30,953 bases of DNA, from IMG/VR virus record IMGVR_UViG_3300045988_046576, positions 1 to 30,953 of that record. The stretch is one strand, 5' to 3'. Positions 1-30,953 of this stretch are shown here, one piece after another. Origin of the DNA: a virus. The position numbers were made by a program, and so were the translations under genes. Under the pieces are notes generated by a model that worked only from the letters and a program-made list of their open reading frames with translations, searched no databases and was not told the DNA's origin. Position 1 is the first letter of the stretch, and each line of letters begins with the position of its first letter.

Positions 1-332
1 CTACAGATGGAGGTGACGGCACCTTAGGTATTGTATTCACTCAGGAAAGAAAAGATAAGATTAGAGCCAAATGTGTTGGGAGACATCCATCAGAAGAAAC
101 TCGAAAAAAGATGAGTAATAGTCATAAAGGTAAAGATTTGAGTTATTTAAATAATTCTTTTGGCAATAATCCTAGAGCTAAAAAAGTAGGTGCATATAAA
201 GACGATGTTCTTATTAAAGAATATGATTGTGCTGTTAGTGCTTCTTTAGATGTTGGAGTTCATAAAAATTCTATTTCTAAAGCAATTAGAGGAGGCTATA
301 AAGTAAAAGGATTTAAATGAAAATATATTTAA
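1..332 (+). CDS. GIY-YIG-type homing endonuclease, C-terminal part (5' end cut by window edge)
   Basis: The frame is open from the window start. It has NUMOD3-like repeats (FTQERKDKIRAK, HPSEETRKKMSNSHKGK) and an IENR1-like tail (KKVGAYKDDVLIKEYDCAVSASLDVGVHKNSISKAIRGGYKVKGFKWKYI). TGA at 318-320 is read as Trp and the true stop is TAA 330-332. Confidence 0.7.
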
Positions 333-346
333 AAATAGTATAGTTT

Positions 347-670
347 ATGGATACCAAAGCTAGTAAGCTCCTTCATAAGACGAAGAGGAAGGTAAAAAGC
401 GAAGAATATTTAAAGTACCAAAGATACATAAGATCGAAAGAATTTAAAGCTATTAGAGAGCTTGTATTGGCAAGAGACAACTATCACTGCCAAGTTTGTA
501 ATTGATGTTTAGAAGATGGAGGAAATCGGGTACTGTCAGTCCATCATAAGACGTATGCAAATTTATTTAAAGAAGGCGGGCATTTGGAAGACTTAATAAC
601 ATTATGTTCTGTTTGCCATAAAGCTATACATTCATCTGTTAGTAACTATCAACGATTTAAGATAAAATAA
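347..670 (+). CDS. small HNH endonuclease (107 aa)
   Basis: ATG 347, TAA 668-670. Motifs are HCQVCNWC...SVHHKTY...LCSVCHKAIH (CxxC / HH / CxxCH zinc-HNH pattern). One in-frame TGA (503-505) gives the W in CNWC. Confidence 0.7.
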
Positions 671-673
671 AGT

Positions 674-704
674 AAGGGAGCCTTTTGAGCTCCCTTTTCT
701 TTTT
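674..704. terminator. bidirectional rho-independent terminator between convergent genes
   Basis: An 8-bp stem AAGGGAGC (674-681) / GCTCCCTT (689-696) with a 7-nt loop is followed by TTCTTTTT. It lies between the + strand HNH gene and the first minus-strand ORF. Confidence 0.6.
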
Positions 705-813
705 AATAGATAATCTTACCAGTTTGCAAATCTATAACTGCATTTAAATCTTTAGGTATCACATACACATAATAGACACCATTTATACATACTTTATAAG
801 TTACATACTCCAT
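703..813 (-). CDS. hypothetical small protein (36 aa)
   Basis: Minus-strand ATG at 813-811, TAA at 705-703. Translation is MEYVTYKVCINGVYYVYVIPKDLNAVIDLQTGKIIY. It is tightly packed with the next ORFs and has no homology signal. Confidence 0.3.
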   Translation of the reverse strand: MEYVTYKVCINGVYYVYVIPKDLNAVIDLQTGKIIY

Positions 814-815
814 AA

Positions 816-986
816 TTAAATAGTTGTTGCGTTTGGAATTTCTTCATCTAAGTCTTCCCATTCTAATACTGGGCGTATTTCAACATCCTTTTTATACTCT
901 CTTGCAATGTTTTCAAGATAAACAATTCTGTACTCAAGTTTTTCGATTCTATCGAATAGTTCATTAATTCTTTCTTTATCAGTCAT
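816..986 (-). CDS. hypothetical small protein (56 aa)
   Basis: Minus strand, MTDKERINELFDRIEKLEYRIVYLENIAREYKKDVEIRPVLEWEDLDEEIPNATTI. It is coiled-coil-like, its Trp is TGG, and a 2-nt gap separates it from neighbours. Confidence 0.4.
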   Translation of the reverse strand: MTDKERINELFDRIEKLEYRIVYLENIAREYKKDVEIRPVLEWEDLDEEIPNATTI

Positions 987-988
987 AA

Positions 989-1156
989 TTAGTCATTTTT
1001 AGAATAAAATTTATAATCTCTTTGGCTTAAAATCTTTTTAATTGCAGCATCCATTTTGCTGCTTTCTTTTTTATGGTATTCCATCCATATATCCAGTTCT
1101 TTTAAGAAGAGGTCTGAATCCCTCAGAACCTCTTCTATCGTTTTCTTTGTTTCCAT
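989..1156 (-). CDS. hypothetical small protein (55 aa)
   Basis: Minus strand, METKKTIEEVLRDSDLFLKELDIWMEYHKKESSKMDAAIKKILSQRDYKFYSKND. Trp is TGG and the stop is TAA 991-989. Confidence 0.4.
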   Translation of the reverse strand: METKKTIEEVLRDSDLFLKELDIWMEYHKKESSKMDAAIKKILSQRDYKFYSKND

Positions 1157-1178
1157 ATGCAAATATAATAATTATATT

Positions 1179-2906
1179 TTAATTTTCCAAATTAAATACG
1201 AATTTTTTATTTAAAATTACATAACCTTCTACTTGTTTGCCTTCAATTCTTTTTTGGCACTTTTTAACGTCATAGTATTTGTCAATCTCAGTAGCTTTAG
1301 GAGCTGTAGTAATTCCTGCAACAGTATAAGCATCTTTTATATACTTCTTAATATCAGCATTAGAATACCACATTCCAAGGCTTAAATGCTCATTTAATTT
1401 CTTTGCAGCTTTGTTATCTGTAGATTTATTAGAAGCTTTGAGTAATTCATCTTTAATTGCGCTAATGCAATACTTTAAACTTGCCATTTTCTCAAATCCG
1501 AGCTTTGTAATAGCATCCATTAACCAAGGATATTTAATCTTAGCGTTATCTAAGATAGGAGTTGCAAATCTATACTTTACTTCCCATTCAGCTCTAATAT
1601 CTTTAATAAGCTCTTTAAATGGTTTGGTATCTGAATCAAAGTCAATCTTAATTGAATTATCCTCGCATTCTACAACCTTTTTAAAGCCATTCTTTAAATA
1701 CTCATTGTTAAGATTAGTTCTAATTGAATATAAACCTCTTGTAACCTTGAAGTTAAATATATCAACTTTAGCCATATTAGGATCAAACGTAAAGGTATAA
1801 TCGTCATTTACTTGAATATAAGTATCACTGGTAAACTCTTTAAGTTTCTTTCTTGCAACTTCTGGCATTGCATTATAAGCCTCAACTGCAATTTTAGTCT
1901 CTTCGATATTCTGGAGATTCTTCTTTCTAAAATCCTCATAAGATACCTCAGCGTATCTTGTTGCAGAATATAAGTGAGTAATCCAATTTAAATACTTACT
2001 ATTTCTAATTCTACCAGCAATCTGCTGAATTGAAGTTGAAATATCAAGTAATGTCTGAGCTTTCTGAGCATCCGAAACTACTACAATACGTCCATTTTCA
2101 TCATAAATATCAGAACCTTCAAATACTGTAGAAGTTAATAAGTTAATCTTTTTAGGTTCATCTAATACAGTAGAGTTCTTAATTGTAAGTTTAGTCTTGT
2201 TATTCTTTGAATAAATAACTCTTGTATTTGATTCATTTAATTTGGCCTTCTGAATAAGGTTCTTTATAAAGTCAACTGAGTTAACAAAGATATATATATT
2301 ACCTTCAACCTGATTGTTTAAAACTGCAGTTATAAGCTTAATAGTTGAAGCCTCAACATTCTTACATTTAACAGCCTGAACTTTAGTCTCTATAACATCA
2401 TCCCATTCTTGTTTTACTAATGGAAGATCTTTTAATTCATCAAGTACAAACTCTTCTTCAAGTGGAGTTGCAGTCATAAAAGTATACTCTTTAAAGAGCT
2501 TATAGTTATCAAGTACAGGTTTAATAGCATCCTTTCTAAAGCTATACTGATTAAAAAGAATATGATACTCATCTACTAATAAACTATAGTCTTTAGGATT
2601 AACTGCCGAAATAACTTTTGGTAAAGAGTTATAAGTAACAATGATTTTAGGGCAATTAACTCGTTTTACATAATCTTTAATCTCTGCAATCGTTACTCCA
2701 GCAAATACACCGAAGATCTCTTCTGTACGTCTTTCATTAGGATACTGTTGAATCTTGTTCTCAACTAAACTGGTAAAAGGAACACAAATAACATAAGGCT
2801 TGTTACATTCAATAGCCATAGAAGTTCCACCACAACCAACTTTTCCTTTGTCAAATAAGCAATTTACAGGTAATTCATCAATAATGTTATTTAAATACGT
2901 TTTCAT
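1179..2906 (-). CDS. superfamily-2 (DExH-type) helicase, 575 aa
   Basis: Intact ORF in the standard code. It has a P-loop-like GKVGCGGTS, motif II LLVDEYH, motif III MTAT and motif VI QIAGRIRN. All 5 Trp codons are TGG, with no in-frame TGA. Confidence 0.7.
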   Translation of the reverse strand: MKTYLNNIIDELPVNCLFDKGKVGCGGTSMAIECNKPYVICVPFTSLVENKIQQYPNERRTEEIFGVFAGVTIAEIKDYVKRVNCPKIIVTYNSLPKVISAVNPKDYSLLVDEYHILFNQYSFRKDAIKPVLDNYKLFKEYTFMTATPLEEEFVLDELKDLPLVKQEWDDVIETKVQAVKCKNVEASTIKLITAVLNNQVEGNIYIFVNSVDFIKNLIQKAKLNESNTRVIYSKNNKTKLTIKNSTVLDEPKKINLLTSTVFEGSDIYDENGRIVVVSDAQKAQTLLDISTSIQQIAGRIRNSKYLNWITHLYSATRYAEVSYEDFRKKNLQNIEETKIAVEAYNAMPEVARKKLKEFTSDTYIQVNDDYTFTFDPNMAKVDIFNFKVTRGLYSIRTNLNNEYLKNGFKKVVECEDNSIKIDFDSDTKPFKELIKDIRAEWEVKYRFATPILDNAKIKYPWLMDAITKLGFEKMASLKYCISAIKDELLKASNKSTDNKAAKKLNEHLSLGMWYSNADIKKYIKDAYTVAGITTAPKATEIDKYYDVKKCQKRIEGKQVEGYVILNKKFVFNLEN

Positions 2907-2942
2907 AATTTAATAAATTTTAAAGGTTAATAATTTAAAGTT

Positions 2943-2985
2943 TTTTATTTTTCTTAATACAAAATGTGAGAAAAAAACTTGACAT
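2943..2985 (+). promoter_or_regulatory. conserved 43-nt bipartite motif, copy A
   Basis: TTTTATTTTTCTTA-N9-GTGAGAAAAAAACTTGACAT. It has the same 14+9+20 architecture as copies at 8285, 17820 and 25147. This copy lies between two minus-strand genes. Confidence 0.6.
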
Positions 2986-2988
2986 CAA

Positions 2989-3019
2989 CTGCCAAAAAGT
3001 GGCAGGACTTTCACCTGCC
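2989..3019 (-). terminator. overlapping hairpins, likely attenuating terminator after the 65-aa leftward gene
   Basis: The hairpins are CTGCCA(2989-2994)/TGGCAG(3000-3005) and GGCAGG(3001-3006)/CCTGCC(3014-3019). They share GGCAG, so they are mutually exclusive. On the minus strand the second hairpin is followed by ACTTTTTGG. Confidence 0.4.
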
Positions 3020-3028
3020 TGGAAGTAG

Positions 3029-3226
3029 TTAAAAAGAAATATTAAAAAATCCAAAAAATGAAGATTTTGATTTCTTAGCTTTCTCAGCCTCTTCATTTTC
3101 TTTAATTTCATCTAAGGCTTCTTCGCATAGAGTTTGAGCCTTTTCAAGAGCTCCTTCTTCAGTAACTTTACCGTTTACTATATCAAGGAAATATTCTAAC
3201 GCTTCAATTTGTTTTTCAGTATTCAT
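3029..3226 (-). CDS. small acidic early protein (65 aa)
   Basis: ORF track entry. It has 15 D/E versus 8 K (net about -7) and a hydrophobic C-terminus SSFFGFFNISF. It is the first gene downstream of two tandem host-type promoters. Confidence 0.55.
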   Translation of the reverse strand: MNTEKQIEALEYFLDIVNGKVTEEGALEKAQTLCEEALDEIKENEEAEKAKKSKSSFFGFFNISF

Positions 3227-3250
3227 AGTTATATGGTTTTATTGTTAATT

Positions 3251-3311
3251 TTGATAGTACAAATATACAACATATTTTTTCAATTTCCAAATTTTTGAGC
3301 AACTTTTTTCA
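3251..3311. repeat. 61-nt direct repeat, copy 1 (promoter cassette)
   Basis: TTGATAGTACAAA...AATTTCCAAATTTTTG...AACTTTTTTCA aligns without gaps to 3349-3409 (period 98 bp), with identical blocks of 13, 16 and 11 nt. Confidence 0.85.
3260..3291 (-). promoter_or_regulatory. Bacteroidota-type promoter P1 (leftward)
   Basis: The minus strand reads TTTG (3291-3288) - 20 nt - TATATTTG (3267-3260). This matches the Bacteroides/Flavobacterium consensus -33 TTTG / -7 TAnnTTTG with 19-21 nt spacing. It lies about 33 nt upstream of the ATG at 3226. Confidence 0.65.
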
Positions 3312-3348
3312 AAAATTTTTCATAGTGTTTAACTATCTATCTCTTATC

Positions 3349-3409
3349 TTGATAGTACAAAGATAATACATAAAAACTAAATTTCCAAATTTTTGGATAA
3401 CTTTTTTCA
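3349..3409. repeat. 61-nt direct repeat, copy 2 (promoter cassette)
   Basis: See copy 1. The conserved blocks coincide with the -33 and -7 promoter elements on the minus strand. Confidence 0.85.
3358..3389 (-). promoter_or_regulatory. Bacteroidota-type promoter P2 (leftward, tandem duplicate)
   Basis: The minus strand reads TTTG (3389-3386) - 20 nt - TATCTTTG (3365-3358), inside repeat copy 2. Confidence 0.6.
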
Positions 3410-3441
3410 GTGAAAAAAATTTAAAAAAAATATGCTAAAAA

Positions 3442-3473
3442 TTTGCATATTAAATATAAAATACTTATATTTG
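3442..3473 (+). promoter_or_regulatory. Bacteroidota-type promoter (rightward)
   Basis: TTTG (3442-3445) - 20 nt - TATATTTG (3466-3473), 45 nt upstream of the ATG at 3519. Confidence 0.6.
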
Positions 3474-3518
3474 CAGTACAATAATAAAATAAGTATTAAC
3501 CTATTAAATATTAAAATT

Positions 3519-3734
3519 ATGAAAAAAGTAAATAAAATATTAACTGGATTATTAGTAATCTCTATGTTTTTCGCTGGTTTTAGACTTTATAACGAGTACC
3601 ATAATGTACAGAAAGAAAGATTAGCTAAAATCGAAAATGCCTATTATAAATGCCAAGATTATCTTTGGGAACATCCTGGTGAATTAGATAGACAACAAAT
3701 TGACTCATTGTATAACTATTATTTAAATGAATAA
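3519..3734 (+). CDS. small membrane-anchored protein (71 aa)
   Basis: Internal ATG of ORF 3432..3734. The sequence MKKVNKILTGLLVISMFFAGF gives a single N-terminal TM/signal-anchor. Trp is TGG. Confidence 0.55.
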   Translation: MKKVNKILTGLLVISMFFAGFRLYNEYHNVQKERLAKIENAYYKCQDYLWEHPGELDRQQIDSLYNYYLNE

Positions 3735-3736
3735 TT

Positions 3737-4171
3737 ATGAAAACAGATATTAGAAGTTTAGTATTTACAAAGTCCTTATTTAAGGATTTATATGGAATAG
3801 ACATAGAATGATCTAAAAACGACTATTCCAGATATGATGGTACATTTAAATGGAATAATGTAGATTATATCGTTGAAGTAAAAAGAAGAAGATTTAAATC
3901 AGATAAATATGATACTACTCTTATTAATAGAGATAAGTTTGATCTATTAGCAAGAAACAATTCAGTATTAGTTATTATATTTGATGATGGAGTTTATATA
4001 TTTAAGGATGTTAAGAAAGCATTCGTTAGAGACTCTTATAAATATGGAAGATCAGCTACAGATTTTGATGGAGAATATGGATACTCTTTAAAGACAGAGT
4101 TATCTTTAAATAAAGCTATTAAAATAGATGTAGATACAGAATTTAGTAATTATAAGCCAAATGAACAATAA
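3737..4171 (+). CDS. putative PD-(D/E)xK-fold nuclease (144 aa)
   Basis: ATG 3737, TAA 4169-4171. The motif ...RYDGTF...DYIVEVKRRRF fits D...(D/E)xK. One in-frame TGA (IEWSK) made the ORF invisible in the standard-code track. Confidence 0.4.
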
Positions 4172-4463
4172 TGACATTATTTTAAAATATTATGATTTCT
4201 GTATAGAATTAAAGACTAAATTTGGAATGAATGAGGATTGCTTTCAGATGGCATTATTAGACATACTGGAAACACCTCATTCTAAACTCCAAAGTCTTCA
4301 TAATAAGAATGAATTAAAATATTGAATTACCAGAGTATTTAAAAACTACTGGTTTTCTAAAAATAGTAGATATTACTATCAATATAAGAAATATTATGAG
4401 ATAGTTAAGGAACCTATTGAACAGCAAATTATCAATGAAGAAAACTATGCAGAAGAAGATTAA
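4161..4463 (+). CDS. sigma-70 region-2-like protein (ECF-like sigma N-terminal half, 100 aa)
   Basis: ...NEDCFQMALLDILE...NELKYWITRVFKNYWFSKNSRYY resembles sigma region 2.1-2.4 (D..Q...l....W...i..N...d..R pattern). There is one in-frame TGA (KYWIT). Stop is TAA 4461-4463. Confidence 0.45.
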
Positions 4464-4704
4464 CATAGACGATATTATGGCGGAATACGATTTAGACTTT
4501 AGTATATTTACAGAGATGAATGATAGATTAATTGAAGTATATCCAAAATGGACATCTCTAAATAAAGCCGATAAAACAGTTATGGTATTATATGCCGAAT
4601 ATCAAAGTTATAGAGAAGTTGGAAAGATACTTGGAATTAGTCATACAACCATAGCAAGGGTAATAGCTAACATTAGAAATAAAATATGTGGAAGGATATG
4701 TTAG
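4435..4704 (+). CDS. sigma-70 region-4-like HTH protein (89 aa)
   Basis: LNKADKTVMVLYAEYQSYREVGKILGISHTTIARVIANIRNKI is a classic region-4 / LuxR-type HTH. The frame differs from 4161..4463 and overlaps it by 29 nt. The start is chosen at ATG 4435 (the track uses TTG 4417). Confidence 0.55.
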   Translation: MKKTMQKKINIDDIMAEYDLDFSIFTEMNDRLIEVYPKWTSLNKADKTVMVLYAEYQSYREVGKILGISHTTIARVIANIRNKICGRIC

Positions 4705-5252
4705 AAGAATGGAAACAATACAAGGATTTTCCTTTTGAAGTAAGTACTCTTGGTAGAGTTAGAACTATGCAAAGGGTAGTCAAATATAAGGATGGCAGAG
4801 AATATAATTACTCAAGTAAGATTATAAAACAATACATTACTAGAGAATATAGTTATATTGTGATTTCACTGCATTCCAAAACATATAATTTTAGAGTGCA
4901 TAGATTAGTAGCTGAAACATTTATACCAAATCCAAATAATTTACCTCAAGTAAATCATATTGACGAAAATAAGTTAAACAATAGAGTTGAAAATCTGGAG
5001 TGGTGTACTGCTAAGTATAATTTAAATTATGGCACTCATACTAAGAAAGTTGTTGAAAAATTAACAAATGGCCCACTTGCTAAAAAAGTAGCTCAGTATG
5101 ACTTAGATGGCAACCTAATTAAAGTATGAGATTCTATAAGAGAAATAAAAAGATGCTTGGGATATGATAATGGAACCATTTCCAAGTTTTGTAGGAACAA
5201 AGTAAATTGTAAACATTGTTATGGGTTTATTTGGAAGTATTCTAATAATTAA
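4686..5252 (+). CDS. HNH homing endonuclease (188 aa)
   Basis: It has a NUMOD4-like N-terminus (FEVSTLGRVRT), an HNH_3-like [37 protein letters not shown], and an IENR1-like tail ending GFIWKYSNN. The TGA at 5127-5129 is read through and the stop is TAA 5250-5252. Confidence 0.8.
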
Positions 5253-5274
5253 TACTGTTATAGTTATATATACT

Positions 5275-5553
5275 ATGTCAGGATTTGATATTCCTATAAG
5301 GAAAAGATTATGAAATTACTTATATAGAGGATTACCATTTAATGAAGATTGGATGATTAAGCCTTGGGTGTGTAGTTGGTGTTTAGGCACCTGAATTGGT
5401 ATAATTAGTTTATTTTGATTTGGGTTTAGTTTGCCGAACTTATTATTAGTATTGCTAGTTGCATACTATAACGACTTAATTAAAGATATTATGATATTAT
5501 TAAAAGATCTATTTAATAAGCTAATAGATTTGATTTATAAAGTCATTAACTAA
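5275..5553 (+). CDS. small membrane protein, DUF1360-like CxxC-W motif (92 aa)
   Basis: MSGFDIPIRKRLWNYLYRGLPFNEDWMIKPWVCSWCLGTWIGIISLFWFGF... contains 3 TGA and 3 TGG Trp codons. It is invisible in the standard-code track. Confidence 0.5.
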
Positions 5554-5574
5554 CAATTATATATTTTATAGAAA

Positions 5575-5895
5575 ATGAACAAATTAACTAAAGAACAGTA
5601 CAATTATTTAAGCCAATTTGAAGATAGAATGCGATGCGCTCTTCATTCTAATTACTGCCGAAATATTCAGCGTAATGATTTATTAACAATTAAAGAGATA
5701 TATGAGTCTCTTATTGGCACTACTTATAAGATGTCTATGAGTTGCTCTACTTGTATGTTGAATCTAATGAAGAGAATTGCAGTGCCTTATTTTGAATATC
5801 AAAACGAATTAGCAAATGGAACAGTTACCAAAGAAAGTGGGGAGACCGAAAAAGGAAGAAGTACCACAAGAACAAATAGACGAAAAAAAGACTAG
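5575..5895 (+). CDS. hypothetical Cys-containing protein (106 aa)
   Basis: ORF track entry with a CSTC motif. Its basic C-terminal tail overlaps the terS start by 80 nt. Confidence 0.45.
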   Translation: MNKLTKEQYNYLSQFEDRMRCALHSNYCRNIQRNDLLTIKEIYESLIGTTYKMSMSCSTCMLNLMKRIAVPYFEYQNELANGTVTKESGETEKGRSTTRTNRRKKD

Positions 5896-6256
5896 ATACT
5901 TATATGCTGCAAAGCTATTTAATAAAGGATGATCCCGAAATAAAGTAAGCGAAGAATTACAAGCTAAATATAATGTTAGTCAATCAACAGCTGCTCGATA
6001 TATTGGTGAAGCCTATAAAATAATTGCAGATAAGAATGACAATCTTATTAAGAATCTACGTCATATACAATTAACAAGATTGGAGACATTATTAGATATG
6101 GCACTCGCTAAAGGTGATATTAGATCTGCAAATGAGGTTATTAAAACTATAAATTCAATGTTCGGATTAAATACACCTGAAATACAAGTTAATATACAAA
6201 ATAACGAATGCCAGTTTAAATTTGGAGATCCTATTTTAAATGACAAAGATATATAA
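5816..6256 (+). CDS. terS: terminase small subunit-like HTH protein (146 aa)
   Basis: MEQLPKKVGRPKKEE... (AT-hook-like) is followed by an HTH (VSEELQAKYNVSQSTAARYIGEAY) and a helical C-terminus. It lies immediately upstream of, and overlaps, terL. One in-frame TGA (KGWSR). Confidence 0.55.
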
Positions 6257-7487
6257 AGGATACAATCCATTCGTTTATCAGTTTAAAGTACATACTGCTA
6301 TGAACGAATCGTACAGATCAGGTAAAGTATATACAATTAAAGCTAAACGACAAGTTGGTAAATCTTTACTTGCCGAAAATGAACTTTTAAGATTTGCAAT
6401 AAATTATCCAGGTACAGTTAATTGCATAGTTGAACCTACTTTAGGCCAATCTAGAAAGGTATTTAAGGAAATAGTTAATGCAACAATAGATTCTGACATT
6501 ATAAAGAGAAAGAATGAAACTCTTTTGGAATTAGAGTTTACTAATAATAGTTCGATACTCTTTAGATCTGGTGAACAGATGGATTCTTTACGAGGATTCT
6601 CAGTAAGTGGATTACTTGTATTAGATGAGGCTGCTTATTTAAAAGATGAAGTATTTGAGATTATAAAGCCTACTACAGACGTATGATCTGCTCCAATCTT
6701 AATAATCAGCACACCTAGATTTAGAGAGGGATTCTTTTATGAATGCTTTATAAAAGGACAAGATCCAAAATATGAAAAGTTTTATAAGTCATTCGATTGA
6801 GCATTAGAAGATACATCTATGCTGCTTGATAAAGAGAAGCTAGAAATGTATCGATTAACTACTTCCAAAAATAAATTTAAGACTGAATATCTTGGAGAAT
6901 TTGCAGACGATGATGGATGTCTATTTAATAACATATCAGAATGTATATTAAGTGAAAAACCTTCATATACAAACCTTTATATAGGAGTAGACTGAGCAAC
7001 TGGAAGCGGTAAAGACTATACTTGCATTACTGCTTTAAATGAAAAAGGCCAAATGGTATTTATTAAATATTTTAACGACAAAACTCCAACGGAACAGGTT
7101 GATATACTGACATCTATACTCTCTGAATATCAAGATGTTATAAAGACAGTACAAGTTGAACAGAATTCAATTGGTAGTGTTTTTTATGATATTCTCATTA
7201 AGAAGAATCCTAAAATACATATAGTTAAGTTTTTAACTACTAATTCTTCTAAAGCTAACCTTGTTAATAAGCTACAAGCTGCATTAGAGAATGGTAAAAT
7301 TGGATTATTAAAAGATGATAAACTTTTAAATGAGTTGAGGCTATATGAAGCTAGTTATAATCCGAGAACTGGAAATGTAACATATAACGCACCATCTGGA
7401 TTTAATGACGATACAGTGATTAGTCTTATGTTGGCATACGACTCTTTAAATAACACTAAAGGTAAATATAACTTAAAATTTAAATAA
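6240..7487 (+). CDS. terL: terminase large subunit (415 aa)
   Basis: Track ORFs 6240..6686 and 7053..7487 are in the same frame and are joined by reading 3 TGAs as Trp. It has Walker A KAKRQVGKS, Walker B LLVLDEAA, and nuclease motifs IGVDWATG and GFNDD. Confidence 0.85.
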
Positions 7488-7488
7488 T

Positions 7489-8273
7489 ATGATAAAATCT
7501 TGGAAAGAAATGGATTTAAGTCATTATAAGAAACTGACTGAATTAAAAAGTAAAGAATGGGAAAATGACTTAGAAATGAATATAGCTATGATAGCTATGC
7601 TATCTGATCAATCTGAAGAGGATATAATGAATTTAGAGATTAAAGAGCTTCAGGAAAGAATAGACGCACTTGGCTTCTTAATTAATCCTTATAAACCTTC
7701 TACTCCTGAAAAAAGCTATTTAATTGGAGATAGAGAGTATCAAGTATTTTTTAATGTAAATAAAATGACAGCAAGTCAATATATCGACTTTCAAAATTTC
7801 TTTAAAGAGTATGATAATTATATGCCAAATTTAGCTGCTTGTTTCTTGCTTCCTAAAGGTAAGAAATATGGAGAAGATTATGATCCTTTAGAAGAAGCAG
7901 AATACTTAAATAAACATCTTACTGTTGACATATTTTCAGACATTATGTTTTTTTTTGTAAAGTTATCGCAGCTCTCAACAATGAATTCCCTGTACTCTTT
8001 GGAAAAAGAGATGAAGAAGAGCCTGAAGAAAACAAAGAACAAAGTAGAGAGAATAAGGATTCTAAGAACTTTGATTCAGACGAGACGGTTAATACTTTTA
8101 CTCAAAAGTGGAATTGAATTATCTGAATAGATAAAGTCAGTGAAACTACTCGATTAAATTGGCATCAAGTATATGATATGAATGTTAAAGAGTTCTTGAA
8201 CTTAATATGCTATATAATAGATAAGGGTAATGAGGAAAAACGACAAATAGAAGAATGAAAGAGACGTCATTAA
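7489..8273 (+). CDS. hypothetical protein requiring a -1 frameshift at a T9 run (about 261 aa); possible chaperone-type G/GT gene
   Basis: The initiation frame (frame 1, ATG 7489) runs to T9 (7948-7956). The -1 frame (frame 0) then encodes a plausible acidic linker plus ...TFTQKWNWIIWIDKVSETTRLNWHQVYDMNVKEFLNLICYIIDKGNEEKRQIEEWKRRH up to TAA 8271-8273. That frame has no start codon of its own. Confidence 0.55.
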
Positions 8274-8284
8274 AATTTTAAAGT

Positions 8285-8327
8285 TTTTATTTTTCTTATA
8301 CCTAAAAGTTACAAAAAAACTTGACAT
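8285..8327 (+). promoter_or_regulatory. conserved 43-nt bipartite motif, copy B
   Basis: TTTTATTTTTCTTA-N9-GTTACAAAAAAACTTGACAT, 38 nt upstream of the ATG at 8366, which is the first gene of the tail block. Confidence 0.6.
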
Positions 8328-8365
8328 TTAATATCCAAAAATTTTCACAAATATATTTTAGAAAA

Positions 8366-8854
8366 ATGGTAGAACAAGAATTAAAATTTCCAAATTTAGA
8401 GGCACTATTAGAGAAATATGGAGATGTTATTATATCTTTATATAGACAGCAATTATTACAGTCAAATACTGATGCAACTGGTGCTTTAGGAAACAACCTT
8501 AATTATATAGTTGAAACACAAGATGGAGACTATGAATTAAGTCTAGACTTACTAGACTACTGGAAATATGTGGAGGATGGAAGAGCAGCTGGCAAATATC
8601 CTCCACTAAATTCCATTAGATCCTGGATTAGATCAAAGCGTATTGTTCCTCGAATGTATAATGGTAAATTACCTACACAAGAGCAATTAGCCTATTTAAT
8701 AGCTAGAAAGATACATTTACAAGGTACAAGAGGAAAACACTTACTTTCTAACGCTTTAGACATTATGGAGAACAATTATATGCAAATCATAGAAGAAAGT
8801 GTTACAAAAGATTTGCAATCACAAGTAGATAATTATGTATTTAAAAATTTTTAA
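8366..8854 (+). CDS. putative head-tail joining / tail completion protein (HK97 gp10-like), 162 aa
   Basis: ...TDATGALGNNLNYIVE...YWKYVEDGRAAG... resembles the HK97 gp10 family pattern (dTG.L..s........Ya.yvE.G). The start is moved to ATG 8366 because the track's TTG start lies inside motif B. Confidence 0.35.
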   Translation: MVEQELKFPNLEALLEKYGDVIISLYRQQLLQSNTDATGALGNNLNYIVETQDGDYELSLDLLDYWKYVEDGRAAGKYPPLNSIRSWIRSKRIVPRMYNGKLPTQEQLAYLIARKIHLQGTRGKHLLSNALDIMENNYMQIIEESVTKDLQSQVDNYVFKNF

Positions 8855-8857
8855 AAT

Positions 8858-11044
8858 ATGGCAGAATTAACACCTTCAAAGTTAGGAATTAACTCTACAG
8901 GTACTTTTAAGGTTTATTATAGTGCTGGCCAAATGGCAACTAATGGTACTTATGATAACCTTTATTTATATCCTGAAGTTGCAGGTTTAAGTGGAACTAT
9001 TACAAATCAAACGACTTCTGGCTGTACTATTAATATTACTAATACAGCAGCTATTACTAAAGATCAGAATGTTACTTGTTCATTCTCAGTAAATAATAAC
9101 GTTACAAGACCTGTAGTTGTAATTTTCCCAATAAGACTGCATAAAGATGCAGAAGGATTTTATCCAGATACAAGAACAATAACTGTACCAAATACTGGAG
9201 GAAGTTATACAGTAACTTTACAAACTAAATACGCAAATATTAAAAAATGAGATGTATCTGTTACAAGAGCAGACGCATTAGCAACAGTTACAGTATTAGA
9301 TTTTGATTCATCTTATGTTAAATTTAAAATAGATGTTTCTGAAAATACGGAATGAACAGAAGATTTAACTGAAAGTATTGGTATAGTTGGCACTAATACT
9401 AGTAATGGACAAATTAATTGAACATACTGGTTTACAATTGCTAAATCAGATACACCTTCGGATTTAAATTTAATAGTTACTCCAGCTTCTGCAAATTATG
9501 ATGCTGCAACAATAGTTACAAATAAATTCTATTTAACTACTACAAAAACTGAAGAGACCATTTCATCATTTAATGTTGTATGTAGTCAAGCAAGTAATAT
9601 ATTAAATAATACTGAAGATAATTCTTTTATCTTAACTTTACCTGAAAACGATACAGTAAATGATTTATCATTTGATGCATCAGTAACTGCACAAACATCT
9701 GGAGGATATACAATTAAAGCAACAGTACCTATTACCCAAAGTAAAACCTACTTGACTTTACCTACTACAAATTATGATATAAGTTATTCTCAAAGCACAT
9801 TAACTATTAATGGATTAAGTTCAAATAATATTAGTGCTAGTGATGTAGTATTTGCAATTCCAGAAGATGCACAAGCTTGAATAAGCTCTCCTAAATTTAC
9901 ATATAATAATGGAAATGCAATAATTACTTTTAATGTTACTGAAAATACTAGTTTATCAAGAAGAAATACTACAATCGGTATATCTGTAGTTAAAGATAGT
10001 AGTAGTATTATTAATTTATCTATAAATGTAAATCAAGCTGTTAAATCGGATATAGCTCCAATTTGGAAAGATTATATTTGGGCTGAGGAAACCTTAGATG
10101 ACTTTATAGAGTATCATTTAGATGATGGAGGAACTACTATTTATGCTGGTAAAGCATATAAGTATCCAGATGCGGATAGAGTAGAATTCTTATTAAATAG
10201 TGTAACTGAGAATTATTTATCTAATGGAATATCATTCCCAACTACATTAAGTACAAGTGTTATGCCTAATTACTTGAAAGACTTCACTTTAGTAACCTCA
10301 ACTGGAAATGAGAAGCCAATTATATTCTTTAATGACTGGTCTTATAAAGATACAGATTTAACAAGTGGATACTTCTTGAGTGATCCAATTACTGGCTTAA
10401 TTGATCCAAGACAATATGTAATGGCAAGTTGACTATTACCTACTGGAGAAGGCTTAGTTAGTAGATTCTATTATAAAGACGGAATTCAAACTGCAGCGGA
10501 TGTTACTTTAAAGAGTGATATTAATGGCTATACATTTGTTGAGAATATAACTAATCTACAATTAGGTTGTGGAGATTATATAGTTATAGCATTTGTAGTT
10601 TCTGGAACTATTAGCCAAAAGCAAATTAAATATACAATAGATAATACTGGAAAGGATTATGTTCTGTATTATGTAAATGCAGCTGGAGGATGGGATTCAT
10701 TGTTAATTGAAGGTAATGTTAAAAAGACTGATGAATTTGAATCTGAGAGCTATATAAAAAGAGTATTGAGGCCCTCAACAGAGTTTGCAAGAAATAAATA
10801 CCTGAATACTATTACTTCCAGTTGGACTTTATATACAGGTTATTTAAATGATGAACAAGCATCTAAAATGCATAATCTGTTAGAATCTACTCAAGTATAT
10901 TTACATAACCTTAAAGATAATACAATTACTCCAGTACTGATTACAGATACAAGTTGTGAGTATAAGACTTATACAAATCAAGGTAAGAATAAGTTCTATT
11001 ACACAATTAATGTAGAATCATCACAAGACAATTATAGAAAATAA
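8858..11044 (+). CDS. large virion protein with BACON-like repeats (728 aa)
   Basis: Track ORFs 8858..9250 and 10700..11044 share a frame. The 1.45-kb gap between them has 5 TGAs and no TAA/TAG when translated by hand. BACON-like units include ...AQAWISSPKFTYNNGNAIITFNVTENTSLSRRNTTIGISVV...INVNQA. Confidence 0.7.
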
Positions 11045-11046
11045 TT

Positions 11047-11526
11047 ATGGAAGTATATAAAGACATTAAAGGATATGAGGGACTTTACCAGATAAGTAAT
11101 ACTGGTAAAGTCTTCTCTATAAAAAACAATAAAGAACTGAAGAGTGGATATACTCCAGCTGGATATACAAAAGTTCAATTGTGAAAGAATAAGTCTGGCA
11201 AGTGATTCAATATTCATAGATTAGTTGCAGAAGCGTTTATTCCAAACGTAGAAAACTTACCACAAGTAAATCATATAAATGAGATAAAGGAGGATAATAG
11301 GGTTGATAATTTAGAATGATGTACAGCTCAATATAATGTTACTTATGGAAATAGATTAAATAATAATAAAAAACCTGTAATACAGGAAAGCTTAGATGGC
11401 ACTTTTATAAAGAGATGAAATTCAATTGCTGATACTAAAAAATATGGGTTTGTTCCCCAAAATATAGTACAGTGTTGTATTGGTAATATTTCACAACATA
11501 AAGGATATATTTGAAAATATGCGTAA
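11047..11526 (+). CDS. HNH homing endonuclease (159 aa)
   Basis: [24 protein letters not shown]... (NUMOD4-like) is followed by [37 protein letters not shown] and a tail ending GYIWKYA. All 5 Trp codons are TGA. It overlaps the next gene by 8 nt. Confidence 0.8.
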
Positions 11527-14500
11527 AAATATTAAATTATTTATTGCAGGAAAAGAAGTACATTGTTCTGAAGGTATATCATTACCAATGACTTATACTG
11601 TAGAAGATTTTCAGAATCCAACAATAGTAAAAAATTCATTCAGTAAGACTATAAGCATTCCAGGAGACAAAAATAACAACAAAATATTTGGAGAAATTTA
11701 TAAATTGGATAGATTGCTTCATATTAAAGACGGTAATATATCTGGAATTTACTTCGATCCCTCTAAACGAGTAGATTTCCAAATTTATAACAATAGCTAT
11801 TTAGTTGAATCTGGATATATGCAATTAAATAGTATATCTATAAATAAAGCTGTAATTACCTATAATATTACTTTATATGGAGGTTTAGGCGATTTCTTTT
11901 ACGGTCTTAAATATAAAGAAGACGGAGAAATTAGAACTCTTGCTGATTTACAGTACTTTGTTACTGATGGAGATGGAAACTTATTACCAGAAGATGAAGA
12001 GATGAATTTCACAATTAACAAGGACTTTGTAGATAAATGTTTTAGTTATCCTAATGTAAATAACAACACAAACACTATTTACGACTTTGTTACTTTTACT
12101 CCATCTTATAATGGCTTATATGAGAATTTTGATAACGAGACTTGTTTAATTAATACTAACGGAACAAGTTTATTCCCAACAAGCGCTTCAGATTCTGGCA
12201 ATACATATACTCCTTATAATGGCTATGCTTTAGCATCTTTAAATAAAGCATATACAGAATGGGAAATGAGAGATTTAAGAAGTTATATGCAAAGACCTGC
12301 AATTAAGCTTTCTAAACTTATAGAGACTATTTGCAGAAAAGAGAACTCTGGATACGATGTAATCTTTGATGATTCGTTCTTTAATAGTTCTAATCCTTAT
12401 TGGGATAAGACTTATGTAGCTCTTCCTTTACTTGGGTCAAATTCTGATGAAGGAGAAGAGTCTATTACAGAGAATGCTCAATTACAGAAATATAATGATA
12501 AATTCTGGTGCGGATTACAACCTGGAGGAAGTACTACTTCAGTAAATACTGGTATTTTTACAGTAGCTGGAAGTACAGCCATAGTTCCAGGTGAAAACGG
12601 AGTGATTAATTTAAGTGGAATTCCTGCAAGTGCATTAACTGATATAGATCTTCCAGTACAGCTTGTATTTAATGCAAATACCTCAACTTCTGTAAATGAT
12701 CTGTATTTAAGCTATGTTTTAAATGGTAAGTTGGGAAGTGCTGAATATAGAAACCATCCTTATAGAACATCTGTAACATTACAGTTACTTGTTTATAATG
12801 CAGATGAAAGTCCAATTGGAAGAAAGCCTATAGCATATTCATCATTATATAACTTTACAAACTCTATACAAGGTCAAAGTCCTGCAGGCCCAAATACTTG
12901 GTTTAATTATTATCCTTTAACTGATGCAAAGGTAGAGACTATATTGGGTAACTTTAAAAAGTATCAAGATAAGTTATATACGTTTAATGCAGATAATGGA
13001 AGTAATATTTTCCATTTAACTGTCACAGACATTCCAAAAGTAGACAATATATCTATTTATTTACAAGTAGCCAGAAGAACAGAGAGTCTTTATAATCAAG
13101 ATGTAATGTGGAGTTCTAATAATATGAAACCTGGAACTACTGGAGATTATGCAGTAGCTGGATGGTCTGAAGTATTATTTGATGAGGAAAATTATTCATT
13201 AACAGCTTCTTGGGCATCCTCTGTAGCTTCAGAAACTATTATAACTAAATCTACATTACTTAGAACAGAAAACTCTCCAGCAGACTTCTTATTAAGTTAC
13301 GCAAAACTATTTGGTTTATACTTTAGTAAGGATATAGATTCAAAGACAATTAGAATATATACCAGAAATAACTTCTTTAAAGATAAAATTAATGATTGGT
13401 CTGATAGAATAGATTATTCTAAAGATATAACAGTAAATCCTTTGTTATTTGATAAGAAATGGTATACAATGGCTTTAGAGACTCCAGAAACATATTATGC
13501 TAATAAATACGATAAACAGTATGATATAACTTATGGACAGCAAAGACTTGATACTGGATATAACTTTAACTCGGATAATACTGATTTATATTCAGATAAC
13601 ATTTATGAAAACATTGTATCTGCAAGAGATGTAGATAAATACTTTAGAAACTTCTATAATTCAAATAACGTATCTGTTCCTGCATTTATGAATGACAACA
13701 TTACGTATAGCTTATATAGAACTGTAAGTAATGAAAGAACATCATACGATCAAGATTTATATGGAGCTAACTTTATAGATGTATCTAAAACAGTAGAATG
13801 GTGAAATGTTCCAGGTAATGACATATTTGCCAAAAACTGCTTCTATTCATTAGATAATGCTGAACAGAGCCTTGAAGAGATTAAGTCTGCTTTAGTTATG
13901 TATAATGGAGATGTAGATATGAGTGATATGAATGGTAATCCAATTGAATACTGAATTACAGATGATATATCAGAAATGGCTTTATTAAATGATGGTGAAA
14001 ACTGCTTCTTATATACAACGAGTGAAACAGACAGTTCTGGTAAAAAGATAGCTATTAAAAGAACTACTTTACCTCAGTTTGTAAGATACGTAGATTCAAG
14101 TAATTATGTAACTGCTTCATTAGATTTTGGACTTCCAAGAGAGATATATGTAGATAAGATTAAATACGATGAAGATAGTACTATTTACTACCAATTCTGG
14201 AGAGCATTCTATAATGATCAATTTGATGTAAATACCAAAAAAGTTACTTGCTATGTAAAGATGAATGATTTGGATATCAAGTATGATTTATTAAGAGAAT
14301 TCTATTATTTTGATTCTGCTTATTGAATTCTTAATAAAATAGATTCTTACGACATTAATTCAGATGCAACTACAAGATGTGAGTTTATAAAGGTGCAAAA
14401 TGTAACTAACTACTTATATGGAATTCCAGAATTAGGTGATTATATTATACCAACTCCAAATAATATAGAGGTTCCTTATACAGCAGGTACTACAACTATT

Positions 14501-14971
14501 CAGGTATCATCTAATATTCCTTGGGAAGTTGGATATTATAATAATACAAAGATAACTGGAATAACACCTACAAGTGGAGATAAAGGAGTTACTAATGTAA
14601 ACATATCATATAATGAGAATGAAGGCTATGATTCTTATTATTTCTATGCTAGATTCCAAAGACCTGGAGATACAACTGGATCAGGACCTGCTTGGTATTG
14701 TACACAACTTCCAGATCCTTCTAAACCAGTTAATCTATCAGGTACTGTTAAATTAAGCAATGGAACAATTCCAGATTATAGTTTCCATATATGTGCATCT
14801 AATAGTAACTTTACTAACTGTATATATGCAACAGATTCTACTGGATATTATTCATTATATGTTCAAAAAGGCGTTCAATTTAACTTTGATGTTCAAGGTG
14901 AAGGTGGAGCCACAATATATAATGAAGATTTAACTTTAAACGAAGATACTATTAAAAACATTACTATTTAA
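11519..14971 (+). CDS. very large tail/baseplate structural protein (1150 aa) with C-terminal CarboxypepD_reg-like domain
   Basis: Track ORFs 11480, 13976 and 14393 are all in one frame and are joined by 3 TGAs with no TAA/TAG between them. The C-terminus SGTVKLSNGTIPDYSFHICAS...ATDSTGYYSLYVQKGVQFNFDVQGEG resembles carboxypeptidase-regulatory-like beta-sandwiches. Start is ATG 11519. Confidence 0.7.
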
Positions 14972-14973
14972 TT

Positions 14974-17745
14974 ATGGCAGAAGAAATTAAACGAGTCATT
15001 AGTATTGATACTAAATCTAGTAATAAATCAATTAATTCATTAAAAAAAGAGGTAGATGAATTATCTGCCTCTTTAAATGAATTAGAGATAGGTACTAAAG
15101 AGTATAACGATACTCTTGCTTTACTAGGTAAAAAGCAGTCTGAACTTACTACTATAAATGATAAGATAGCACAATCTTCGAGAACGACTGCACAGAGATT
15201 TGAGAGTATAGCAAAAATATCTGCAGGCTTAGCTTCTGGTTATGGAGCTGTCACTTCAGCCATTACTTTATTTGGAAATGAATCAGAGGATTTAAATAAA
15301 GTAATGATTAAACTACAGTCTACTATAGCATTAGTGCAGGGAGTTGGCGGTTTAAAAGATTTACTTGAAGAATTGCCAGTATTAGGAGATTGATTTAAAA
15401 AGCTGGTAGGTTTTATAAATCCTTTTAATACAAGCCTAGATACAGCAGCTAAAAATCTTAATAATATAGATATTGGTAAGTTACAGGGAGTTAATAATCA
15501 AGTAAGTAACATAGGTACAGAAATTGGGGATTTATCTACAGCTATAAACAAGTTAAGCAGTAGTCCTTCTGTTAAAGGTACTGGAGGAGTATTAAGTAAT
15601 GTAATAGGGGAACCTGAAATTATAACTAACCAAGCTAAGGCTGTTAATGTTAGTGCTGCCGCATTTAGTCAATGAAGTGATACTGCACAGAACGCCATTA
15701 AGAAAACCAGACCTGAATTAATTAAAATTAACAATTTACTACAGGCAGCTGCACAGGAGACTGGAACTAATCTAGAACGTTTGCAAAAAGCAGCAAAAAA
15801 ATTAAACATAGATCTTAGTAAATTAGCATATCCTTTAGAGACAGAGGTAATTCCTACTTTAAAAGAAGGAGCAGAAGCACAAAGAAAAATGGCTGAAGCT
15901 ACAAATGCAGCTAGTGTAGCTACTACTAGATTTGGAAAGGCTATAAAAACAGTAGGTATGATTTCTTTGTGGACAGCTATTGCTACTGCTATAGGTATTG
16001 CTATTAGTAAATTAATAGAATATATAAGTTCTATTAAATCTACTAAAAAAGAACAAGAAGAGTTACGTAAAGCTATAGAAGCCTCAACTAACCAAATAGC
16101 GTCTAAATCTATAGGTGTATTTAAAGAACTACAAATAGCATATGAAAGAGTTGGAGATTCAGCTGATGCTAAACAAGAGTTCCTTAATAAATATGCAGAT
16201 AAGATTAAAGAGACTGGCTTAAATATTAACACTGTAGCTCAAGCAGAAGACGCATTTATTAATAATACTGGAAATTATGTAGCTGCTTTAACAGCAAGAG
16301 CTAAAGCTCAGGCTATAGAGGAGCAAGCAATCAAAATCTACGAAGAGTATTTAAATAAACGTTCTGAGCTTGAAAATAAGATAGAAGATACTAATTTTGG
16401 AGAAGCGTCTGCTTGGCAAGCATTTAAAGCCACCGCAATGTTTTGGAAGGACTATCAAGGTCAGATATACGAATATACTAAACAAAACAAAGAAAACACT
16501 TATAATGAGCTTTCAGACTTAAATAGAGAAATAGAAGAAAGACTTAGAAAGATGTTTGAAGATGTGGCTGAGCTTAATAAGAAATACGGAGGATTTTTTG
16601 ACATAGAAGTCATTAAAAATAACACTACACAGGCTAAAGAAGAAATAAATGAGTTTGATGTATGGTTACAGAATAGACTAAATGCTAAAAATCCCGTAGA
16701 CGAGCTTGAAGACGAATATATTAGACTATTAGCACTAGCTATTAAAAATAACAGAAGTCTTGAAGAAGTTGAGGCTTGGCATCAAGAAGAGCTGAAGAAA
16801 ATTAGAGATAAGGCTAGAGAAGATGAAGAAAATGCAAGAAAAAGTGCTGCAGATAAAGCTTGGAATGATTTCCAGGCTGAGTTAAAAAGAATCAGAGATT
16901 TATCCTCAACAAGTAATCTTAGAGAGCCAGTAGAACAGACATTCCAAACTACTTATACTCAAGGAGCATCTAAGGCATTCGGTTTGGCGGGAGACTATAA
17001 TGGAACAGGTTATAAGTTTACTTACCAAAGCAGAGATGATTTAAATAATCAATATAATGCTCAAATTGAGTATAATAATGAACTGTTAAGACTGACTAGA
17101 GAGCGTATTTTACAAGAGAATGAATTATTAAATGAGCAACTTTCTAACGAGCAATTATCTGCAGATAGAAGGCTTGAAATAGAGCGAATTCTTGATGAGA
17201 ATAAGAGAGCTTTGTCTGATGCTGAAATTAAGAACGAACAAGCTAATACTCAGGCTTATCAACATTTACAACAAGCAAGACAGCAGGCTTTACAAGGTAC
17301 TTTATCGGTAGCATCTAGTGTTGCAGGAAGTATGGCAACTATATGAGGAGAGGAAAGTAAAGTAGGTAAAGGATTTGCAACAGCTCAAGCTTTAATTGAT
17401 ACCTATAGTGCAGCTAACAGTGCTTATTCTGCAATGGCAGGTATTCCAATCGTTGGTCCAGCTTTAGGTGCAGCAGCAGCAGCTGCAGCAATAATTGCGG
17501 GTATAGCTAATGTTAAAAAGATCTGGGAAGTGAACGAAACTAGTGGTGCATCTGCTTCAGGAGCATCAGCATCAGTATCTGCTCCAGCTAATTTAAATAC
17601 TCCTCCAGTTGAATATACTCGGAACTTACTTGGAGATAAAGAAACAGACCAACTTAACAATCCAATTAAATGTTATGTTGTTGAATCTGACATTACAAAT
17701 GCACAGACTAAAGTGGCAGTTACTGAGTCTAATGCAAGTTTCTAA
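14974..17745 (+). CDS. tape-measure-like protein (923 aa)
   Basis: Track ORFs 14974, 15781 and 17434 are in one frame, joined by 3 TGAs. The protein has long coiled-coil / Q-, E-, K-rich stretches and hydrophobic segments (ISLWTAIATAIGIAI; GIPIVGPALGAAAAAAAIIAGIANV) typical of tape measure proteins. Confidence 0.6.
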
Positions 17746-17766
17746 AGTGAGTAAATTATTGACAGC

Positions 17767-17806
17767 CTACTATGTAAGTTACTGTAAATCAGTGCTTATA
17801 TAGTAG
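17767..17806 (+). terminator. long imperfect hairpin after the tape-measure gene (terminator-like)
   Basis: CTACTATGTAAGTTACTG / CAGTGCTTATATAGTAG forms about 17 pairs (2 G-U, 1 bulge) with loop TAAAT. A T-rich stretch follows about 10 nt downstream, just before motif C. Confidence 0.4.
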
Positions 17807-17819
17807 TGCAATGTCAAAA

Positions 17820-17862
17820 TTTTATTTATCTTAGATACCTGTGTGAGTAAAAAACTTGACAT
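17820..17862 (+). promoter_or_regulatory. conserved 43-nt bipartite motif, copy C
   Basis: TTTTATTTATCTTA-N9-GTGAGTAAAAAACTTGACAT, 79 nt upstream of the GIY-YIG gene and head block. Confidence 0.6.
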
Positions 17863-17941
17863 TTATATTCTATATAAATATATTTTATTAAAAGATTGTA
17901 AAAATATTACATTTTTCTAACTAACTATATATTAATAAAAA

Positions 17942-18475
17942 ATGGAAAATATGTATAAAATTTATATGCACAAAAGTCCATCTGGTAATATTTATATTGG
18001 ACAGACTAAAACCTCAACTAATAGAAGATGACAAAATGGCAATGGATATAAAAGTTGCTATGTTTTTAATAGAGCTATACATAAATATGGTTGGGATAAT
18101 TTTGAGCATAAAATATTATATAAAGGTTTATCTCAAATAGAAGCAAATATGATTGAGGAAGATCTTATTTATTATTATAAAAGTATTGGGAAATCGTATA
18201 ATATTAAAGATGGGACTACCTTATCAGTAGATATGTGCAACAAGATTTCCAAAACATCAAAAGGAAAACATCGCTCTCCTAATACAGAATTTAAGAAAGG
18301 GCATTCTTTAAACAGTAAAACGGTAGAACAATATACTTTAGATGGGCACCTTATTAAGGTCTGGAATTCTGCAAGTGAAGCTAGTAGACAATGTAATATT
18401 TGTAGGAGTGGAATTTGTAGAGCTTGTAGAGGTATTACACAAACTTATAAAAACTATATGTGAAAATATGCTTAA
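17942..18475 (+). CDS. GIY-YIG homing endonuclease (177 aa)
   Basis: KIYMHKSPSGNIYIGQT...RRWQNG..GYK...AIHKYGWDNFEH...YNIKDG. The tail has an IENR1-like motif ending YMWKYA. It has 2 in-frame TGAs and overlaps the next gene by 8 nt. Confidence 0.85.
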
Positions 18476-19049
18476 TTTACCTATATTTTATTGTGAAATA
18501 ATAGATTCTGATGAGGGATTAAAAGCTATTTCGTTTGTAGAACATCCTGCTAATGAATCTGATTTTATATGTTTTAGTGAACAAGAAGAACTAAAATTTG
18601 AAATTCAAGATGAAGAGCAGAAAATTGTATCTGGAGTTATAATGCAACCAGATAAACCTATTTACAGACGAGATCCTGATGGCAGAGAATATTATGTAGT
18701 CTTTAGTAAAGACACAATATTTAAAATGGCAGAAAAATTCTTTAGAGATAGTATGCAAAACAATATCACTGCAGATCATAATCGCTTTGTTGATGGAATT
18801 AATTTAGTTGAGATGTTTATAAAGGATTCTTCTAAAGGTATAATTCCAAATTACGTTGATTGTCCCGATGGGACCCTTATGGGAACGTACAAAGTAAATA
18901 ATGAAGAAATATGGCAATCTATCAAAAAAGGATCATTCAAAGGTTTTTCTATCGAGGGTTTATTTACTCTCGAAAGAAAAACTGATGAATATACAGAACT
19001 TAAAGAGATACAAAGAATGTTGAAGAAGATAAAACGAATTAAAAAGTAA
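18468..19049 (+). CDS. XkdF-like putative prohead serine protease (193 aa)
   Basis: ...KIVSGVIMQPDKPIYRRD...FSKDTIFKMAEKFFRD...ADHNRFVDGINLVEMFI...EEIWQSIKKGSFKGFSIEG matches the XkdF family pattern by eye. It sits upstream of the scaffold and capsid genes. Confidence 0.5.
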   Translation: MLNLPIFYCEIIDSDEGLKAISFVEHPANESDFICFSEQEELKFEIQDEEQKIVSGVIMQPDKPIYRRDPDGREYYVVFSKDTIFKMAEKFFRDSMQNNITADHNRFVDGINLVEMFIKDSSKGIIPNYVDCPDGTLMGTYKVNNEEIWQSIKKGSFKGFSIEGLFTLERKTDEYTELKEIQRMLKKIKRIKK

Positions 19050-19052
19050 ACT

Positions 19053-19664
19053 ATGAGCAAATTCACTAAAATCAAATTAGAGCTTGCCAAAATGTTGGCA
19101 AAATTCAGTGACATCAAAACTGACAAAGCCGTCTTAACTTGGGATTCTGACGAAGATCTTAAAGCTGGAATGGATGTTTATGTAATGGATGAGAATGGCG
19201 AATACGCTCCTGCTGCTGATGGTGATTATGTTACCGAAGATGGTAAAACTATTGTAGTTAAGGAAGGTCGCGTTGAATCGATTACTGATCCTAAAGCTGA
19301 AGTAGATCCAGAGGAAGGAATGAGCACTGTTGAGGTAGCTGCTGCTTGCGGAACTAAGAAAGTAAACGCTGCTGAGGAAGAAGTTGCAGATCCTATGGTT
19401 CAAACCGATGGTGTTAAAGAAAGTGAAACCGATGCCATTGATGCAATTCATAGAGAAATTAATGAGCTTTATGACATTGTAGACAAACTTACAAAGAAGG
19501 TTGCCGAGCTTGAAGCAAAAGGAACTGAAACAAAAGAGACTGTTGAGAAAATGAGCAAAATGAGTGCTGCTTTCTCTGCAGAAGAAGAGATTGAAACAAA
19601 GCGTACTACTCCTACAAGTGGCAATGCAGAAATAGATAGAAAGCTTAAAAACTTTATTGGTTAA
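19053..19664 (+). CDS. scaffolding protein (203 aa)
   Basis: Acidic, low-complexity protein with a C-terminal coiled coil (IDAIHREINELYDIVDKLTKKVAELEAKG). It lies between the protease and the capsid gene. Confidence 0.55.
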   Translation: MSKFTKIKLELAKMLAKFSDIKTDKAVLTWDSDEDLKAGMDVYVMDENGEYAPAADGDYVTEDGKTIVVKEGRVESITDPKAEVDPEEGMSTVEVAAACGTKKVNAAEEEVADPMVQTDGVKESETDAIDAIHREINELYDIVDKLTKKVAELEAKGTETKETVEKMSKMSAAFSAEEEIETKRTTPTSGNAEIDRKLKNFIG

Positions 19665-19685
19665 TAATTTAAAACGTATACAATT

Positions 19686-20591
19686 ATGGCAAATAGTCCT
19701 GTAATGACTTCTTTGACTGCTTATGTTGAGCAGCGTAGATTACCTCTTATTAAAGAGGCTGTATTAAAAGCTAAGAGTGCTAGTTTATTTAACTTACAGA
19801 CTGATATCAAAACTTCAGCTGCTCTTAACTTACTTTCAACTGATGTTGAATTTGGAGATGGTCTGACTTGTGGATGGGATGAGGCTGGAACGCAGACTCT
19901 TTCACAACGAGTTCTTACGACTGGAAATATCAAGATTAATATGGCTTATTGCGACAAAGCTATGCTTAAATATTGGACTCAGTATCAGGTTCGCGTTGCT
20001 GCTGGTCAGAAAACGCTTCCTTTCGAAGAGGACTTTATTAGTGGTGTAGTTGAGAATGTTAAAGCCGCTATTGAAACCGCTATCTGGCAAGGTGATACTA
20101 CTTCTCAGACTAATAACCTGAAGTACTTTGATGGTCTGTTAAAGATCTTAAAAGATGCTGATGGTACTGTTGATGTAACGATTGCTGGTACTTCTGCTTA
20201 CGACGACGTTATGAAGGTTTATAATGCTATTCCTGAGAAAGTACTTGATGGCGCTTCTATCTTAGTAGGTGCTGATACCTTCCGTAAATTCGTCCAGGAG
20301 TTAGTTGCTAAGAACTACTTCCACTATAGTGGTGAGAACCTTAACGGTGAGATTATGCTTCCTGGTTCGCAGGTTAAAGTAATCGCTGTTAATGGTCTTA
20401 ATGGAACTGACAAGATCGTTGCTGGTCAGCTTGACAAGAACTTCTTCTATGGCTGCGATATGATGAATGACGAAGAGAAATTCGAAATGTGGTATTCGCA
20501 GGATTTCAGAGAATTTAGATTAGCTATTGAATTTAACGCTGGTGTACAGGTTGCATTCCCTGACGAAGTAGTATTAGGTGCTAAAGCTTAA
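19686..20591 (+). CDS. major capsid protein, HK97 fold (301 aa)
   Basis: Size, position after the scaffold and sequence character (…ETAIWQGDTT…FDGLLKIL…FYGCDMMNDEEKFEMWYSQDFREFRLAIEFNAGVQV) support the call. It has the richest GC and codon bias in the window. All 4 Trp codons are TGG. Confidence 0.75.
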   Translation: MANSPVMTSLTAYVEQRRLPLIKEAVLKAKSASLFNLQTDIKTSAALNLLSTDVEFGDGLTCGWDEAGTQTLSQRVLTTGNIKINMAYCDKAMLKYWTQYQVRVAAGQKTLPFEEDFISGVVENVKAAIETAIWQGDTTSQTNNLKYFDGLLKILKDADGTVDVTIAGTSAYDDVMKVYNAIPEKVLDGASILVGADTFRKFVQELVAKNYFHYSGENLNGEIMLPGSQVKVIAVNGLNGTDKIVAGQLDKNFFYGCDMMNDEEKFEMWYSQDFREFRLAIEFNAGVQVAFPDEVVLGAKA

Positions 20592-20631
20592 TTTCAATAG
20601 AAATGTTTAACTTTAAATAGTAATTGAAATT

Positions 20632-21150
20632 ATGGCTTGCTTAATAACGCTTAATGGAATTACACTTGATTGCCAGCCTTCGTTAGGTGGTATCAAACGA
20701 GTTTGGATTACTCAATATTCAGATGTAAAATCTGTAGTTGTAGGTGAGGACAATATGATTGAAAGTATCACTTTAGAGGGTGAAGCTCAATGGTATGAGT
20801 ATCAGTTCCGTAAGGCTACTGGTTCTTTAACCTCAACTCTGAATGTTGACGAATCCGCAGGAGTTAACTATGTAAGTAATGAGTTAGCTCTTGTATTTAC
20901 AAAGATGGAAACTGCTAAGAGAATTGAAATTGCAGCTTTATCGATCGGTCAGCTTGCAGTTGTTGTTGAGGATAGTAATGGTCATTACTGGTTCCTTGGT
21001 AAAGATGATTATGTAAGCGCTTCTGCAGGTACTGGTATTACTGGTACAGCAAAAGGTGATCAGAATGCTTATACTCTGACTCTCTCTACTGATTCGGATT
21101 CTTATCCTTATGAGTTGTCAGCAGAAGCTATTGCTGCAATAGTTGGATAA
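20632..21150 (+). CDS. putative major tail (tube) protein or other abundant virion protein (172 aa)
   Basis: It is co-oriented with and compositionally similar to the capsid gene, and a strong terminator follows. It appears beta-rich by eye. No in-frame TGA. Confidence 0.35.
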   Translation: MACLITLNGITLDCQPSLGGIKRVWITQYSDVKSVVVGEDNMIESITLEGEAQWYEYQFRKATGSLTSTLNVDESAGVNYVSNELALVFTKMETAKRIEIAALSIGQLAVVVEDSNGHYWFLGKDDYVSASAGTGITGTAKGDQNAYTLTLSTDSDSYPYELSAEAIAAIVG

Positions 21151-21157
21151 TCAGATT

Positions 21158-21195
21158 AAGAGCGGGTAATTAATTTACTCGCTCTTATTTTGTTT
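21158..21195 (+). terminator. rho-independent terminator after the head genes
   Basis: A 12-bp stem AAGAGCGGGTAA (21158-21169) / TTACTCGCTCTT (21175-21186), with 1 G-U and a 5-nt loop, is followed by ATTTTGTTT. Confidence 0.75.
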
Positions 21196-21224
21196 ATAGA
21201 CATTAATAATAAAAATTATATAAT

Positions 21225-22526
21225 ATGGCAATTAAATTTACAACACAACCTGTTGCAAAGAATGCAACTTCGAGAGGTTTAGATATCCTAAGTGCTGCAG
21301 AATGCAAACTTCAGGATAAGACAGTTGAATATGTAGAAAATTCACAATATGAAATATTACCAGATGAAGGATATGATGGAATAGCAAAGGTTGACGTAAC
21401 AGTAAATGTACCAATTCCAGAACCTAAATTACAGAGCAAGAATTATAACATTGTAACTAATGGAGATACGACTATTACTCCTGATGCAGGTTTTGTTGGA
21501 ATTAATGGAGGTACTATTAGTGTAAACGTTCCTACTCCAGAGCCTAATTTACAAGAGAAATCTACGACTATTAGTCAGAATGGTGCTTCTAGTGTTACTC
21601 CAGATTCTGGCTATGATGGTCTTTCTAGAGTAGATATTACTGTACAAGTTCCAGAACAGACTATACAAGCTAACAAGACTGTATCTATTACAACTAACGG
21701 ACAGACTATTGTATCCCCTGATCCAAATAATGATGGTATGGCTCAAGTAACTGTAGATGTTAATGTATCTGGAGGTGGAAGTATAGATGTAGTTGATAAC
21801 GGAATTAAATTCGCTTATTCTACATTTACAGAAGTACCAGATACATTTACTGGATGGGATGAATTAGAGGACGGAAGTCGTATGTTTTATAACTGTAAAA
21901 ACTTAACTTCTTTTGATAAAGATGTTTCTAATTGTACAAATATAGATTATATGTTTTCGAACTCTGGAATTACTTCTTATAATTATAATTTTCCTTTGGT
22001 TACAAACCCTACTCAAACATTTACATATTCAAAATTACAATCTATTACAGGAGATTTAACTAATTTAACTGATCAAACTCAGTTTTTTGGATATAGTGAT
22101 TTAGTATCTTTTAATTTGGATACTCCAAATATAACTGATACACTTGAGATGTTTATAAATTGTGATTCGATGAAATCTTGTACCGCTAATATAAGTAAAG
22201 TAACTATAGCAAGTTATATGTTCCAATATTGTAGAGCTTTAACAGATTTAACTTTAACTGTAGATTCTGAGTTTACCACTAGTAATATGTTCTATTTTTG
22301 CACCAATTTAAAAAATGTAACAATTAAAGGAACTTTAAATGCTTCTTCATTAGATTTCTCACCTTCTTCTGTTTTAACAGTTGACAGTATGATGAATATA
22401 ATAAATGCTCTTGCTGATTTAACTGGACAAGATTCCAAAAAGATTATTTTTGGAACTTCTTTATTAAATAAATTATCTGAAGAACAAAAAGCTGTAGCTA
22501 CAAATAAAAACTGGGTATTAGCATAA
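21225..22526 (+). CDS. BspA-type leucine-rich-repeat protein with N-terminal tandem repeats (433 aa)
   Basis: There are four approximately 37-40-aa repeats (…PDxGYDGxxxVxVxVxVPxPEPxLQxK…). These are followed by repeated MF.nC..L units (MFYNCKNLTS, MFSNSGITS, MFINCDSMKS, MFQYCRALTDL, MFYFCTNLKNV) typical of BspA/DUF285-type LRRs. Confidence 0.65.
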   Translation: MAIKFTTQPVAKNATSRGLDILSAAECKLQDKTVEYVENSQYEILPDEGYDGIAKVDVTVNVPIPEPKLQSKNYNIVTNGDTTITPDAGFVGINGGTISVNVPTPEPNLQEKSTTISQNGASSVTPDSGYDGLSRVDITVQVPEQTIQANKTVSITTNGQTIVSPDPNNDGMAQVTVDVNVSGGGSIDVVDNGIKFAYSTFTEVPDTFTGWDELEDGSRMFYNCKNLTSFDKDVSNCTNIDYMFSNSGITSYNYNFPLVTNPTQTFTYSKLQSITGDLTNLTDQTQFFGYSDLVSFNLDTPNITDTLEMFINCDSMKSCTANISKVTIASYMFQYCRALTDLTLTVDSEFTTSNMFYFCTNLKNVTIKGTLNASSLDFSPSSVLTVDSMMNIINALADLTGQDSKKIIFGTSLLNKLSEEQKAVATNKNWVLA

Positions 22527-22540
22527 TAAATAACATAATT

Positions 22541-22777
22541 ATGAAAATTACAACAAATGATCAATTAAAGTTTAAGGTACTAGAAGCTGAGGAAGGGAAG
22601 ATTATTACTAATTATAAGGAATCTGATCCAATTGAAGAATATAGTGCTTCTACTATTATGTACTGTCCAAAAGATTTGGATATTAGTGCATATTATGAGA
22701 TAGATCTAAGTAAACATCAGCAATATGTTGATTTACAGACACAAAAGATTGAAGAGAAATTAAAACTTGAAGAATAA
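22541..22777 (+). CDS. hypothetical protein (78 aa)
   Basis: ORF track entry. A TAATG overlap couples it to the tail fibre gene. Confidence 0.45.
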   Translation: MKITTNDQLKFKVLEAEEGKIITNYKESDPIEEYSASTIMYCPKDLDISAYYEIDLSKHQQYVDLQTQKIEEKLKLEE

Positions 22778-24786
22778 TGGAAAATCTATTACCCTATTTA
22801 AATGTACTTGAGGCAGATACTATTACAAGGGATAATGTAACTAAAGCCTTAGTAATAGATAAAGATGATAATATAGCTCTTTTAAATGGAGAAGATTTAG
22901 GAACTAATAATTATCAAGATCTGCAAAATAAGCCAGAAATAAACGGAGTATCTTTAAATGGGAATCTTACTGCAAGTGAGTTAGGATTAGCATCTACTAG
23001 CGATATACCTACTAAAACTAGTCAATTGACTAATGATAGTGGGTATATTACTAGCTTAGATGGATATGCTACAGAAGAATGAGTAAATAGTCAAGGATTT
23101 GCTACTAATGAATCTGTTACTGAAGGTTTAGCTGGAAAACAAGATGAATTAGTTAAAGGTAATGGAATTAACATATCTGGAAATACTATATCTGCTGATT
23201 ATAGTTCAATAGATAATAAGCCATCTTTAAATGGTAAGACTTTAGAAGCCTCAACGAATATAGTTCCAGCAATACAGGTTCAAGCAATACCTACTAAATT
23301 GACTATTACTCCGTCTTTAGGTAATCAAACTGGACAAGCAGTTGAGCTTCCTGGATATGATACAAGTACTAATGCTTCTGGTATTTTAACATCTCAAGTA
23401 TTTGGTATTCTTAATGATAAGTATACTAAAGAAGAAATAGACAATATTAACAGTGCAATTAATACAGCTATTTCTAAAAAACAAGATAAATTAACAGCAG
23501 GAGCTAATATACGAATTGTAGATAACGTTATATCTGCATTTAATAATCATTTATTCTTACATTTAGATGAAAATGATACAGAACATCAGGCTTATGTATA
23601 TTCTTTTATTAAGTCTAATTTAGAGTTCTATTTATTTGCAGAGATTACTTATGAAGGCAAAGTAGTAGTTCTTCCTTTAGTTGCCATTGAAAACAACGAA
23701 TCGTTAGATTTAAAAGGAATGTATCTTAAAGATGATTCTACAATCGTTGAGGTATCTGCAGTTTTAGTAGCTAATGGTAACATAAGTGTAAATACTTCTG
23801 AAATATCAATATCTGGAGGTAGTGGTGGAACTGGAGATTATAACCAGTTGACAAATAAACCACAGATTAATTCAGTTGAATTGTCTGGAAATAAAACTCT
23901 TACTGATCTTGGTATTCAAGCTGCAGGTAATTATGCAACTACTTCTGATTTGGCATTAAAAGCAGATAAAAGTACAGTTGATATATTACAAGAGCAAGTA
24001 ACTAATAATACCTCTGCAATTTCTACTAAACAAGATAAGTTAGTTTCTGGAACTAATATAAAAACTATTAATGGACAAACTGTATTAGGATCTGGAAATA
24101 TTGAAGTTGGTGGAGGAGGAACTAGTGACTATACACAATTAACTAATAAACCCCAAATCAACTCAGTAGAATTAACTGGAAATAAGAGTTTATCAGATAT
24201 TGGTGCACAGCCAGCTGGAGATTATGCTTTAAAGAGTGAACTACCTGATGTTAGTGGACTTGCAACTAAAGAAGAGGTTACAACTGGATTAAATGGTAAA
24301 CAAGACACTTTAGTAAGTGGAACTAATATAAAGACAATAAATAGTCAATCTTTAGTTGGATCTGGAAACATTGATACACAAGATATACCAACTCTTTACG
24401 TCAGTAGATACAAGAATGTTTCAGATACTGTTGGATTTGATAAGGTACAGAATGCAATTCTTACTAATAAATCATTCTTAATATACTTTGATTTGGAAGA
24501 GGGTAATATTACTATGTTATGTGATTCTGCACTTACTTTTTCTGGAGGAACTACAATTACTACTGTATTCCATAGAGAGTATAGTCAGAATCCTACAGAT
24601 CATAAGGTGTATACTGTAACTATTACTAAAAATGAACTTCCAGATGTAACTGAATTGGTTCATAACTATATTAATTATGGAACAGGTACTCAGCCTCAAA
24701 TCTATACAATAACTGTGTTAACACAGGAAGAGTATAATGCTCTACCAACAAAAGATTCTAATACTCAATATTTAATAGTTGAATAA
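22777..24786 (+). CDS. tail fibre protein with modular repeats (669 aa)
   Basis: Track ORFs 22777..23082 and 23299..24786 are in one frame, joined by a single TGA (EEWVNS). Repeated units are Y.QL.NKPQINSVEL.GNK.L.D.G (4 copies) and KQDKL.SGTNIKTING...GSGNI (4 copies). Confidence 0.75.
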
Positions 24787-24787
24787 T

Positions 24788-24901
24788 ATGAACGTAAAGA
24801 CCGATTTAAAGGGATTTTATGTAGGTGACAGAAAGGGTATTGCCATTTATGTTGGCAGTACCCAAATCTGGCCTGCAACAGCTACAACTTCTAATAAATA
24901 G
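24788..24901 (+). CDS. hypothetical small protein (37 aa)
   Basis: MNVKTDLKGFYVGDRKGIAIYVGSTQIWPATATTSNK, with ATG 1 nt after the fibre stop and stop TAG 24899-24901. Confidence 0.35.
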   Translation: MNVKTDLKGFYVGDRKGIAIYVGSTQIWPATATTSNK

Positions 24902-24909
24902 TCCTGATT

Positions 24910-25137
24910 ATGATATTACTAAAGAATTCTAAAAATACGCAGACTTTCTATATTGCCAAAACGACTGGAATAGAAAAAGGTCAATTACCTATTGGTAGTT
25001 ATTCAAAAGCAGAGGTAGATGCTTTATTTCAGCCAAAAGGAGACTATATAACTGCTGATGAGTATAATAACAAGATCAACGAGCTAGAAGCAACAATACA
25101 AGAGTTACAAAGTAAGTTAGCAGATTCTGATAAATAA
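24910..25137 (+). CDS. hypothetical fibre-associated protein with C-terminal coiled coil (75 aa)
   Basis: ORF track entry; KINELEATIQELQSKLADS. Confidence 0.45.
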   Translation: MILLKNSKNTQTFYIAKTTGIEKGQLPIGSYSKAEVDALFQPKGDYITADEYNNKINELEATIQELQSKLADSDK

Positions 25138-25146
25138 TGTCAGTAT

Positions 25147-25189
25147 TTTTATTTTTATTATAACTTAAAGTGAGTAAAAAACTTGACAT
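25147..25189 (+). promoter_or_regulatory. conserved 43-nt bipartite motif, copy D
   Basis: TTTTATTTTTATTA-N9-GTGAGTAAAAAACTTGACAT. A 9-bp hairpin (25191-25199 / 25204-25212) and a T-rich tract follow immediately. Confidence 0.6.
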
Positions 25190-25288
25190 TAAGGGAGACA
25201 TTTGTCTCCTTTAATTTTATTACTTTATCTAAAGTATTTATATTTTAGAAAAAAGATATGTAAAATTAATGTAAAACTATTGCAAATT

Positions 25289-25681
25289 ATGTATTACACT
25301 CTATTAATTCAGAATACTGTGAGTAAAGAAGTATATACATATAATTTGGAGAATTTAAATTATGACGAAAATATTTATTATAAGTTTAATATTGTGCTGG
25401 ATGATAATACACCTGACGGAGAATACCAATATTTGTTATTTGAGAATCCAAATCAAATTGAAGTTGTAGTAAACTATAACAACGTCTATGATAGCAAGTT
25501 ATATGGAGATACTAAAATATTAGTAACGTTTACTAATACACTTACTAATGGAACTCAGATATTAATTGCTGGTAAGCCTATTATGTGACTATCTAGTGGA
25601 TTAATAAGAATAGGAGACTATAAATCTAACAATTATCAATATAACAAACAAAACAAATACCAAGTATATGACAGAAAATAA
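25289..25681 (+). CDS. hypothetical protein (130 aa)
   Basis: The start is moved to ATG 25289 (MYYTLLIQ...). The TGA at 25586-25588 is read through to TAA 25679-25681. Confidence 0.45.
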
Positions 25682-26351
25682 GAAAAGTTTGAAGTCAGGT
25701 ACGATTAAAAGAAATTATACTGGAGTAATATATTTAATTCACTCTAAGATAACAGGAAAAATGTATATAGGGCAGACTTGCAGATCATTTAATACGAGAT
25801 GAAGGCAACACTGTAATGAGAGCTTTAATGAAAATTCAAAAAGTTATAATCATCATTTTCATAAAGCTATAAGGTTATATGGAACAGATAATTGAGATTA
25901 TAAAATACTTAAAATATTTTCCTGCTCTTCAAAAGAATTACTAAAGAAACAGTTAAATATTTCTGAAGTTGAATATATAACTTTATATGATACATTTAAA
26001 AATGGATATAATTCGACTTTAGGAGGGGAGGGAACTATAGGAAAAGATCCCTGAAATAAGGGTAAAAAAGGAGTGCAACAATGCAATGAAGAGACTCGAA
26101 AAAAGATGAGTGCATCTAGATCTGGAGAAAAGAATGGTATGTATGGAAGACACCGAACCGAAGAAGAGAAGGAAAATCTACGGAAAAGGTGAAGTAAACC
26201 CGTAAACCAATTAGATTTAGACGGTAACTTTATTAAGAGATGAAATTCTTGTAAAGAAGCACAACAAAGTGGTTATAAAAATATTTATAGTGTACTTTAT
26301 GGAAAAAATAAACAATGTAAAGGGTTTAAATGAGAATGGGCCCAAAAATAA
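25668..26351 (+). CDS. GIY-YIG homing endonuclease (227 aa)
   Basis: GVIYLIHSKITGKMYIGQT...RWRQH...YGTDNWDYKIL...NGYNSTLGGEG, with NUMOD3-like NEETRKKMSASRSGEKNGMYGRHRTEEEKENLRKRW and an IENR1-like tail GFKWEWAQK. Six of 7 Trp codons are TGA. Confidence 0.85.
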
Positions 26352-26358
26352 AATAAAG

Positions 26359-27396
26359 ATGTCGGCACTAGATCCATATATTGTAAGTAACATAGTAGAG
26401 CCTACAGAAAGTAAGAAAAGAGGATCAGATATGATAATATGAGGCGATAATAATCGCTATCCTATTTACTTATGGGATCTATATTTAAACTGTGCAACAT
26501 TACAGTCAATTATCAACGGAACTGCCGATTTTATCGTTGGAGACGATGTTATTTGTAATAAAGAGGGATTTAACGTAGTTGTTAATAAGAAAGGCGAAAC
26601 AATAGTAGACATCTTTAGAAAGATAGCAATAGATAAGATGATTTTTGGAGGATATGCTGTTCAAGTAATTAGAAATATGGTTGGAGAAGTTAGTGAGATT
26701 TATCACTTAGACTTTATGAAGGTCCGTTCTAATGAAAAGAATACTGTTCTTTATTATGCAGATGATTGGGAGGCTTGGTCAGTTAAGGCTTTAACTTATC
26801 CTAAATATGAGATAAATGATAGTGCTCCCGCTTCTGTAGTTTATAATAAAGGCTATGTAACAAGAAGTGTATATCCAATTCCAGTTTATGGAGCTGCTCT
26901 ATTAAGTTGCGAAACTGAGAAGTGCATTAATCAATTCCATTTAAATAATCTTAATAATGGATTTATGAGTAATGTTATTATTAACTTTAATAATGGAACT
27001 CCTACAGATGAAGCACAAGAAGAGATTGAACGTAATATTAACGAGAAGTTCTCTGGATACCAAAATACTGGACGTATTCTTATTTCTTATAATGATTCAG
27101 ATGTAAATAAGACTACTGTTGAAAGACTTGATTCTGATGATTTTGATGAACGATATGAATCATTAGCAACTAGAACAAGAGAGCAAATATTCTGCGCTTT
27201 TAGAGCTAATCCTGTGTTGTTCGGTATTAATTATGCTTCTGGATTCTCAAAACAAGAGTATCAGCAAGCATTTGATTTATATAATCGAACTATGGTGCAG
27301 CCAATACAAAAAGATATTTGTAAAAGTTTCGATACTATCTTTGGAATGAAAAATTCTGTTACAGTGGTACCTTTTAGTATGAATTGAAATGAATAA
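26359..27396 (+). CDS. portal protein (345 aa)
   Basis: ...IIWGDNNRYPIYLWDLYLNCATLQSIINGTADFIVGDDV... and downstream blocks resemble the Phage_portal family by eye. It has 2 in-frame TGAs. Stop is TAA 27394-27396. Confidence 0.6.
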
Positions 27397-27982
27397 TTAT
27401 ACTGTTTATTGCCATATTAATAAATATAATAATAAAATTTATATAGGTATTACTGGACAAGATCCTAAAAAACGTTGAGGAAATGGGAAAGGTTATAAAA
27501 ATTCCTTTTTCTTTAATGCAATACAAAAATATGGCTGAGATAATTTCGAGCATAAAATCCTGTATACTAATTTATCTAAATTAGATGCAGAGCTTATAGA
27601 AATAGATTTAATACATTATTATAAATCTATTAATAAAAGCTATAATATTGCTAATGGAGGTAATGTTACTACAGGATTGAAGATGTCAGAAAAAGCGAGA
27701 AAAAACATATCACAAGGGCATATAGGACTTAAAAGAAGTGATTCGTTTAAAGAGAAGATAAGAGTTGCTAATAAAAATCGTTCTGATGAAATAAAAAGAA
27801 AACTGATAGATAGCAATAAACGTCCTATAATTCAGCTATCATTAGATGGAGTCTTTATAAAAGAATATGAGAGTATTAAAGATGCAGAGTTACAATTAGG
27901 TATATGCCATCAAAATATATCTAAATGTTGTAAAAACATCTATAAAACTGCTGGAGGATATAAATGACAGTATAAACAGTAA
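27389..27982 (+). CDS. GIY-YIG homing endonuclease (197 aa)
   Basis: YTVYCHINKYNNKIYIGITGQDPKKRWGNGKGYK...AIQKYGWDNFEHKIL...YNIANGG, with an IENR1-like tail ending GGYKWQYKQ. All 3 Trp codons are TGA. It overlaps the portal stop by 8 nt. Confidence 0.85.
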
Positions 27983-27993
27983 AATTATTTATT

Positions 27994-28647
27994 ATGGAAT
28001 ATAGAAACGTATTACTTATATCGGAAGATTACATTAAGTCAGAAAGCAATTTAGATAACAACATTTCTGGCAAATATCTTCAAAGTGCTATTAAACTAGC
28101 ACAAGACATAGAACTGCAGTCTTTAATTGGAACTAAGCTATTAGAGGCATTACAAAAGAAATGTATTGACTGAGTAGATCCAAGTGTTGAAGATGCAGTT
28201 GCAGATTCAATAGATGATCCAGATAATATTAAGTATAAAGAACTATTAGATTACTATGTTACTCCATTCTTGTTATTTCAAGTATTGTCAGAAGTAATCG
28301 TTCCTATTACTTATAAGCTAAGTAATTTTGGAGTTATGAGAACTGATGATGAGAAAGATATAGCTGCAGATGCAAGTCAAGTTAATCTATTACGTAAATA
28401 TTACAAAGATAAAGCAGATTTCTTTAAAGCAAGATTACAAGATTGGGTTATTACATATTATAATGATTTTCCTGAATTATATTCATATAAACCATTAAAA
28501 GATATGTATCCTAATTTATATAGCGCAAGTAGCTGCGGTATTTGGTTAGGTGGTGCTAGAGGTAAGGGATTTTATACTAATCCAAATATAGGACCTTTAC
28601 AGAGAGCTTATGATTTCCCAAGTTCAAATAACAATAAAAAGAAATAG
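27994..28647 (+). CDS. putative head-tail connector / head completion protein (217 aa)
   Basis: MEYRNVLLISEDYIKSESNLDNNISGKYLQSAIKLAQDIELQSLIGTKLLEAL... resembles gp6-like connector N-termini by eye. One TGA (IDWVD). Confidence 0.35.
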
Positions 28648-28648
28648 T

Positions 28649-29074
28649 ATGACATATTATGAAATAATCAATGGGCTAAAAGAATCTGCTCTTATGGAGC
28701 CTAATATTAATTTCGCTGGCAGTAAAGATATCTATGAGTTAAATAGCCTTCCTAATATAGATTATAATGTATTCTATATAACTCCAAATACATTTAATCT
28801 TGATGAAGATACTATTACATACTCATTGAATCTTTACTATGTTGCCAGATGAGATGAAACAGACGAGAATCAACTTGAAGAACAGTCTGCTGGAATTTTA
28901 GCTCTTACAAATATAATTAACCGATTTAATAACATCTATCCTGATGTTCAATTATCTTACCCTTTAATATTTACTCCATTTTATCAAAAGTTCAAAGATA
29001 TATGTACTGGAATATTTGTAAGAGTAGATATAATGGTAGATAATGTATTAGGAGTTTGTACAGAGACTATGTAA
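28649..29074 (+). CDS. hypothetical virion-module protein (141 aa)
   Basis: The start is moved to ATG 28649 (MTYYEIING...). The TGA at 28850-28852 is read through, and TAA 29072-29074 overlaps the next ATG (TAATG). Confidence 0.45.
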
Positions 29075-29730
29075 TGGAAAACAAATTAAAATGATTCGGA
29101 CAGGTACTTGATTGAGTTAATAAATACGGGTTATGACAGATTATAAAAGGCGGATTTGCATTTATATTTGTATCTTATGTCTTTATAATCTCTCTAAATC
29201 CAGGCATTATATATGATAAGGTTGCTACTTACATAGAAAATGTCCATAACGTTAAGCAAGTAACCAGACAAGATGCAGACATCAAAATACGTTACATCTT
29301 GAAAGATTTAAGAGTATCTACAAATGCAGATAGAGCTTGAGTTATTGAATACCATAATGGTACATCTGGATTAGGAGGACTTCCATTTACATACGGAATT
29401 ATGAATAACGAAGAATTAGAAGAAGGAGTGTGTTCAGTATCTAGACATTATAGAGACTTCTTGTTATCTGAGTATTTGTTTATTTTGGAGACTTCTAAAC
29501 AAGGTGGATGAATAGGTAGTGTTGAGGATATAAAACAGTATGATACAAAAATGTACTATTCGTTTAAATCTAATGGTATTAATAAATTAGCTTTATTTTA
29601 TTTAAAATCGGAAGATAGAGATATTGGAGTAGTCGGCCTTTCATATTGTGATAATGAGATGCCAGAAGATACTTGAGTTAAATTAAGAGATGCAGGAATA
29701 AAGATAAGCATAATTTTAAATAAAAAGTAA
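29074..29730 (+). CDS. N-terminally membrane-anchored protein, possible sensor (GAF-like) domain; lysis-cassette associated (218 aa)
   Basis: This gene is completely invisible in the standard-code track. All six Trp codons are TGA. It has a TM segment GGFAFIFVSYVFIISL, and the soluble part ...ADRAWVIEYHNGTSGLGGLPF...DIGVVGLSY... is weakly GAF-like by eye. Confidence 0.5.
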
Positions 29731-29731
29731 T

Positions 29732-29893
29732 ATGAAGTATTGGGTAAAGTATTTAATCGCAGTTGTGATAATTATTGCAGTTTTGGTATTAGTAAAAGTA
29801 ATTCCTTTCTGGATTACTATGGTATTACTTGCTTTAGCAGTAGGTAGCCATTTATTTTACAGATATCTAACACTTAAAGATATTATAAAATAA
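29732..29893 (+). CDS. putative holin, two TM segments (53 aa)
   Basis: MKYWVKYLIAVVIIIAVLVLVKVIPFWITMVLLALAVGSHLFYRYLTLKDIIK. A TAATG overlap couples it to the endolysin gene. Confidence 0.5.
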   Translation: MKYWVKYLIAVVIIIAVLVLVKVIPFWITMVLLALAVGSHLFYRYLTLKDIIK

Positions 29894-30342
29894 TGAAGTA
29901 TTTTACAGTAGAGGAGTTAACTGAATCATCTACAGCAATTAAGGAAAATATAGACAACACTCCAAGTAAGGAGATCACTGAACACCTAATTGAGTTAATA
30001 GAGGAACTCTTAGACCCTATTAGAGAAAAATGGGCAGAGTATTGTAATATTAATAAACTTGGAAATCCAGCAATAAGTGTAAGTTCAGGTTATAGATGCA
30101 AAGAGCTTAATAAAGCTGTAAATGGTTCAGTTACATCTGCACATATGACGGGTTATGCTGCAGACCTTCAAAATGTCTCTGGAAGTAGAGAAGAGTTTTA
30201 TCAATTCCTATTAAACTTTTTGAAGGATAGAAATTTCGATGAATGTTTTATAGAAAAAAGTCGTACATCTCAATGAGTGCATATTGCTTTATATAGTATT
30301 AAAGGACTACAACGAAGAAAAAAAGGTAATTTGTATGTATAG
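29893..30342 (+). CDS. endolysin, peptidase M15 (VanY / L-Ala-D-Glu peptidase-like), 149 aa
   Basis: It has SGYRCKELNKAV, SAHMTGYAAD and, after reading TGA 30274-30276 as Trp, WVHIA. These are the Zn-binding H/D/H motifs of M15 peptidases. Stop is TAG 30340-30342. Confidence 0.75.
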
Positions 30343-30953
30343 TATCTATGTTCATATAAATAAATTAAATCATAAAATGTATTTTGGGATCACCAAACAA
30401 AATCCAAAAAGACGTTTTAGAGACGGAGAAGGTTATAAAAGTTGTACAAAATTCTACAAAGCAATACAGAAATATGGCTGAGATAATTTCGAGCACATTA
30501 TAATCAAAACAGATATGCCAAAAGAATGTGCAGAGACTTTAGAGAAGATATTAATCTATAAATATGACACCATAAATTCTGGATATAATTTAGATGGCGG
30601 AGGTAATTTACATTTAGCAACTAAAGAAAGTAAAATAAAAAGCTCAGAATCACACAAAGGAAAGAAACTATCACAAAGTACTAAAGATAAACTACGTATT
30701 TCTACTACAGAATTGTGAAAAGACCCTATTTATAGATCTAAATGCCAATCTAAGAAAGGCCGAAACGTTCCTCCAGTAAGTGAAAATACTAAAGAGAAAA
30801 TAAGTGATTCAATTAAAAAACTATGACTTAATGATGAATATGTAAATAAGTGTAAGAAAGGTCTAGAAACATATCATAAAATGCATAGTAAACCAATACG
30901 GGCAATTAATGAAGATGTGGTTTTGGAGTTCGATTCTGTATCTGAAGCTGTAC
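30335..30953 (+). CDS. GIY-YIG homing endonuclease, N-terminal part (3' end cut by window edge)
   Basis: MYSIYVHINKLNHKMYFGITKQNPKRRFRDGEGYK...AIQKYGWDNFEH...SGYNLDGGG, then NUMOD3-like repeats and the start of an IENR1-like motif. Three Trp codons so far, all TGA. Confidence 0.8.

Follow-up and report, generated by a model that had tools for sequence, protein, structure and literature searches.

Reassignment of TGA to tryptophan in gut phages is not new, and a suppressor tRNA (Sup-TCA) is detectable in only 15–35% of the published cases: 35% of the code-4 phages of Borges et al. (2021/2022; bioRxiv 10.1101/2021.08.26.457843) and 15% of those of Cook et al. (2024; PMC11210395). The phage described here resembles these code-4 phages in its low GC content, human gut source, in-frame TGA codons aligned to Trp, predicted host (Bacteroidota or Firmicutes), early gene free of the recoded stop and close relative that uses the standard code and ends few genes in TGA, as well as in the Sup-TCA tRNA being mostly undetected. 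Agate and Jade, the well-characterized code-4 cases, are 127–200 kb in size with tRNAs, RF1 or TrpRS, whereas the present genome is 31 kb, complete and tRNA-free; the named small clades are Garnet, Amethyst and Topaz. Its major capsid protein (MCP) and holin avoid TGA, in contrast to the enrichment in structural and lysis genes that has been published.

Three other groups invite comparison. The opal-recoded zeta crAss-like phages (PMC12386605) likewise read TGA as Trp in terL and structural genes, have predicted Bacteroidales hosts and include several listed without a TCA suppressor, but they are unrelated in sequence, about six times larger and carry 18–28 other tRNAs together with tRNA-metabolism genes; the shared part is just a ∼75 nt tail-fibre repeat, held in common with a related large family. 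The phages of Mycoplasma and Spiroplasma also use TGA for Trp without a suppressor tRNA. Their hosts, however, are wall-less and lack RF2, whereas the present phage has a peptidoglycan hydrolase and a holin, Bacteroidota-type promoters and no Shine–Dalgarno (SD) sequences, with TGA avoided in the genes that it expresses most. The TAG-recoded Garnet-type Prevotella prophages of Borges et al., exemplified by L139, are similarly small and of Bacteroidota context, and L139 has a homologous helicase-like early gene (45% identity), again without the recoded stop, in a standard-code host flank; no other gene shared with L139 was detectable. Their recoded stop is instead TAG (to Gln) and they integrate (SAM_5 integrase, tRNA-Thr site).

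The window, the whole stretch of 30 953 nt that was analysed (GC content 30%), is a complete circular genome, because a GIY-YIG gene spans its two ends: the ORF beginning at 30335 continues in frame via 30953 into positions 1–332 and encodes an intact 316-residue protein. Collinearity across this junction is seen in two relatives (L024 and L039), and the contig sizes of relatives group at 30–32 kb. The genome is that of a non-integrating tailed phage of human gut source, with the following features.

1–30953: complete circular genome; 40 gene models, 56 in-frame TGA
703–3226 (−): leftward operon, almost wholly TGA-free
703–861, 816–986 and 989–1162 (−): small ORFs of the leftward operon
1160–1191 (−): fourth Bacteroidota-type promoter motif, directly downstream of the helicase-like gene
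1179–2906 (−): 575-residue SF2-helicase-like early gene; Walker-A-like GCGGTS, DEYH and TATP; 0 TGA, 5 TGG
3029–3226 (−): 65-residue acidic protein of the leftward operon
3260–3291 and 3358–3389 (−): two tandem Bacteroidota-type promoters in duplicated units, leftward early operon
3442–3473 (+): Bacteroidota-type promoter TTTG-N20-TAnnTTTG of the rightward genes, position kept in relatives
3737–4171 (+): gene 2 of the rightward operon, 144-residue protein of unknown function; TGA at codon 25 (3809–3811)
4161–4704 (+): ECF-sigma-like pair; region-2-like ORF 4161–4463 (1 TGA) and region-4/HTH ORF 4435–4704
6240–7487 (+): large terminase (terL); PHROG_2 at residues 4–407, Pfam Terminase_6N/6C
8858–17745 (+): tail module
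8858–11044 (+): 728-residue tail-module protein; 5 TGA
11047–11526 (+): HNH_3 endonuclease in the tail module; 5 TGA, 0 TGG
11519–14971 (+): 1150-residue tail-module protein; 3 TGA
14974–17745 (+): tape measure protein; 3 TGA
17942–18475 (+): GIY-YIG homing endonuclease 1 (GIY1; Pfam GIY-YIG)
347–670, 4686–5252 (HEG1), 11047–11526, 25668–26351, 27389–27982 and 30335–30953 plus 1–332: other homing endonucleases (Pfam GIY-YIG/NUMOD/HNH_3)
18468–22526 (+): TGA-free head module; S78 protease, scaffold-like protein, MCP, 172-residue protein, 433-residue BspA-type LRR protein
19686–20591 (+): MCP, TGA-free
22777–24786 (+): tail fibre with Phage_tail_C tip; 1 TGA
26359–27396 (+): portal protein (Pfam Phage_portal); 2 TGA
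29074–29730 (+): 218-residue membrane-anchored protein; all six Trp codons are TGA
29732–30342 (+): lysis cassette; holin-like 53-residue protein (TGA-free) and M15 endolysin

Code 11 places 62% of the genome within ORFs of at least 100 residues and code 4, in which TGA is open, 90%, the comparison of tables that the first-pass annotation had proposed; opening TAG in place of TGA gives just 66%, and stop-to-stop cover under code 4 is 93%. The 40 gene models contain 56 in-frame TGA (about 58 by the earlier hand count) and 70 TGG codons and end in TAA (35) or TAG (five), in agreement with the earlier claim, made for some 45 genes, that none needs a TGA stop. Inside the final models there is no in-frame TAA or TAG, and their remaining two frames are stop-rich (TAA 397 and 802, TAG 328 and 198). 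The Trp content of the proteome is 1.26% with TGA counted as Trp and 0.72% from TGG alone. As had been noted, terL, the 728- and 1150-residue genes and the tape measure gene are each a single frame broken by TGA only. The reported paralogous motifs were found exactly in place, KYGWDNFEH with TGG at 18092 and TGA at 27536 and 30479, and NLEWCT with TGG at 5001 and TGA at 11317. The claim that reading TGA as Trp restores conserved motifs also held: the Peptidase_M15_3 match (residues 2–131) crosses the TGA at 30274, codon 128 and two codons ahead of the third zinc ligand His130, to the end of the profile, and the PHROG match of terL spans all three of its TGAs.

The identity of the inserted residue was examined across ∼65 related contigs, and its assignment to tryptophan is strongly supported. 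Opposite the TGA sites of the window, relatives show TGA 439 times, TGG 268 times, TAT 34 times and TGT and GGA 13 times each, all 13 GGA falling at a single variable position. Where the window has TGG, the relatives show TGA 186 times, and both codons are present at 64 of 145 Trp sites across the family; in terL, the TGAs at 6684, 6798 and 6993 are TGG in 25, one and 30 relatives, respectively. Glycine (code 25), which would imply a host among the Absconditabacteria or Gracilibacteria, is brought to mind by the low GC content of these bacteria, their occurrence in humans and the density of in-frame TGA in their phages. It was nevertheless rejected, being already refuted by this codon census, in which TGA and TGG exchange at orthologous sites. 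In standard-code relatives G occupies two of the 127 positions aligned with TGA and W, Y or F 69 (Y 39, W 22, F 8), and the Pfam GIY-YIG score is 30.7 with W compared with 23.8 with G. The W translation also scores higher for HNH_3, M15_3 and Terminase_6C, the generic AAA_22 model being the sole one to favour G. We thus regard glycine as having a negligible chance of being correct; TGA encodes tryptophan in this phage, as the first-pass annotation had proposed.

That annotation described TGA as a Trp codon throughout the phage. The meaning holds across the genome, but the usage is uneven: 18 of the 40 genes lack TGA, and for some the absence is non-random. Across relatives the MCP has no TGA in 136 Trp codons, the holin none in 47 and the helicase-like gene two, with 88 TGG; the TGA/TGG counts of the 172-residue head protein and the scaffold are 1/101 and 0/22. 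TGA avoidance is gene-specific, and in the early helicase-like gene and the genes for the capsid and holin it is family-wide. Published recoded phages have their strongest recoding in lysis genes, which the TGA-free holin does not match. In four homing endonucleases TGA makes up 0.8–1.0 of the Trp codons, compared with less in HEG1 (0.19) and GIY1 (0.50). The head module has a GC content above that of the rest of the genome, and the NNC fraction of the MCP is 0.46 compared with ∼0.2 elsewhere; the MCP is codon-optimized and the helicase-like gene is not, and both avoid TGA. Relative to TGG, there is no avoidance of the RF2-favoured T after TGA (p = 0.28), and no clustering of TGA near gene starts was found, so that in most genes UGA resembles a sense codon under no constraint. 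Where a gene has five or six TGAs, a high efficiency per codon is needed. These points, like the TGA-free holin, count against the explanation preferred below.

The host is probably a member of the Bacteroidota, as promoters, SD absence and portal and prophage relatives suggest, and most likely one that uses the standard code. The Bacteroidota context was an earlier proposal that several independent, indirect lines now bear out. All four TTTG-N17–23-TAnnTTTG sites in the genome lie at operon boundaries and are conserved in relatives, which favours the promoters that had been proposed (TTTG-N20-TAnnTTTG), but the composite motif has only these four copies; sigma-70 sites are not enriched in the genome. 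The reported lack of SD sequences is upheld, with the SD core at two of 40 genes compared with four expected by chance, and the reported BACON-like domain does give a match, but at 16.8 bits, below the Pfam threshold of 25. The closest cultured portal relatives are phages of Nonlabens and Bacteroides, and the GTDB matches of the capsid protein are to Bacteroidota MAGs only. The motifs of the helicase-like gene were read from its translation, its match to Helicase_C_2 being weak. Bacteroidales-type prophages, some standard-code and some TAG-recoded, contain homologues at 45–50% identity, which adjoin integrases (Arm-DNA-bind_5/SAM_5) and host genes whose domains are of BACON, DPP-IV, OmpA-like and CfxA type. 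On the contig of the TAG-recoded prophage, the genes on either side read intact in the standard code, and one of them ends in TGA. A syntenic sister phage (L070/L149) reads the standard code, with no in-frame TGA and two genes that end in TGA. A search for a prophage junction or a CRISPR match to a host found none.

The genome contains no tRNA according to ARAGORN, including 80% thresholds and the mitochondrial mode for anticodon UCA, or to Rfam covariance models at E ≤ 10, in keeping with the earlier failure to see a tRNA-Trp(UCA) or any other tRNA; none was found among ∼75 related loci. Genes for release factors are also absent from the full circle, as are those for aminoacyl-tRNA synthetases, for which the first-pass annotation had advised a search elsewhere on the genome. 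The first-pass annotation was correct to leave the means of decoding open, and more firmly so than it could know, since with the entire circular genome in the window no suppressor tRNA can be hidden elsewhere on the contig. Whatever decodes UGA must therefore be provided in trans. A noncanonical phage suppressor RNA overlooked by standard tools would accord with the proposal of Borges et al. that undetected tRNAs are one reason for a suppressor being visible in only 35% of the code-4 phages. It is nonetheless very improbable here, as ∼90% of the genome lies under code-4 ORFs (93% stop to stop), the few ARAGORN calls at lowered thresholds or in mitochondrial mode fall inside genes and lack the anticodon UCA, and neither the Rfam models nor the related loci reveal a tRNA.

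Two further explanations are each unlikely, to a similar degree. The host itself might use code 4 (UGA as Trp, no RF2), the phage sharing its code as those of Mycoplasma and Spiroplasma do; this would suit a complete genome with no tRNA or other code-switch machinery, TGA in early, middle and late genes, the like 3′ contexts of TGA and TGG and their free exchange as synonyms, and GenBank code-4 phages mostly infect code-4 Mollicutes (Cook et al.; PMC11210395). The M15 endolysin and holin, however, point to a peptidoglycan-walled host rather than a wall-less Mollicute, and the promoters, SD absence and portal and prophage relatives point to Bacteroidota. We know of no code-4 lineage in that phylum. 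In hosts with tRNA-Trp(UCA), such as Mycoplasma, UGA is the preferred Trp codon; here, the codon-optimized, top-expressed MCP never uses it (0/136), the early helicase-like gene avoids it as well and the sister phage retains it as a stop. Alternatively, tRNA-Trp(UCA) might be borrowed from another element in the cell, for example a persistent TGA-recoded crAss-like phage or prophage. A heavily TGA-recoded Crassvirales-like family of ∼168 kb is co-assembled with the phage in one public contig and shares the tail-fibre repeat (24030–24104) at 81–85% identity, zeta crAss-like phages of Bacteroidales that carry a Sup-TCA tRNA have been described, and a limiting borrowed tRNA would also fit TGA avoidance in highly expressed genes. 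Yet this short repeat belongs to a fibre type that is common, the contig that joins the two phages is probably chimeric through misassembly, the 21 kb pieces of the large phages that were examined contain no tRNA and obligate co-infection would be a heavy constraint for a family found in dozens of independent contigs.

The best overall explanation, to which we assign a probability of roughly 55%, is that UGA is an ordinary Trp codon, with termination at UAA and UAG only, decoded in trans in a standard-code Bacteroidota host. A code switch in such a host is favoured by the avoidance of TGA in the helicase-like gene (2/90) and the MCP (0/136), by the standard code of the sister phage and by the TAG-recoded prophage relative on a standard-code contig. 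As to the means, we tentatively suggest, as the likeliest mechanism though at somewhat less than even odds, that early TGA-free phage products neutralize host RF2 and that host tRNA-Trp(CCA) would then decode UGA by wobble. RF2 would be dispensable for the phage, because RF1 reads all of its stops, and in E. coli with an RF2 blind to UGA the native tRNA-Trp(CCA) places Trp at this codon, where it accounts for ∼80% of the residues (PMC11903333). Reading of UGA would be slower than that of UGG, which would explain why TGA is avoided in the most expressed module (capsid) and the first-expressed operon (helicase-like gene), while mutation pressure towards AT would carry genes of low expression and homing endonucleases to TGA. 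Against this, the second rightward gene keeps TGA at codon 25 in 27 of 27 relatives, and only the leftward operon and a 71-residue protein could act before the switch. No candidate RF2 inhibitor was recognized among the phage genes, and the helicase-like protein, the largest early product without TGA, is probably a replication protein, since its gene also occurs in standard-code prophages. TGA-recoded gut phages have already been published, most of them without a detectable suppressor tRNA, and the present genome joins them.

The window has a GC content of 30% and carries almost all of its genes on the plus strand. Under the standard code (code 11), 62% of its length falls in open reading frames that have a start codon and at least 100 residues; the figure is 66% with TAG left open and 90% with TGA left open. 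The comparison of codes 4 and 11 suggested in the first-pass annotation, which read TGA as tryptophan (code 4), therefore gives the increase expected. The final model comprises 40 genes with 56 in-frame TGA and 70 TGG codons. These genes end in TAA (35) or TAG (5) and never in TGA, in line with the earlier statement that no gene needs TGA as a stop, and TAA and TAG are absent from the gene frames, against hundreds of each in the other two frames. With TGA as tryptophan the proteome has a normal tryptophan content of 1.26%, compared with 0.72% from TGG alone. The long genes singled out previously, including the 728-residue (8858-11044) and 1150-residue (11519-14971) genes, each occupy one frame broken by TGA only, and the coordinates given for paralogous TGA/TGG pairs are exact. 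Profile matches of terL, the M15 endolysin and the portal span or follow TGA codons, and public gene calls of near-identical contigs already have the code 4 gene lengths. Conserved genes are thus full-length once TGA is read through, as is characteristic of code 4 phages.

Codons were compared with those of ∼65 related contigs fetched from IMG/VR and ENA, counts over which do not represent independent events. At the TGA sites of the window the relatives have (as non-independent counts) TGA 439 times, TGG 268, TAT 34, TGT 13 and GGA 13, with all GGA cases at a single variable site; conversely, they have TGA at window TGG sites 186 times, again not independently. The 145 tryptophan sites of the family divide into 64 with both codons, 40 with TGA only and 41 with TGG only. 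Opposite TGA, distant standard-code relatives have Tyr (39), Trp (22), Phe (8), assorted hydrophobic residues and Gly (2), and the residue profile of standard-code relatives is the same opposite TGA as opposite TGG. In distant TerL structures a phenylalanine aligns with the tryptophan of GVDW, the remaining sites being ambiguous. The Pfam models GIY-YIG, HNH_3, M15_3 and Terminase_6C score higher with TGA as tryptophan than as glycine, and AAA_22, a generic model, is the only one to prefer glycine. Termination at the TGA of the M15 endolysin would inactivate the enzyme, because its last zinc-ligand histidine lies two codons further on, and translation as tryptophan restores the motif as originally proposed. 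The TGA/TGG exchange at orthologous sites, the aromatic residues of the homologues, the Pfam scores and the M15 position together establish that TGA is a tryptophan codon, as the first-pass annotation had it. Code 25, the code of Absconditabacteria/Gracilibacteria phages in which TGA specifies glycine, is ruled out by the codon census, the homologue residues and the Pfam scores.

The same annotation described this usage as holding throughout the phage, which needs a qualification: summed over relatives, the TGA share varies sharply from gene to gene.

Tryptophan codons by gene, summed over relatives (TGA/TGG counts, or share of tryptophan codons written as TGA)
1179-2906 (-), helicase-like gene, 575 residues: TGA/TGG 2/88
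19686-20591, major capsid protein: TGA/TGG 0/136
172-residue neighbour of the capsid gene: TGA/TGG 1/101
Scaffold-like protein: TGA/TGG 0/22
Within 29732-30342, holin-like protein: TGA/TGG 0/47
26359-27396, portal: share 0.13
6240-7487 (+), terL; tail proteins; 14974-17745 (+), tape measure; endolysin: share 0.3-0.5
29074-29730, 218-residue protein: share 0.69
Homing endonucleases, four of seven: share 0.8-1.0

The leftward early operon (703-3226, minus strand) is TGA-free, as are the capsid, scaffold and holin genes; TGA is in use in the tail, terminase and endolysin genes, and the second gene of the rightward operon has a conserved TGA. The capsid gene is the most codon-optimized, with an NNC fraction of 0.46 compared with ∼0.2 elsewhere, and the helicase-like gene is not optimized. 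Since both avoid TGA, two separate pressures seem to act against this codon, namely very high and very early expression. The base following TGA, taken as a sign of RF2 competition, does not differ from that following TGG in the family or in the window alone. Positions of TGA within genes are distributed as those of TGG, with none of the clustering at gene starts that would mark a 5′ translational gate. The gene-by-gene pattern places concrete constraints on any proposed decoding mechanism. The head module (18468-21150) has a GC content of 0.39-0.40 compared with 0.30 and is much more conserved than TerL, with family-wide identities of 88-97% for the capsid protein and 78-86% for TerL.

A GIY-YIG gene starting at 30335 crosses the window end, continues in frame into position 1 and stops at 332, which yields a complete homing endonuclease; relatives are collinear over this junction, one of them without the endonuclease, and many of their contigs are 30-32 kb long. 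ARAGORN finds no tRNA in the window, even at 80% thresholds, and none with a UCA anticodon in mitochondrial mode; Rfam covariance models find none at E ≤ 10, and tRNAs are absent from all ∼75 related loci scanned. The lack of a tRNA reported from the sequence alone, including the UCA tRNA to be sought with ARAGORN on the full contig, consequently holds with the window as the whole genome. Searches of Pfam, PHROGs, NCBIfam and the PDB, together with the Pfam marks on public gene calls, gave no release factor, no synthetase and no enzyme of tRNA modification, and the search for synthetase genes elsewhere on the genome also ends here, the whole circular genome having none. The phage thus encodes none of the code-switch machinery (Sup-TCA tRNA, RF1 and TrpRS), which most code 4 phages described so far also lack. 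In the majority of known TGA-recoded phages no suppressor tRNA is detected, and where genomes are incomplete or very large this can be attributed to missed genes. That excuse is removed here, because the genome is complete, small, ∼90% coding and tRNA-free and has a syntenic standard-code sister.

Seven homing-endonuclease genes are present in 31 kb, consisting of four GIY-YIG, two NUMOD4/HNH_3 and one HNH:
17942-18475
25668-26351
27389-27982
30335-30953 continuing into 1-332
4686-5252
11047-11526
347-670
One relative represents an endonuclease-free allele, without the stretch 30482-654. Between the HNH gene and the point where the leftward operon ends there is a perfect bidirectional hairpin terminator (674-696). 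The promoter of that operon lies inside two tandem duplicated units (3246-3389) with TACTATCAA at the end of each. An ECF-sigma-like factor takes the form of two ORFs that overlap in different frames, the first region-2-like (4161-4463) and the second region-4/HTH (4435-4704). This layout recurs in the standard-code sister (contig L149, 6565-6873 and 6866-7186) and could reflect either a programmed frameshift or a factor made of two subunits.

Several independent lines, all indirect and drawn from sequence, agree on Bacteroidota as the probable host phylum. The composite promoter TTTG-N17-23-TAnnTTTG occurs at four sites, three of them between the divergent operons (3226-3519) and the fourth just past the helicase-like gene, in a layout conserved in relatives. 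TAnnTTTG alone is only marginally enriched genome-wide (60 sites versus 46 ± 6), and the informative signal is the composite motif at operon boundaries; sigma-70-type promoter sites are not enriched in the window. A Shine-Dalgarno core precedes two of the 40 genes, which is below chance. The nearest cultured relatives of the portal are Nonlabens and Bacteroides phages, and the capsid protein matches two Bacteroidota MAGs and no others among GTDB species genomes. Homologues of the helicase-like protein, at 45-50% identity, lie in integrated elements; their neighbours are Arm-DNA-bind_5/SAM_5 integrases and host genes that encode BACON, DPP-IV, OmpA-like and class A beta-lactamase domains. Promoters, the lack of Shine-Dalgarno sequences and these relatives uphold the Bacteroidota context proposed earlier; the BACON domain cited as a host marker falls away, its match in the window being below threshold. 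The M15 peptidase and holin-like protein imply a walled host and hence argue against Mollicutes. A code 4 Mollicute phage matched to its host was rejected on these grounds and on the promoters, the absence of Shine-Dalgarno sequences and the Bacteroidota-infecting relatives. GenBank phages gave no match to the window by megablast or to the capsid protein by tblastn, and a PDB sequence search with the helicase-like protein returned nothing. In an ENA contig (L002, ERZ1311449 NODE_318) phage genes adjoin an apparent RNase R-like gene; a host junction was considered there and discarded, as the sequence from L002:1965 is 100% identical to the window tape-measure gene; the public 999-residue `RNB/RNase R' call in positions 1-3800 is an assembly chimera, with an RNB-domain N-terminus fused in frame to the tape-measure C-terminus at that point.

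All close relatives are TGA-recoded. A syntenic sister phage (contigs L070 and L149; IMGVR_UViG_3300029905_000019; 30 128 bp, GC 28%) shares 67% identity in the capsid protein and 49% in TerL. It has no in-frame TGA and ends only two genes with it, and is therefore nearly TGA-free with a standard code. The two phages differ in the early region, where the sister has no helicase-like gene. A 132 kb contig (L139; ENA ERZ28598220 scaffold_71) contains a TAG-recoded (code 15) prophage, with 13 in-frame TAGs in TerL, that adjoins a SAM_5 integrase and a tRNA-Thr(CGT). GC content is higher in the host contig, where the flanking genes read without interruption in the standard code and one ends in TGA. 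The helicase-like gene is the only one this more distant prophage has in common with the window. Long contigs with helicase-like homologues contained standard-code prophages and the one TAG-recoded prophage, and no TGA-recoded integrated relative. The coexistence of recoded and near-TGA-free relatives is consistent with the published path of low GC, stop-codon loss and capture as a sense codon (Borges et al., bioRxiv 10.1101/2021.08.26.457843).

The same study described phages of gut Bacteroidetes and Firmicutes that read TGA as Trp, with some clades of 22-34 kb; only 35% of its code 4 genomes have a TGA suppressor tRNA. Cook et al. report 15% with a suppressor tRNA and 46 code 4 vOTUs in a human gut virome catalogue (PMC11210395), and several opal-recoded zeta crAss-like genomes lack a TCA tRNA (PMC12386605). 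The recoding found here is thus a well resolved instance of a published phenomenon rather than a new one. The named small recoded clades are Garnet, Amethyst and Topaz, to which a phage is assigned by the position of its TerL in the tree of Borges et al. (bootstrap support of at least 95%); the 31 kb length and unidirectional GC skew fit the published description of Garnet and Amethyst. Code 4 phages described so far have most recoded stops in late genes for structure and lysis and keep the standard code in early genes. The window agrees with this in its TGA-free leftward operon and its recoded tail, terminase and endolysin genes, and departs from it in its TGA-free capsid, scaffold and holin genes and in the conserved TGA of the second rightward gene. 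Standard gene callers miss or misannotate recoded phages.

The genome bears on the means by which phages change the code of cells that use the standard one. A mechanism must fit a complete tRNA-free genome, stops that RF1 alone can read, insertion of tryptophan and the avoidance of TGA by the earliest and the most highly expressed genes. We favour, tentatively, a phage-imposed switch in a standard-code host that needs no tRNA from the phage: an early product would neutralize host RF2, and the host tRNA-Trp(CCA) would then read UGA by wobble and insert tryptophan. In a more specific version, with a probability of about 0.3, the early product would be a small protein of the TGA-free leftward operon. 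In E. coli with a UGA-blind RF2, ∼80% of the residues at UGA are tryptophan, inserted by the native tRNA (PMC11903333). No candidate RF2 inhibitor was found among the phage genes, and the helicase-like protein is unlikely to be one, since it is also present in standard-code prophages. A host that natively uses code 4 would fit the absence of machinery, but the host signals oppose it, as does the rarity of TGA in the most highly expressed genes, and we regard it as improbable. The Bacteroidota signals, the TGA stops of the sister phage and the early-gene avoidance bear on the host code only indirectly.

It is also rather unlikely that a suppressor tRNA is borrowed from a co-resident recoded phage. 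In its favour, a very heavily TGA-recoded Crassvirales-like family of up to ∼168 kb (L123-L135; e.g. IMGVR_UViG_3300029720_000001, 168 085 bp), in which one 1093-residue fibre gene has 24 TGA and 9 TGG codons, was co-assembled with the phage and has a short fibre repeat in common with it. A public 148 kb contig (L131; 3300045988_175865) joins the two phages in this ∼75-nucleotide repeat (window 24030-24104) and is probably an assembly chimera; it was rejected as a host contig with a prophage, as the extra DNA is the Crassvirales-like phage. Megablast of the large phage against GenBank gave no match. That a noncanonical RNA escaped detection is hardly credible. Loss of RF2 function combined with decoding by the host tRNA-Trp, if true, would explain why a suppressor tRNA is absent from so many TGA-recoded phages and why the inserted residue is always tryptophan, and would also shut off the host, whose own TGA stops would be read through.

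Follow-up and report, generated by a model that had tools for sequence, protein, structure and literature searches.

How does a phage genome of about 30 kb come to hold so many homing endonuclease genes, and does it matter to these genes that they are written in an altered genetic code? The DNA analysed here (the window, 30,953 nucleotides, the whole of positions 1 to 30,953 of IMG/VR record IMGVR_UViG_3300045988_046576) is essentially the complete ~30.5 kb genome of a tailed human-gut phage that reads TGA as Trp. Reading through TGA (code 4) raises open reading frame coverage from 25.7 to 34.5 kb, and many genes have in-frame TGA at conserved Trp positions, aligned with TGG in paralogs and in standard-code homologs, as in stop-codon-recoded phages. 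The window showed neither a TGA suppressor tRNA nor other code-change machinery, 41 related loci yielded no tRNA, and Rfam returned none. Because a phage-borne TGA suppressor tRNA is detectable in only 35% of published code-4 phages, such a tRNA is not a strict requirement.

The initial annotation listed eight free-standing endonuclease genes, five GIY-YIG and three HNH, and all eight reading frames are present when TGA is read as Trp. They add up to 4,134 bp (13.4% of the window), and each has in-frame TGA and would be truncated if TGA were a stop. These genes, and the neighbouring genes and tracts located below, lie on the plus strand unless stated otherwise. Pfam or paralogy upholds the domain calls, two of them (27389-27982 and 347-670) with borderline scores. 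Both HNH_4686 (4686..5252) and HNH_11047 (11047..11526) match HNH_3 and NUMOD4 (PF13392 and PF07463). The GIY-YIG model (PF01541) scores above its cutoff in GIY_25668 (25668..26351; 30.7 bits) and in the two genes cut by the window ends, namely variant 1 (25.7 bits at full length) and variant 2 (30.7 bits, or 30.3 for the full-length protein); GIY_27389 (27389..27982) reaches 22.5 bits against a cutoff of 22.6. The same model misses GIY_17942 (17942..18475), which is a full-length paralog of GIY_27389 (42% identity, E 2e-41). All five GIY-YIG genes carry C-terminal DNA-binding modules of the NUMOD1, NUMOD3 or I-HmuI_NUMOD-like kind. With a catalytic domain joined to a DNA-binding module, they are homing endonucleases of the I-TevI/Seg type, and site-specific cleavage of the endonuclease-less allele is predicted. 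The population as a whole is made up of I-HmuI-like HNH_3/NUMOD4 genes and GIY-YIG/NUMOD genes with a NUMOD1-like DNA-binding module in common at the C-terminus, and of one small HNH gene.

The existence of these genes is thus confirmed, and their number was set too high. Within the window, variant 1 (1..332) consists of the last 110 codons of a 591-nt gene (196 aa), with NUMOD3 and NUMOD1 and without the catalytic domain, while variant 2 (30335..30953) consists of the first 619 of 708 nt (235 aa); its start and the endolysin stop share an 8-nt overlap, and the window end cuts it. One related contig (L108), 99.986% identical to window 16186-30953, extends 89 nt beyond the end, completes the 235-aa gene and then joins window position 659. 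Another (L105), 99.9% identical to window 1-12908, runs from the endolysin through a complete 196-aa GIY-YIG gene to the small HNH gene HNH_347 (347..670). Therefore, the terminal fragments are alternative alleles of one post-endolysin site, and a genome has six or seven endonuclease genes. Both alleles rejoin the backbone at a bidirectional terminator-like hairpin (674..696), whose sequence also follows the variant 2 stop in L108, L001 and L002. The contig was opened within this strain-level polymorphism.

It is very unlikely that all eight genes belong to one genome, either with the terminal fragments in tandem or with the two fused, across a circular junction, into a single 316-aa gene. When the two ends of the window are joined, a 951-nt open frame without stops does result, but its product would be chimeric, half of a NUMOD1 running into the tail of another GIY-YIG domain, and the 26-mer spanning the junction is absent from IMG/VR. 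Moreover, L108 and L105, both more than 99.8% identical to the window, show one arm each; a further contig (L107) begins exactly at window position 1; and the length of L105, 30,670, equals the 30,593 predicted for a single-arm genome plus 77. The real genome therefore has six or seven endonuclease genes occupying ~12% of its length: two I-HmuI-like HNH genes, four or five GIY-YIG genes and one small HNH gene, set between conserved phage genes.

Among relatives, variant 1 is 89-97% identical in five loci (L014, L015, L018, L021 and L024), and internally deleted remnants of variant 2 occur in L001 and L002. The 107-aa HNH_347 travels with variant 1; it is ~80% identical in L003, L010, L011 and L023, truncated in L017 and absent from most relatives. 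Since it scores 21.1 bits against the HNH cutoff of 21.4 and Pfam recognises no DNA-binding domain in it, it may be an accessory nuclease instead of a homing enzyme. We rejected a role as a terminase-associated HNH packaging helper, given its distance of 5.5 kb from TerL and its absence from most relatives.

The initial annotation also regarded the genes as selfish elements in translationally coupled positions between essential genes, and this description is accurate. The neighbours are a sigma-like gene and a membrane gene, two giant tail genes, the TMP and protease genes, both flanks of the portal gene, and the endolysin; the reported 8-nt and 14-nt overlaps are correct, and HNH_4686 has further overlaps of 19 and 32 nt. 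Across more than 50 related contigs of ~30 kb, endonucleases are present or absent at exact junctions, and endonuclease-minus alleles exist. The family as a whole has at least 14 insertion sites and ~34 endonuclease lineages, and deleted endonuclease remnants also occur in it. Flanks show the conversion tracts anticipated for homing, 200-430 bp long. Site polymorphism, excess identity and converted flanks were all found for HNH_4686, HNH_11047, GIY_25668 and GIY_27389.

HNH_11047, between the two giant tail genes, is the most recently mobile copy. It is colinear with I-HmuI (PDB 1U3E; E 5e-23, query residues 4-158 of 159) and is 99-100% identical at the nucleotide level in six loci (L008, L030, L041, L052, L053 and L055) whose backbones are 60-80% identical. 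Its site is empty (9-10 bp) in ~27 loci, with a clean junction against L025. A co-conversion tract (11519..11700) lies at the 5' end of the next tail gene; it is 73-82% identical to L025, against a backbone of 95-100%, and 94-99% identical to donors that carry HNH_11047. HNH_4686 is an I-HmuI-like enzyme with NUMOD4, HNH_3 and NUMOD1. Most relatives have its site empty (29 bp), and the gene is present at 99% amino acid identity in L008, L014 and L015, which are 96-100% identical to the window over 4700-5500 and 65-85% over the backbone; in L002 this tract is replaced despite a backbone that is 97-100% identical. A small membrane-protein gene (5221..5553), which starts within the 3' end of HNH_4686 with the 32-nt overlap, moves jointly with it.

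GIY_25668, with a NUMOD3 module, sits after portal codon 9 and, compared with L001 and L002, adds 664 bp in a clean insertion. Some 40 loci have this site empty (20 bp), while L008 and L036 have the gene there at 84% amino acid identity. GIY_27389, with a NUMOD1 module, directly follows the portal gene with an 8-nt overlap. About half of the relatives lack an insert at its site (25-33 bp), and the rest hold either its own lineage or lineages only 36-42% identical. In L111 a 59% ortholog occupies this site. The 3' end of the portal gene (27200..27396) diverges in step with its presence, with 71-72% identity to L002 against 97-99% just upstream and a different C-terminal peptide. GIY_17942, between the TMP and head protease genes and with a NUMOD1 module, is present in L108 and absent from all IMG/VR relatives searched, which makes it unique to the window lineage. 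Beside it, the 5' part of the protease gene (18468..18900) has been replaced and cannot be aligned to L025 or L027, while flanks on both sides are 96-100% identical.

Each endonuclease is wired into the late operon by capturing either the start codon of the essential gene downstream or that gene's first 5-9 codons, for which a replacement ATG sits inside or just after the last endonuclease codons; essential-gene expression is therefore kept. The ATG of HNH_4686 occupies the position of the downstream gene's coupled start in endonuclease-minus alleles. The end of HNH_11047, TGA AAA TAT GCG TAA, holds the ATG of the next gene. The first five codons of GIY_17942 (MENMY) are the protease start in endonuclease-minus relatives, and the new protease ATG falls inside the last codons of GIY_17942. 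GIY_25668 uses the original portal start (MTENKKSLK), and the portal restarts at the ATG at 26359. No group I or group II intron or other RNA family around these reading frames was matched in Rfam at E<=1. For a splice to restore the portal frame, the intron would have to end in A and not G, and the new ATG appears to serve instead. The endonucleases are thus free-standing and not intron-encoded, with the neighbouring gene re-started rather than spliced.

This pattern points to intronless homing and to recent copying between phages, and we hold the identity and the mobility of these genes with high confidence. By analogy with the enzyme families concerned, each endonuclease would cut or nick an endonuclease-less allele near its own insertion site during mixed infection, and recombinational repair from the carrier genome would transfer to the recipient both the gene and 200-430 bp of adjoining sequence, as for the T4 Seg and Mob enzymes. 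Like Seg (GIY-YIG) and Mob (HNH), the genes lie between conserved essential genes in the orientation of their neighbours, vary in presence among relatives and are associated with co-converted flanking markers. Unlike Seg and Mob, they are written with TGA as Trp, several capture the start or first codons of the downstream gene, and their activity is predicted.

The load is high, and its share of the genome is comparable to that of T4, in which 15 endonuclease genes take up ~11% of coding potential, a figure termed astounding (PMC2988022). The density differs: T4 has one gene per 11 kb over 169 kb, whereas this ~30.5 kb genome has roughly one per 4.5-5 kb. Complete relatives carry one to eight endonuclease genes (1.1-12.3% of length). 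Lactococcal Skunavirus genomes are similar in that the copy number and location of I-HmuI-like HNH genes vary among ~30 kb phages and the genes cluster by insertion site, but they average ~2.4 HNH endonucleases (212 in 89 genomes; PMC12724721), and the family studied here reaches six to eight per genome with HNH and GIY-YIG genes mixed. I-HmuI itself, from Bacillus phage SPO1, is intron-encoded, unlike the free-standing HNH genes of the window, although HNH_11047 aligns with it at full length and both HNH_3 genes have the NUMOD4 and HNH_3 architecture. The window offers a dense and well-documented example of selfish elements whose kind is already known, and not a new kind.

Turning to the code, the endonucleases had been called the most TGA-rich genes of the window. 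The ratios on which this was based (5/5 Trp codons in HNH_11047, 6/7 in GIY_25668 and 3/3 in GIY_27389) are correct, and as a class the endonucleases are enriched, with 22 of 29 Trp codons written as TGA against 33 of 92 in other genes (Fisher p=2e-4). The superlative holds only in part: HNH_4686 has one TGA to four TGG, and the gene at 29074-29730 (6/0) and TerL (3/0) are equally TGA-only. Family-wide, the proportions are 167/257 (65%) for endonucleases and 838/2430 (34%) for other genes. Capsid genes are essentially free of TGA throughout the family, with none in 130 Trp codons of the MCP, and an endonuclease lineage sited within this capsid module has no TGA and two TGG. The enrichment is real and not unique, since a TGA-preferring endonuclease has been published for another recoded phage clade: as here, a homing endonuclease of the TGA-recoded gut phages called Agate favours TGA over TGG more than other genes do (bioRxiv 10.1101/2021.08.26.457843). 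Agate phages differ in being ~127 kb, often with suppressor tRNAs, and in having the endonuclease intron-encoded in an early gene; the window phage is ~30 kb, with no suppressor tRNA found, many free-standing genes in late operons and TGA-free capsid genes.

Two causes of the bias may be considered. In code 4 a change from TGG to TGA would be silent and AT-ward, so that abundant capsid proteins might retain TGG while low-abundance, fast-turnover genes such as endonucleases drift to TGA. We favour this tentatively, at slightly less than even chances. Two observations run counter to drift: the conserved TerL is also ~50% TGA, and GC3 shows no difference between endonucleases and other genes. Alternatively, as Borges et al. 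proposed for the Agate intron endonuclease (bioRxiv 10.1101/2021.08.26.457843), in-frame TGA might hold back the translation of endonucleases until late infection, when TGA comes to be read as Trp, and so restrict their action to the period in which recombination-dependent replication and repair templates are at hand. The Agate precedent, a group I intron endonuclease family that prefers TGA (p=1.3e-3), is consistent with such timing control, as are the use of middle or late but never early promoters by T4 endonucleases (PMC2988022) and the near absence of TGA, across the family, from the putative early gene 1179-2906 on the minus strand. However, the late and most abundant capsid genes are TGA-free too, which misfits an early-versus-late split, and the ~30 kb genome showed no candidate switch in the form of a suppressor tRNA, a release factor or a Trp-tRNA synthetase gene. 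We consider timing control unlikely. Taken as a whole, a recoded phage with a population of homing endonucleases, spreading by intronless homing and subject to TGA drift, is probably the best explanation.

A last claim of the initial annotation was that the endonucleases are co-adapted to, and probably confined to, a pool of TGA-recoded phages. Set against the refuting condition named there, the homologs divide, and confinement is neither supported nor refuted. The nearest (57-99% identity) are same-site orthologs in recoded relatives (L111 and L137), and those that follow (42-54%) belong to standard-code phages, namely L112, L114 and L138 and cultured Streptococcus, Enterococcus and Bacteroides phages, where the corresponding Trp codons are TGG. 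No recent cross-code transfer was seen in either direction among the homologs compared. If the altered code were a containment wall for selfish DNA, TGA-drifted endonucleases would home only among code 4 phages and be locked out of standard-code phages, and a private, fast-diversifying pool (~34 lineages and at least 14 sites in one ~30 kb phage family) would also drive mosaicism within the family. It would fit that every homolog above 57% identity is in a recoded relative, that homolog searches found no near-identical copies in other phage types, and that each endonuclease of the window contains one or more in-frame TGA codons, in many cases in the early part of the catalytic domain. Yet endonucleases are normally closest to those of their own phage relatives, so the same pattern is expected without any barrier. 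In rough trees, standard-code genes at 42-54% interleave with recoded lineages, and therefore the code has not acted as a long-term barrier; the identity of HNH_11047 to a standard-code gene (54%) exceeds that to its paralog in the window (37%). Furthermore, a single G-to-A change per codon turns TGG into TGA, so TGA content says little about origin, and some lineages of the family lack TGA. Explanations simpler than co-adaptation exist for the TGA richness. A containment wall is unlikely, and we give it somewhat less weight than timing control. A shared 3' end, TGA-AAA-TAT-GCN-TAA, embeds the downstream ATG, and coupling of the essential gene that follows could depend on TGA reading there.

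The endonuclease genes of this genome are of a known kind, free-standing homing endonucleases, here in a TGA-recoded gut phage family, and that family gives direct population evidence of homing; the set is real, well supported and unusually dense. The positions, neighbours and overlaps reported for these genes in the initial annotation were correct on re-check, and Pfam upheld most of its domain calls. HNH_4686 (genes are named by type and window start, all on the plus strand) spans 4686-5252 with NUMOD4, HNH_3 and NUMOD1; HNH_11047 (11047-11526) has NUMOD4 and HNH_3; GIY_25668 (25668-26351) combines GIY-YIG and NUMOD3 with a sub-threshold NUMOD1; and the gene at 30335-30953 matches GIY-YIG. 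Two calls fell just under the cutoff: HNH_347 (347-670), a borderline HNH at 21.1 bits for a cutoff of 21.4, and GIY_27389 (27389-27982), whose GIY-YIG scores 22.5 bits for a cutoff of 22.6 and which also has NUMOD1. GIY_17942 (17942-18475), where Pfam finds NUMOD1 only, owes its GIY-YIG assignment to paralogy, being full-length paralogous to GIY_27389 (42% identity, E 2e-41), and the fragment at 1-332 shows NUMOD3 and NUMOD1 only. The GIY-YIG and HNH genes have a C-terminal DNA-binding module in common (39-45% identity). HNH_11047 can be aligned end to end with I-HmuI (PDB 1U3E, E 5e-23); a sequence search of GIY_27389 against PDB gave no match.

Relatives were gathered with two probes, the 575-aa gene and the capsid gene, which returned more than 50 loci from relatives of ~30 kb, and empty and occupied alleles were scored by anchor spacing across each site. 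Endonuclease-minus alleles, proposed as a check in the initial annotation, were found at defined sites: spacing is 29 bp empty and 508-567 bp occupied for HNH_4686, 9-10 and 482 bp for HNH_11047, 20 and 648 bp for GIY_25668, and 25-33 and 605-682 bp for GIY_27389. GIY_17942 occurs in no IMG/VR relative and is present in L108, a contig near-identical to the window. The divergence anticipated in flanking genes also appeared, as conversion tracts. The clearest mobility signal is sliding identity at HNH_11047, which is 99-100% identical at the nucleotide level in six genomes with only 60-80% backbone identity to the window, with identity raised for ~200 bp on each side. In one relative (L025), the backbone matches the window at 95-100% and HNH_11047 is missing; just downstream, at 11500-11700, L025 drops to 73-82%, and there the window matches the HNH_11047 donors at 94-99%. 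A tract made up of HNH_4686 and the small membrane gene 5221-5553 follows suit: it matches the window at 96-100% in relatives whose backbones match at 65-85%, and in L002, a relative otherwise near-identical to the window, it is replaced. GIY_17942 is linked to a replaced ~430 bp at the protease 5' end, and GIY_27389 to divergence over the final ~200 bp of the portal gene.

Clustered at 90%, the family's endonucleases form ~24 GIY-YIG and 10 HNH_3 lineages; the insertion sites number at least 14, and in the window seven are empty. Complete relatives hold 1 to 8 endonuclease genes, or 1.1-12.3% of the genome. A 235-aa GIY-YIG gene found after the endolysin survives as internally deleted remnants in L002 and another relative, L001. 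This pattern of presence and absence, conversion and remnants is what would be expected of intronless homing, from which we infer cleavage, and of the cycle of invasion, decay and loss that such elements go through. The seven empty intergenic points, where relatives hold endonuclease genes or remnants of 291-756 bp (~4154-4164, ~4402-4455, ~19037-19046, ~19651-19662, ~20601-20627, ~25276-25286 and ~29058-29073), are candidate target sites at which the window genome could still be invaded. Taken alone, these endonucleases do not show a new mechanism. The family is of moderate interest as a natural, densely sampled system for homing between phages: it offers dozens of ~30 kb gut genomes on one backbone, with donor alleles, recipient alleles and conversion tracts readable directly from metagenomes.

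At their junctions, the elements take over an essential gene's translation start and give back a replacement, which keeps the operon working. GIY_25668 opens with the start and nine initial codons that belong to the portal gene in the endonuclease-minus L001 (MTENKKSLK); a new ATG, 7 nt past the GIY_25668 stop, serves as the portal start. MENMY is common to the start of GIY_17942 and that of the L025 protease, and the ATGs of HNH_4686 and HNH_11047 take the position of the downstream gene's ATG in empty alleles. HNH_11047 (11508-11526) and GIY_17942 (18457-18475) have identical ends, TGA AAA TAT GCN TAA (W-K-Y-A-stop), which embed the next gene's ATG in an 8-nt overlap. In a standard-code reading the TGA of this end would stop 4 nt before the downstream ATG, so start-stop coupling would work under either code. 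Intron-encoded endonucleases were rejected, since Rfam models gave no match to an intron around the endonuclease genes, nor was any Rfam family present in the window; the portal junction, from its sequence, probably permits no frame-restoring group I splice.

The initial annotation counted eight endonuclease genes; the genes are real, and their number is six or seven per genome. IMG/VR relatives join the endolysin region directly to window ~655, so the window is in essence a complete genome in permuted form; contigs of relatives span 27-34 kb. When the window is closed into a circle, a 951-nt open frame spans the joint; its product is chimeric, with parts of two endonucleases. A single gene wrapped across the ends would be in frame, but it is ruled out by three independent contigs, and IMG/VR does not contain the 26-mer across the junction. 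L108, 99.986% identical to window 16186-30953, extends 89 nt beyond the window end and completes the 235-aa GIY-YIG gene, whose protein terminates ...SEAVRYLNKTDRSGIYRTVGTSKKAYGYRWEYI*; after its stop, the contig joins the sequence of window 659-679. L105, 99.9% identical to window 1-12908, runs from endolysin to a complete 196-aa GIY-YIG gene, the last 110 codons of which are window 3-332, and then to HNH_347. L107, from the same sample as L108, starts exactly at window position 1. At full length, each of the two proteins scores above the Pfam GIY-YIG cutoff, and no contig examined has both genes at this site. The fragments at either end of the window substitute for one another at a single post-endolysin site, and the contig opened inside that bubble. 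The genome therefore carries seven endonuclease genes (3,774 bp in ~30.6 kb, 12.3%) or six (3,567 bp in ~30.4 kb, 11.7%), a share at least as large as in T4, the textbook outlier. The size of L105, 30,670 nt or the predicted 30,593 plus 77, would fit a circular contig with a k-mer overlap. A bidirectional terminator-like hairpin at 674-696, where both alleles of the site rejoin, closes the long plus-strand operon.

In the window genes TGA evidently encodes tryptophan. Coverage by stop-to-stop ORFs with a minimum of 100 codons is 25.7 kb in the standard code, 34.5 kb with TGA readthrough and 28.0 kb with TAG readthrough, and TGA as a sense codon makes nearly the entire plus strand a single gene array. 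Window TGA stands opposite TGG in paralogous motifs (YGwDNFEH and YGWDNFEH; the C-terminal G-x-x-W-x-Y) and in standard-code homologs. PHROGs identified, all on the plus strand, the large terminase (6240-7487), tape measure protein (14974-17745), head protease (~18468-19049), major-capsid-like protein (19686-20591), portal (~26359-27396) and M15 peptidase endolysin (29893-30342). The window and 41 related loci yielded no tRNA, suppressor or other, and no release factor or Trp-tRNA synthetase is among the annotated genes. The window has a G+C content of 30.5%. Promoter-like counts were not above shuffled expectation; the 196-nt gap that precedes GIY_17942 and the protease gene contains a sigma-70-like site (11/12 match, 17856-17884). 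BLAST cross-matches also revealed a ~78-nt internal repeat at ~79% identity (24027-24104 and 24297-24374) within the tail-fibre gene 22777-24786.

Recoded codons are unevenly distributed among these genes. The TGA ratios first quoted for individual endonucleases were correct on recount, and as a class they are enriched, with TGA at 22/29 Trp codons against 33/92 in other window genes (Fisher p=2e-4) and, among unique sequences of the family, at 167/257 (65%) against 838/2430 (34%). The claim that they are the most TGA-rich genes went too far: 22777-24786 (78%), 4435-4704 (77%), 5221-5553 (63%) and 29074-29730 (60%) are also high, and HNH_4686 has TGA at only 1/5. The bias is genuine, yet common to other genes and with published precedent, since three families prefer TGA in the recoded Agate phages and a group I intron endonuclease family is among them (Borges et al., bioRxiv 10.1101/2021.08.26.457843); the present family is a second, independent recoded clade with TGA-favouring endonucleases. 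AT-richness as sole cause is ruled out by an endonuclease GC3 (0.16-0.30) similar to that of other genes. Avoidance of TGA is the sharper pattern. Across the family TGA makes up 0/130 Trp codons in the capsid protein, 0/23 in the scaffold-like gene, 1/73 in 20632-21150, 4/50 in the protease and 1/96 in the 575-aa minus-strand gene 1179-2906, so recoded-codon use is two-tiered within one small genome. In the window itself, the capsid block comprising the first four of these (18468-22526) and 1179-2906 have zero TGA, and G+C in the block is raised to 0.36-0.40. An endonuclease lineage within the block likewise has zero TGA, in two Trp codons only. Delayed translation has been proposed as the reason for TGA preference in Agate phages (same reference), but in this phage TGA is absent from the capsid genes, which are late and abundant, and the window genome shows no code-switch gene. 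For these reasons we favour an account in which selection would keep TGG in abundant proteins while the remaining genes drift to TGA. The complete avoidance of TGA by capsid genes is relevant to the question of why phages reassign stop codons.

Human gut metagenomes are the source of contigs that match the window at more than 99.9% identity, and a megablast against GenBank phages found no match at the DNA level. The best matches in a major capsid protein scan of GTDB genomes (54-60%) were short contigs binned to Clostridia MAGs; integrated relatives of the capsid gene, in Bacteroidota chromosomes (L123, L124, L129-L132), reached only 33-41%. L111 (ENA ERZ27297796 k141_591157, 32.3 kb), a distant recoded relative, has a phage integrase and BACON/DUF285 tail proteins; this set suggests temperate members in the wider group and hints at a Bacteroidota host. 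L001 (IMGVR_UViG_3300045988_175865, 148.6 kb) holds a full phage-genome copy preceded by large recoded tail-fibre-like genes (1-9092), some with collagen-like repeats. These upstream 9 kb rule out a host chromosome with a prophage, and the contig may have arisen by chimeric or concatenated assembly of strain variants, or may represent an array of tail-fibre cassettes.

A possible reading of the TGA bias is that the code acts as a firewall, confining TGA-rich endonucleases to recoded phages as the initial annotation had thought probable. The nearest homologs (57-99%) are indeed recoded, but the next (54% or less) are standard-code. GIY_27389 matches its own cluster at 99%, then L111 at 57-59% (P0003, at the same post-portal site, with 3 TGA and 2 TGG), then others at 49% or less; the two of these inspected, in L112 (42%) and L114 (45%), have 0 TGA and 7 TGG, and a gene adjoining the one in L114 terminates in TGA. 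HNH_11047 matches its own cluster at 99%, a near-identical cluster at 95%, the recoded L137 at 62% (same site, 3 TGA and 2 TGG) and L138 at 54%, a standard-code 37 kb phage with eight genes without in-frame TGA and one TGA stop. Cultured standard-code phages also carry homologs (42% in Streptococcus Str-PAP-1, ~40-44% in Bacteroides crAss-like phages, 47% in Enterococcus EFRM31). Because such identities equal or beat those among the window paralogs (31-42%), and neighbour-joining trees, though unsupported, place standard-code genes among recoded ones, the genetic code has not isolated these genes over long times. Recent cross-code transfer was not seen among the homologs compared. The firewall has no positive support, and confinement is unproven. 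Standard-code homologs of GIY_27389 lie directly after the portal gene in Bacteroides phage PhiCrAssBcn23 (L141) and between terminase and portal in Lactobacillus phage Ld17 (L142), and this lineage may have a preference for sites next to the portal gene, even in phages unrelated to one another.

What the first reader, a model, noticed from the sequence alone, without database searches (positions are those of the whole stretch)
4161..4704. Sigma factor encoded as two overlapping ORFs in different frames (region 2 and region 4 split)
ORF 4161-4463 looks like sigma-70 region 2 (DCFQMALLDILE ... YWITRVFKNYWFSKNSRYY). ORF 4435-4704 is a textbook region-4 HTH (KTVMVLYAEYQSYREVGKILGISHTTIARVIANI). 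ECF-type sigmas are normally these two domains on one chain. Here they are in frames differing by +1, with a 29-nt overlap and a TAA ending the first.

There are three options. It could be a genuine two-subunit sigma, loosely analogous to phage late-sigma systems where promoter recognition is divided between small proteins. It could be a +1 frameshift or an assembly indel. Or a homing endonuclease may have disrupted the locus, since the HNH gene 4686-5252 abuts the 3' end. This is a natural partner for the 43-nt motif.
Basis: inference. Interest (0 to 1): 0.65.

Follow-up and report, generated by a model that had tools for sequence, protein, structure and literature searches.

The report
Phage sigma factor split into two genes
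This phage carries the two halves of a small sigma factor (the protein that tells RNA polymerase which promoters to use) as two separate, slightly overlapping genes, and all 21 related phage stretches I examined and almost all database relatives keep the same split, so it is a real and unusual design rather than a sequencing error.

Summary
ORF 4161-4463 is open only if the in-frame TGA at 4323-4325 is read as Trp, which is this phage's code. ORF 4435/4447-4704 lies in the +1 frame.

The split is not an assembly error, a programmed frameshift or HNH damage. All related stretches examined keep two ORFs. The ORF2 frame usually opens exactly at its ATG (ttaaATG or tagATG). The overlap is 11-20 nt in most (59 nt in one, from the called genes only) and not conserved in sequence. 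No slippery codon precedes the ORF1 stop. Relatives without the HNH gene are split too.

ORF1 belongs to an unannotated family of about 600 clusters, roughly 90% of them stand-alone proteins of about 100 aa. About 10% are fused proteins of 156-245 aa. In profile alignments to these fused proteins, ORF1 matches the N-terminal domain (hhalign 99.9%) and ORF2 the C-terminal domain (95.7%).

The fused forms match the phage sigma-factor family phrog_1740. ORF2 aligns with sigma regions 4.1-4.2 (P=6e-5). The ORF1 link to region 2 is weak by sequence, but its structure model matches annotated phage sigma factors.

Best reading: a natural two-subunit ECF-like sigma factor, encoded just upstream of the packaging genes. 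Its function, and its link to the 44-nt motif, are inferred and untested.

The parts
4161..4463 (+). ORF1: gene for a stand-alone sigma region-2-like subunit (100 aa with TGA read as Trp), with an acidic, disordered C-terminal tail
   Evidence: Searches give the ORF. One search finds about 600 family clusters. One search aligns the family to the N-terminal domain of fused homologues (hhalign 99.9%, E=4e-31). In one search the family consensus has Sigma70_r2 as its top Pfam hit (E=3.5e-3, below cut-off). In one search the 13 best BFVD structure matches (prob 0.93-1.0 for twelve, 0.57 for the thirteenth) are phage proteins of 160-232 aa, three of them named sigma factors. One search gives the AlphaFold model of P0010, which differs from ORF1 at one residue: pLDDT 83, five helices, residues 87-100 disordered.
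4323..4325 (+). In-frame TGA that encodes Trp55 of ORF1 (invariant in the closer family)
   Evidence: the codon is TGA in the window, L001 and L002, and TGG in L003, L006, L010 and L018. W55 is an invariant column.
4447..4704 (+). ORF2: gene for a stand-alone sigma region-4-like subunit (85 aa from ATG 4447, or 89 aa from ATG 4435)
   Evidence: HTH_50 2.7e-8, Sigma70_r4 1.8e-3, Sigma70_r4_2 6.8e-3; 111 homologues, all 47-89 aa, most with a precomputed PF08281 hit; aligns to the C-terminal domain of fused homologues (95.7%, E=9e-9); aligns to RpoE residues 120-182, regions 4.1-4.2 (P=5.8e-5, prob 66%); the best of 30 shuffled controls reached only P=0.072.
4447..4463 (+). Junction: 17-nt overlap between the ORF2 start and the ORF1 stop (ATGCAGAAGAAGATTAA)
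   Evidence: (11 nt from the called genes): the overlap is 11, 14, 17 or 20 nt in relatives and always puts ORF2 in the +1 frame. In most relatives the ORF2 frame is closed by TAA or TAG directly before the ATG. The codon before the ORF1 stop (GAT, GAA, AAC or GAC) cannot re-pair in the +1 frame.
4686..5252 (+). HNH homing endonuclease gene, an optional insertion after ORF2. It is not part of the sigma pair and did not cause the split.
   Evidence: HNH_3, NUMOD4 and NUMOD1; present in the window, L009, L013 and L014, and absent from L003-L008 and L010-L012, all of which are split.
3737..4171 (+). Conserved upstream neighbour (144 aa, D...EVK motif, possibly a PD-(D/E)xK-type nuclease). It belongs to the conserved gene order, and its role is unknown.
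   Evidence: a homologue lies upstream in all loci where that side is held, directly or separated only by an inserted HNH gene, including the distant L020, L022, L024 and L025; no Pfam or PHROG hit.
5221..5553 (+). Conserved downstream neighbour, a 110-aa predicted membrane protein. It belongs to the conserved gene order.
   Evidence: it follows ORF2, or the fused sigma gene in L025, in all loci that extend far enough.
8284..8327 (+). Copy of the ~44-nt motif TTTTTATTTTTnTTA..GTGAGnAAAAAACTTGACAT, 38 nt before the structural gene block that starts at 8366. It is a candidate target site of the sigma pair (inference only).
   Evidence: conserved at the same place in L015-L018.
25146..25189 (+). 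Second copy of the motif, before gene 25289 and the portal gene block
17820..17862 (+). Third copy of the motif, in the intergenic stretch before 17942
2942..2985 (+). Fourth copy of the motif, between the leftward early genes 1179-2906 and 3029-3226
   Evidence: conserved in L013 and L016-L018.

Best explanation
The two ORFs encode the two halves of one small ECF-type sigma factor as separate polypeptides. ORF1 is the region-2-like half, which in ordinary sigma factors binds the RNA polymerase clamp and reads and melts the -10 element. ORF2 is the region-4 half, which binds the beta flap and reads the -35 element through its helix-turn-helix.

The break lies in the flexible linker between the domains. 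ORF1 ends in an acidic, disordered tail, and ORF2 begins with a strongly conserved segment of about 35 residues.

Shown here: the two-gene layout is conserved in all 21 related stretches examined (19 contigs); nearly all database homologues of each half are stand-alone; both genes are under purifying selection; and both halves align in order onto single-chain homologues that match phage sigma-factor families.

Inferred: ORF2 is translated from its own ATG, probably coupled to termination of ORF1, because that ATG lies 11-14 nt before the ORF1 stop and no gene in this genome has a Shine-Dalgarno sequence. The two proteins then assemble on host core RNA polymerase. The pair is made from the rightward early operon and switches on structural and late operons, possibly at the four copies of the 44-nt motif.
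For: Layout. All 14 IMG/VR stretches (71-99% identity) have two ORFs in +1 frames. So do 4 long contigs of a relative recorded in 873 blocks of the collection's index. Three distant relatives (L022-L024, about 25-30% identity) and one closer relative (L020, 45%) also have an ORF2 homologue directly downstream, at E=1e-9 to 1e-47. The 56 ORF1 homologues are 62-104 aa apart from one 157-aa miscall. The 111 ORF2 homologues are 47-89 aa, and none is fused.

No frameshift. A stop codon lies directly before the ORF2 ATG, the overlap sequence varies, and no slippery codon is present.

Selection. Non-synonymous differences are far rarer than synonymous ones in both genes.

Fused homologues. In a library-wide profile search, about 15 of the best 150 clusters are proteins of 156-245 aa. 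The C-terminus of P0180 hits the ORF2 profile at 1.7e-11, and P0180 sits in the same gene-order slot. hhalign gives 99.9% for ORF1 against the fused N-terminus and 95.7% for ORF2 against the fused C-terminus.

Sigma identity. Fused members hit phrog_1740 'RNA polymerase sigma factor' over their whole length, down to 2.2e-7, and their consensus reaches 1.8e-12. Among 130 stand-alone members the two most-hit PHROG families are both sigma factors, with 12 and 11 members, and no other family exceeds 2. The ORF1 family consensus has Sigma70_r2 as its top Pfam hit. The nearly invariant D26 and Q29 align with the region-2.2 D..Q motif of RpoE. hhalign against six E. coli sigma factors gives P=0.0059 for ORF1 in region 2 and P=5.8e-5 for ORF2 in regions 4.1-4.2, both better than all 30 shuffled controls. 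The ORF1 structure model matches phage proteins of 160-232 aa, some annotated as sigma factors, with TM-score 0.55-0.68 for the 13 best. For the fused P0180 model, sigma-factor chains dominate the 50 best PDB matches.

Position. The pair lies just upstream of the small and large terminase genes.
Against: No single ORF1-family sequence reaches any sigma model. Pfam gave nothing for 32 of 32 members. Profiles of 5, 32 and 130 members found no sigma factor in the PDB sequences.

The family-level hits to Sigma70_r2 are below Pfam's cut-off, and hhalign probability is only 2-6%. All Foldseek matches to the PDB have E>0.1.

Nothing shows that the two proteins bind each other or RNA polymerase. The host is unknown and no transcript data exist. 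The 44-nt motif has no recognisable -35/-10 layout and is often followed by a terminator-like hairpin.
Confidence: 0.7

Rival explanations
1. The two proteins work independently. ORF2 is an ordinary helix-turn-helix late activator or repressor, like the RinA or ArpU regulators found upstream of terS. ORF1 is a helical protein with another role, for example an RNA polymerase modulator or anti-sigma-like factor. They do not form a composite sigma factor.
For: The best Pfam hits of ORF2 are generic helix-turn-helix families. ORF1 has no significant database hit of its own. RinA-type activators occupy the same position before terS in phages of Gram-positive bacteria (PMC3152322).
Against: The two genes are adjacent in every relative examined, down to 27% identity. 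They also occur as one chain in about 10% of family clusters, with the two domains in the same order. ORF2 aligns with all of sigma region 4, including 4.1, not just the helix-turn-helix. The family-level hits of ORF1 converge on sigma factors.
Confidence: 0.2
2. A programmed +1 ribosomal frameshift at or near the ORF1 stop codon produces a full-length single-chain sigma factor, either instead of the separate products or alongside them.
For: ORF2 is in the +1 frame in every relative. The ORF1 stop lies only 4-6 codons into ORF2, so a +1 shift at the stop would join nearly complete halves.
Against: The codon before the stop (GAT, GAA, AAC or GAC) cannot re-pair in the +1 frame. The overlap sequence is not conserved between lineages. 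A stop codon closes the ORF2 frame directly before its conserved ATG, which leaves only 14-17 nt for any shift. Overlaps of 11, 17, 32 and 80 nt, all in the same phase, also occur between other gene pairs in this genome, so the phase is not special to this pair.
Confidence: 0.05
3. The split is an artefact or a broken gene: a 1-nt assembly error, or a pseudogene left by the neighbouring HNH homing endonuclease.
For: Homing endonuclease genes abut the locus. Rare contigs do carry a true 1-nt frameshift inside ORF1 (P0051 and P0054).
Against: The same split occurs in independent assemblies from many samples, and one relative is recorded in 873 blocks of the collection's index. Relatives without the HNH gene have it too. 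Both halves are under strong purifying selection.
Confidence: 0.02

Closest known systems
[quoted passage not shown] 2009 and Xue et al. 2016, as cited in PMC7826278)
   Same: The sigma-2-like and sigma-4-like functions sit on two separate polypeptides. PMC7826278 describes the pair as carrying 'the sigma2 and sigma4 domains in two separate polypeptides'.
   Different: SigO-RsoA is cellular and responds to stress, whereas this pair is phage-borne and lies before the packaging genes. Here the genes overlap and follow the domain order of an unsplit sigma factor, and fused relatives exist within the same phage group.
Single-chain phage sigma factors (phrog_1740; BFVD entries such as A0A6J7WFY6 and A0A6J5R4K5) and cellular ECF sigma factors (RpoE, SigW, Mycobacterium tuberculosis SigH and SigL)
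   Same: Homologous two-domain design of region 2, an acidic linker and region 4. The D..Q motif of region 2.2 is kept.
   Different: Those proteins are one chain of about 160-230 aa. Here the chain is cut in the linker. The sequences are so divergent that Pfam's Sigma70_r2 model misses every single member tested.
Phage T4 late transcription: gp55 (sigma-2-like), gp33 (binds the beta flap) and the gp45 sliding clamp (my own knowledge; annotation seen)
   Same: The tasks of the two sigma domains are divided between two small phage proteins that control late genes.
   Different: There is no detectable similarity (hhalign P of 0.07 or worse). To my knowledge gp33 has no DNA-binding helix-turn-helix and needs the clamp. 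ORF2 keeps a canonical region-4 helix-turn-helix, and the T4 genes are not adjacent.
RinA, ArpU and LtrC late activators upstream of terS in phages of Gram-positive bacteria (PMC3152322)
   Same: A small phage regulator encoded just before the terminase genes that switches on the packaging and lysis operon.
   Different: Those are single proteins. No match to them appeared in the Pfam or PHROG scans.
Engineered split ECF sigma factors rejoined by split inteins (PMC7090010)
   Same: ECF sigma factors expressed as two separate halves, each fused to a split-intein part.
   Different: The engineered halves are covalently rejoined by protein splicing. The phage pair has no intein and would have to work as a non-covalent pair.

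Membership tests
Sigma-70 family, group 4 (ECF-type) sigma factor | A domain homologous to sigma region 2 (Pfam Sigma70_r2) | tested here: inconclusive
   Single sequences gave no hit: ORF1 and 32 of 32 relatives. PDB sequence searches with profiles were negative. At family level, Sigma70_r2 is the top Pfam hit of the consensus but below cut-off (E=3.5e-3, 17.6 against 24 bits). hhalign against E. coli sigma factors gives P=0.0059, against a best of 0.2 in 30 shuffles. Structure matches to phage sigma factors in BFVD have prob 0.93-1.0 for the twelve best.
Sigma-70 family, group 4 (ECF-type) sigma factor | The region-2.2 core-binding motif D-x-x-Q | tested here: met
   D26 and Q29 are nearly invariant across 130 divergent members. 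They align with the DVVQE of RpoE.
Sigma-70 family, group 4 (ECF-type) sigma factor | A domain homologous to sigma region 4 (4.1 plus the 4.2 helix-turn-helix) | tested here: met
   ORF2 scores 1.8e-3 on Sigma70_r4 and 6.8e-3 on r4_2, both below cut-off. Most homologues carry a precomputed PF08281 hit. hhalign aligns ORF2 to RpoE residues 120-182 with P=5.8e-5 and prob 66%, against a best of 0.072 in 30 shuffles.
Sigma-70 family, group 4 (ECF-type) sigma factor | Both domains on one polypeptide | tested here: not met
   There are two ORFs in different frames in the window and in all 21 related stretches examined, apart from the fused L025. No fused protein occurs among 56 and 111 close homologues.
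Sigma-70 family, group 4 (ECF-type) sigma factor | Binds core RNA polymerase and directs promoter-specific initiation | not testable with these tools
   This needs biochemistry. The host and its RNA polymerase are unknown.
Two-subunit sigma factor (SigO-RsoA type) | Region-2-like and region-4-like parts encoded as separate polypeptides | tested here: met
   The definition is taken from PMC7826278.
Two-subunit sigma factor (SigO-RsoA type) | Sequence homology to SigO or RsoA | not tested
   The B. subtilis sequences were not in any collection I could read.
Two-subunit sigma factor (SigO-RsoA type) | Both subunits required together for transcription | not testable with these tools
   This needs in vitro transcription or genetics.
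T4-type late system (gp55 and gp33) | Homology to gp55 or gp33 | tested here: not met
   hhalign of the ORF1, ORF2 and fused families against T4 gp55 and gp33 gave P=0.07-0.72. This test has low power, because gp55 itself did not match the E. coli sigma profile either (P=0.15).
Programmed +1 frameshift gene (prfB-like) | A conserved slippery P-site codon at a conserved shift site | tested here: not met
   The codons before the stop are GAT, GAA, AAC or GAC, and none can re-pair in the +1 frame. The overlap sequence is not conserved, and a stop codon closes the ORF2 frame just before its ATG.

The most novel reading that the evidence does not exclude
An obligate, non-covalent, two-subunit sigma factor is the usual form of a large, unannotated family of phage sigma factors (about 600 clusters, roughly 90% stand-alone). 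The acidic tail of the region-2 subunit and the conserved N-terminal segment of the region-4 subunit would stand in for the missing linker on RNA polymerase. The pair would read the conserved 44-nt motif as its promoter. In this phage, production of the region-2 subunit depends on reading a TGA as Trp.
Probability: 0.45. Interest if true: 0.75.

Novelty: new variant of a known kind. Interest (0 to 1): 0.6.

Why it matters
Sigma factors are almost always single chains. The literature I could search names one natural exception, B. subtilis SigO-RsoA (PMC7826278).

If this reading is right, the split form is widespread in uncultivated phages. That would give a first functional label to hundreds of clusters of 'hypothetical' 100-aa phage proteins that have no Pfam family.

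It would also provide natural material for asking how sigma domains 2 and 4 cooperate on RNA polymerase without a covalent linker. Such pairs could serve as ready-made two-input transcription switches for synthetic biology.

Finally, it is a reminder that standard-code gene calling truncates this gene at 54 aa and hides it.

Tried and rejected
Searches that found nothing useful:
- tblastn of ORF1 and ORF2 and of two fused homologues (P0262 and P0264), and blastn of window 3000-8000, against 50,697 GenBank phages. No relative was found apart from the homing endonuclease genes and one weak sigma-factor hit.
- Pfam on single ORF1-family members.
- PDB sequence searches with profiles of 5, 32 and 130 members. 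No sigma factor appeared.
- Foldseek of the ORF1 model against the PDB. Only non-significant SigW matches appeared, at E about 6.
- My third large protein search, seeded with E. coli RpoE. It returned only near-identical orthologues, so the profile was too narrow to be useful; hhalign gave P=0.023. I replaced it with six E. coli sigma factors.
- A scan of 185,579 species genomes for a prophage copy of the ORF1 family, done to find the host.
- A tRNA search for a TGA suppressor, in the window and in 8 related loci.

Ideas considered and dropped:
- SPO1 gp33/gp34 as a two-protein sigma analogue. A 2026 paper describes gp33 as an inhibitor of sigma-A (PMC13401047).
- TTGACA in the repeated motif as an ordinary host -35 element. 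No consistent -10 element follows it.

Full report
**What is in the sequence**

The window is an AT-rich (30% GC) phage genome segment. It carries terminase, portal, a Peptidase_M15 cell-wall hydrolase (probable endolysin) and several homing endonuclease genes.

ORF1 runs from ATG 4161 to TAA 4461-4463. ORF2 lies one frame further on and ends at 4704. That reading is correct here:
- TGA occurs in frame in many long genes. The terminase has three, and eight long genes have 17 TGA against 35 TGG.
- The TGA in ORF1 sits at a Trp that is invariant in the closer family, and relatives encode it with TGG.
- Neither the window nor eight related loci contain a tRNA gene, so the host probably reads TGA as Trp itself.

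**Is the split real?**

I recovered 14 stretches (12 contigs) from IMG/VR at 71-99% protein identity. I also recovered four long contigs of a relative that is recorded in 873 blocks of the collection's index, and four more divergent contigs.

One of those four (L025) carries a fused gene. Every other stretch has two ORFs, with the second in the +1 frame and overlapping the first by 11, 14, 17 or 20 nt (59 nt in L023).

The start codon shared by relatives corresponds to ATG 4447 in the window, giving a 17-nt overlap.

In most relatives a TAA or TAG in the ORF2 frame lies directly before its ATG (ttaaATG, tagATG). The overlap sequence differs between lineages. The codon before the ORF1 stop (GAT, GAA, AAC or GAC) cannot re-pair one base downstream.

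Overlaps in the same phase (11, 17, 32 and 80 nt) occur between other gene pairs in this genome. No gene here has a Shine-Dalgarno sequence, so its absence before ORF2 says nothing.

Both ORFs show far fewer non-synonymous than synonymous differences per site: 0.13-0.21 against 0.52-0.98.

The HNH gene 4686-5252 is present in some relatives and absent from others, and all of them are split. Assembly error, programmed frameshift and endonuclease damage are therefore all rejected.

**What are the two proteins?**

ORF2 carries a helix-turn-helix. Its best Pfam hit is the generic HTH_50, and the sigma region-4 models score below their cut-offs. Its 111 database homologues are all 47-89 aa, and most carry a precomputed Sigma70_r4_2 hit.

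ORF1 alone hits nothing in Pfam, PHROGs, GenBank phages or PDB sequences. None of 32 relatives hits Sigma70_r2 either.

A profile search of 1.84 billion representative proteins then showed that ORF1 belongs to a large unannotated family. It has 600 clusters at E of 1e-3 or better. Among the best 150, about 130 are stand-alone proteins of roughly 100 aa, and about 15 are 156-245 aa with the ORF1-like domain at the N-terminus.

The longer proteins end in an ORF2-like domain. The C-terminus of P0180 hits the ORF2 profile at 1.7e-11. hhalign gives 99.9% (E=4e-31) for the ORF1 family against the fused N-terminal domain. It gives 95.7% (E=9e-9) for the ORF2 family against the fused C-terminal domain. 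P0180 also sits in the same gene-order slot, between the same upstream and downstream neighbours.

So the two ORFs correspond, in order, to the two domains of single-chain relatives.

**Are those relatives sigma factors?**

- Real fused members hit phrog_1740 'RNA polymerase sigma factor' along their whole length, down to 2.2e-7. Their consensus reaches 1.8e-12 and also picks up Sigma70_r4_2 and Sigma70_r2 weakly.
- Among 130 stand-alone members, the two most-hit PHROG families are both sigma factors (12 and 11 members). No other family collects more than two.
- The stand-alone family consensus has Sigma70_r2 as its top Pfam hit, at E=3.5e-3 and below the cut-off.
- The nearly invariant D26 and Q29 align with the region-2.2 D..Q motif of RpoE.
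- Against a profile of six E. coli sigma factors, the ORF1 family aligns to region 2 with P=0.0059. ORF2 aligns to RpoE residues 120-182 (regions 4.1-4.2) with P=5.8e-5. Thirty column-shuffled controls gave nothing better than 0.2 and 0.072.
- The AlphaFold model (built for P0010, which differs from ORF1 at one residue) has pLDDT 83, five helices and a disordered acidic tail. Its 13 best BFVD matches are phage proteins of 160-232 aa (TM-score 0.55-0.68; probability 0.93-1.0 for twelve, 0.57 for the thirteenth). Three are annotated as sigma-70 or RpoE-like.
- Against the PDB the ORF1 model gives only non-significant SigW matches. For the fused P0180 model, sigma-factor chains dominate the 50 best matches, though all have E>0.1.

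I read this as good evidence that ORF2 is a sigma region-4 domain. The evidence that ORF1 is a very divergent region-2 domain is consistent but individually weak.

**How it most likely works**

The following steps are inferred, not shown:
- The break lies in the linker between the domains. ORF1 ends in an acidic, disordered tail, and ORF2 begins with a strongly conserved segment (INIDD...F.EMDDRL) that is shortened in the fused P0180.
- ORF2 is probably translated by coupling to termination of ORF1, which would keep the two products at similar levels.
- The pair lies in the rightward operon that starts near 3432, downstream of repeated promoter-like elements at 3248-3409 and just upstream of the small and large terminase genes. 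Many phages keep their late-gene activator in this position.
- The two proteins would assemble on host core RNA polymerase and switch on late operons.

TTTTTATTTTTnTTA..GTGAGnAAAAAACTTGACAT occurs four times, always on the + strand and always between genes (core positions 2972, 8314, 17849 and 25176). It is conserved at the same places in relatives.

It is a reasonable candidate target, but I could not show a -35/-10 layout. It contains an inverted repeat (TGTCA...TTGACA) and is often followed by a terminator-like hairpin. The link to the sigma pair stays a hypothesis.

**Comparison with what is known**

The closest concept is B. subtilis SigO-RsoA. [quoted passage not shown] I could not test homology to that pair.

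T4 gp55 and gp33 also divide the labour, but they show no similarity. To my knowledge gp33 does not bind DNA.

SPO1 gp33 is now described as an inhibitor of sigma-A rather than a sigma subunit (PMC13401047).

Engineered split ECF sigma factors are rejoined by inteins (PMC7090010). The phage pair has no intein.

Three full-text searches found no description of a natural phage-encoded split sigma factor. That covers only the held library.

**Verdict**

This is a new variant of a known kind: a naturally split, two-gene, ECF-like phage sigma factor that represents a large unannotated family.

My confidence that the two ORFs are the separated halves of a sigma homologue is about 0.8. My confidence that they work together as a two-subunit sigma factor for late genes is about 0.7 at most, because nothing functional has been tested.

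Noticed in passing
whole window; e.g. 4323-4325, 5127-5129, terminase 6240-7487: TGA is a sense codon (Trp) throughout the genome. Eight long genes hold 17 TGA against 35 TGG, and relatives swap TGA and TGG at a Trp that is invariant in the closer family. No suppressor tRNA is present in the window or in 8 related loci, so the host probably reads TGA as Trp itself. One distant relative (L024) appears to use TGA as a stop.
   Followed up: partly
motif cores at 2972-2985, 8314-8327, 17849-17862, 25176-25189 (+ strand): A ~44-nt motif, TTTTTATTTTTnTTA..GTGAGnAAAAAACTTGACAT, occurs four times, always between genes and on the + strand. An upstream TGTCA(A/G) forms an inverted repeat with TTGACA. 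In three of the four copies a GC hairpin follows, with a T-run in at least one. The motif is conserved at three of these sites in L015-L018 (the fourth, 17849, lies beyond the stretches held). It could be a promoter, a regulator binding site or a terminator-promoter module.
   Followed up: partly
3248-3311 and 3346-3409 (also 1148-1211): Repeated 64-nt elements (TTGATAGTACAAA.ATA...AATTTCCAAATTTTTG) lie in the region between the leftward and rightward early genes. They are probably early promoters or operators.
   Followed up: no
347-670, 4686-5252, 11047-11526, 17942-18475, 25668-26351: About 31 kb holds five homing-endonuclease-type genes: three HNH, one GIY-YIG and one with only a NUMOD1 hit. 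Four of them share a C-terminal 'LDG.(L/F)IK.W(D/N)S' segment, which also shows up as a DNA repeat (D2).
   Followed up: partly
4640-4704 and 5221-5300: Presence of the HNH gene at 4686 goes with an alternative C-terminal tail of ORF2 (ARVIANIRNKICG... against QRFIKQIRERLC). It also goes with a different N-terminus of the downstream membrane protein. L003 and L005 have the 'HNH-type' tail but no HNH gene. The pattern looks like flank co-conversion or loss after homing.
   Followed up: partly
upstream of 32 + strand genes (starts checked): No Shine-Dalgarno-like sequence precedes any gene. The leaders are A/T-rich (for example aaaatATG). This suggests a host that does not rely on Shine-Dalgarno sequences.
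   Followed up: no
3737-4171: A 144-aa gene with a D...EVK motif (possibly a PD-(D/E)xK-type nuclease, no Pfam or PHROG hit) lies upstream of the region-2-like gene in every relative where that side is held, directly or behind an inserted HNH gene, including those at about 27% identity. In L004 and L005 it is fused to an HNH domain.
   Followed up: partly
L025:522-992 (protein P0180): A single-chain version (156 aa) of the sigma factor sits between the same two neighbour genes as the split pair, so fission or fusion happened within this phage group. It is known from a single 1.3-kb contig, so an assembly artefact is not excluded for this one case.
   Followed up: partly
proteins P0051 and P0054 (relatives of L003): A few database contigs carry a true 1-nt frameshift inside ORF1: the N-terminal 48 aa are followed by the alternative frame. 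Indel errors or variants therefore do exist in these data, in contrast to the constant ORF1/ORF2 junction.
   Followed up: no
1179-2906 (- strand): A 575-aa leftward early gene has no Pfam hit. Its N-terminus carries a P-loop-like GCGGTS motif, and it may be the replication or helicase protein.
   Followed up: no

What the first reader, a model, noticed from the sequence alone, without database searches (positions are those of the whole stretch)
29074..30342. Lysis cassette led by a membrane-anchored protein whose six Trp codons are all TGA
Gene 29074-29730 is invisible in the standard code, with TGA at codons 7, 14, 21, 89, 155 and 200 by hand translation and no TGG at all. It has one N-terminal TM helix and a soluble domain that looks weakly GAF/sensor-like. 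It is translationally coupled (TAATG junctions on both sides) to upstream virion genes and to a 53-aa two-TM holin candidate (29732-29893). An M15 endolysin follows, and its catalytic WVH motif also needs a TGA.

A first TGA at codon 7 means essentially nothing is made unless TGA suppression is active. That is an obvious way to tie lysis control to the recoding state. A role as antiholin or lysis-timing sensor is speculative.
Basis: inference. Interest (0 to 1): 0.65.

Follow-up and report, generated by a model that had tools for sequence, protein, structure and literature searches.

The report
T4-holin-like lysis protein, TGA-recoded phage
The TGA-riddled gene at 29074-29730 is real and belongs to a large uncharacterised phage family that has the membrane topology and fold of the phage T4 holin T and sits just upstream of cell-wall-degrading enzymes in many phages, so it is probably a holin rather than an antiholin, while its all-TGA tryptophan spelling is not conserved position by position and the recoding-controls-lysis idea is already published.

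Summary
It has one N-terminal TM helix. A conserved 53-aa two-TM ORF and an M15 endolysin follow, and the W of the endolysin's WVH motif is TGA.

The window is a closed 30.9-kb circular phage genome that uses code 4 throughout: 57 TGA against 70 TGG, no gene ends in TGA, and no tRNA was found.

The antiholin reading is not supported; the evidence points to a holin. A high-confidence AlphaFold model (pLDDT 96) shows a cytoplasmic amphipathic helix, a TM helix, a long helix and a GAF-like domain. Reciprocal Foldseek searches link it to T4 holin T. Relatives lie directly upstream of M15, GH19 or DUF5675 wall hydrolases, in some cassettes with a u-spanin-like protein and no other membrane protein.

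In 39 orthologues codon 7 is TGG in 35, so the "first TGA" gate is not conserved. gX as a gene stays TGA-rich across lineages (26/35 against 6/33 in neighbouring virion genes). Preferential recoding of lysis genes was already proposed by Borges et al.

The parts
28649..29074 (+). Upstream 141-aa gene of unknown function. It follows portal (26299-27396) and DUF6712 (27994-28647). Its stop overlaps the gX start as TAATG.
   Evidence: Searches found no family. Searches show conserved synteny. One search shows a 1-nt overlap in most relatives.
29074..29730 (+). gX: a 218-aa single-pass membrane protein read in code 4. Predicted amphipathic cytoplasmic helix at residues 2-18, TM helix 20-41, long helix 44-83 and a GAF-like alpha/beta domain 87-216. 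It is a T4 holin T-like (class III) candidate holin.
   Evidence: AF2 pLDDT 96.4 on a 96%-identical orthologue; Foldseek; topology; family of 797 clusters.
29092..29094 (+). TGA at codon 7 (Trp). It is TGG in 35 of 39 unique orthologues.
29113..29115 (+). TGA at codon 14 (Trp). It is TGA in 25 of 39 orthologues.
29134..29136 (+). TGA at codon 21 (Trp). In orthologues it is TGA in 4, TGG in 15 and Leu in 20.
29338..29340 (+). TGA at codon 89, the W of the conserved ADRAW motif. It is TGA in 21 of 39 orthologues.
29509..29511 (+). TGA at codon 146 (Trp). It is TGA in 21 of 39 orthologues.
29674..29676 (+). TGA at codon 201 (Trp). It is TGA in 38 of 39 orthologues, the only near-fixed TGA in gX.
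29732..29893 (+). 53-aa protein with two TM segments: a class II holin-like candidate or a partner of gX. Both of its Trp codons are TGG in all relatives. It is absent from lineage L008.
29893..30342 (+). Peptidase_M15_3 endolysin of 149 aa with no signal sequence or TM segment. It has an H-x6-D motif and a QWVH motif.
30274..30276 (+). TGA at codon 128 of the endolysin, the W of QWVH. It is TGA in 33 of 35 unique orthologues.
30335..30953 (+). GIY-YIG homing endonuclease gene overlapping the endolysin stop. It runs over the window end and continues at 1-332, so the window is a closed circle.

Best explanation
The window is a complete 30.9-kb circular genome of a phage that reads TGA as tryptophan throughout. 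Its host is probably a Bacteroidota bacterium.

Gene 29074-29730 (gX) encodes a single-pass inner-membrane protein oriented N-in/C-out. It has a short amphipathic cytoplasmic helix and a large GAF-like domain outside the cytoplasmic membrane. This is the architecture and fold of the class III holin T of phage T4.

gX belongs to a large uncharacterised family that occupies the holin slot directly upstream of unrelated endolysin types. The most likely mechanism, which is inferred, is this: gX accumulates in the membrane late in infection and forms or controls the lesion through which the signal-less M15 endolysin reaches the wall. The external domain would serve as an oligomerisation or regulatory module. 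The conserved 53-aa two-TM protein is then a co-holin or a modulator of gX.

The six TGA codons reflect genome-wide code-4 usage. In addition there is a gene-level tendency, repeated across lineages, for gX to tolerate or prefer TGA. That fits low or late expression of a lethal protein. It is not a position-specific gate at codon 7.

Shown: the sequence features, the fold, the topology bias, the synteny and the codon statistics. Inferred: holin activity, the role of the 53-aa protein and any regulatory use of TGA.
For: Code 4:
- TGA alternates with TGG at conserved Trp columns in orthologues.
- None of the 36 genes with a stop codon in the window ends in TGA.

Fold:
- The AF2 model has pLDDT 96.4.
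- The best PDB matches are GAF domains, E 2e-7, TM-score 0.76 on the target.
- BFVD matches include 'Holin' of Proteus phage phiP4-3 (1.4e-5), 'Class III holin' of Proteus phage Stubb (3.5e-5) and 'T holin lysis mediator' of Serratia phage PS2 (9.4e-4).
- An AF2 model of a T4-type T holin has the same order of secondary-structure elements.
- That T model, searched back, retrieves the same uncharacterised 'GAF domain-containing' phage proteins that head the gX list.
- hhalign of the two family profiles is colinear over 198 columns, E 2.6e-4, probability 42%.

Topology: net charge is +1.1 before the TM and -0.5 after it, with 85 of 112 members favouring N-in against 7.

Synteny, with homologues directly upstream of a wall hydrolase:
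- M15 in the window clade and in Nonlabens phage P12024S.
- DUF5675 with a YkuD-like motif in L056-type and L064 phages.
- GH19 in L069 and L070.
- L056 and L069 cassettes read gX-homologue, endolysin, then a lipoprotein with a C-terminal TM (u-spanin-like), with no other membrane protein nearby.
- Lineage L008 keeps gX and M15 but lacks the 53-aa ORF.

Codons: gX has 26/35 TGA across 7 lineages, against 6/33 in portal, DUF6712 and g141.
Against: - There is no sequence-level membership in Phage_holin_T (PF11031). No hit was found at E<=1, and the profile-profile probability is only 42%.
- The residues conserved in the gX family (H58, R65, R87, E92, H94, N95, E113, D157) differ from those conserved in T.
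- The window has a canonical-looking small two-TM protein overlapping the endolysin start. It could be the real holin, which would leave gX as a regulator.
- Some relatives also carry small multi-TM proteins nearby: L070, L066, L064 and Nonlabens gene 14.
- Some family members are not next to a recognisable lysin, for example Microcystis phage Ma-LMM01 gp021 and L066/L068/L072.
- L008 is an incomplete contig, so a holin could lie elsewhere in that genome.
- The structure was modelled on a 96%-identical orthologue, not on the window protein itself.
- No functional data exist.
Confidence: 0.55

Rival explanations
1. The 53-aa two-TM protein is the holin. gX is an antiholin or lysis-timing sensor that binds it and delays triggering until its GAF-like domain receives a signal.
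For: - The 53-aa ORF has holin-like size and two TM segments, overlaps the endolysin start, and is conserved in 40/41 relatives.
- GAF folds are typically ligand sensors.
- The family has near-invariant polar residues (H58, R65, R87, E92, H94, N95, E113, D157), which suggests a binding site.
- L070 also pairs a 70-aa two-TM protein with the homologue.
Against: - Cassettes in L056-type phages and L069 have the homologue, an endolysin and a u-spanin-like protein but no small TM protein.
- L008 lacks the 53-aa ORF.
Confidence: 0.25
2. The TGA content of gX is an adaptive gate. Inefficient or late-activated TGA decoding keeps this lethal protein off until late infection, which ties lysis to the recoding state.
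For: - gX is TGA-rich in all 7 lineages, at 26/35 against 6/33 in neighbouring virion genes.
- Codon 201 of gX and codon 128 of the endolysin are TGA in 38/39 and 33/35 orthologues.
- In some lineages (L027-L036) TGA in this locus is found almost only in gX and M15.
- The minus-strand presumed early genes have 0 TGA against 7 TGG.
- The same pattern and hypothesis were reported for other recoded phages.
Against: - Codon 7 is TGG in 35/39 orthologues.
- TGA occurs in about 24 of the 37 genes listed, including terminase and portal.
- The 53-aa membrane protein never uses TGA.
- 28% of conserved Lys/Glu/Gln columns are also at least 85% A-ending across lineages, so a near-fixed TGA is not exceptional.
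- Per-gene TGA share tracks the general A-ending share (rho 0.43, p 0.04).
- No suppressor tRNA or other switch was found in the complete genome.
Confidence: 0.3
3. The all-TGA spelling has no function. TGA is a mildly disfavoured synonymous Trp codon in an AT-rich code-4 genome. Weakly expressed genes such as gX and the homing endonucleases drift to the mutational equilibrium, while highly expressed genes keep TGG.
For: - A-ending share of K/E/Q codons is 0.66-0.69, so P(6/6) is about 0.09.
- The capsid-module block 18342-22777 has 0 TGA against 11 TGG and also prefers G-ending codons.
- Homing endonuclease genes are 5/0, 6/1, 5/2 and 3/0.
- TGA and TGG interchange freely among orthologues.
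Against: - The contrast between gX and the adjacent, presumably also low-abundance 53-aa protein (0 TGA) is not explained.
- The gene-level excess is repeated in all lineages.
- Expression levels are unknown.
Confidence: 0.45
4. gX is not a lysis protein. It is a membrane sensor, a superinfection-exclusion factor, or a morphogenesis or virion-associated protein that merely sits at the end of the late operon.
For: - The gene follows portal, DUF6712 and a 141-aa gene with an overlapping stop and start.
- Some homologues are not next to lysins: Ma-LMM01 gp021, and a 372-aa cellular-looking version beside housekeeping genes in L073.
Against: - Adjacency to three unrelated wall-hydrolase families in independent phage groups.
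- Structural match to T4 holin T.
- No match in PADLOC.
Confidence: 0.1

Closest known systems
Phage T4 holin T (gpt), class III / IIIa holin, Pfam PF11031 Phage_holin_T
   Same: - Same length, 218 aa.
- Short cytoplasmic N-terminus with an amphipathic helix, one N-in/C-out TM helix, a long helix, then an alpha/beta domain beyond the membrane.
- Same order of secondary-structure elements.
- Reciprocal Foldseek similarity.
- Colinear but weak profile-profile alignment.
- Placed next to an endolysin in many relatives.
   Different: - No sequence-level match to PF11031.
- Different conserved residues.
- Found in small code-4 and other Bacteroidota-type phages, not in T4-like or T5-like phages. 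A 2026 paper states that class III holins were confined to those two groups (PMC12894885).
- No RI or RIII antiholin homologues were looked for or seen.
- Accompanied here by a 53-aa two-TM protein.
- Holin activity is untested.
GAF domains (cyanobacteriochrome and phytochrome GAF domains, GAF_2 PF13185)
   Same: Best solved-structure matches, with E down to 2e-7 and TM-score about 0.75 normalised on the target. 4 of 112 family members touch GAF_2 weakly.
   Different: - The window protein has no sequence match.
- It lacks the conserved cysteine context of bilin binders.
- It is membrane-anchored with no output domain.
- Any ligand is unknown.
Preferential stop-codon recoding of lysis genes in alternatively coded gut phages (Borges et al., preprint 10.1101/2021.08.26.457843)
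   Same: - TGA to Trp recoding in a low-GC phage.
- A presumed early module free of TGA.
- A TM-domain protein of the lysis cassette and the homing endonucleases are the most TGA-biased genes.
   Different: - No suppressor tRNA, tRNA synthetase or release factor gene was found in this complete 31-kb genome.
- TGA is spread over most genes.
- The statistical excess in gX is modest.
- The gene family is different.
Class II holins and pinholins (two TM segments, for example S21 of phage 21), as comparators for the 53-aa ORF
   Same: Small size, two hydrophobic segments, a charged C-terminal tail, and a position immediately upstream of and overlapping the endolysin.
   Different: - No family match in Pfam, PHROGs or NCBIfam.
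- The loop between the two segments is essentially one lysine.
- Function is untested.
- It is missing in lineage L008.

Membership tests
Phage_holin_T (PF11031) / class III holin | Sequence match to the family profile | tested here: not met
   hmmscan of gX against Pfam-A found no PF11031 hit at E<=1. T4 T itself scores 1.5e-118.
Phage_holin_T (PF11031) / class III holin | Remote homology by profile-profile comparison | tested here: inconclusive
   hhalign of A2 against A4 gave probability 42%, E 2.6e-4, and 198 colinear columns covering both proteins.
Phage_holin_T (PF11031) / class III holin | One TM domain oriented N-in/C-out, a short cytoplasmic N-terminus and a large periplasmic C-terminal domain | tested here: met
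   Single hydrophobic segment. AF2 helix at 20-41. Positive-inside bias in 85 against 7 of 112 members. This is a prediction only.
Phage_holin_T (PF11031) / class III holin | Fold of the soluble domain like that of T | tested here: met
   Foldseek in both directions between the gX model, the T model and BFVD entries. Matching secondary-structure order.
Phage_holin_T (PF11031) / class III holin | Genetic linkage to an endolysin or lysis cassette | tested here: met
   M15, GH19 or DUF5675 lies directly downstream, or one small gene away in the window clade, in 6 of 10 independent contexts. u-spanin-like genes are present in three of them.
Phage_holin_T (PF11031) / class III holin | Temporally regulated lethality and endolysin release | not testable with these tools
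   Needs expression and complementation assays.
GAF domain superfamily | GAF fold | tested here: met
   The top 50 PDB Foldseek matches are mostly GAF domains, E 2e-7 to 6e-5.
GAF domain superfamily | Sequence match to a GAF profile | tested here: not met
   The window protein has none. 4 of 112 family members hit GAF_2, best E 0.0032, below any gathering score.
GAF domain superfamily | Small-molecule binding in the pocket | not testable with these tools
   Only the near-invariant polar residues are known.
Code-4 (TGA=Trp) recoded phage | In-frame TGA at conserved Trp positions, with TGA not used as a stop | tested here: met
   TGA and TGG alternate at the same columns, with no Gly alternates. 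Stop codons are 31 TAA, 5 TAG and 0 TGA.
Code-4 (TGA=Trp) recoded phage | Phage-encoded suppressor tRNA or other code-change genes | tested here: not met
   ARAGORN found 0 genes. Rfam found no tRNA at E<=1. The genome is complete. Borges et al. found such tRNAs in only 35% of code-4 phages.
Code-4 (TGA=Trp) recoded phage | Lysis genes more recoded than other genes | tested here: inconclusive
   gX 26/35, M15 10/20 and the 53-aa ORF 0/12, against virion neighbours 6/33. Lineages are few and not independent.
Antiholin (RI-like or S107-like) | Binds and inhibits a cognate holin | not testable with these tools
   No sequence signature exists. The architecture differs from RI as described in PMC11413866.
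Peptidase_M15_3 endolysin (29893-30342) | Profile match above the curated cut-off | tested here: met
   60.1 bits against a cut-off of 23.2. phrog_894 endolysin at 7.6e-25.

The most novel reading that the evidence does not exclude
The gX family would be a large, previously unrecognised branch of T4-type (class III) holins, widespread in phages of Bacteroidota and other bacteria. Its external GAF-like domain, with an invariant His/Arg/Glu/His/Asn/Glu/Asp cluster, would sense a periplasmic ligand or a partner protein to set lysis timing. That would be a lysis-inhibition-like sensory holin in gut phages. In this code-4 lineage its expression would be additionally throttled by TGA codons.
Probability: 0.2. 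Interest if true: 0.75.

Novelty: new variant of a known kind. Interest (0 to 1): 0.5.

Why it matters
Holins of Bacteroidota and gut phages are largely unannotated. This family has about 800 clusters at 50% identity and has no name in Pfam, PHROGs, NCBIfam or PADLOC.

[quoted passage not shown] If the gX family works like T, the class becomes far more widespread. Many phage genomes would gain a holin annotation. A GAF-like sensor fold in the holin itself would make signal-dependent lysis timing testable outside the T-even phages.

For recoding biology, the case adds a small, complete code-4 genome with no detectable suppressor tRNA. In it the T-like membrane protein and the homing endonucleases are the most TGA-rich genes. 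That is a further data point for, but not a proof of, the published idea that recoding restrains late lethal genes.

Tried and rejected
- Sequence libraries gave nothing for gX. Pfam returned noise only. PHROGs returned only phrog_30125 of unknown function. NCBIfam and PADLOC returned nothing. A PDB profile search by sequence returned nothing meaningful.
- Megablast of 23 kb of the window against GenBank phages found no match.
- tblastn of the L056 homologue against GenBank phages found no match.
- hhalign of the family profile against the single T4 T sequence was not significant (probability 2%). It became suggestive only with a T-family profile.
- The genome-contig scan with the close alignment A1 found no relative. 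A degenerate motif scan found only 4 loci, so the host was not identified directly.
- The suppressor tRNA search was negative with both ARAGORN and Rfam.
- Code 25 (TGA=Gly) was rejected because the TGA columns alternate with TGG, Leu, Val, Ile and Phe, and never with Gly.
- A cell-wall-less code-4 host (Mycoplasma-type) was rejected. The phage carries a peptidoglycan peptidase, and 34 of 36 gene starts lack a Shine-Dalgarno core, which fits Bacteroidota.
- A special meaning for the near-fixed TGA at gX codon 201 and M15 codon 128 was tested against conserved Lys/Glu/Gln columns and is not exceptional.
- The promoter and terminator scan around the cassette gave nothing beyond one terminator-like hairpin at 25188-25215.
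- The 575-aa early protein was examined as a possible code-switch factor. It shows only a weak helicase-like signal.
Full report
**Observation**

Read with TGA as tryptophan, window 29074-29730 is one open frame of 218 codons. TGA is at codons 7, 14, 21, 89, 146 and 201, and there is no TGG. In the standard code no usable fragment exists.

The protein, called gX here, has a single hydrophobic segment at about residues 22-46. The upstream 141-aa gene ends in TAATG, overlapping the gX start. A 53-aa ORF (29732-29893) starts one base after the gX stop, as TAA-T-ATG, and itself ends in TAATG, overlapping the next gene. That next gene (29893-30342) is a Peptidase_M15_3 endolysin (Pfam E 2.8e-16; phrog_894 endolysin E 7.6e-25). 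The W of its QWVH motif is TGA.

**The genome**

The last ORF of the window runs over the end and continues in frame at position 1, so the 30,953 bases form a closed circle. Orthologous contigs are 30-31.5 kb.

In the 37 genes called there are 57 in-frame TGA and 70 TGG. Of the 36 genes with a stop codon in the window, none ends in TGA: 31 end in TAA and 5 in TAG. In orthologues TGA alternates with TGG at the same Trp columns and never with Gly codons. The code is therefore code 4.

No tRNA gene was found by ARAGORN or Rfam. Shine-Dalgarno cores precede only 2 of 36 genes, against 12% of random positions. Together with the distribution of relatives, this points to a Bacteroidota host with the standard code. 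How TGA is decoded is unexplained.

**Is six of six more than chance?**

- Against the genome-wide TGA share, the nominal p is 0.008. The chance that some gene with at least five Trp is all-TGA is about 0.10. An HNH homing endonuclease gene (11047-11526) is also 5/0.
- Against the A-ending share of Lys/Glu/Gln codons (0.66-0.69), p is about 0.09.
- Heterogeneity among genes is real (p = 5e-5). A block at 18342-22777 that includes a virion structural protein has 0 TGA against 11 TGG and also prefers G-ending codons. The minus-strand module has 0 against 7. The homing endonucleases are TGA-rich.
- Per-gene TGA share correlates with the general A-ending share (rho 0.43, p 0.04).

**Orthologues**

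Forty-three related loci keep the order portal, DUF6712, 141-aa gene, gX, 53-aa ORF, M15.

Among 39 unique gX sequences:

| Codon | TGA | Other |
|---|---|---|
| 7 | 4 | TGG in 35 |
| 14 | 25 | TGG in 14 |
| 21 | 4 | TGG in 15, Leu in 20 |
| 89 | 21 | TGG in 18 |
| 146 | 21 | TGG in 18 |
| 201 | 38 | TGG in 1 |

At gene level the picture is different. With one representative per lineage (under 90% nucleotide identity), the counts of TGA among Trp codons are:

| Gene | TGA / Trp codons |
|---|---|
| gX | 26/35 |
| portal + DUF6712 + 141-aa gene | 6/33 |
| 53-aa ORF | 0/12 |
| M15 | 10/20 |

Near-fixed TGA at gX codon 201 and M15 codon 128 is not exceptional. 28% of conserved Lys/Glu/Gln columns are also at least 85% A-ending across the same lineages. 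What stands out is that TGG is retained in the neighbours, while gX sits at or above the neutral A-share.

**What gX is**

A profile search of 1.84 billion cluster representatives found 797 relatives at E<=0.001, nearly all 215-290 aa. Near-invariant residues are H58, R65, R87, E92, H94, N95, G96, F105, E113, G148, D157 and G185. No library names the family.

It gave pLDDT 96.4. The model has a helix at 2-18, a TM helix at 20-41, a long helix at 44-83, and then a beta-beta-alpha-beta-alpha-beta-beta-alpha domain.

Fold comparisons:
- Foldseek against the PDB returns mostly GAF domains, E from 2e-7.
- Foldseek against viral models returns phage 'GAF domain-containing' and uncharacterised proteins, E down to 2e-15. 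It also returns T4-type holins: Proteus phage phiP4-3 'Holin' at 1.4e-5, Stubb 'Class III holin' at 3.5e-5, and Serratia PS2 'T holin' at 9.4e-4.
- An AF2 model of a T4-type T holin (pLDDT 83.9) has the same succession of elements, including the last three at almost the same residue numbers.
- Searched back, the T model retrieves, after the T family itself, the same proteins that head the gX list.
- The two family profiles align colinearly over 198 columns (hhalign E 2.6e-4, probability 42%). Pfam's Phage_holin_T does not hit gX.
- The positive-inside rule favours N-in/C-out in 85 of 112 members against 7. That is the topology of T as described in PMC11413866.

**Context in other phages**

| Locus or phage | Arrangement |
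|---|---|
| Nonlabens phage P12024S | homologue lies directly upstream of 'peptidase M15' |
| 60-90 kb standard-code phages (L046-L061) | homologue, then a DUF5675 protein with an L,D-transpeptidase-like HSGN...SAGCILVG motif, then a lipoprotein with a C-terminal TM (u-spanin-like); no other membrane protein within about 2.5 kb |
| L064 | homologue overlaps a DUF5675 gene |
| L069, a temperate element with an integrase | homologue, GH19, u-spanin-like protein, and no other membrane protein |
| L070 | a 70-aa two-TM protein precedes the homologue, then GH19 |
| L008, within the window's own clade | keeps gX and M15 but lacks the 53-aa ORF |

Exceptions exist. Microcystis phage Ma-LMM01 gp021 is not next to a lysin. 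The L066, L068 and Prevotella CAG:1092 type is followed by a DUF6808-like protein. One Clostridium MAG contig carries a longer version beside housekeeping genes.

**Interpretation**

The best-supported reading is that gX is a T-like, class III-type holin or hole-controlling membrane protein of the cassette gX, 53-aa protein, M15 endolysin. The endolysin has no export signal and so needs such a protein. Whether gX or the 53-aa protein forms the hole, or both do, cannot be decided without experiments. I put the holin reading at about 0.55 and the antiholin reading at about 0.25.

The TGA richness of gX is a gene-level tendency. It is compatible both with the published 'recoding restrains lysis genes' hypothesis (Borges et al.) and with relaxed selection in weakly expressed genes. 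It is not a conserved gate at codon 7.

**Comparison with what is known**

The recoding idea is already known. The preprint reports preferential TGA use in a transmembrane lysis-cassette protein and in an intron endonuclease of other code-4 phages, and found suppressor tRNAs in only 35% of code-4 genomes.

The structural link between this unnamed family and T4 holin T appears not to be described in the literature I could search. [quoted passage not shown] I therefore rate the finding as a new variant of a known kind, of moderate interest.

Noticed in passing
window 30335-30953 joined to 1-332: The GIY-YIG homing endonuclease ORF runs off the window end and continues in frame at position 1. The window is therefore a complete, circularly closed phage genome with no terminal repeat.
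   Followed up: yes
window 347-670, 4686-5252, 11047-11526, 17942-18475, 25668-26351, 27233-27982, 30335-332: There are about seven HNH or GIY-YIG homing endonuclease genes in a 31-kb genome. Several are inserted between or overlap structural genes, and their positions differ among relatives. Four of them (11047-11526, 25668-26351, 27233-27982, 30335-332) are among the most TGA-rich genes (5/0, 6/1, 5/2, 3/0).
   Followed up: partly
window 18342-22777 and minus strand 703-3226: Two TGA-free modules. One is a block containing a virion structural protein (0 TGA / 11 TGG, with a G-ending codon preference at 19686-21150). The other is the minus-strand presumed early module, including a 575-aa weakly helicase-like protein (0 / 7).
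   Followed up: partly
whole window: No tRNA, suppressor tRNA, release factor or tRNA synthetase gene was detected in this complete code-4 genome. The mechanism by which TGA is read as Trp in a presumably standard-code host is unexplained.
   Followed up: partly
whole window (gene starts): Shine-Dalgarno cores precede only 2 of 36 genes, fewer than at random positions. This suggests a Bacteroidota-type host.
   Followed up: partly
window 5221-5553: A 110-aa multi-TM protein with a CxxC motif (CSWCLGTW), 3 TGA and 3 TGG. Similar-looking membrane proteins lie a few genes downstream of the gX homologue in L066 (6083-6466) and L071 (3788-4198). A link to lysis was not examined.
   Followed up: no
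L008 10654-10920: One lineage of the window's clade lacks the 53-aa two-TM ORF between gX and the endolysin. In its place is a non-coding stretch with an inverted repeat, followed by an inserted 230-aa gene.
   Followed up: partly
L056 5102-5617; L069 3870-4340; L070 4846-5331: Proteins with a lipoprotein signal peptide (L..C) and a C-terminal TM helix lie downstream of the endolysin. They are candidate unimolecular spanins in Bacteroidota-type phages.
   Followed up: partly
L073 6065-7183: A 372-aa version of the family, with a 160-aa N-terminal extension before the TM helix, lies beside a GAPDH-like gene and an ATPase gene on a contig binned as Clostridium sp. It may be a cellular or domesticated copy, or a binning artefact.
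   Followed up: no
L064 4690-5345: The DUF5675 putative endolysin downstream of the gX homologue is split into two ORFs of 118 and 78 aa. The catalytic GC(I/L)LVG motif is in the second ORF. This could be a frameshift, an intervening element or an assembly error.
   Followed up: no
window 25188-25215: A strong terminator-like hairpin (12-bp stem followed by a T-run) precedes gene 25289. No further convincing terminator-like site (only a weak 6-bp hairpin at 26443-26458) lies between it and the end of the lysis cassette, so the portal-to-endolysin stretch may be one transcription unit.
   Followed up: no
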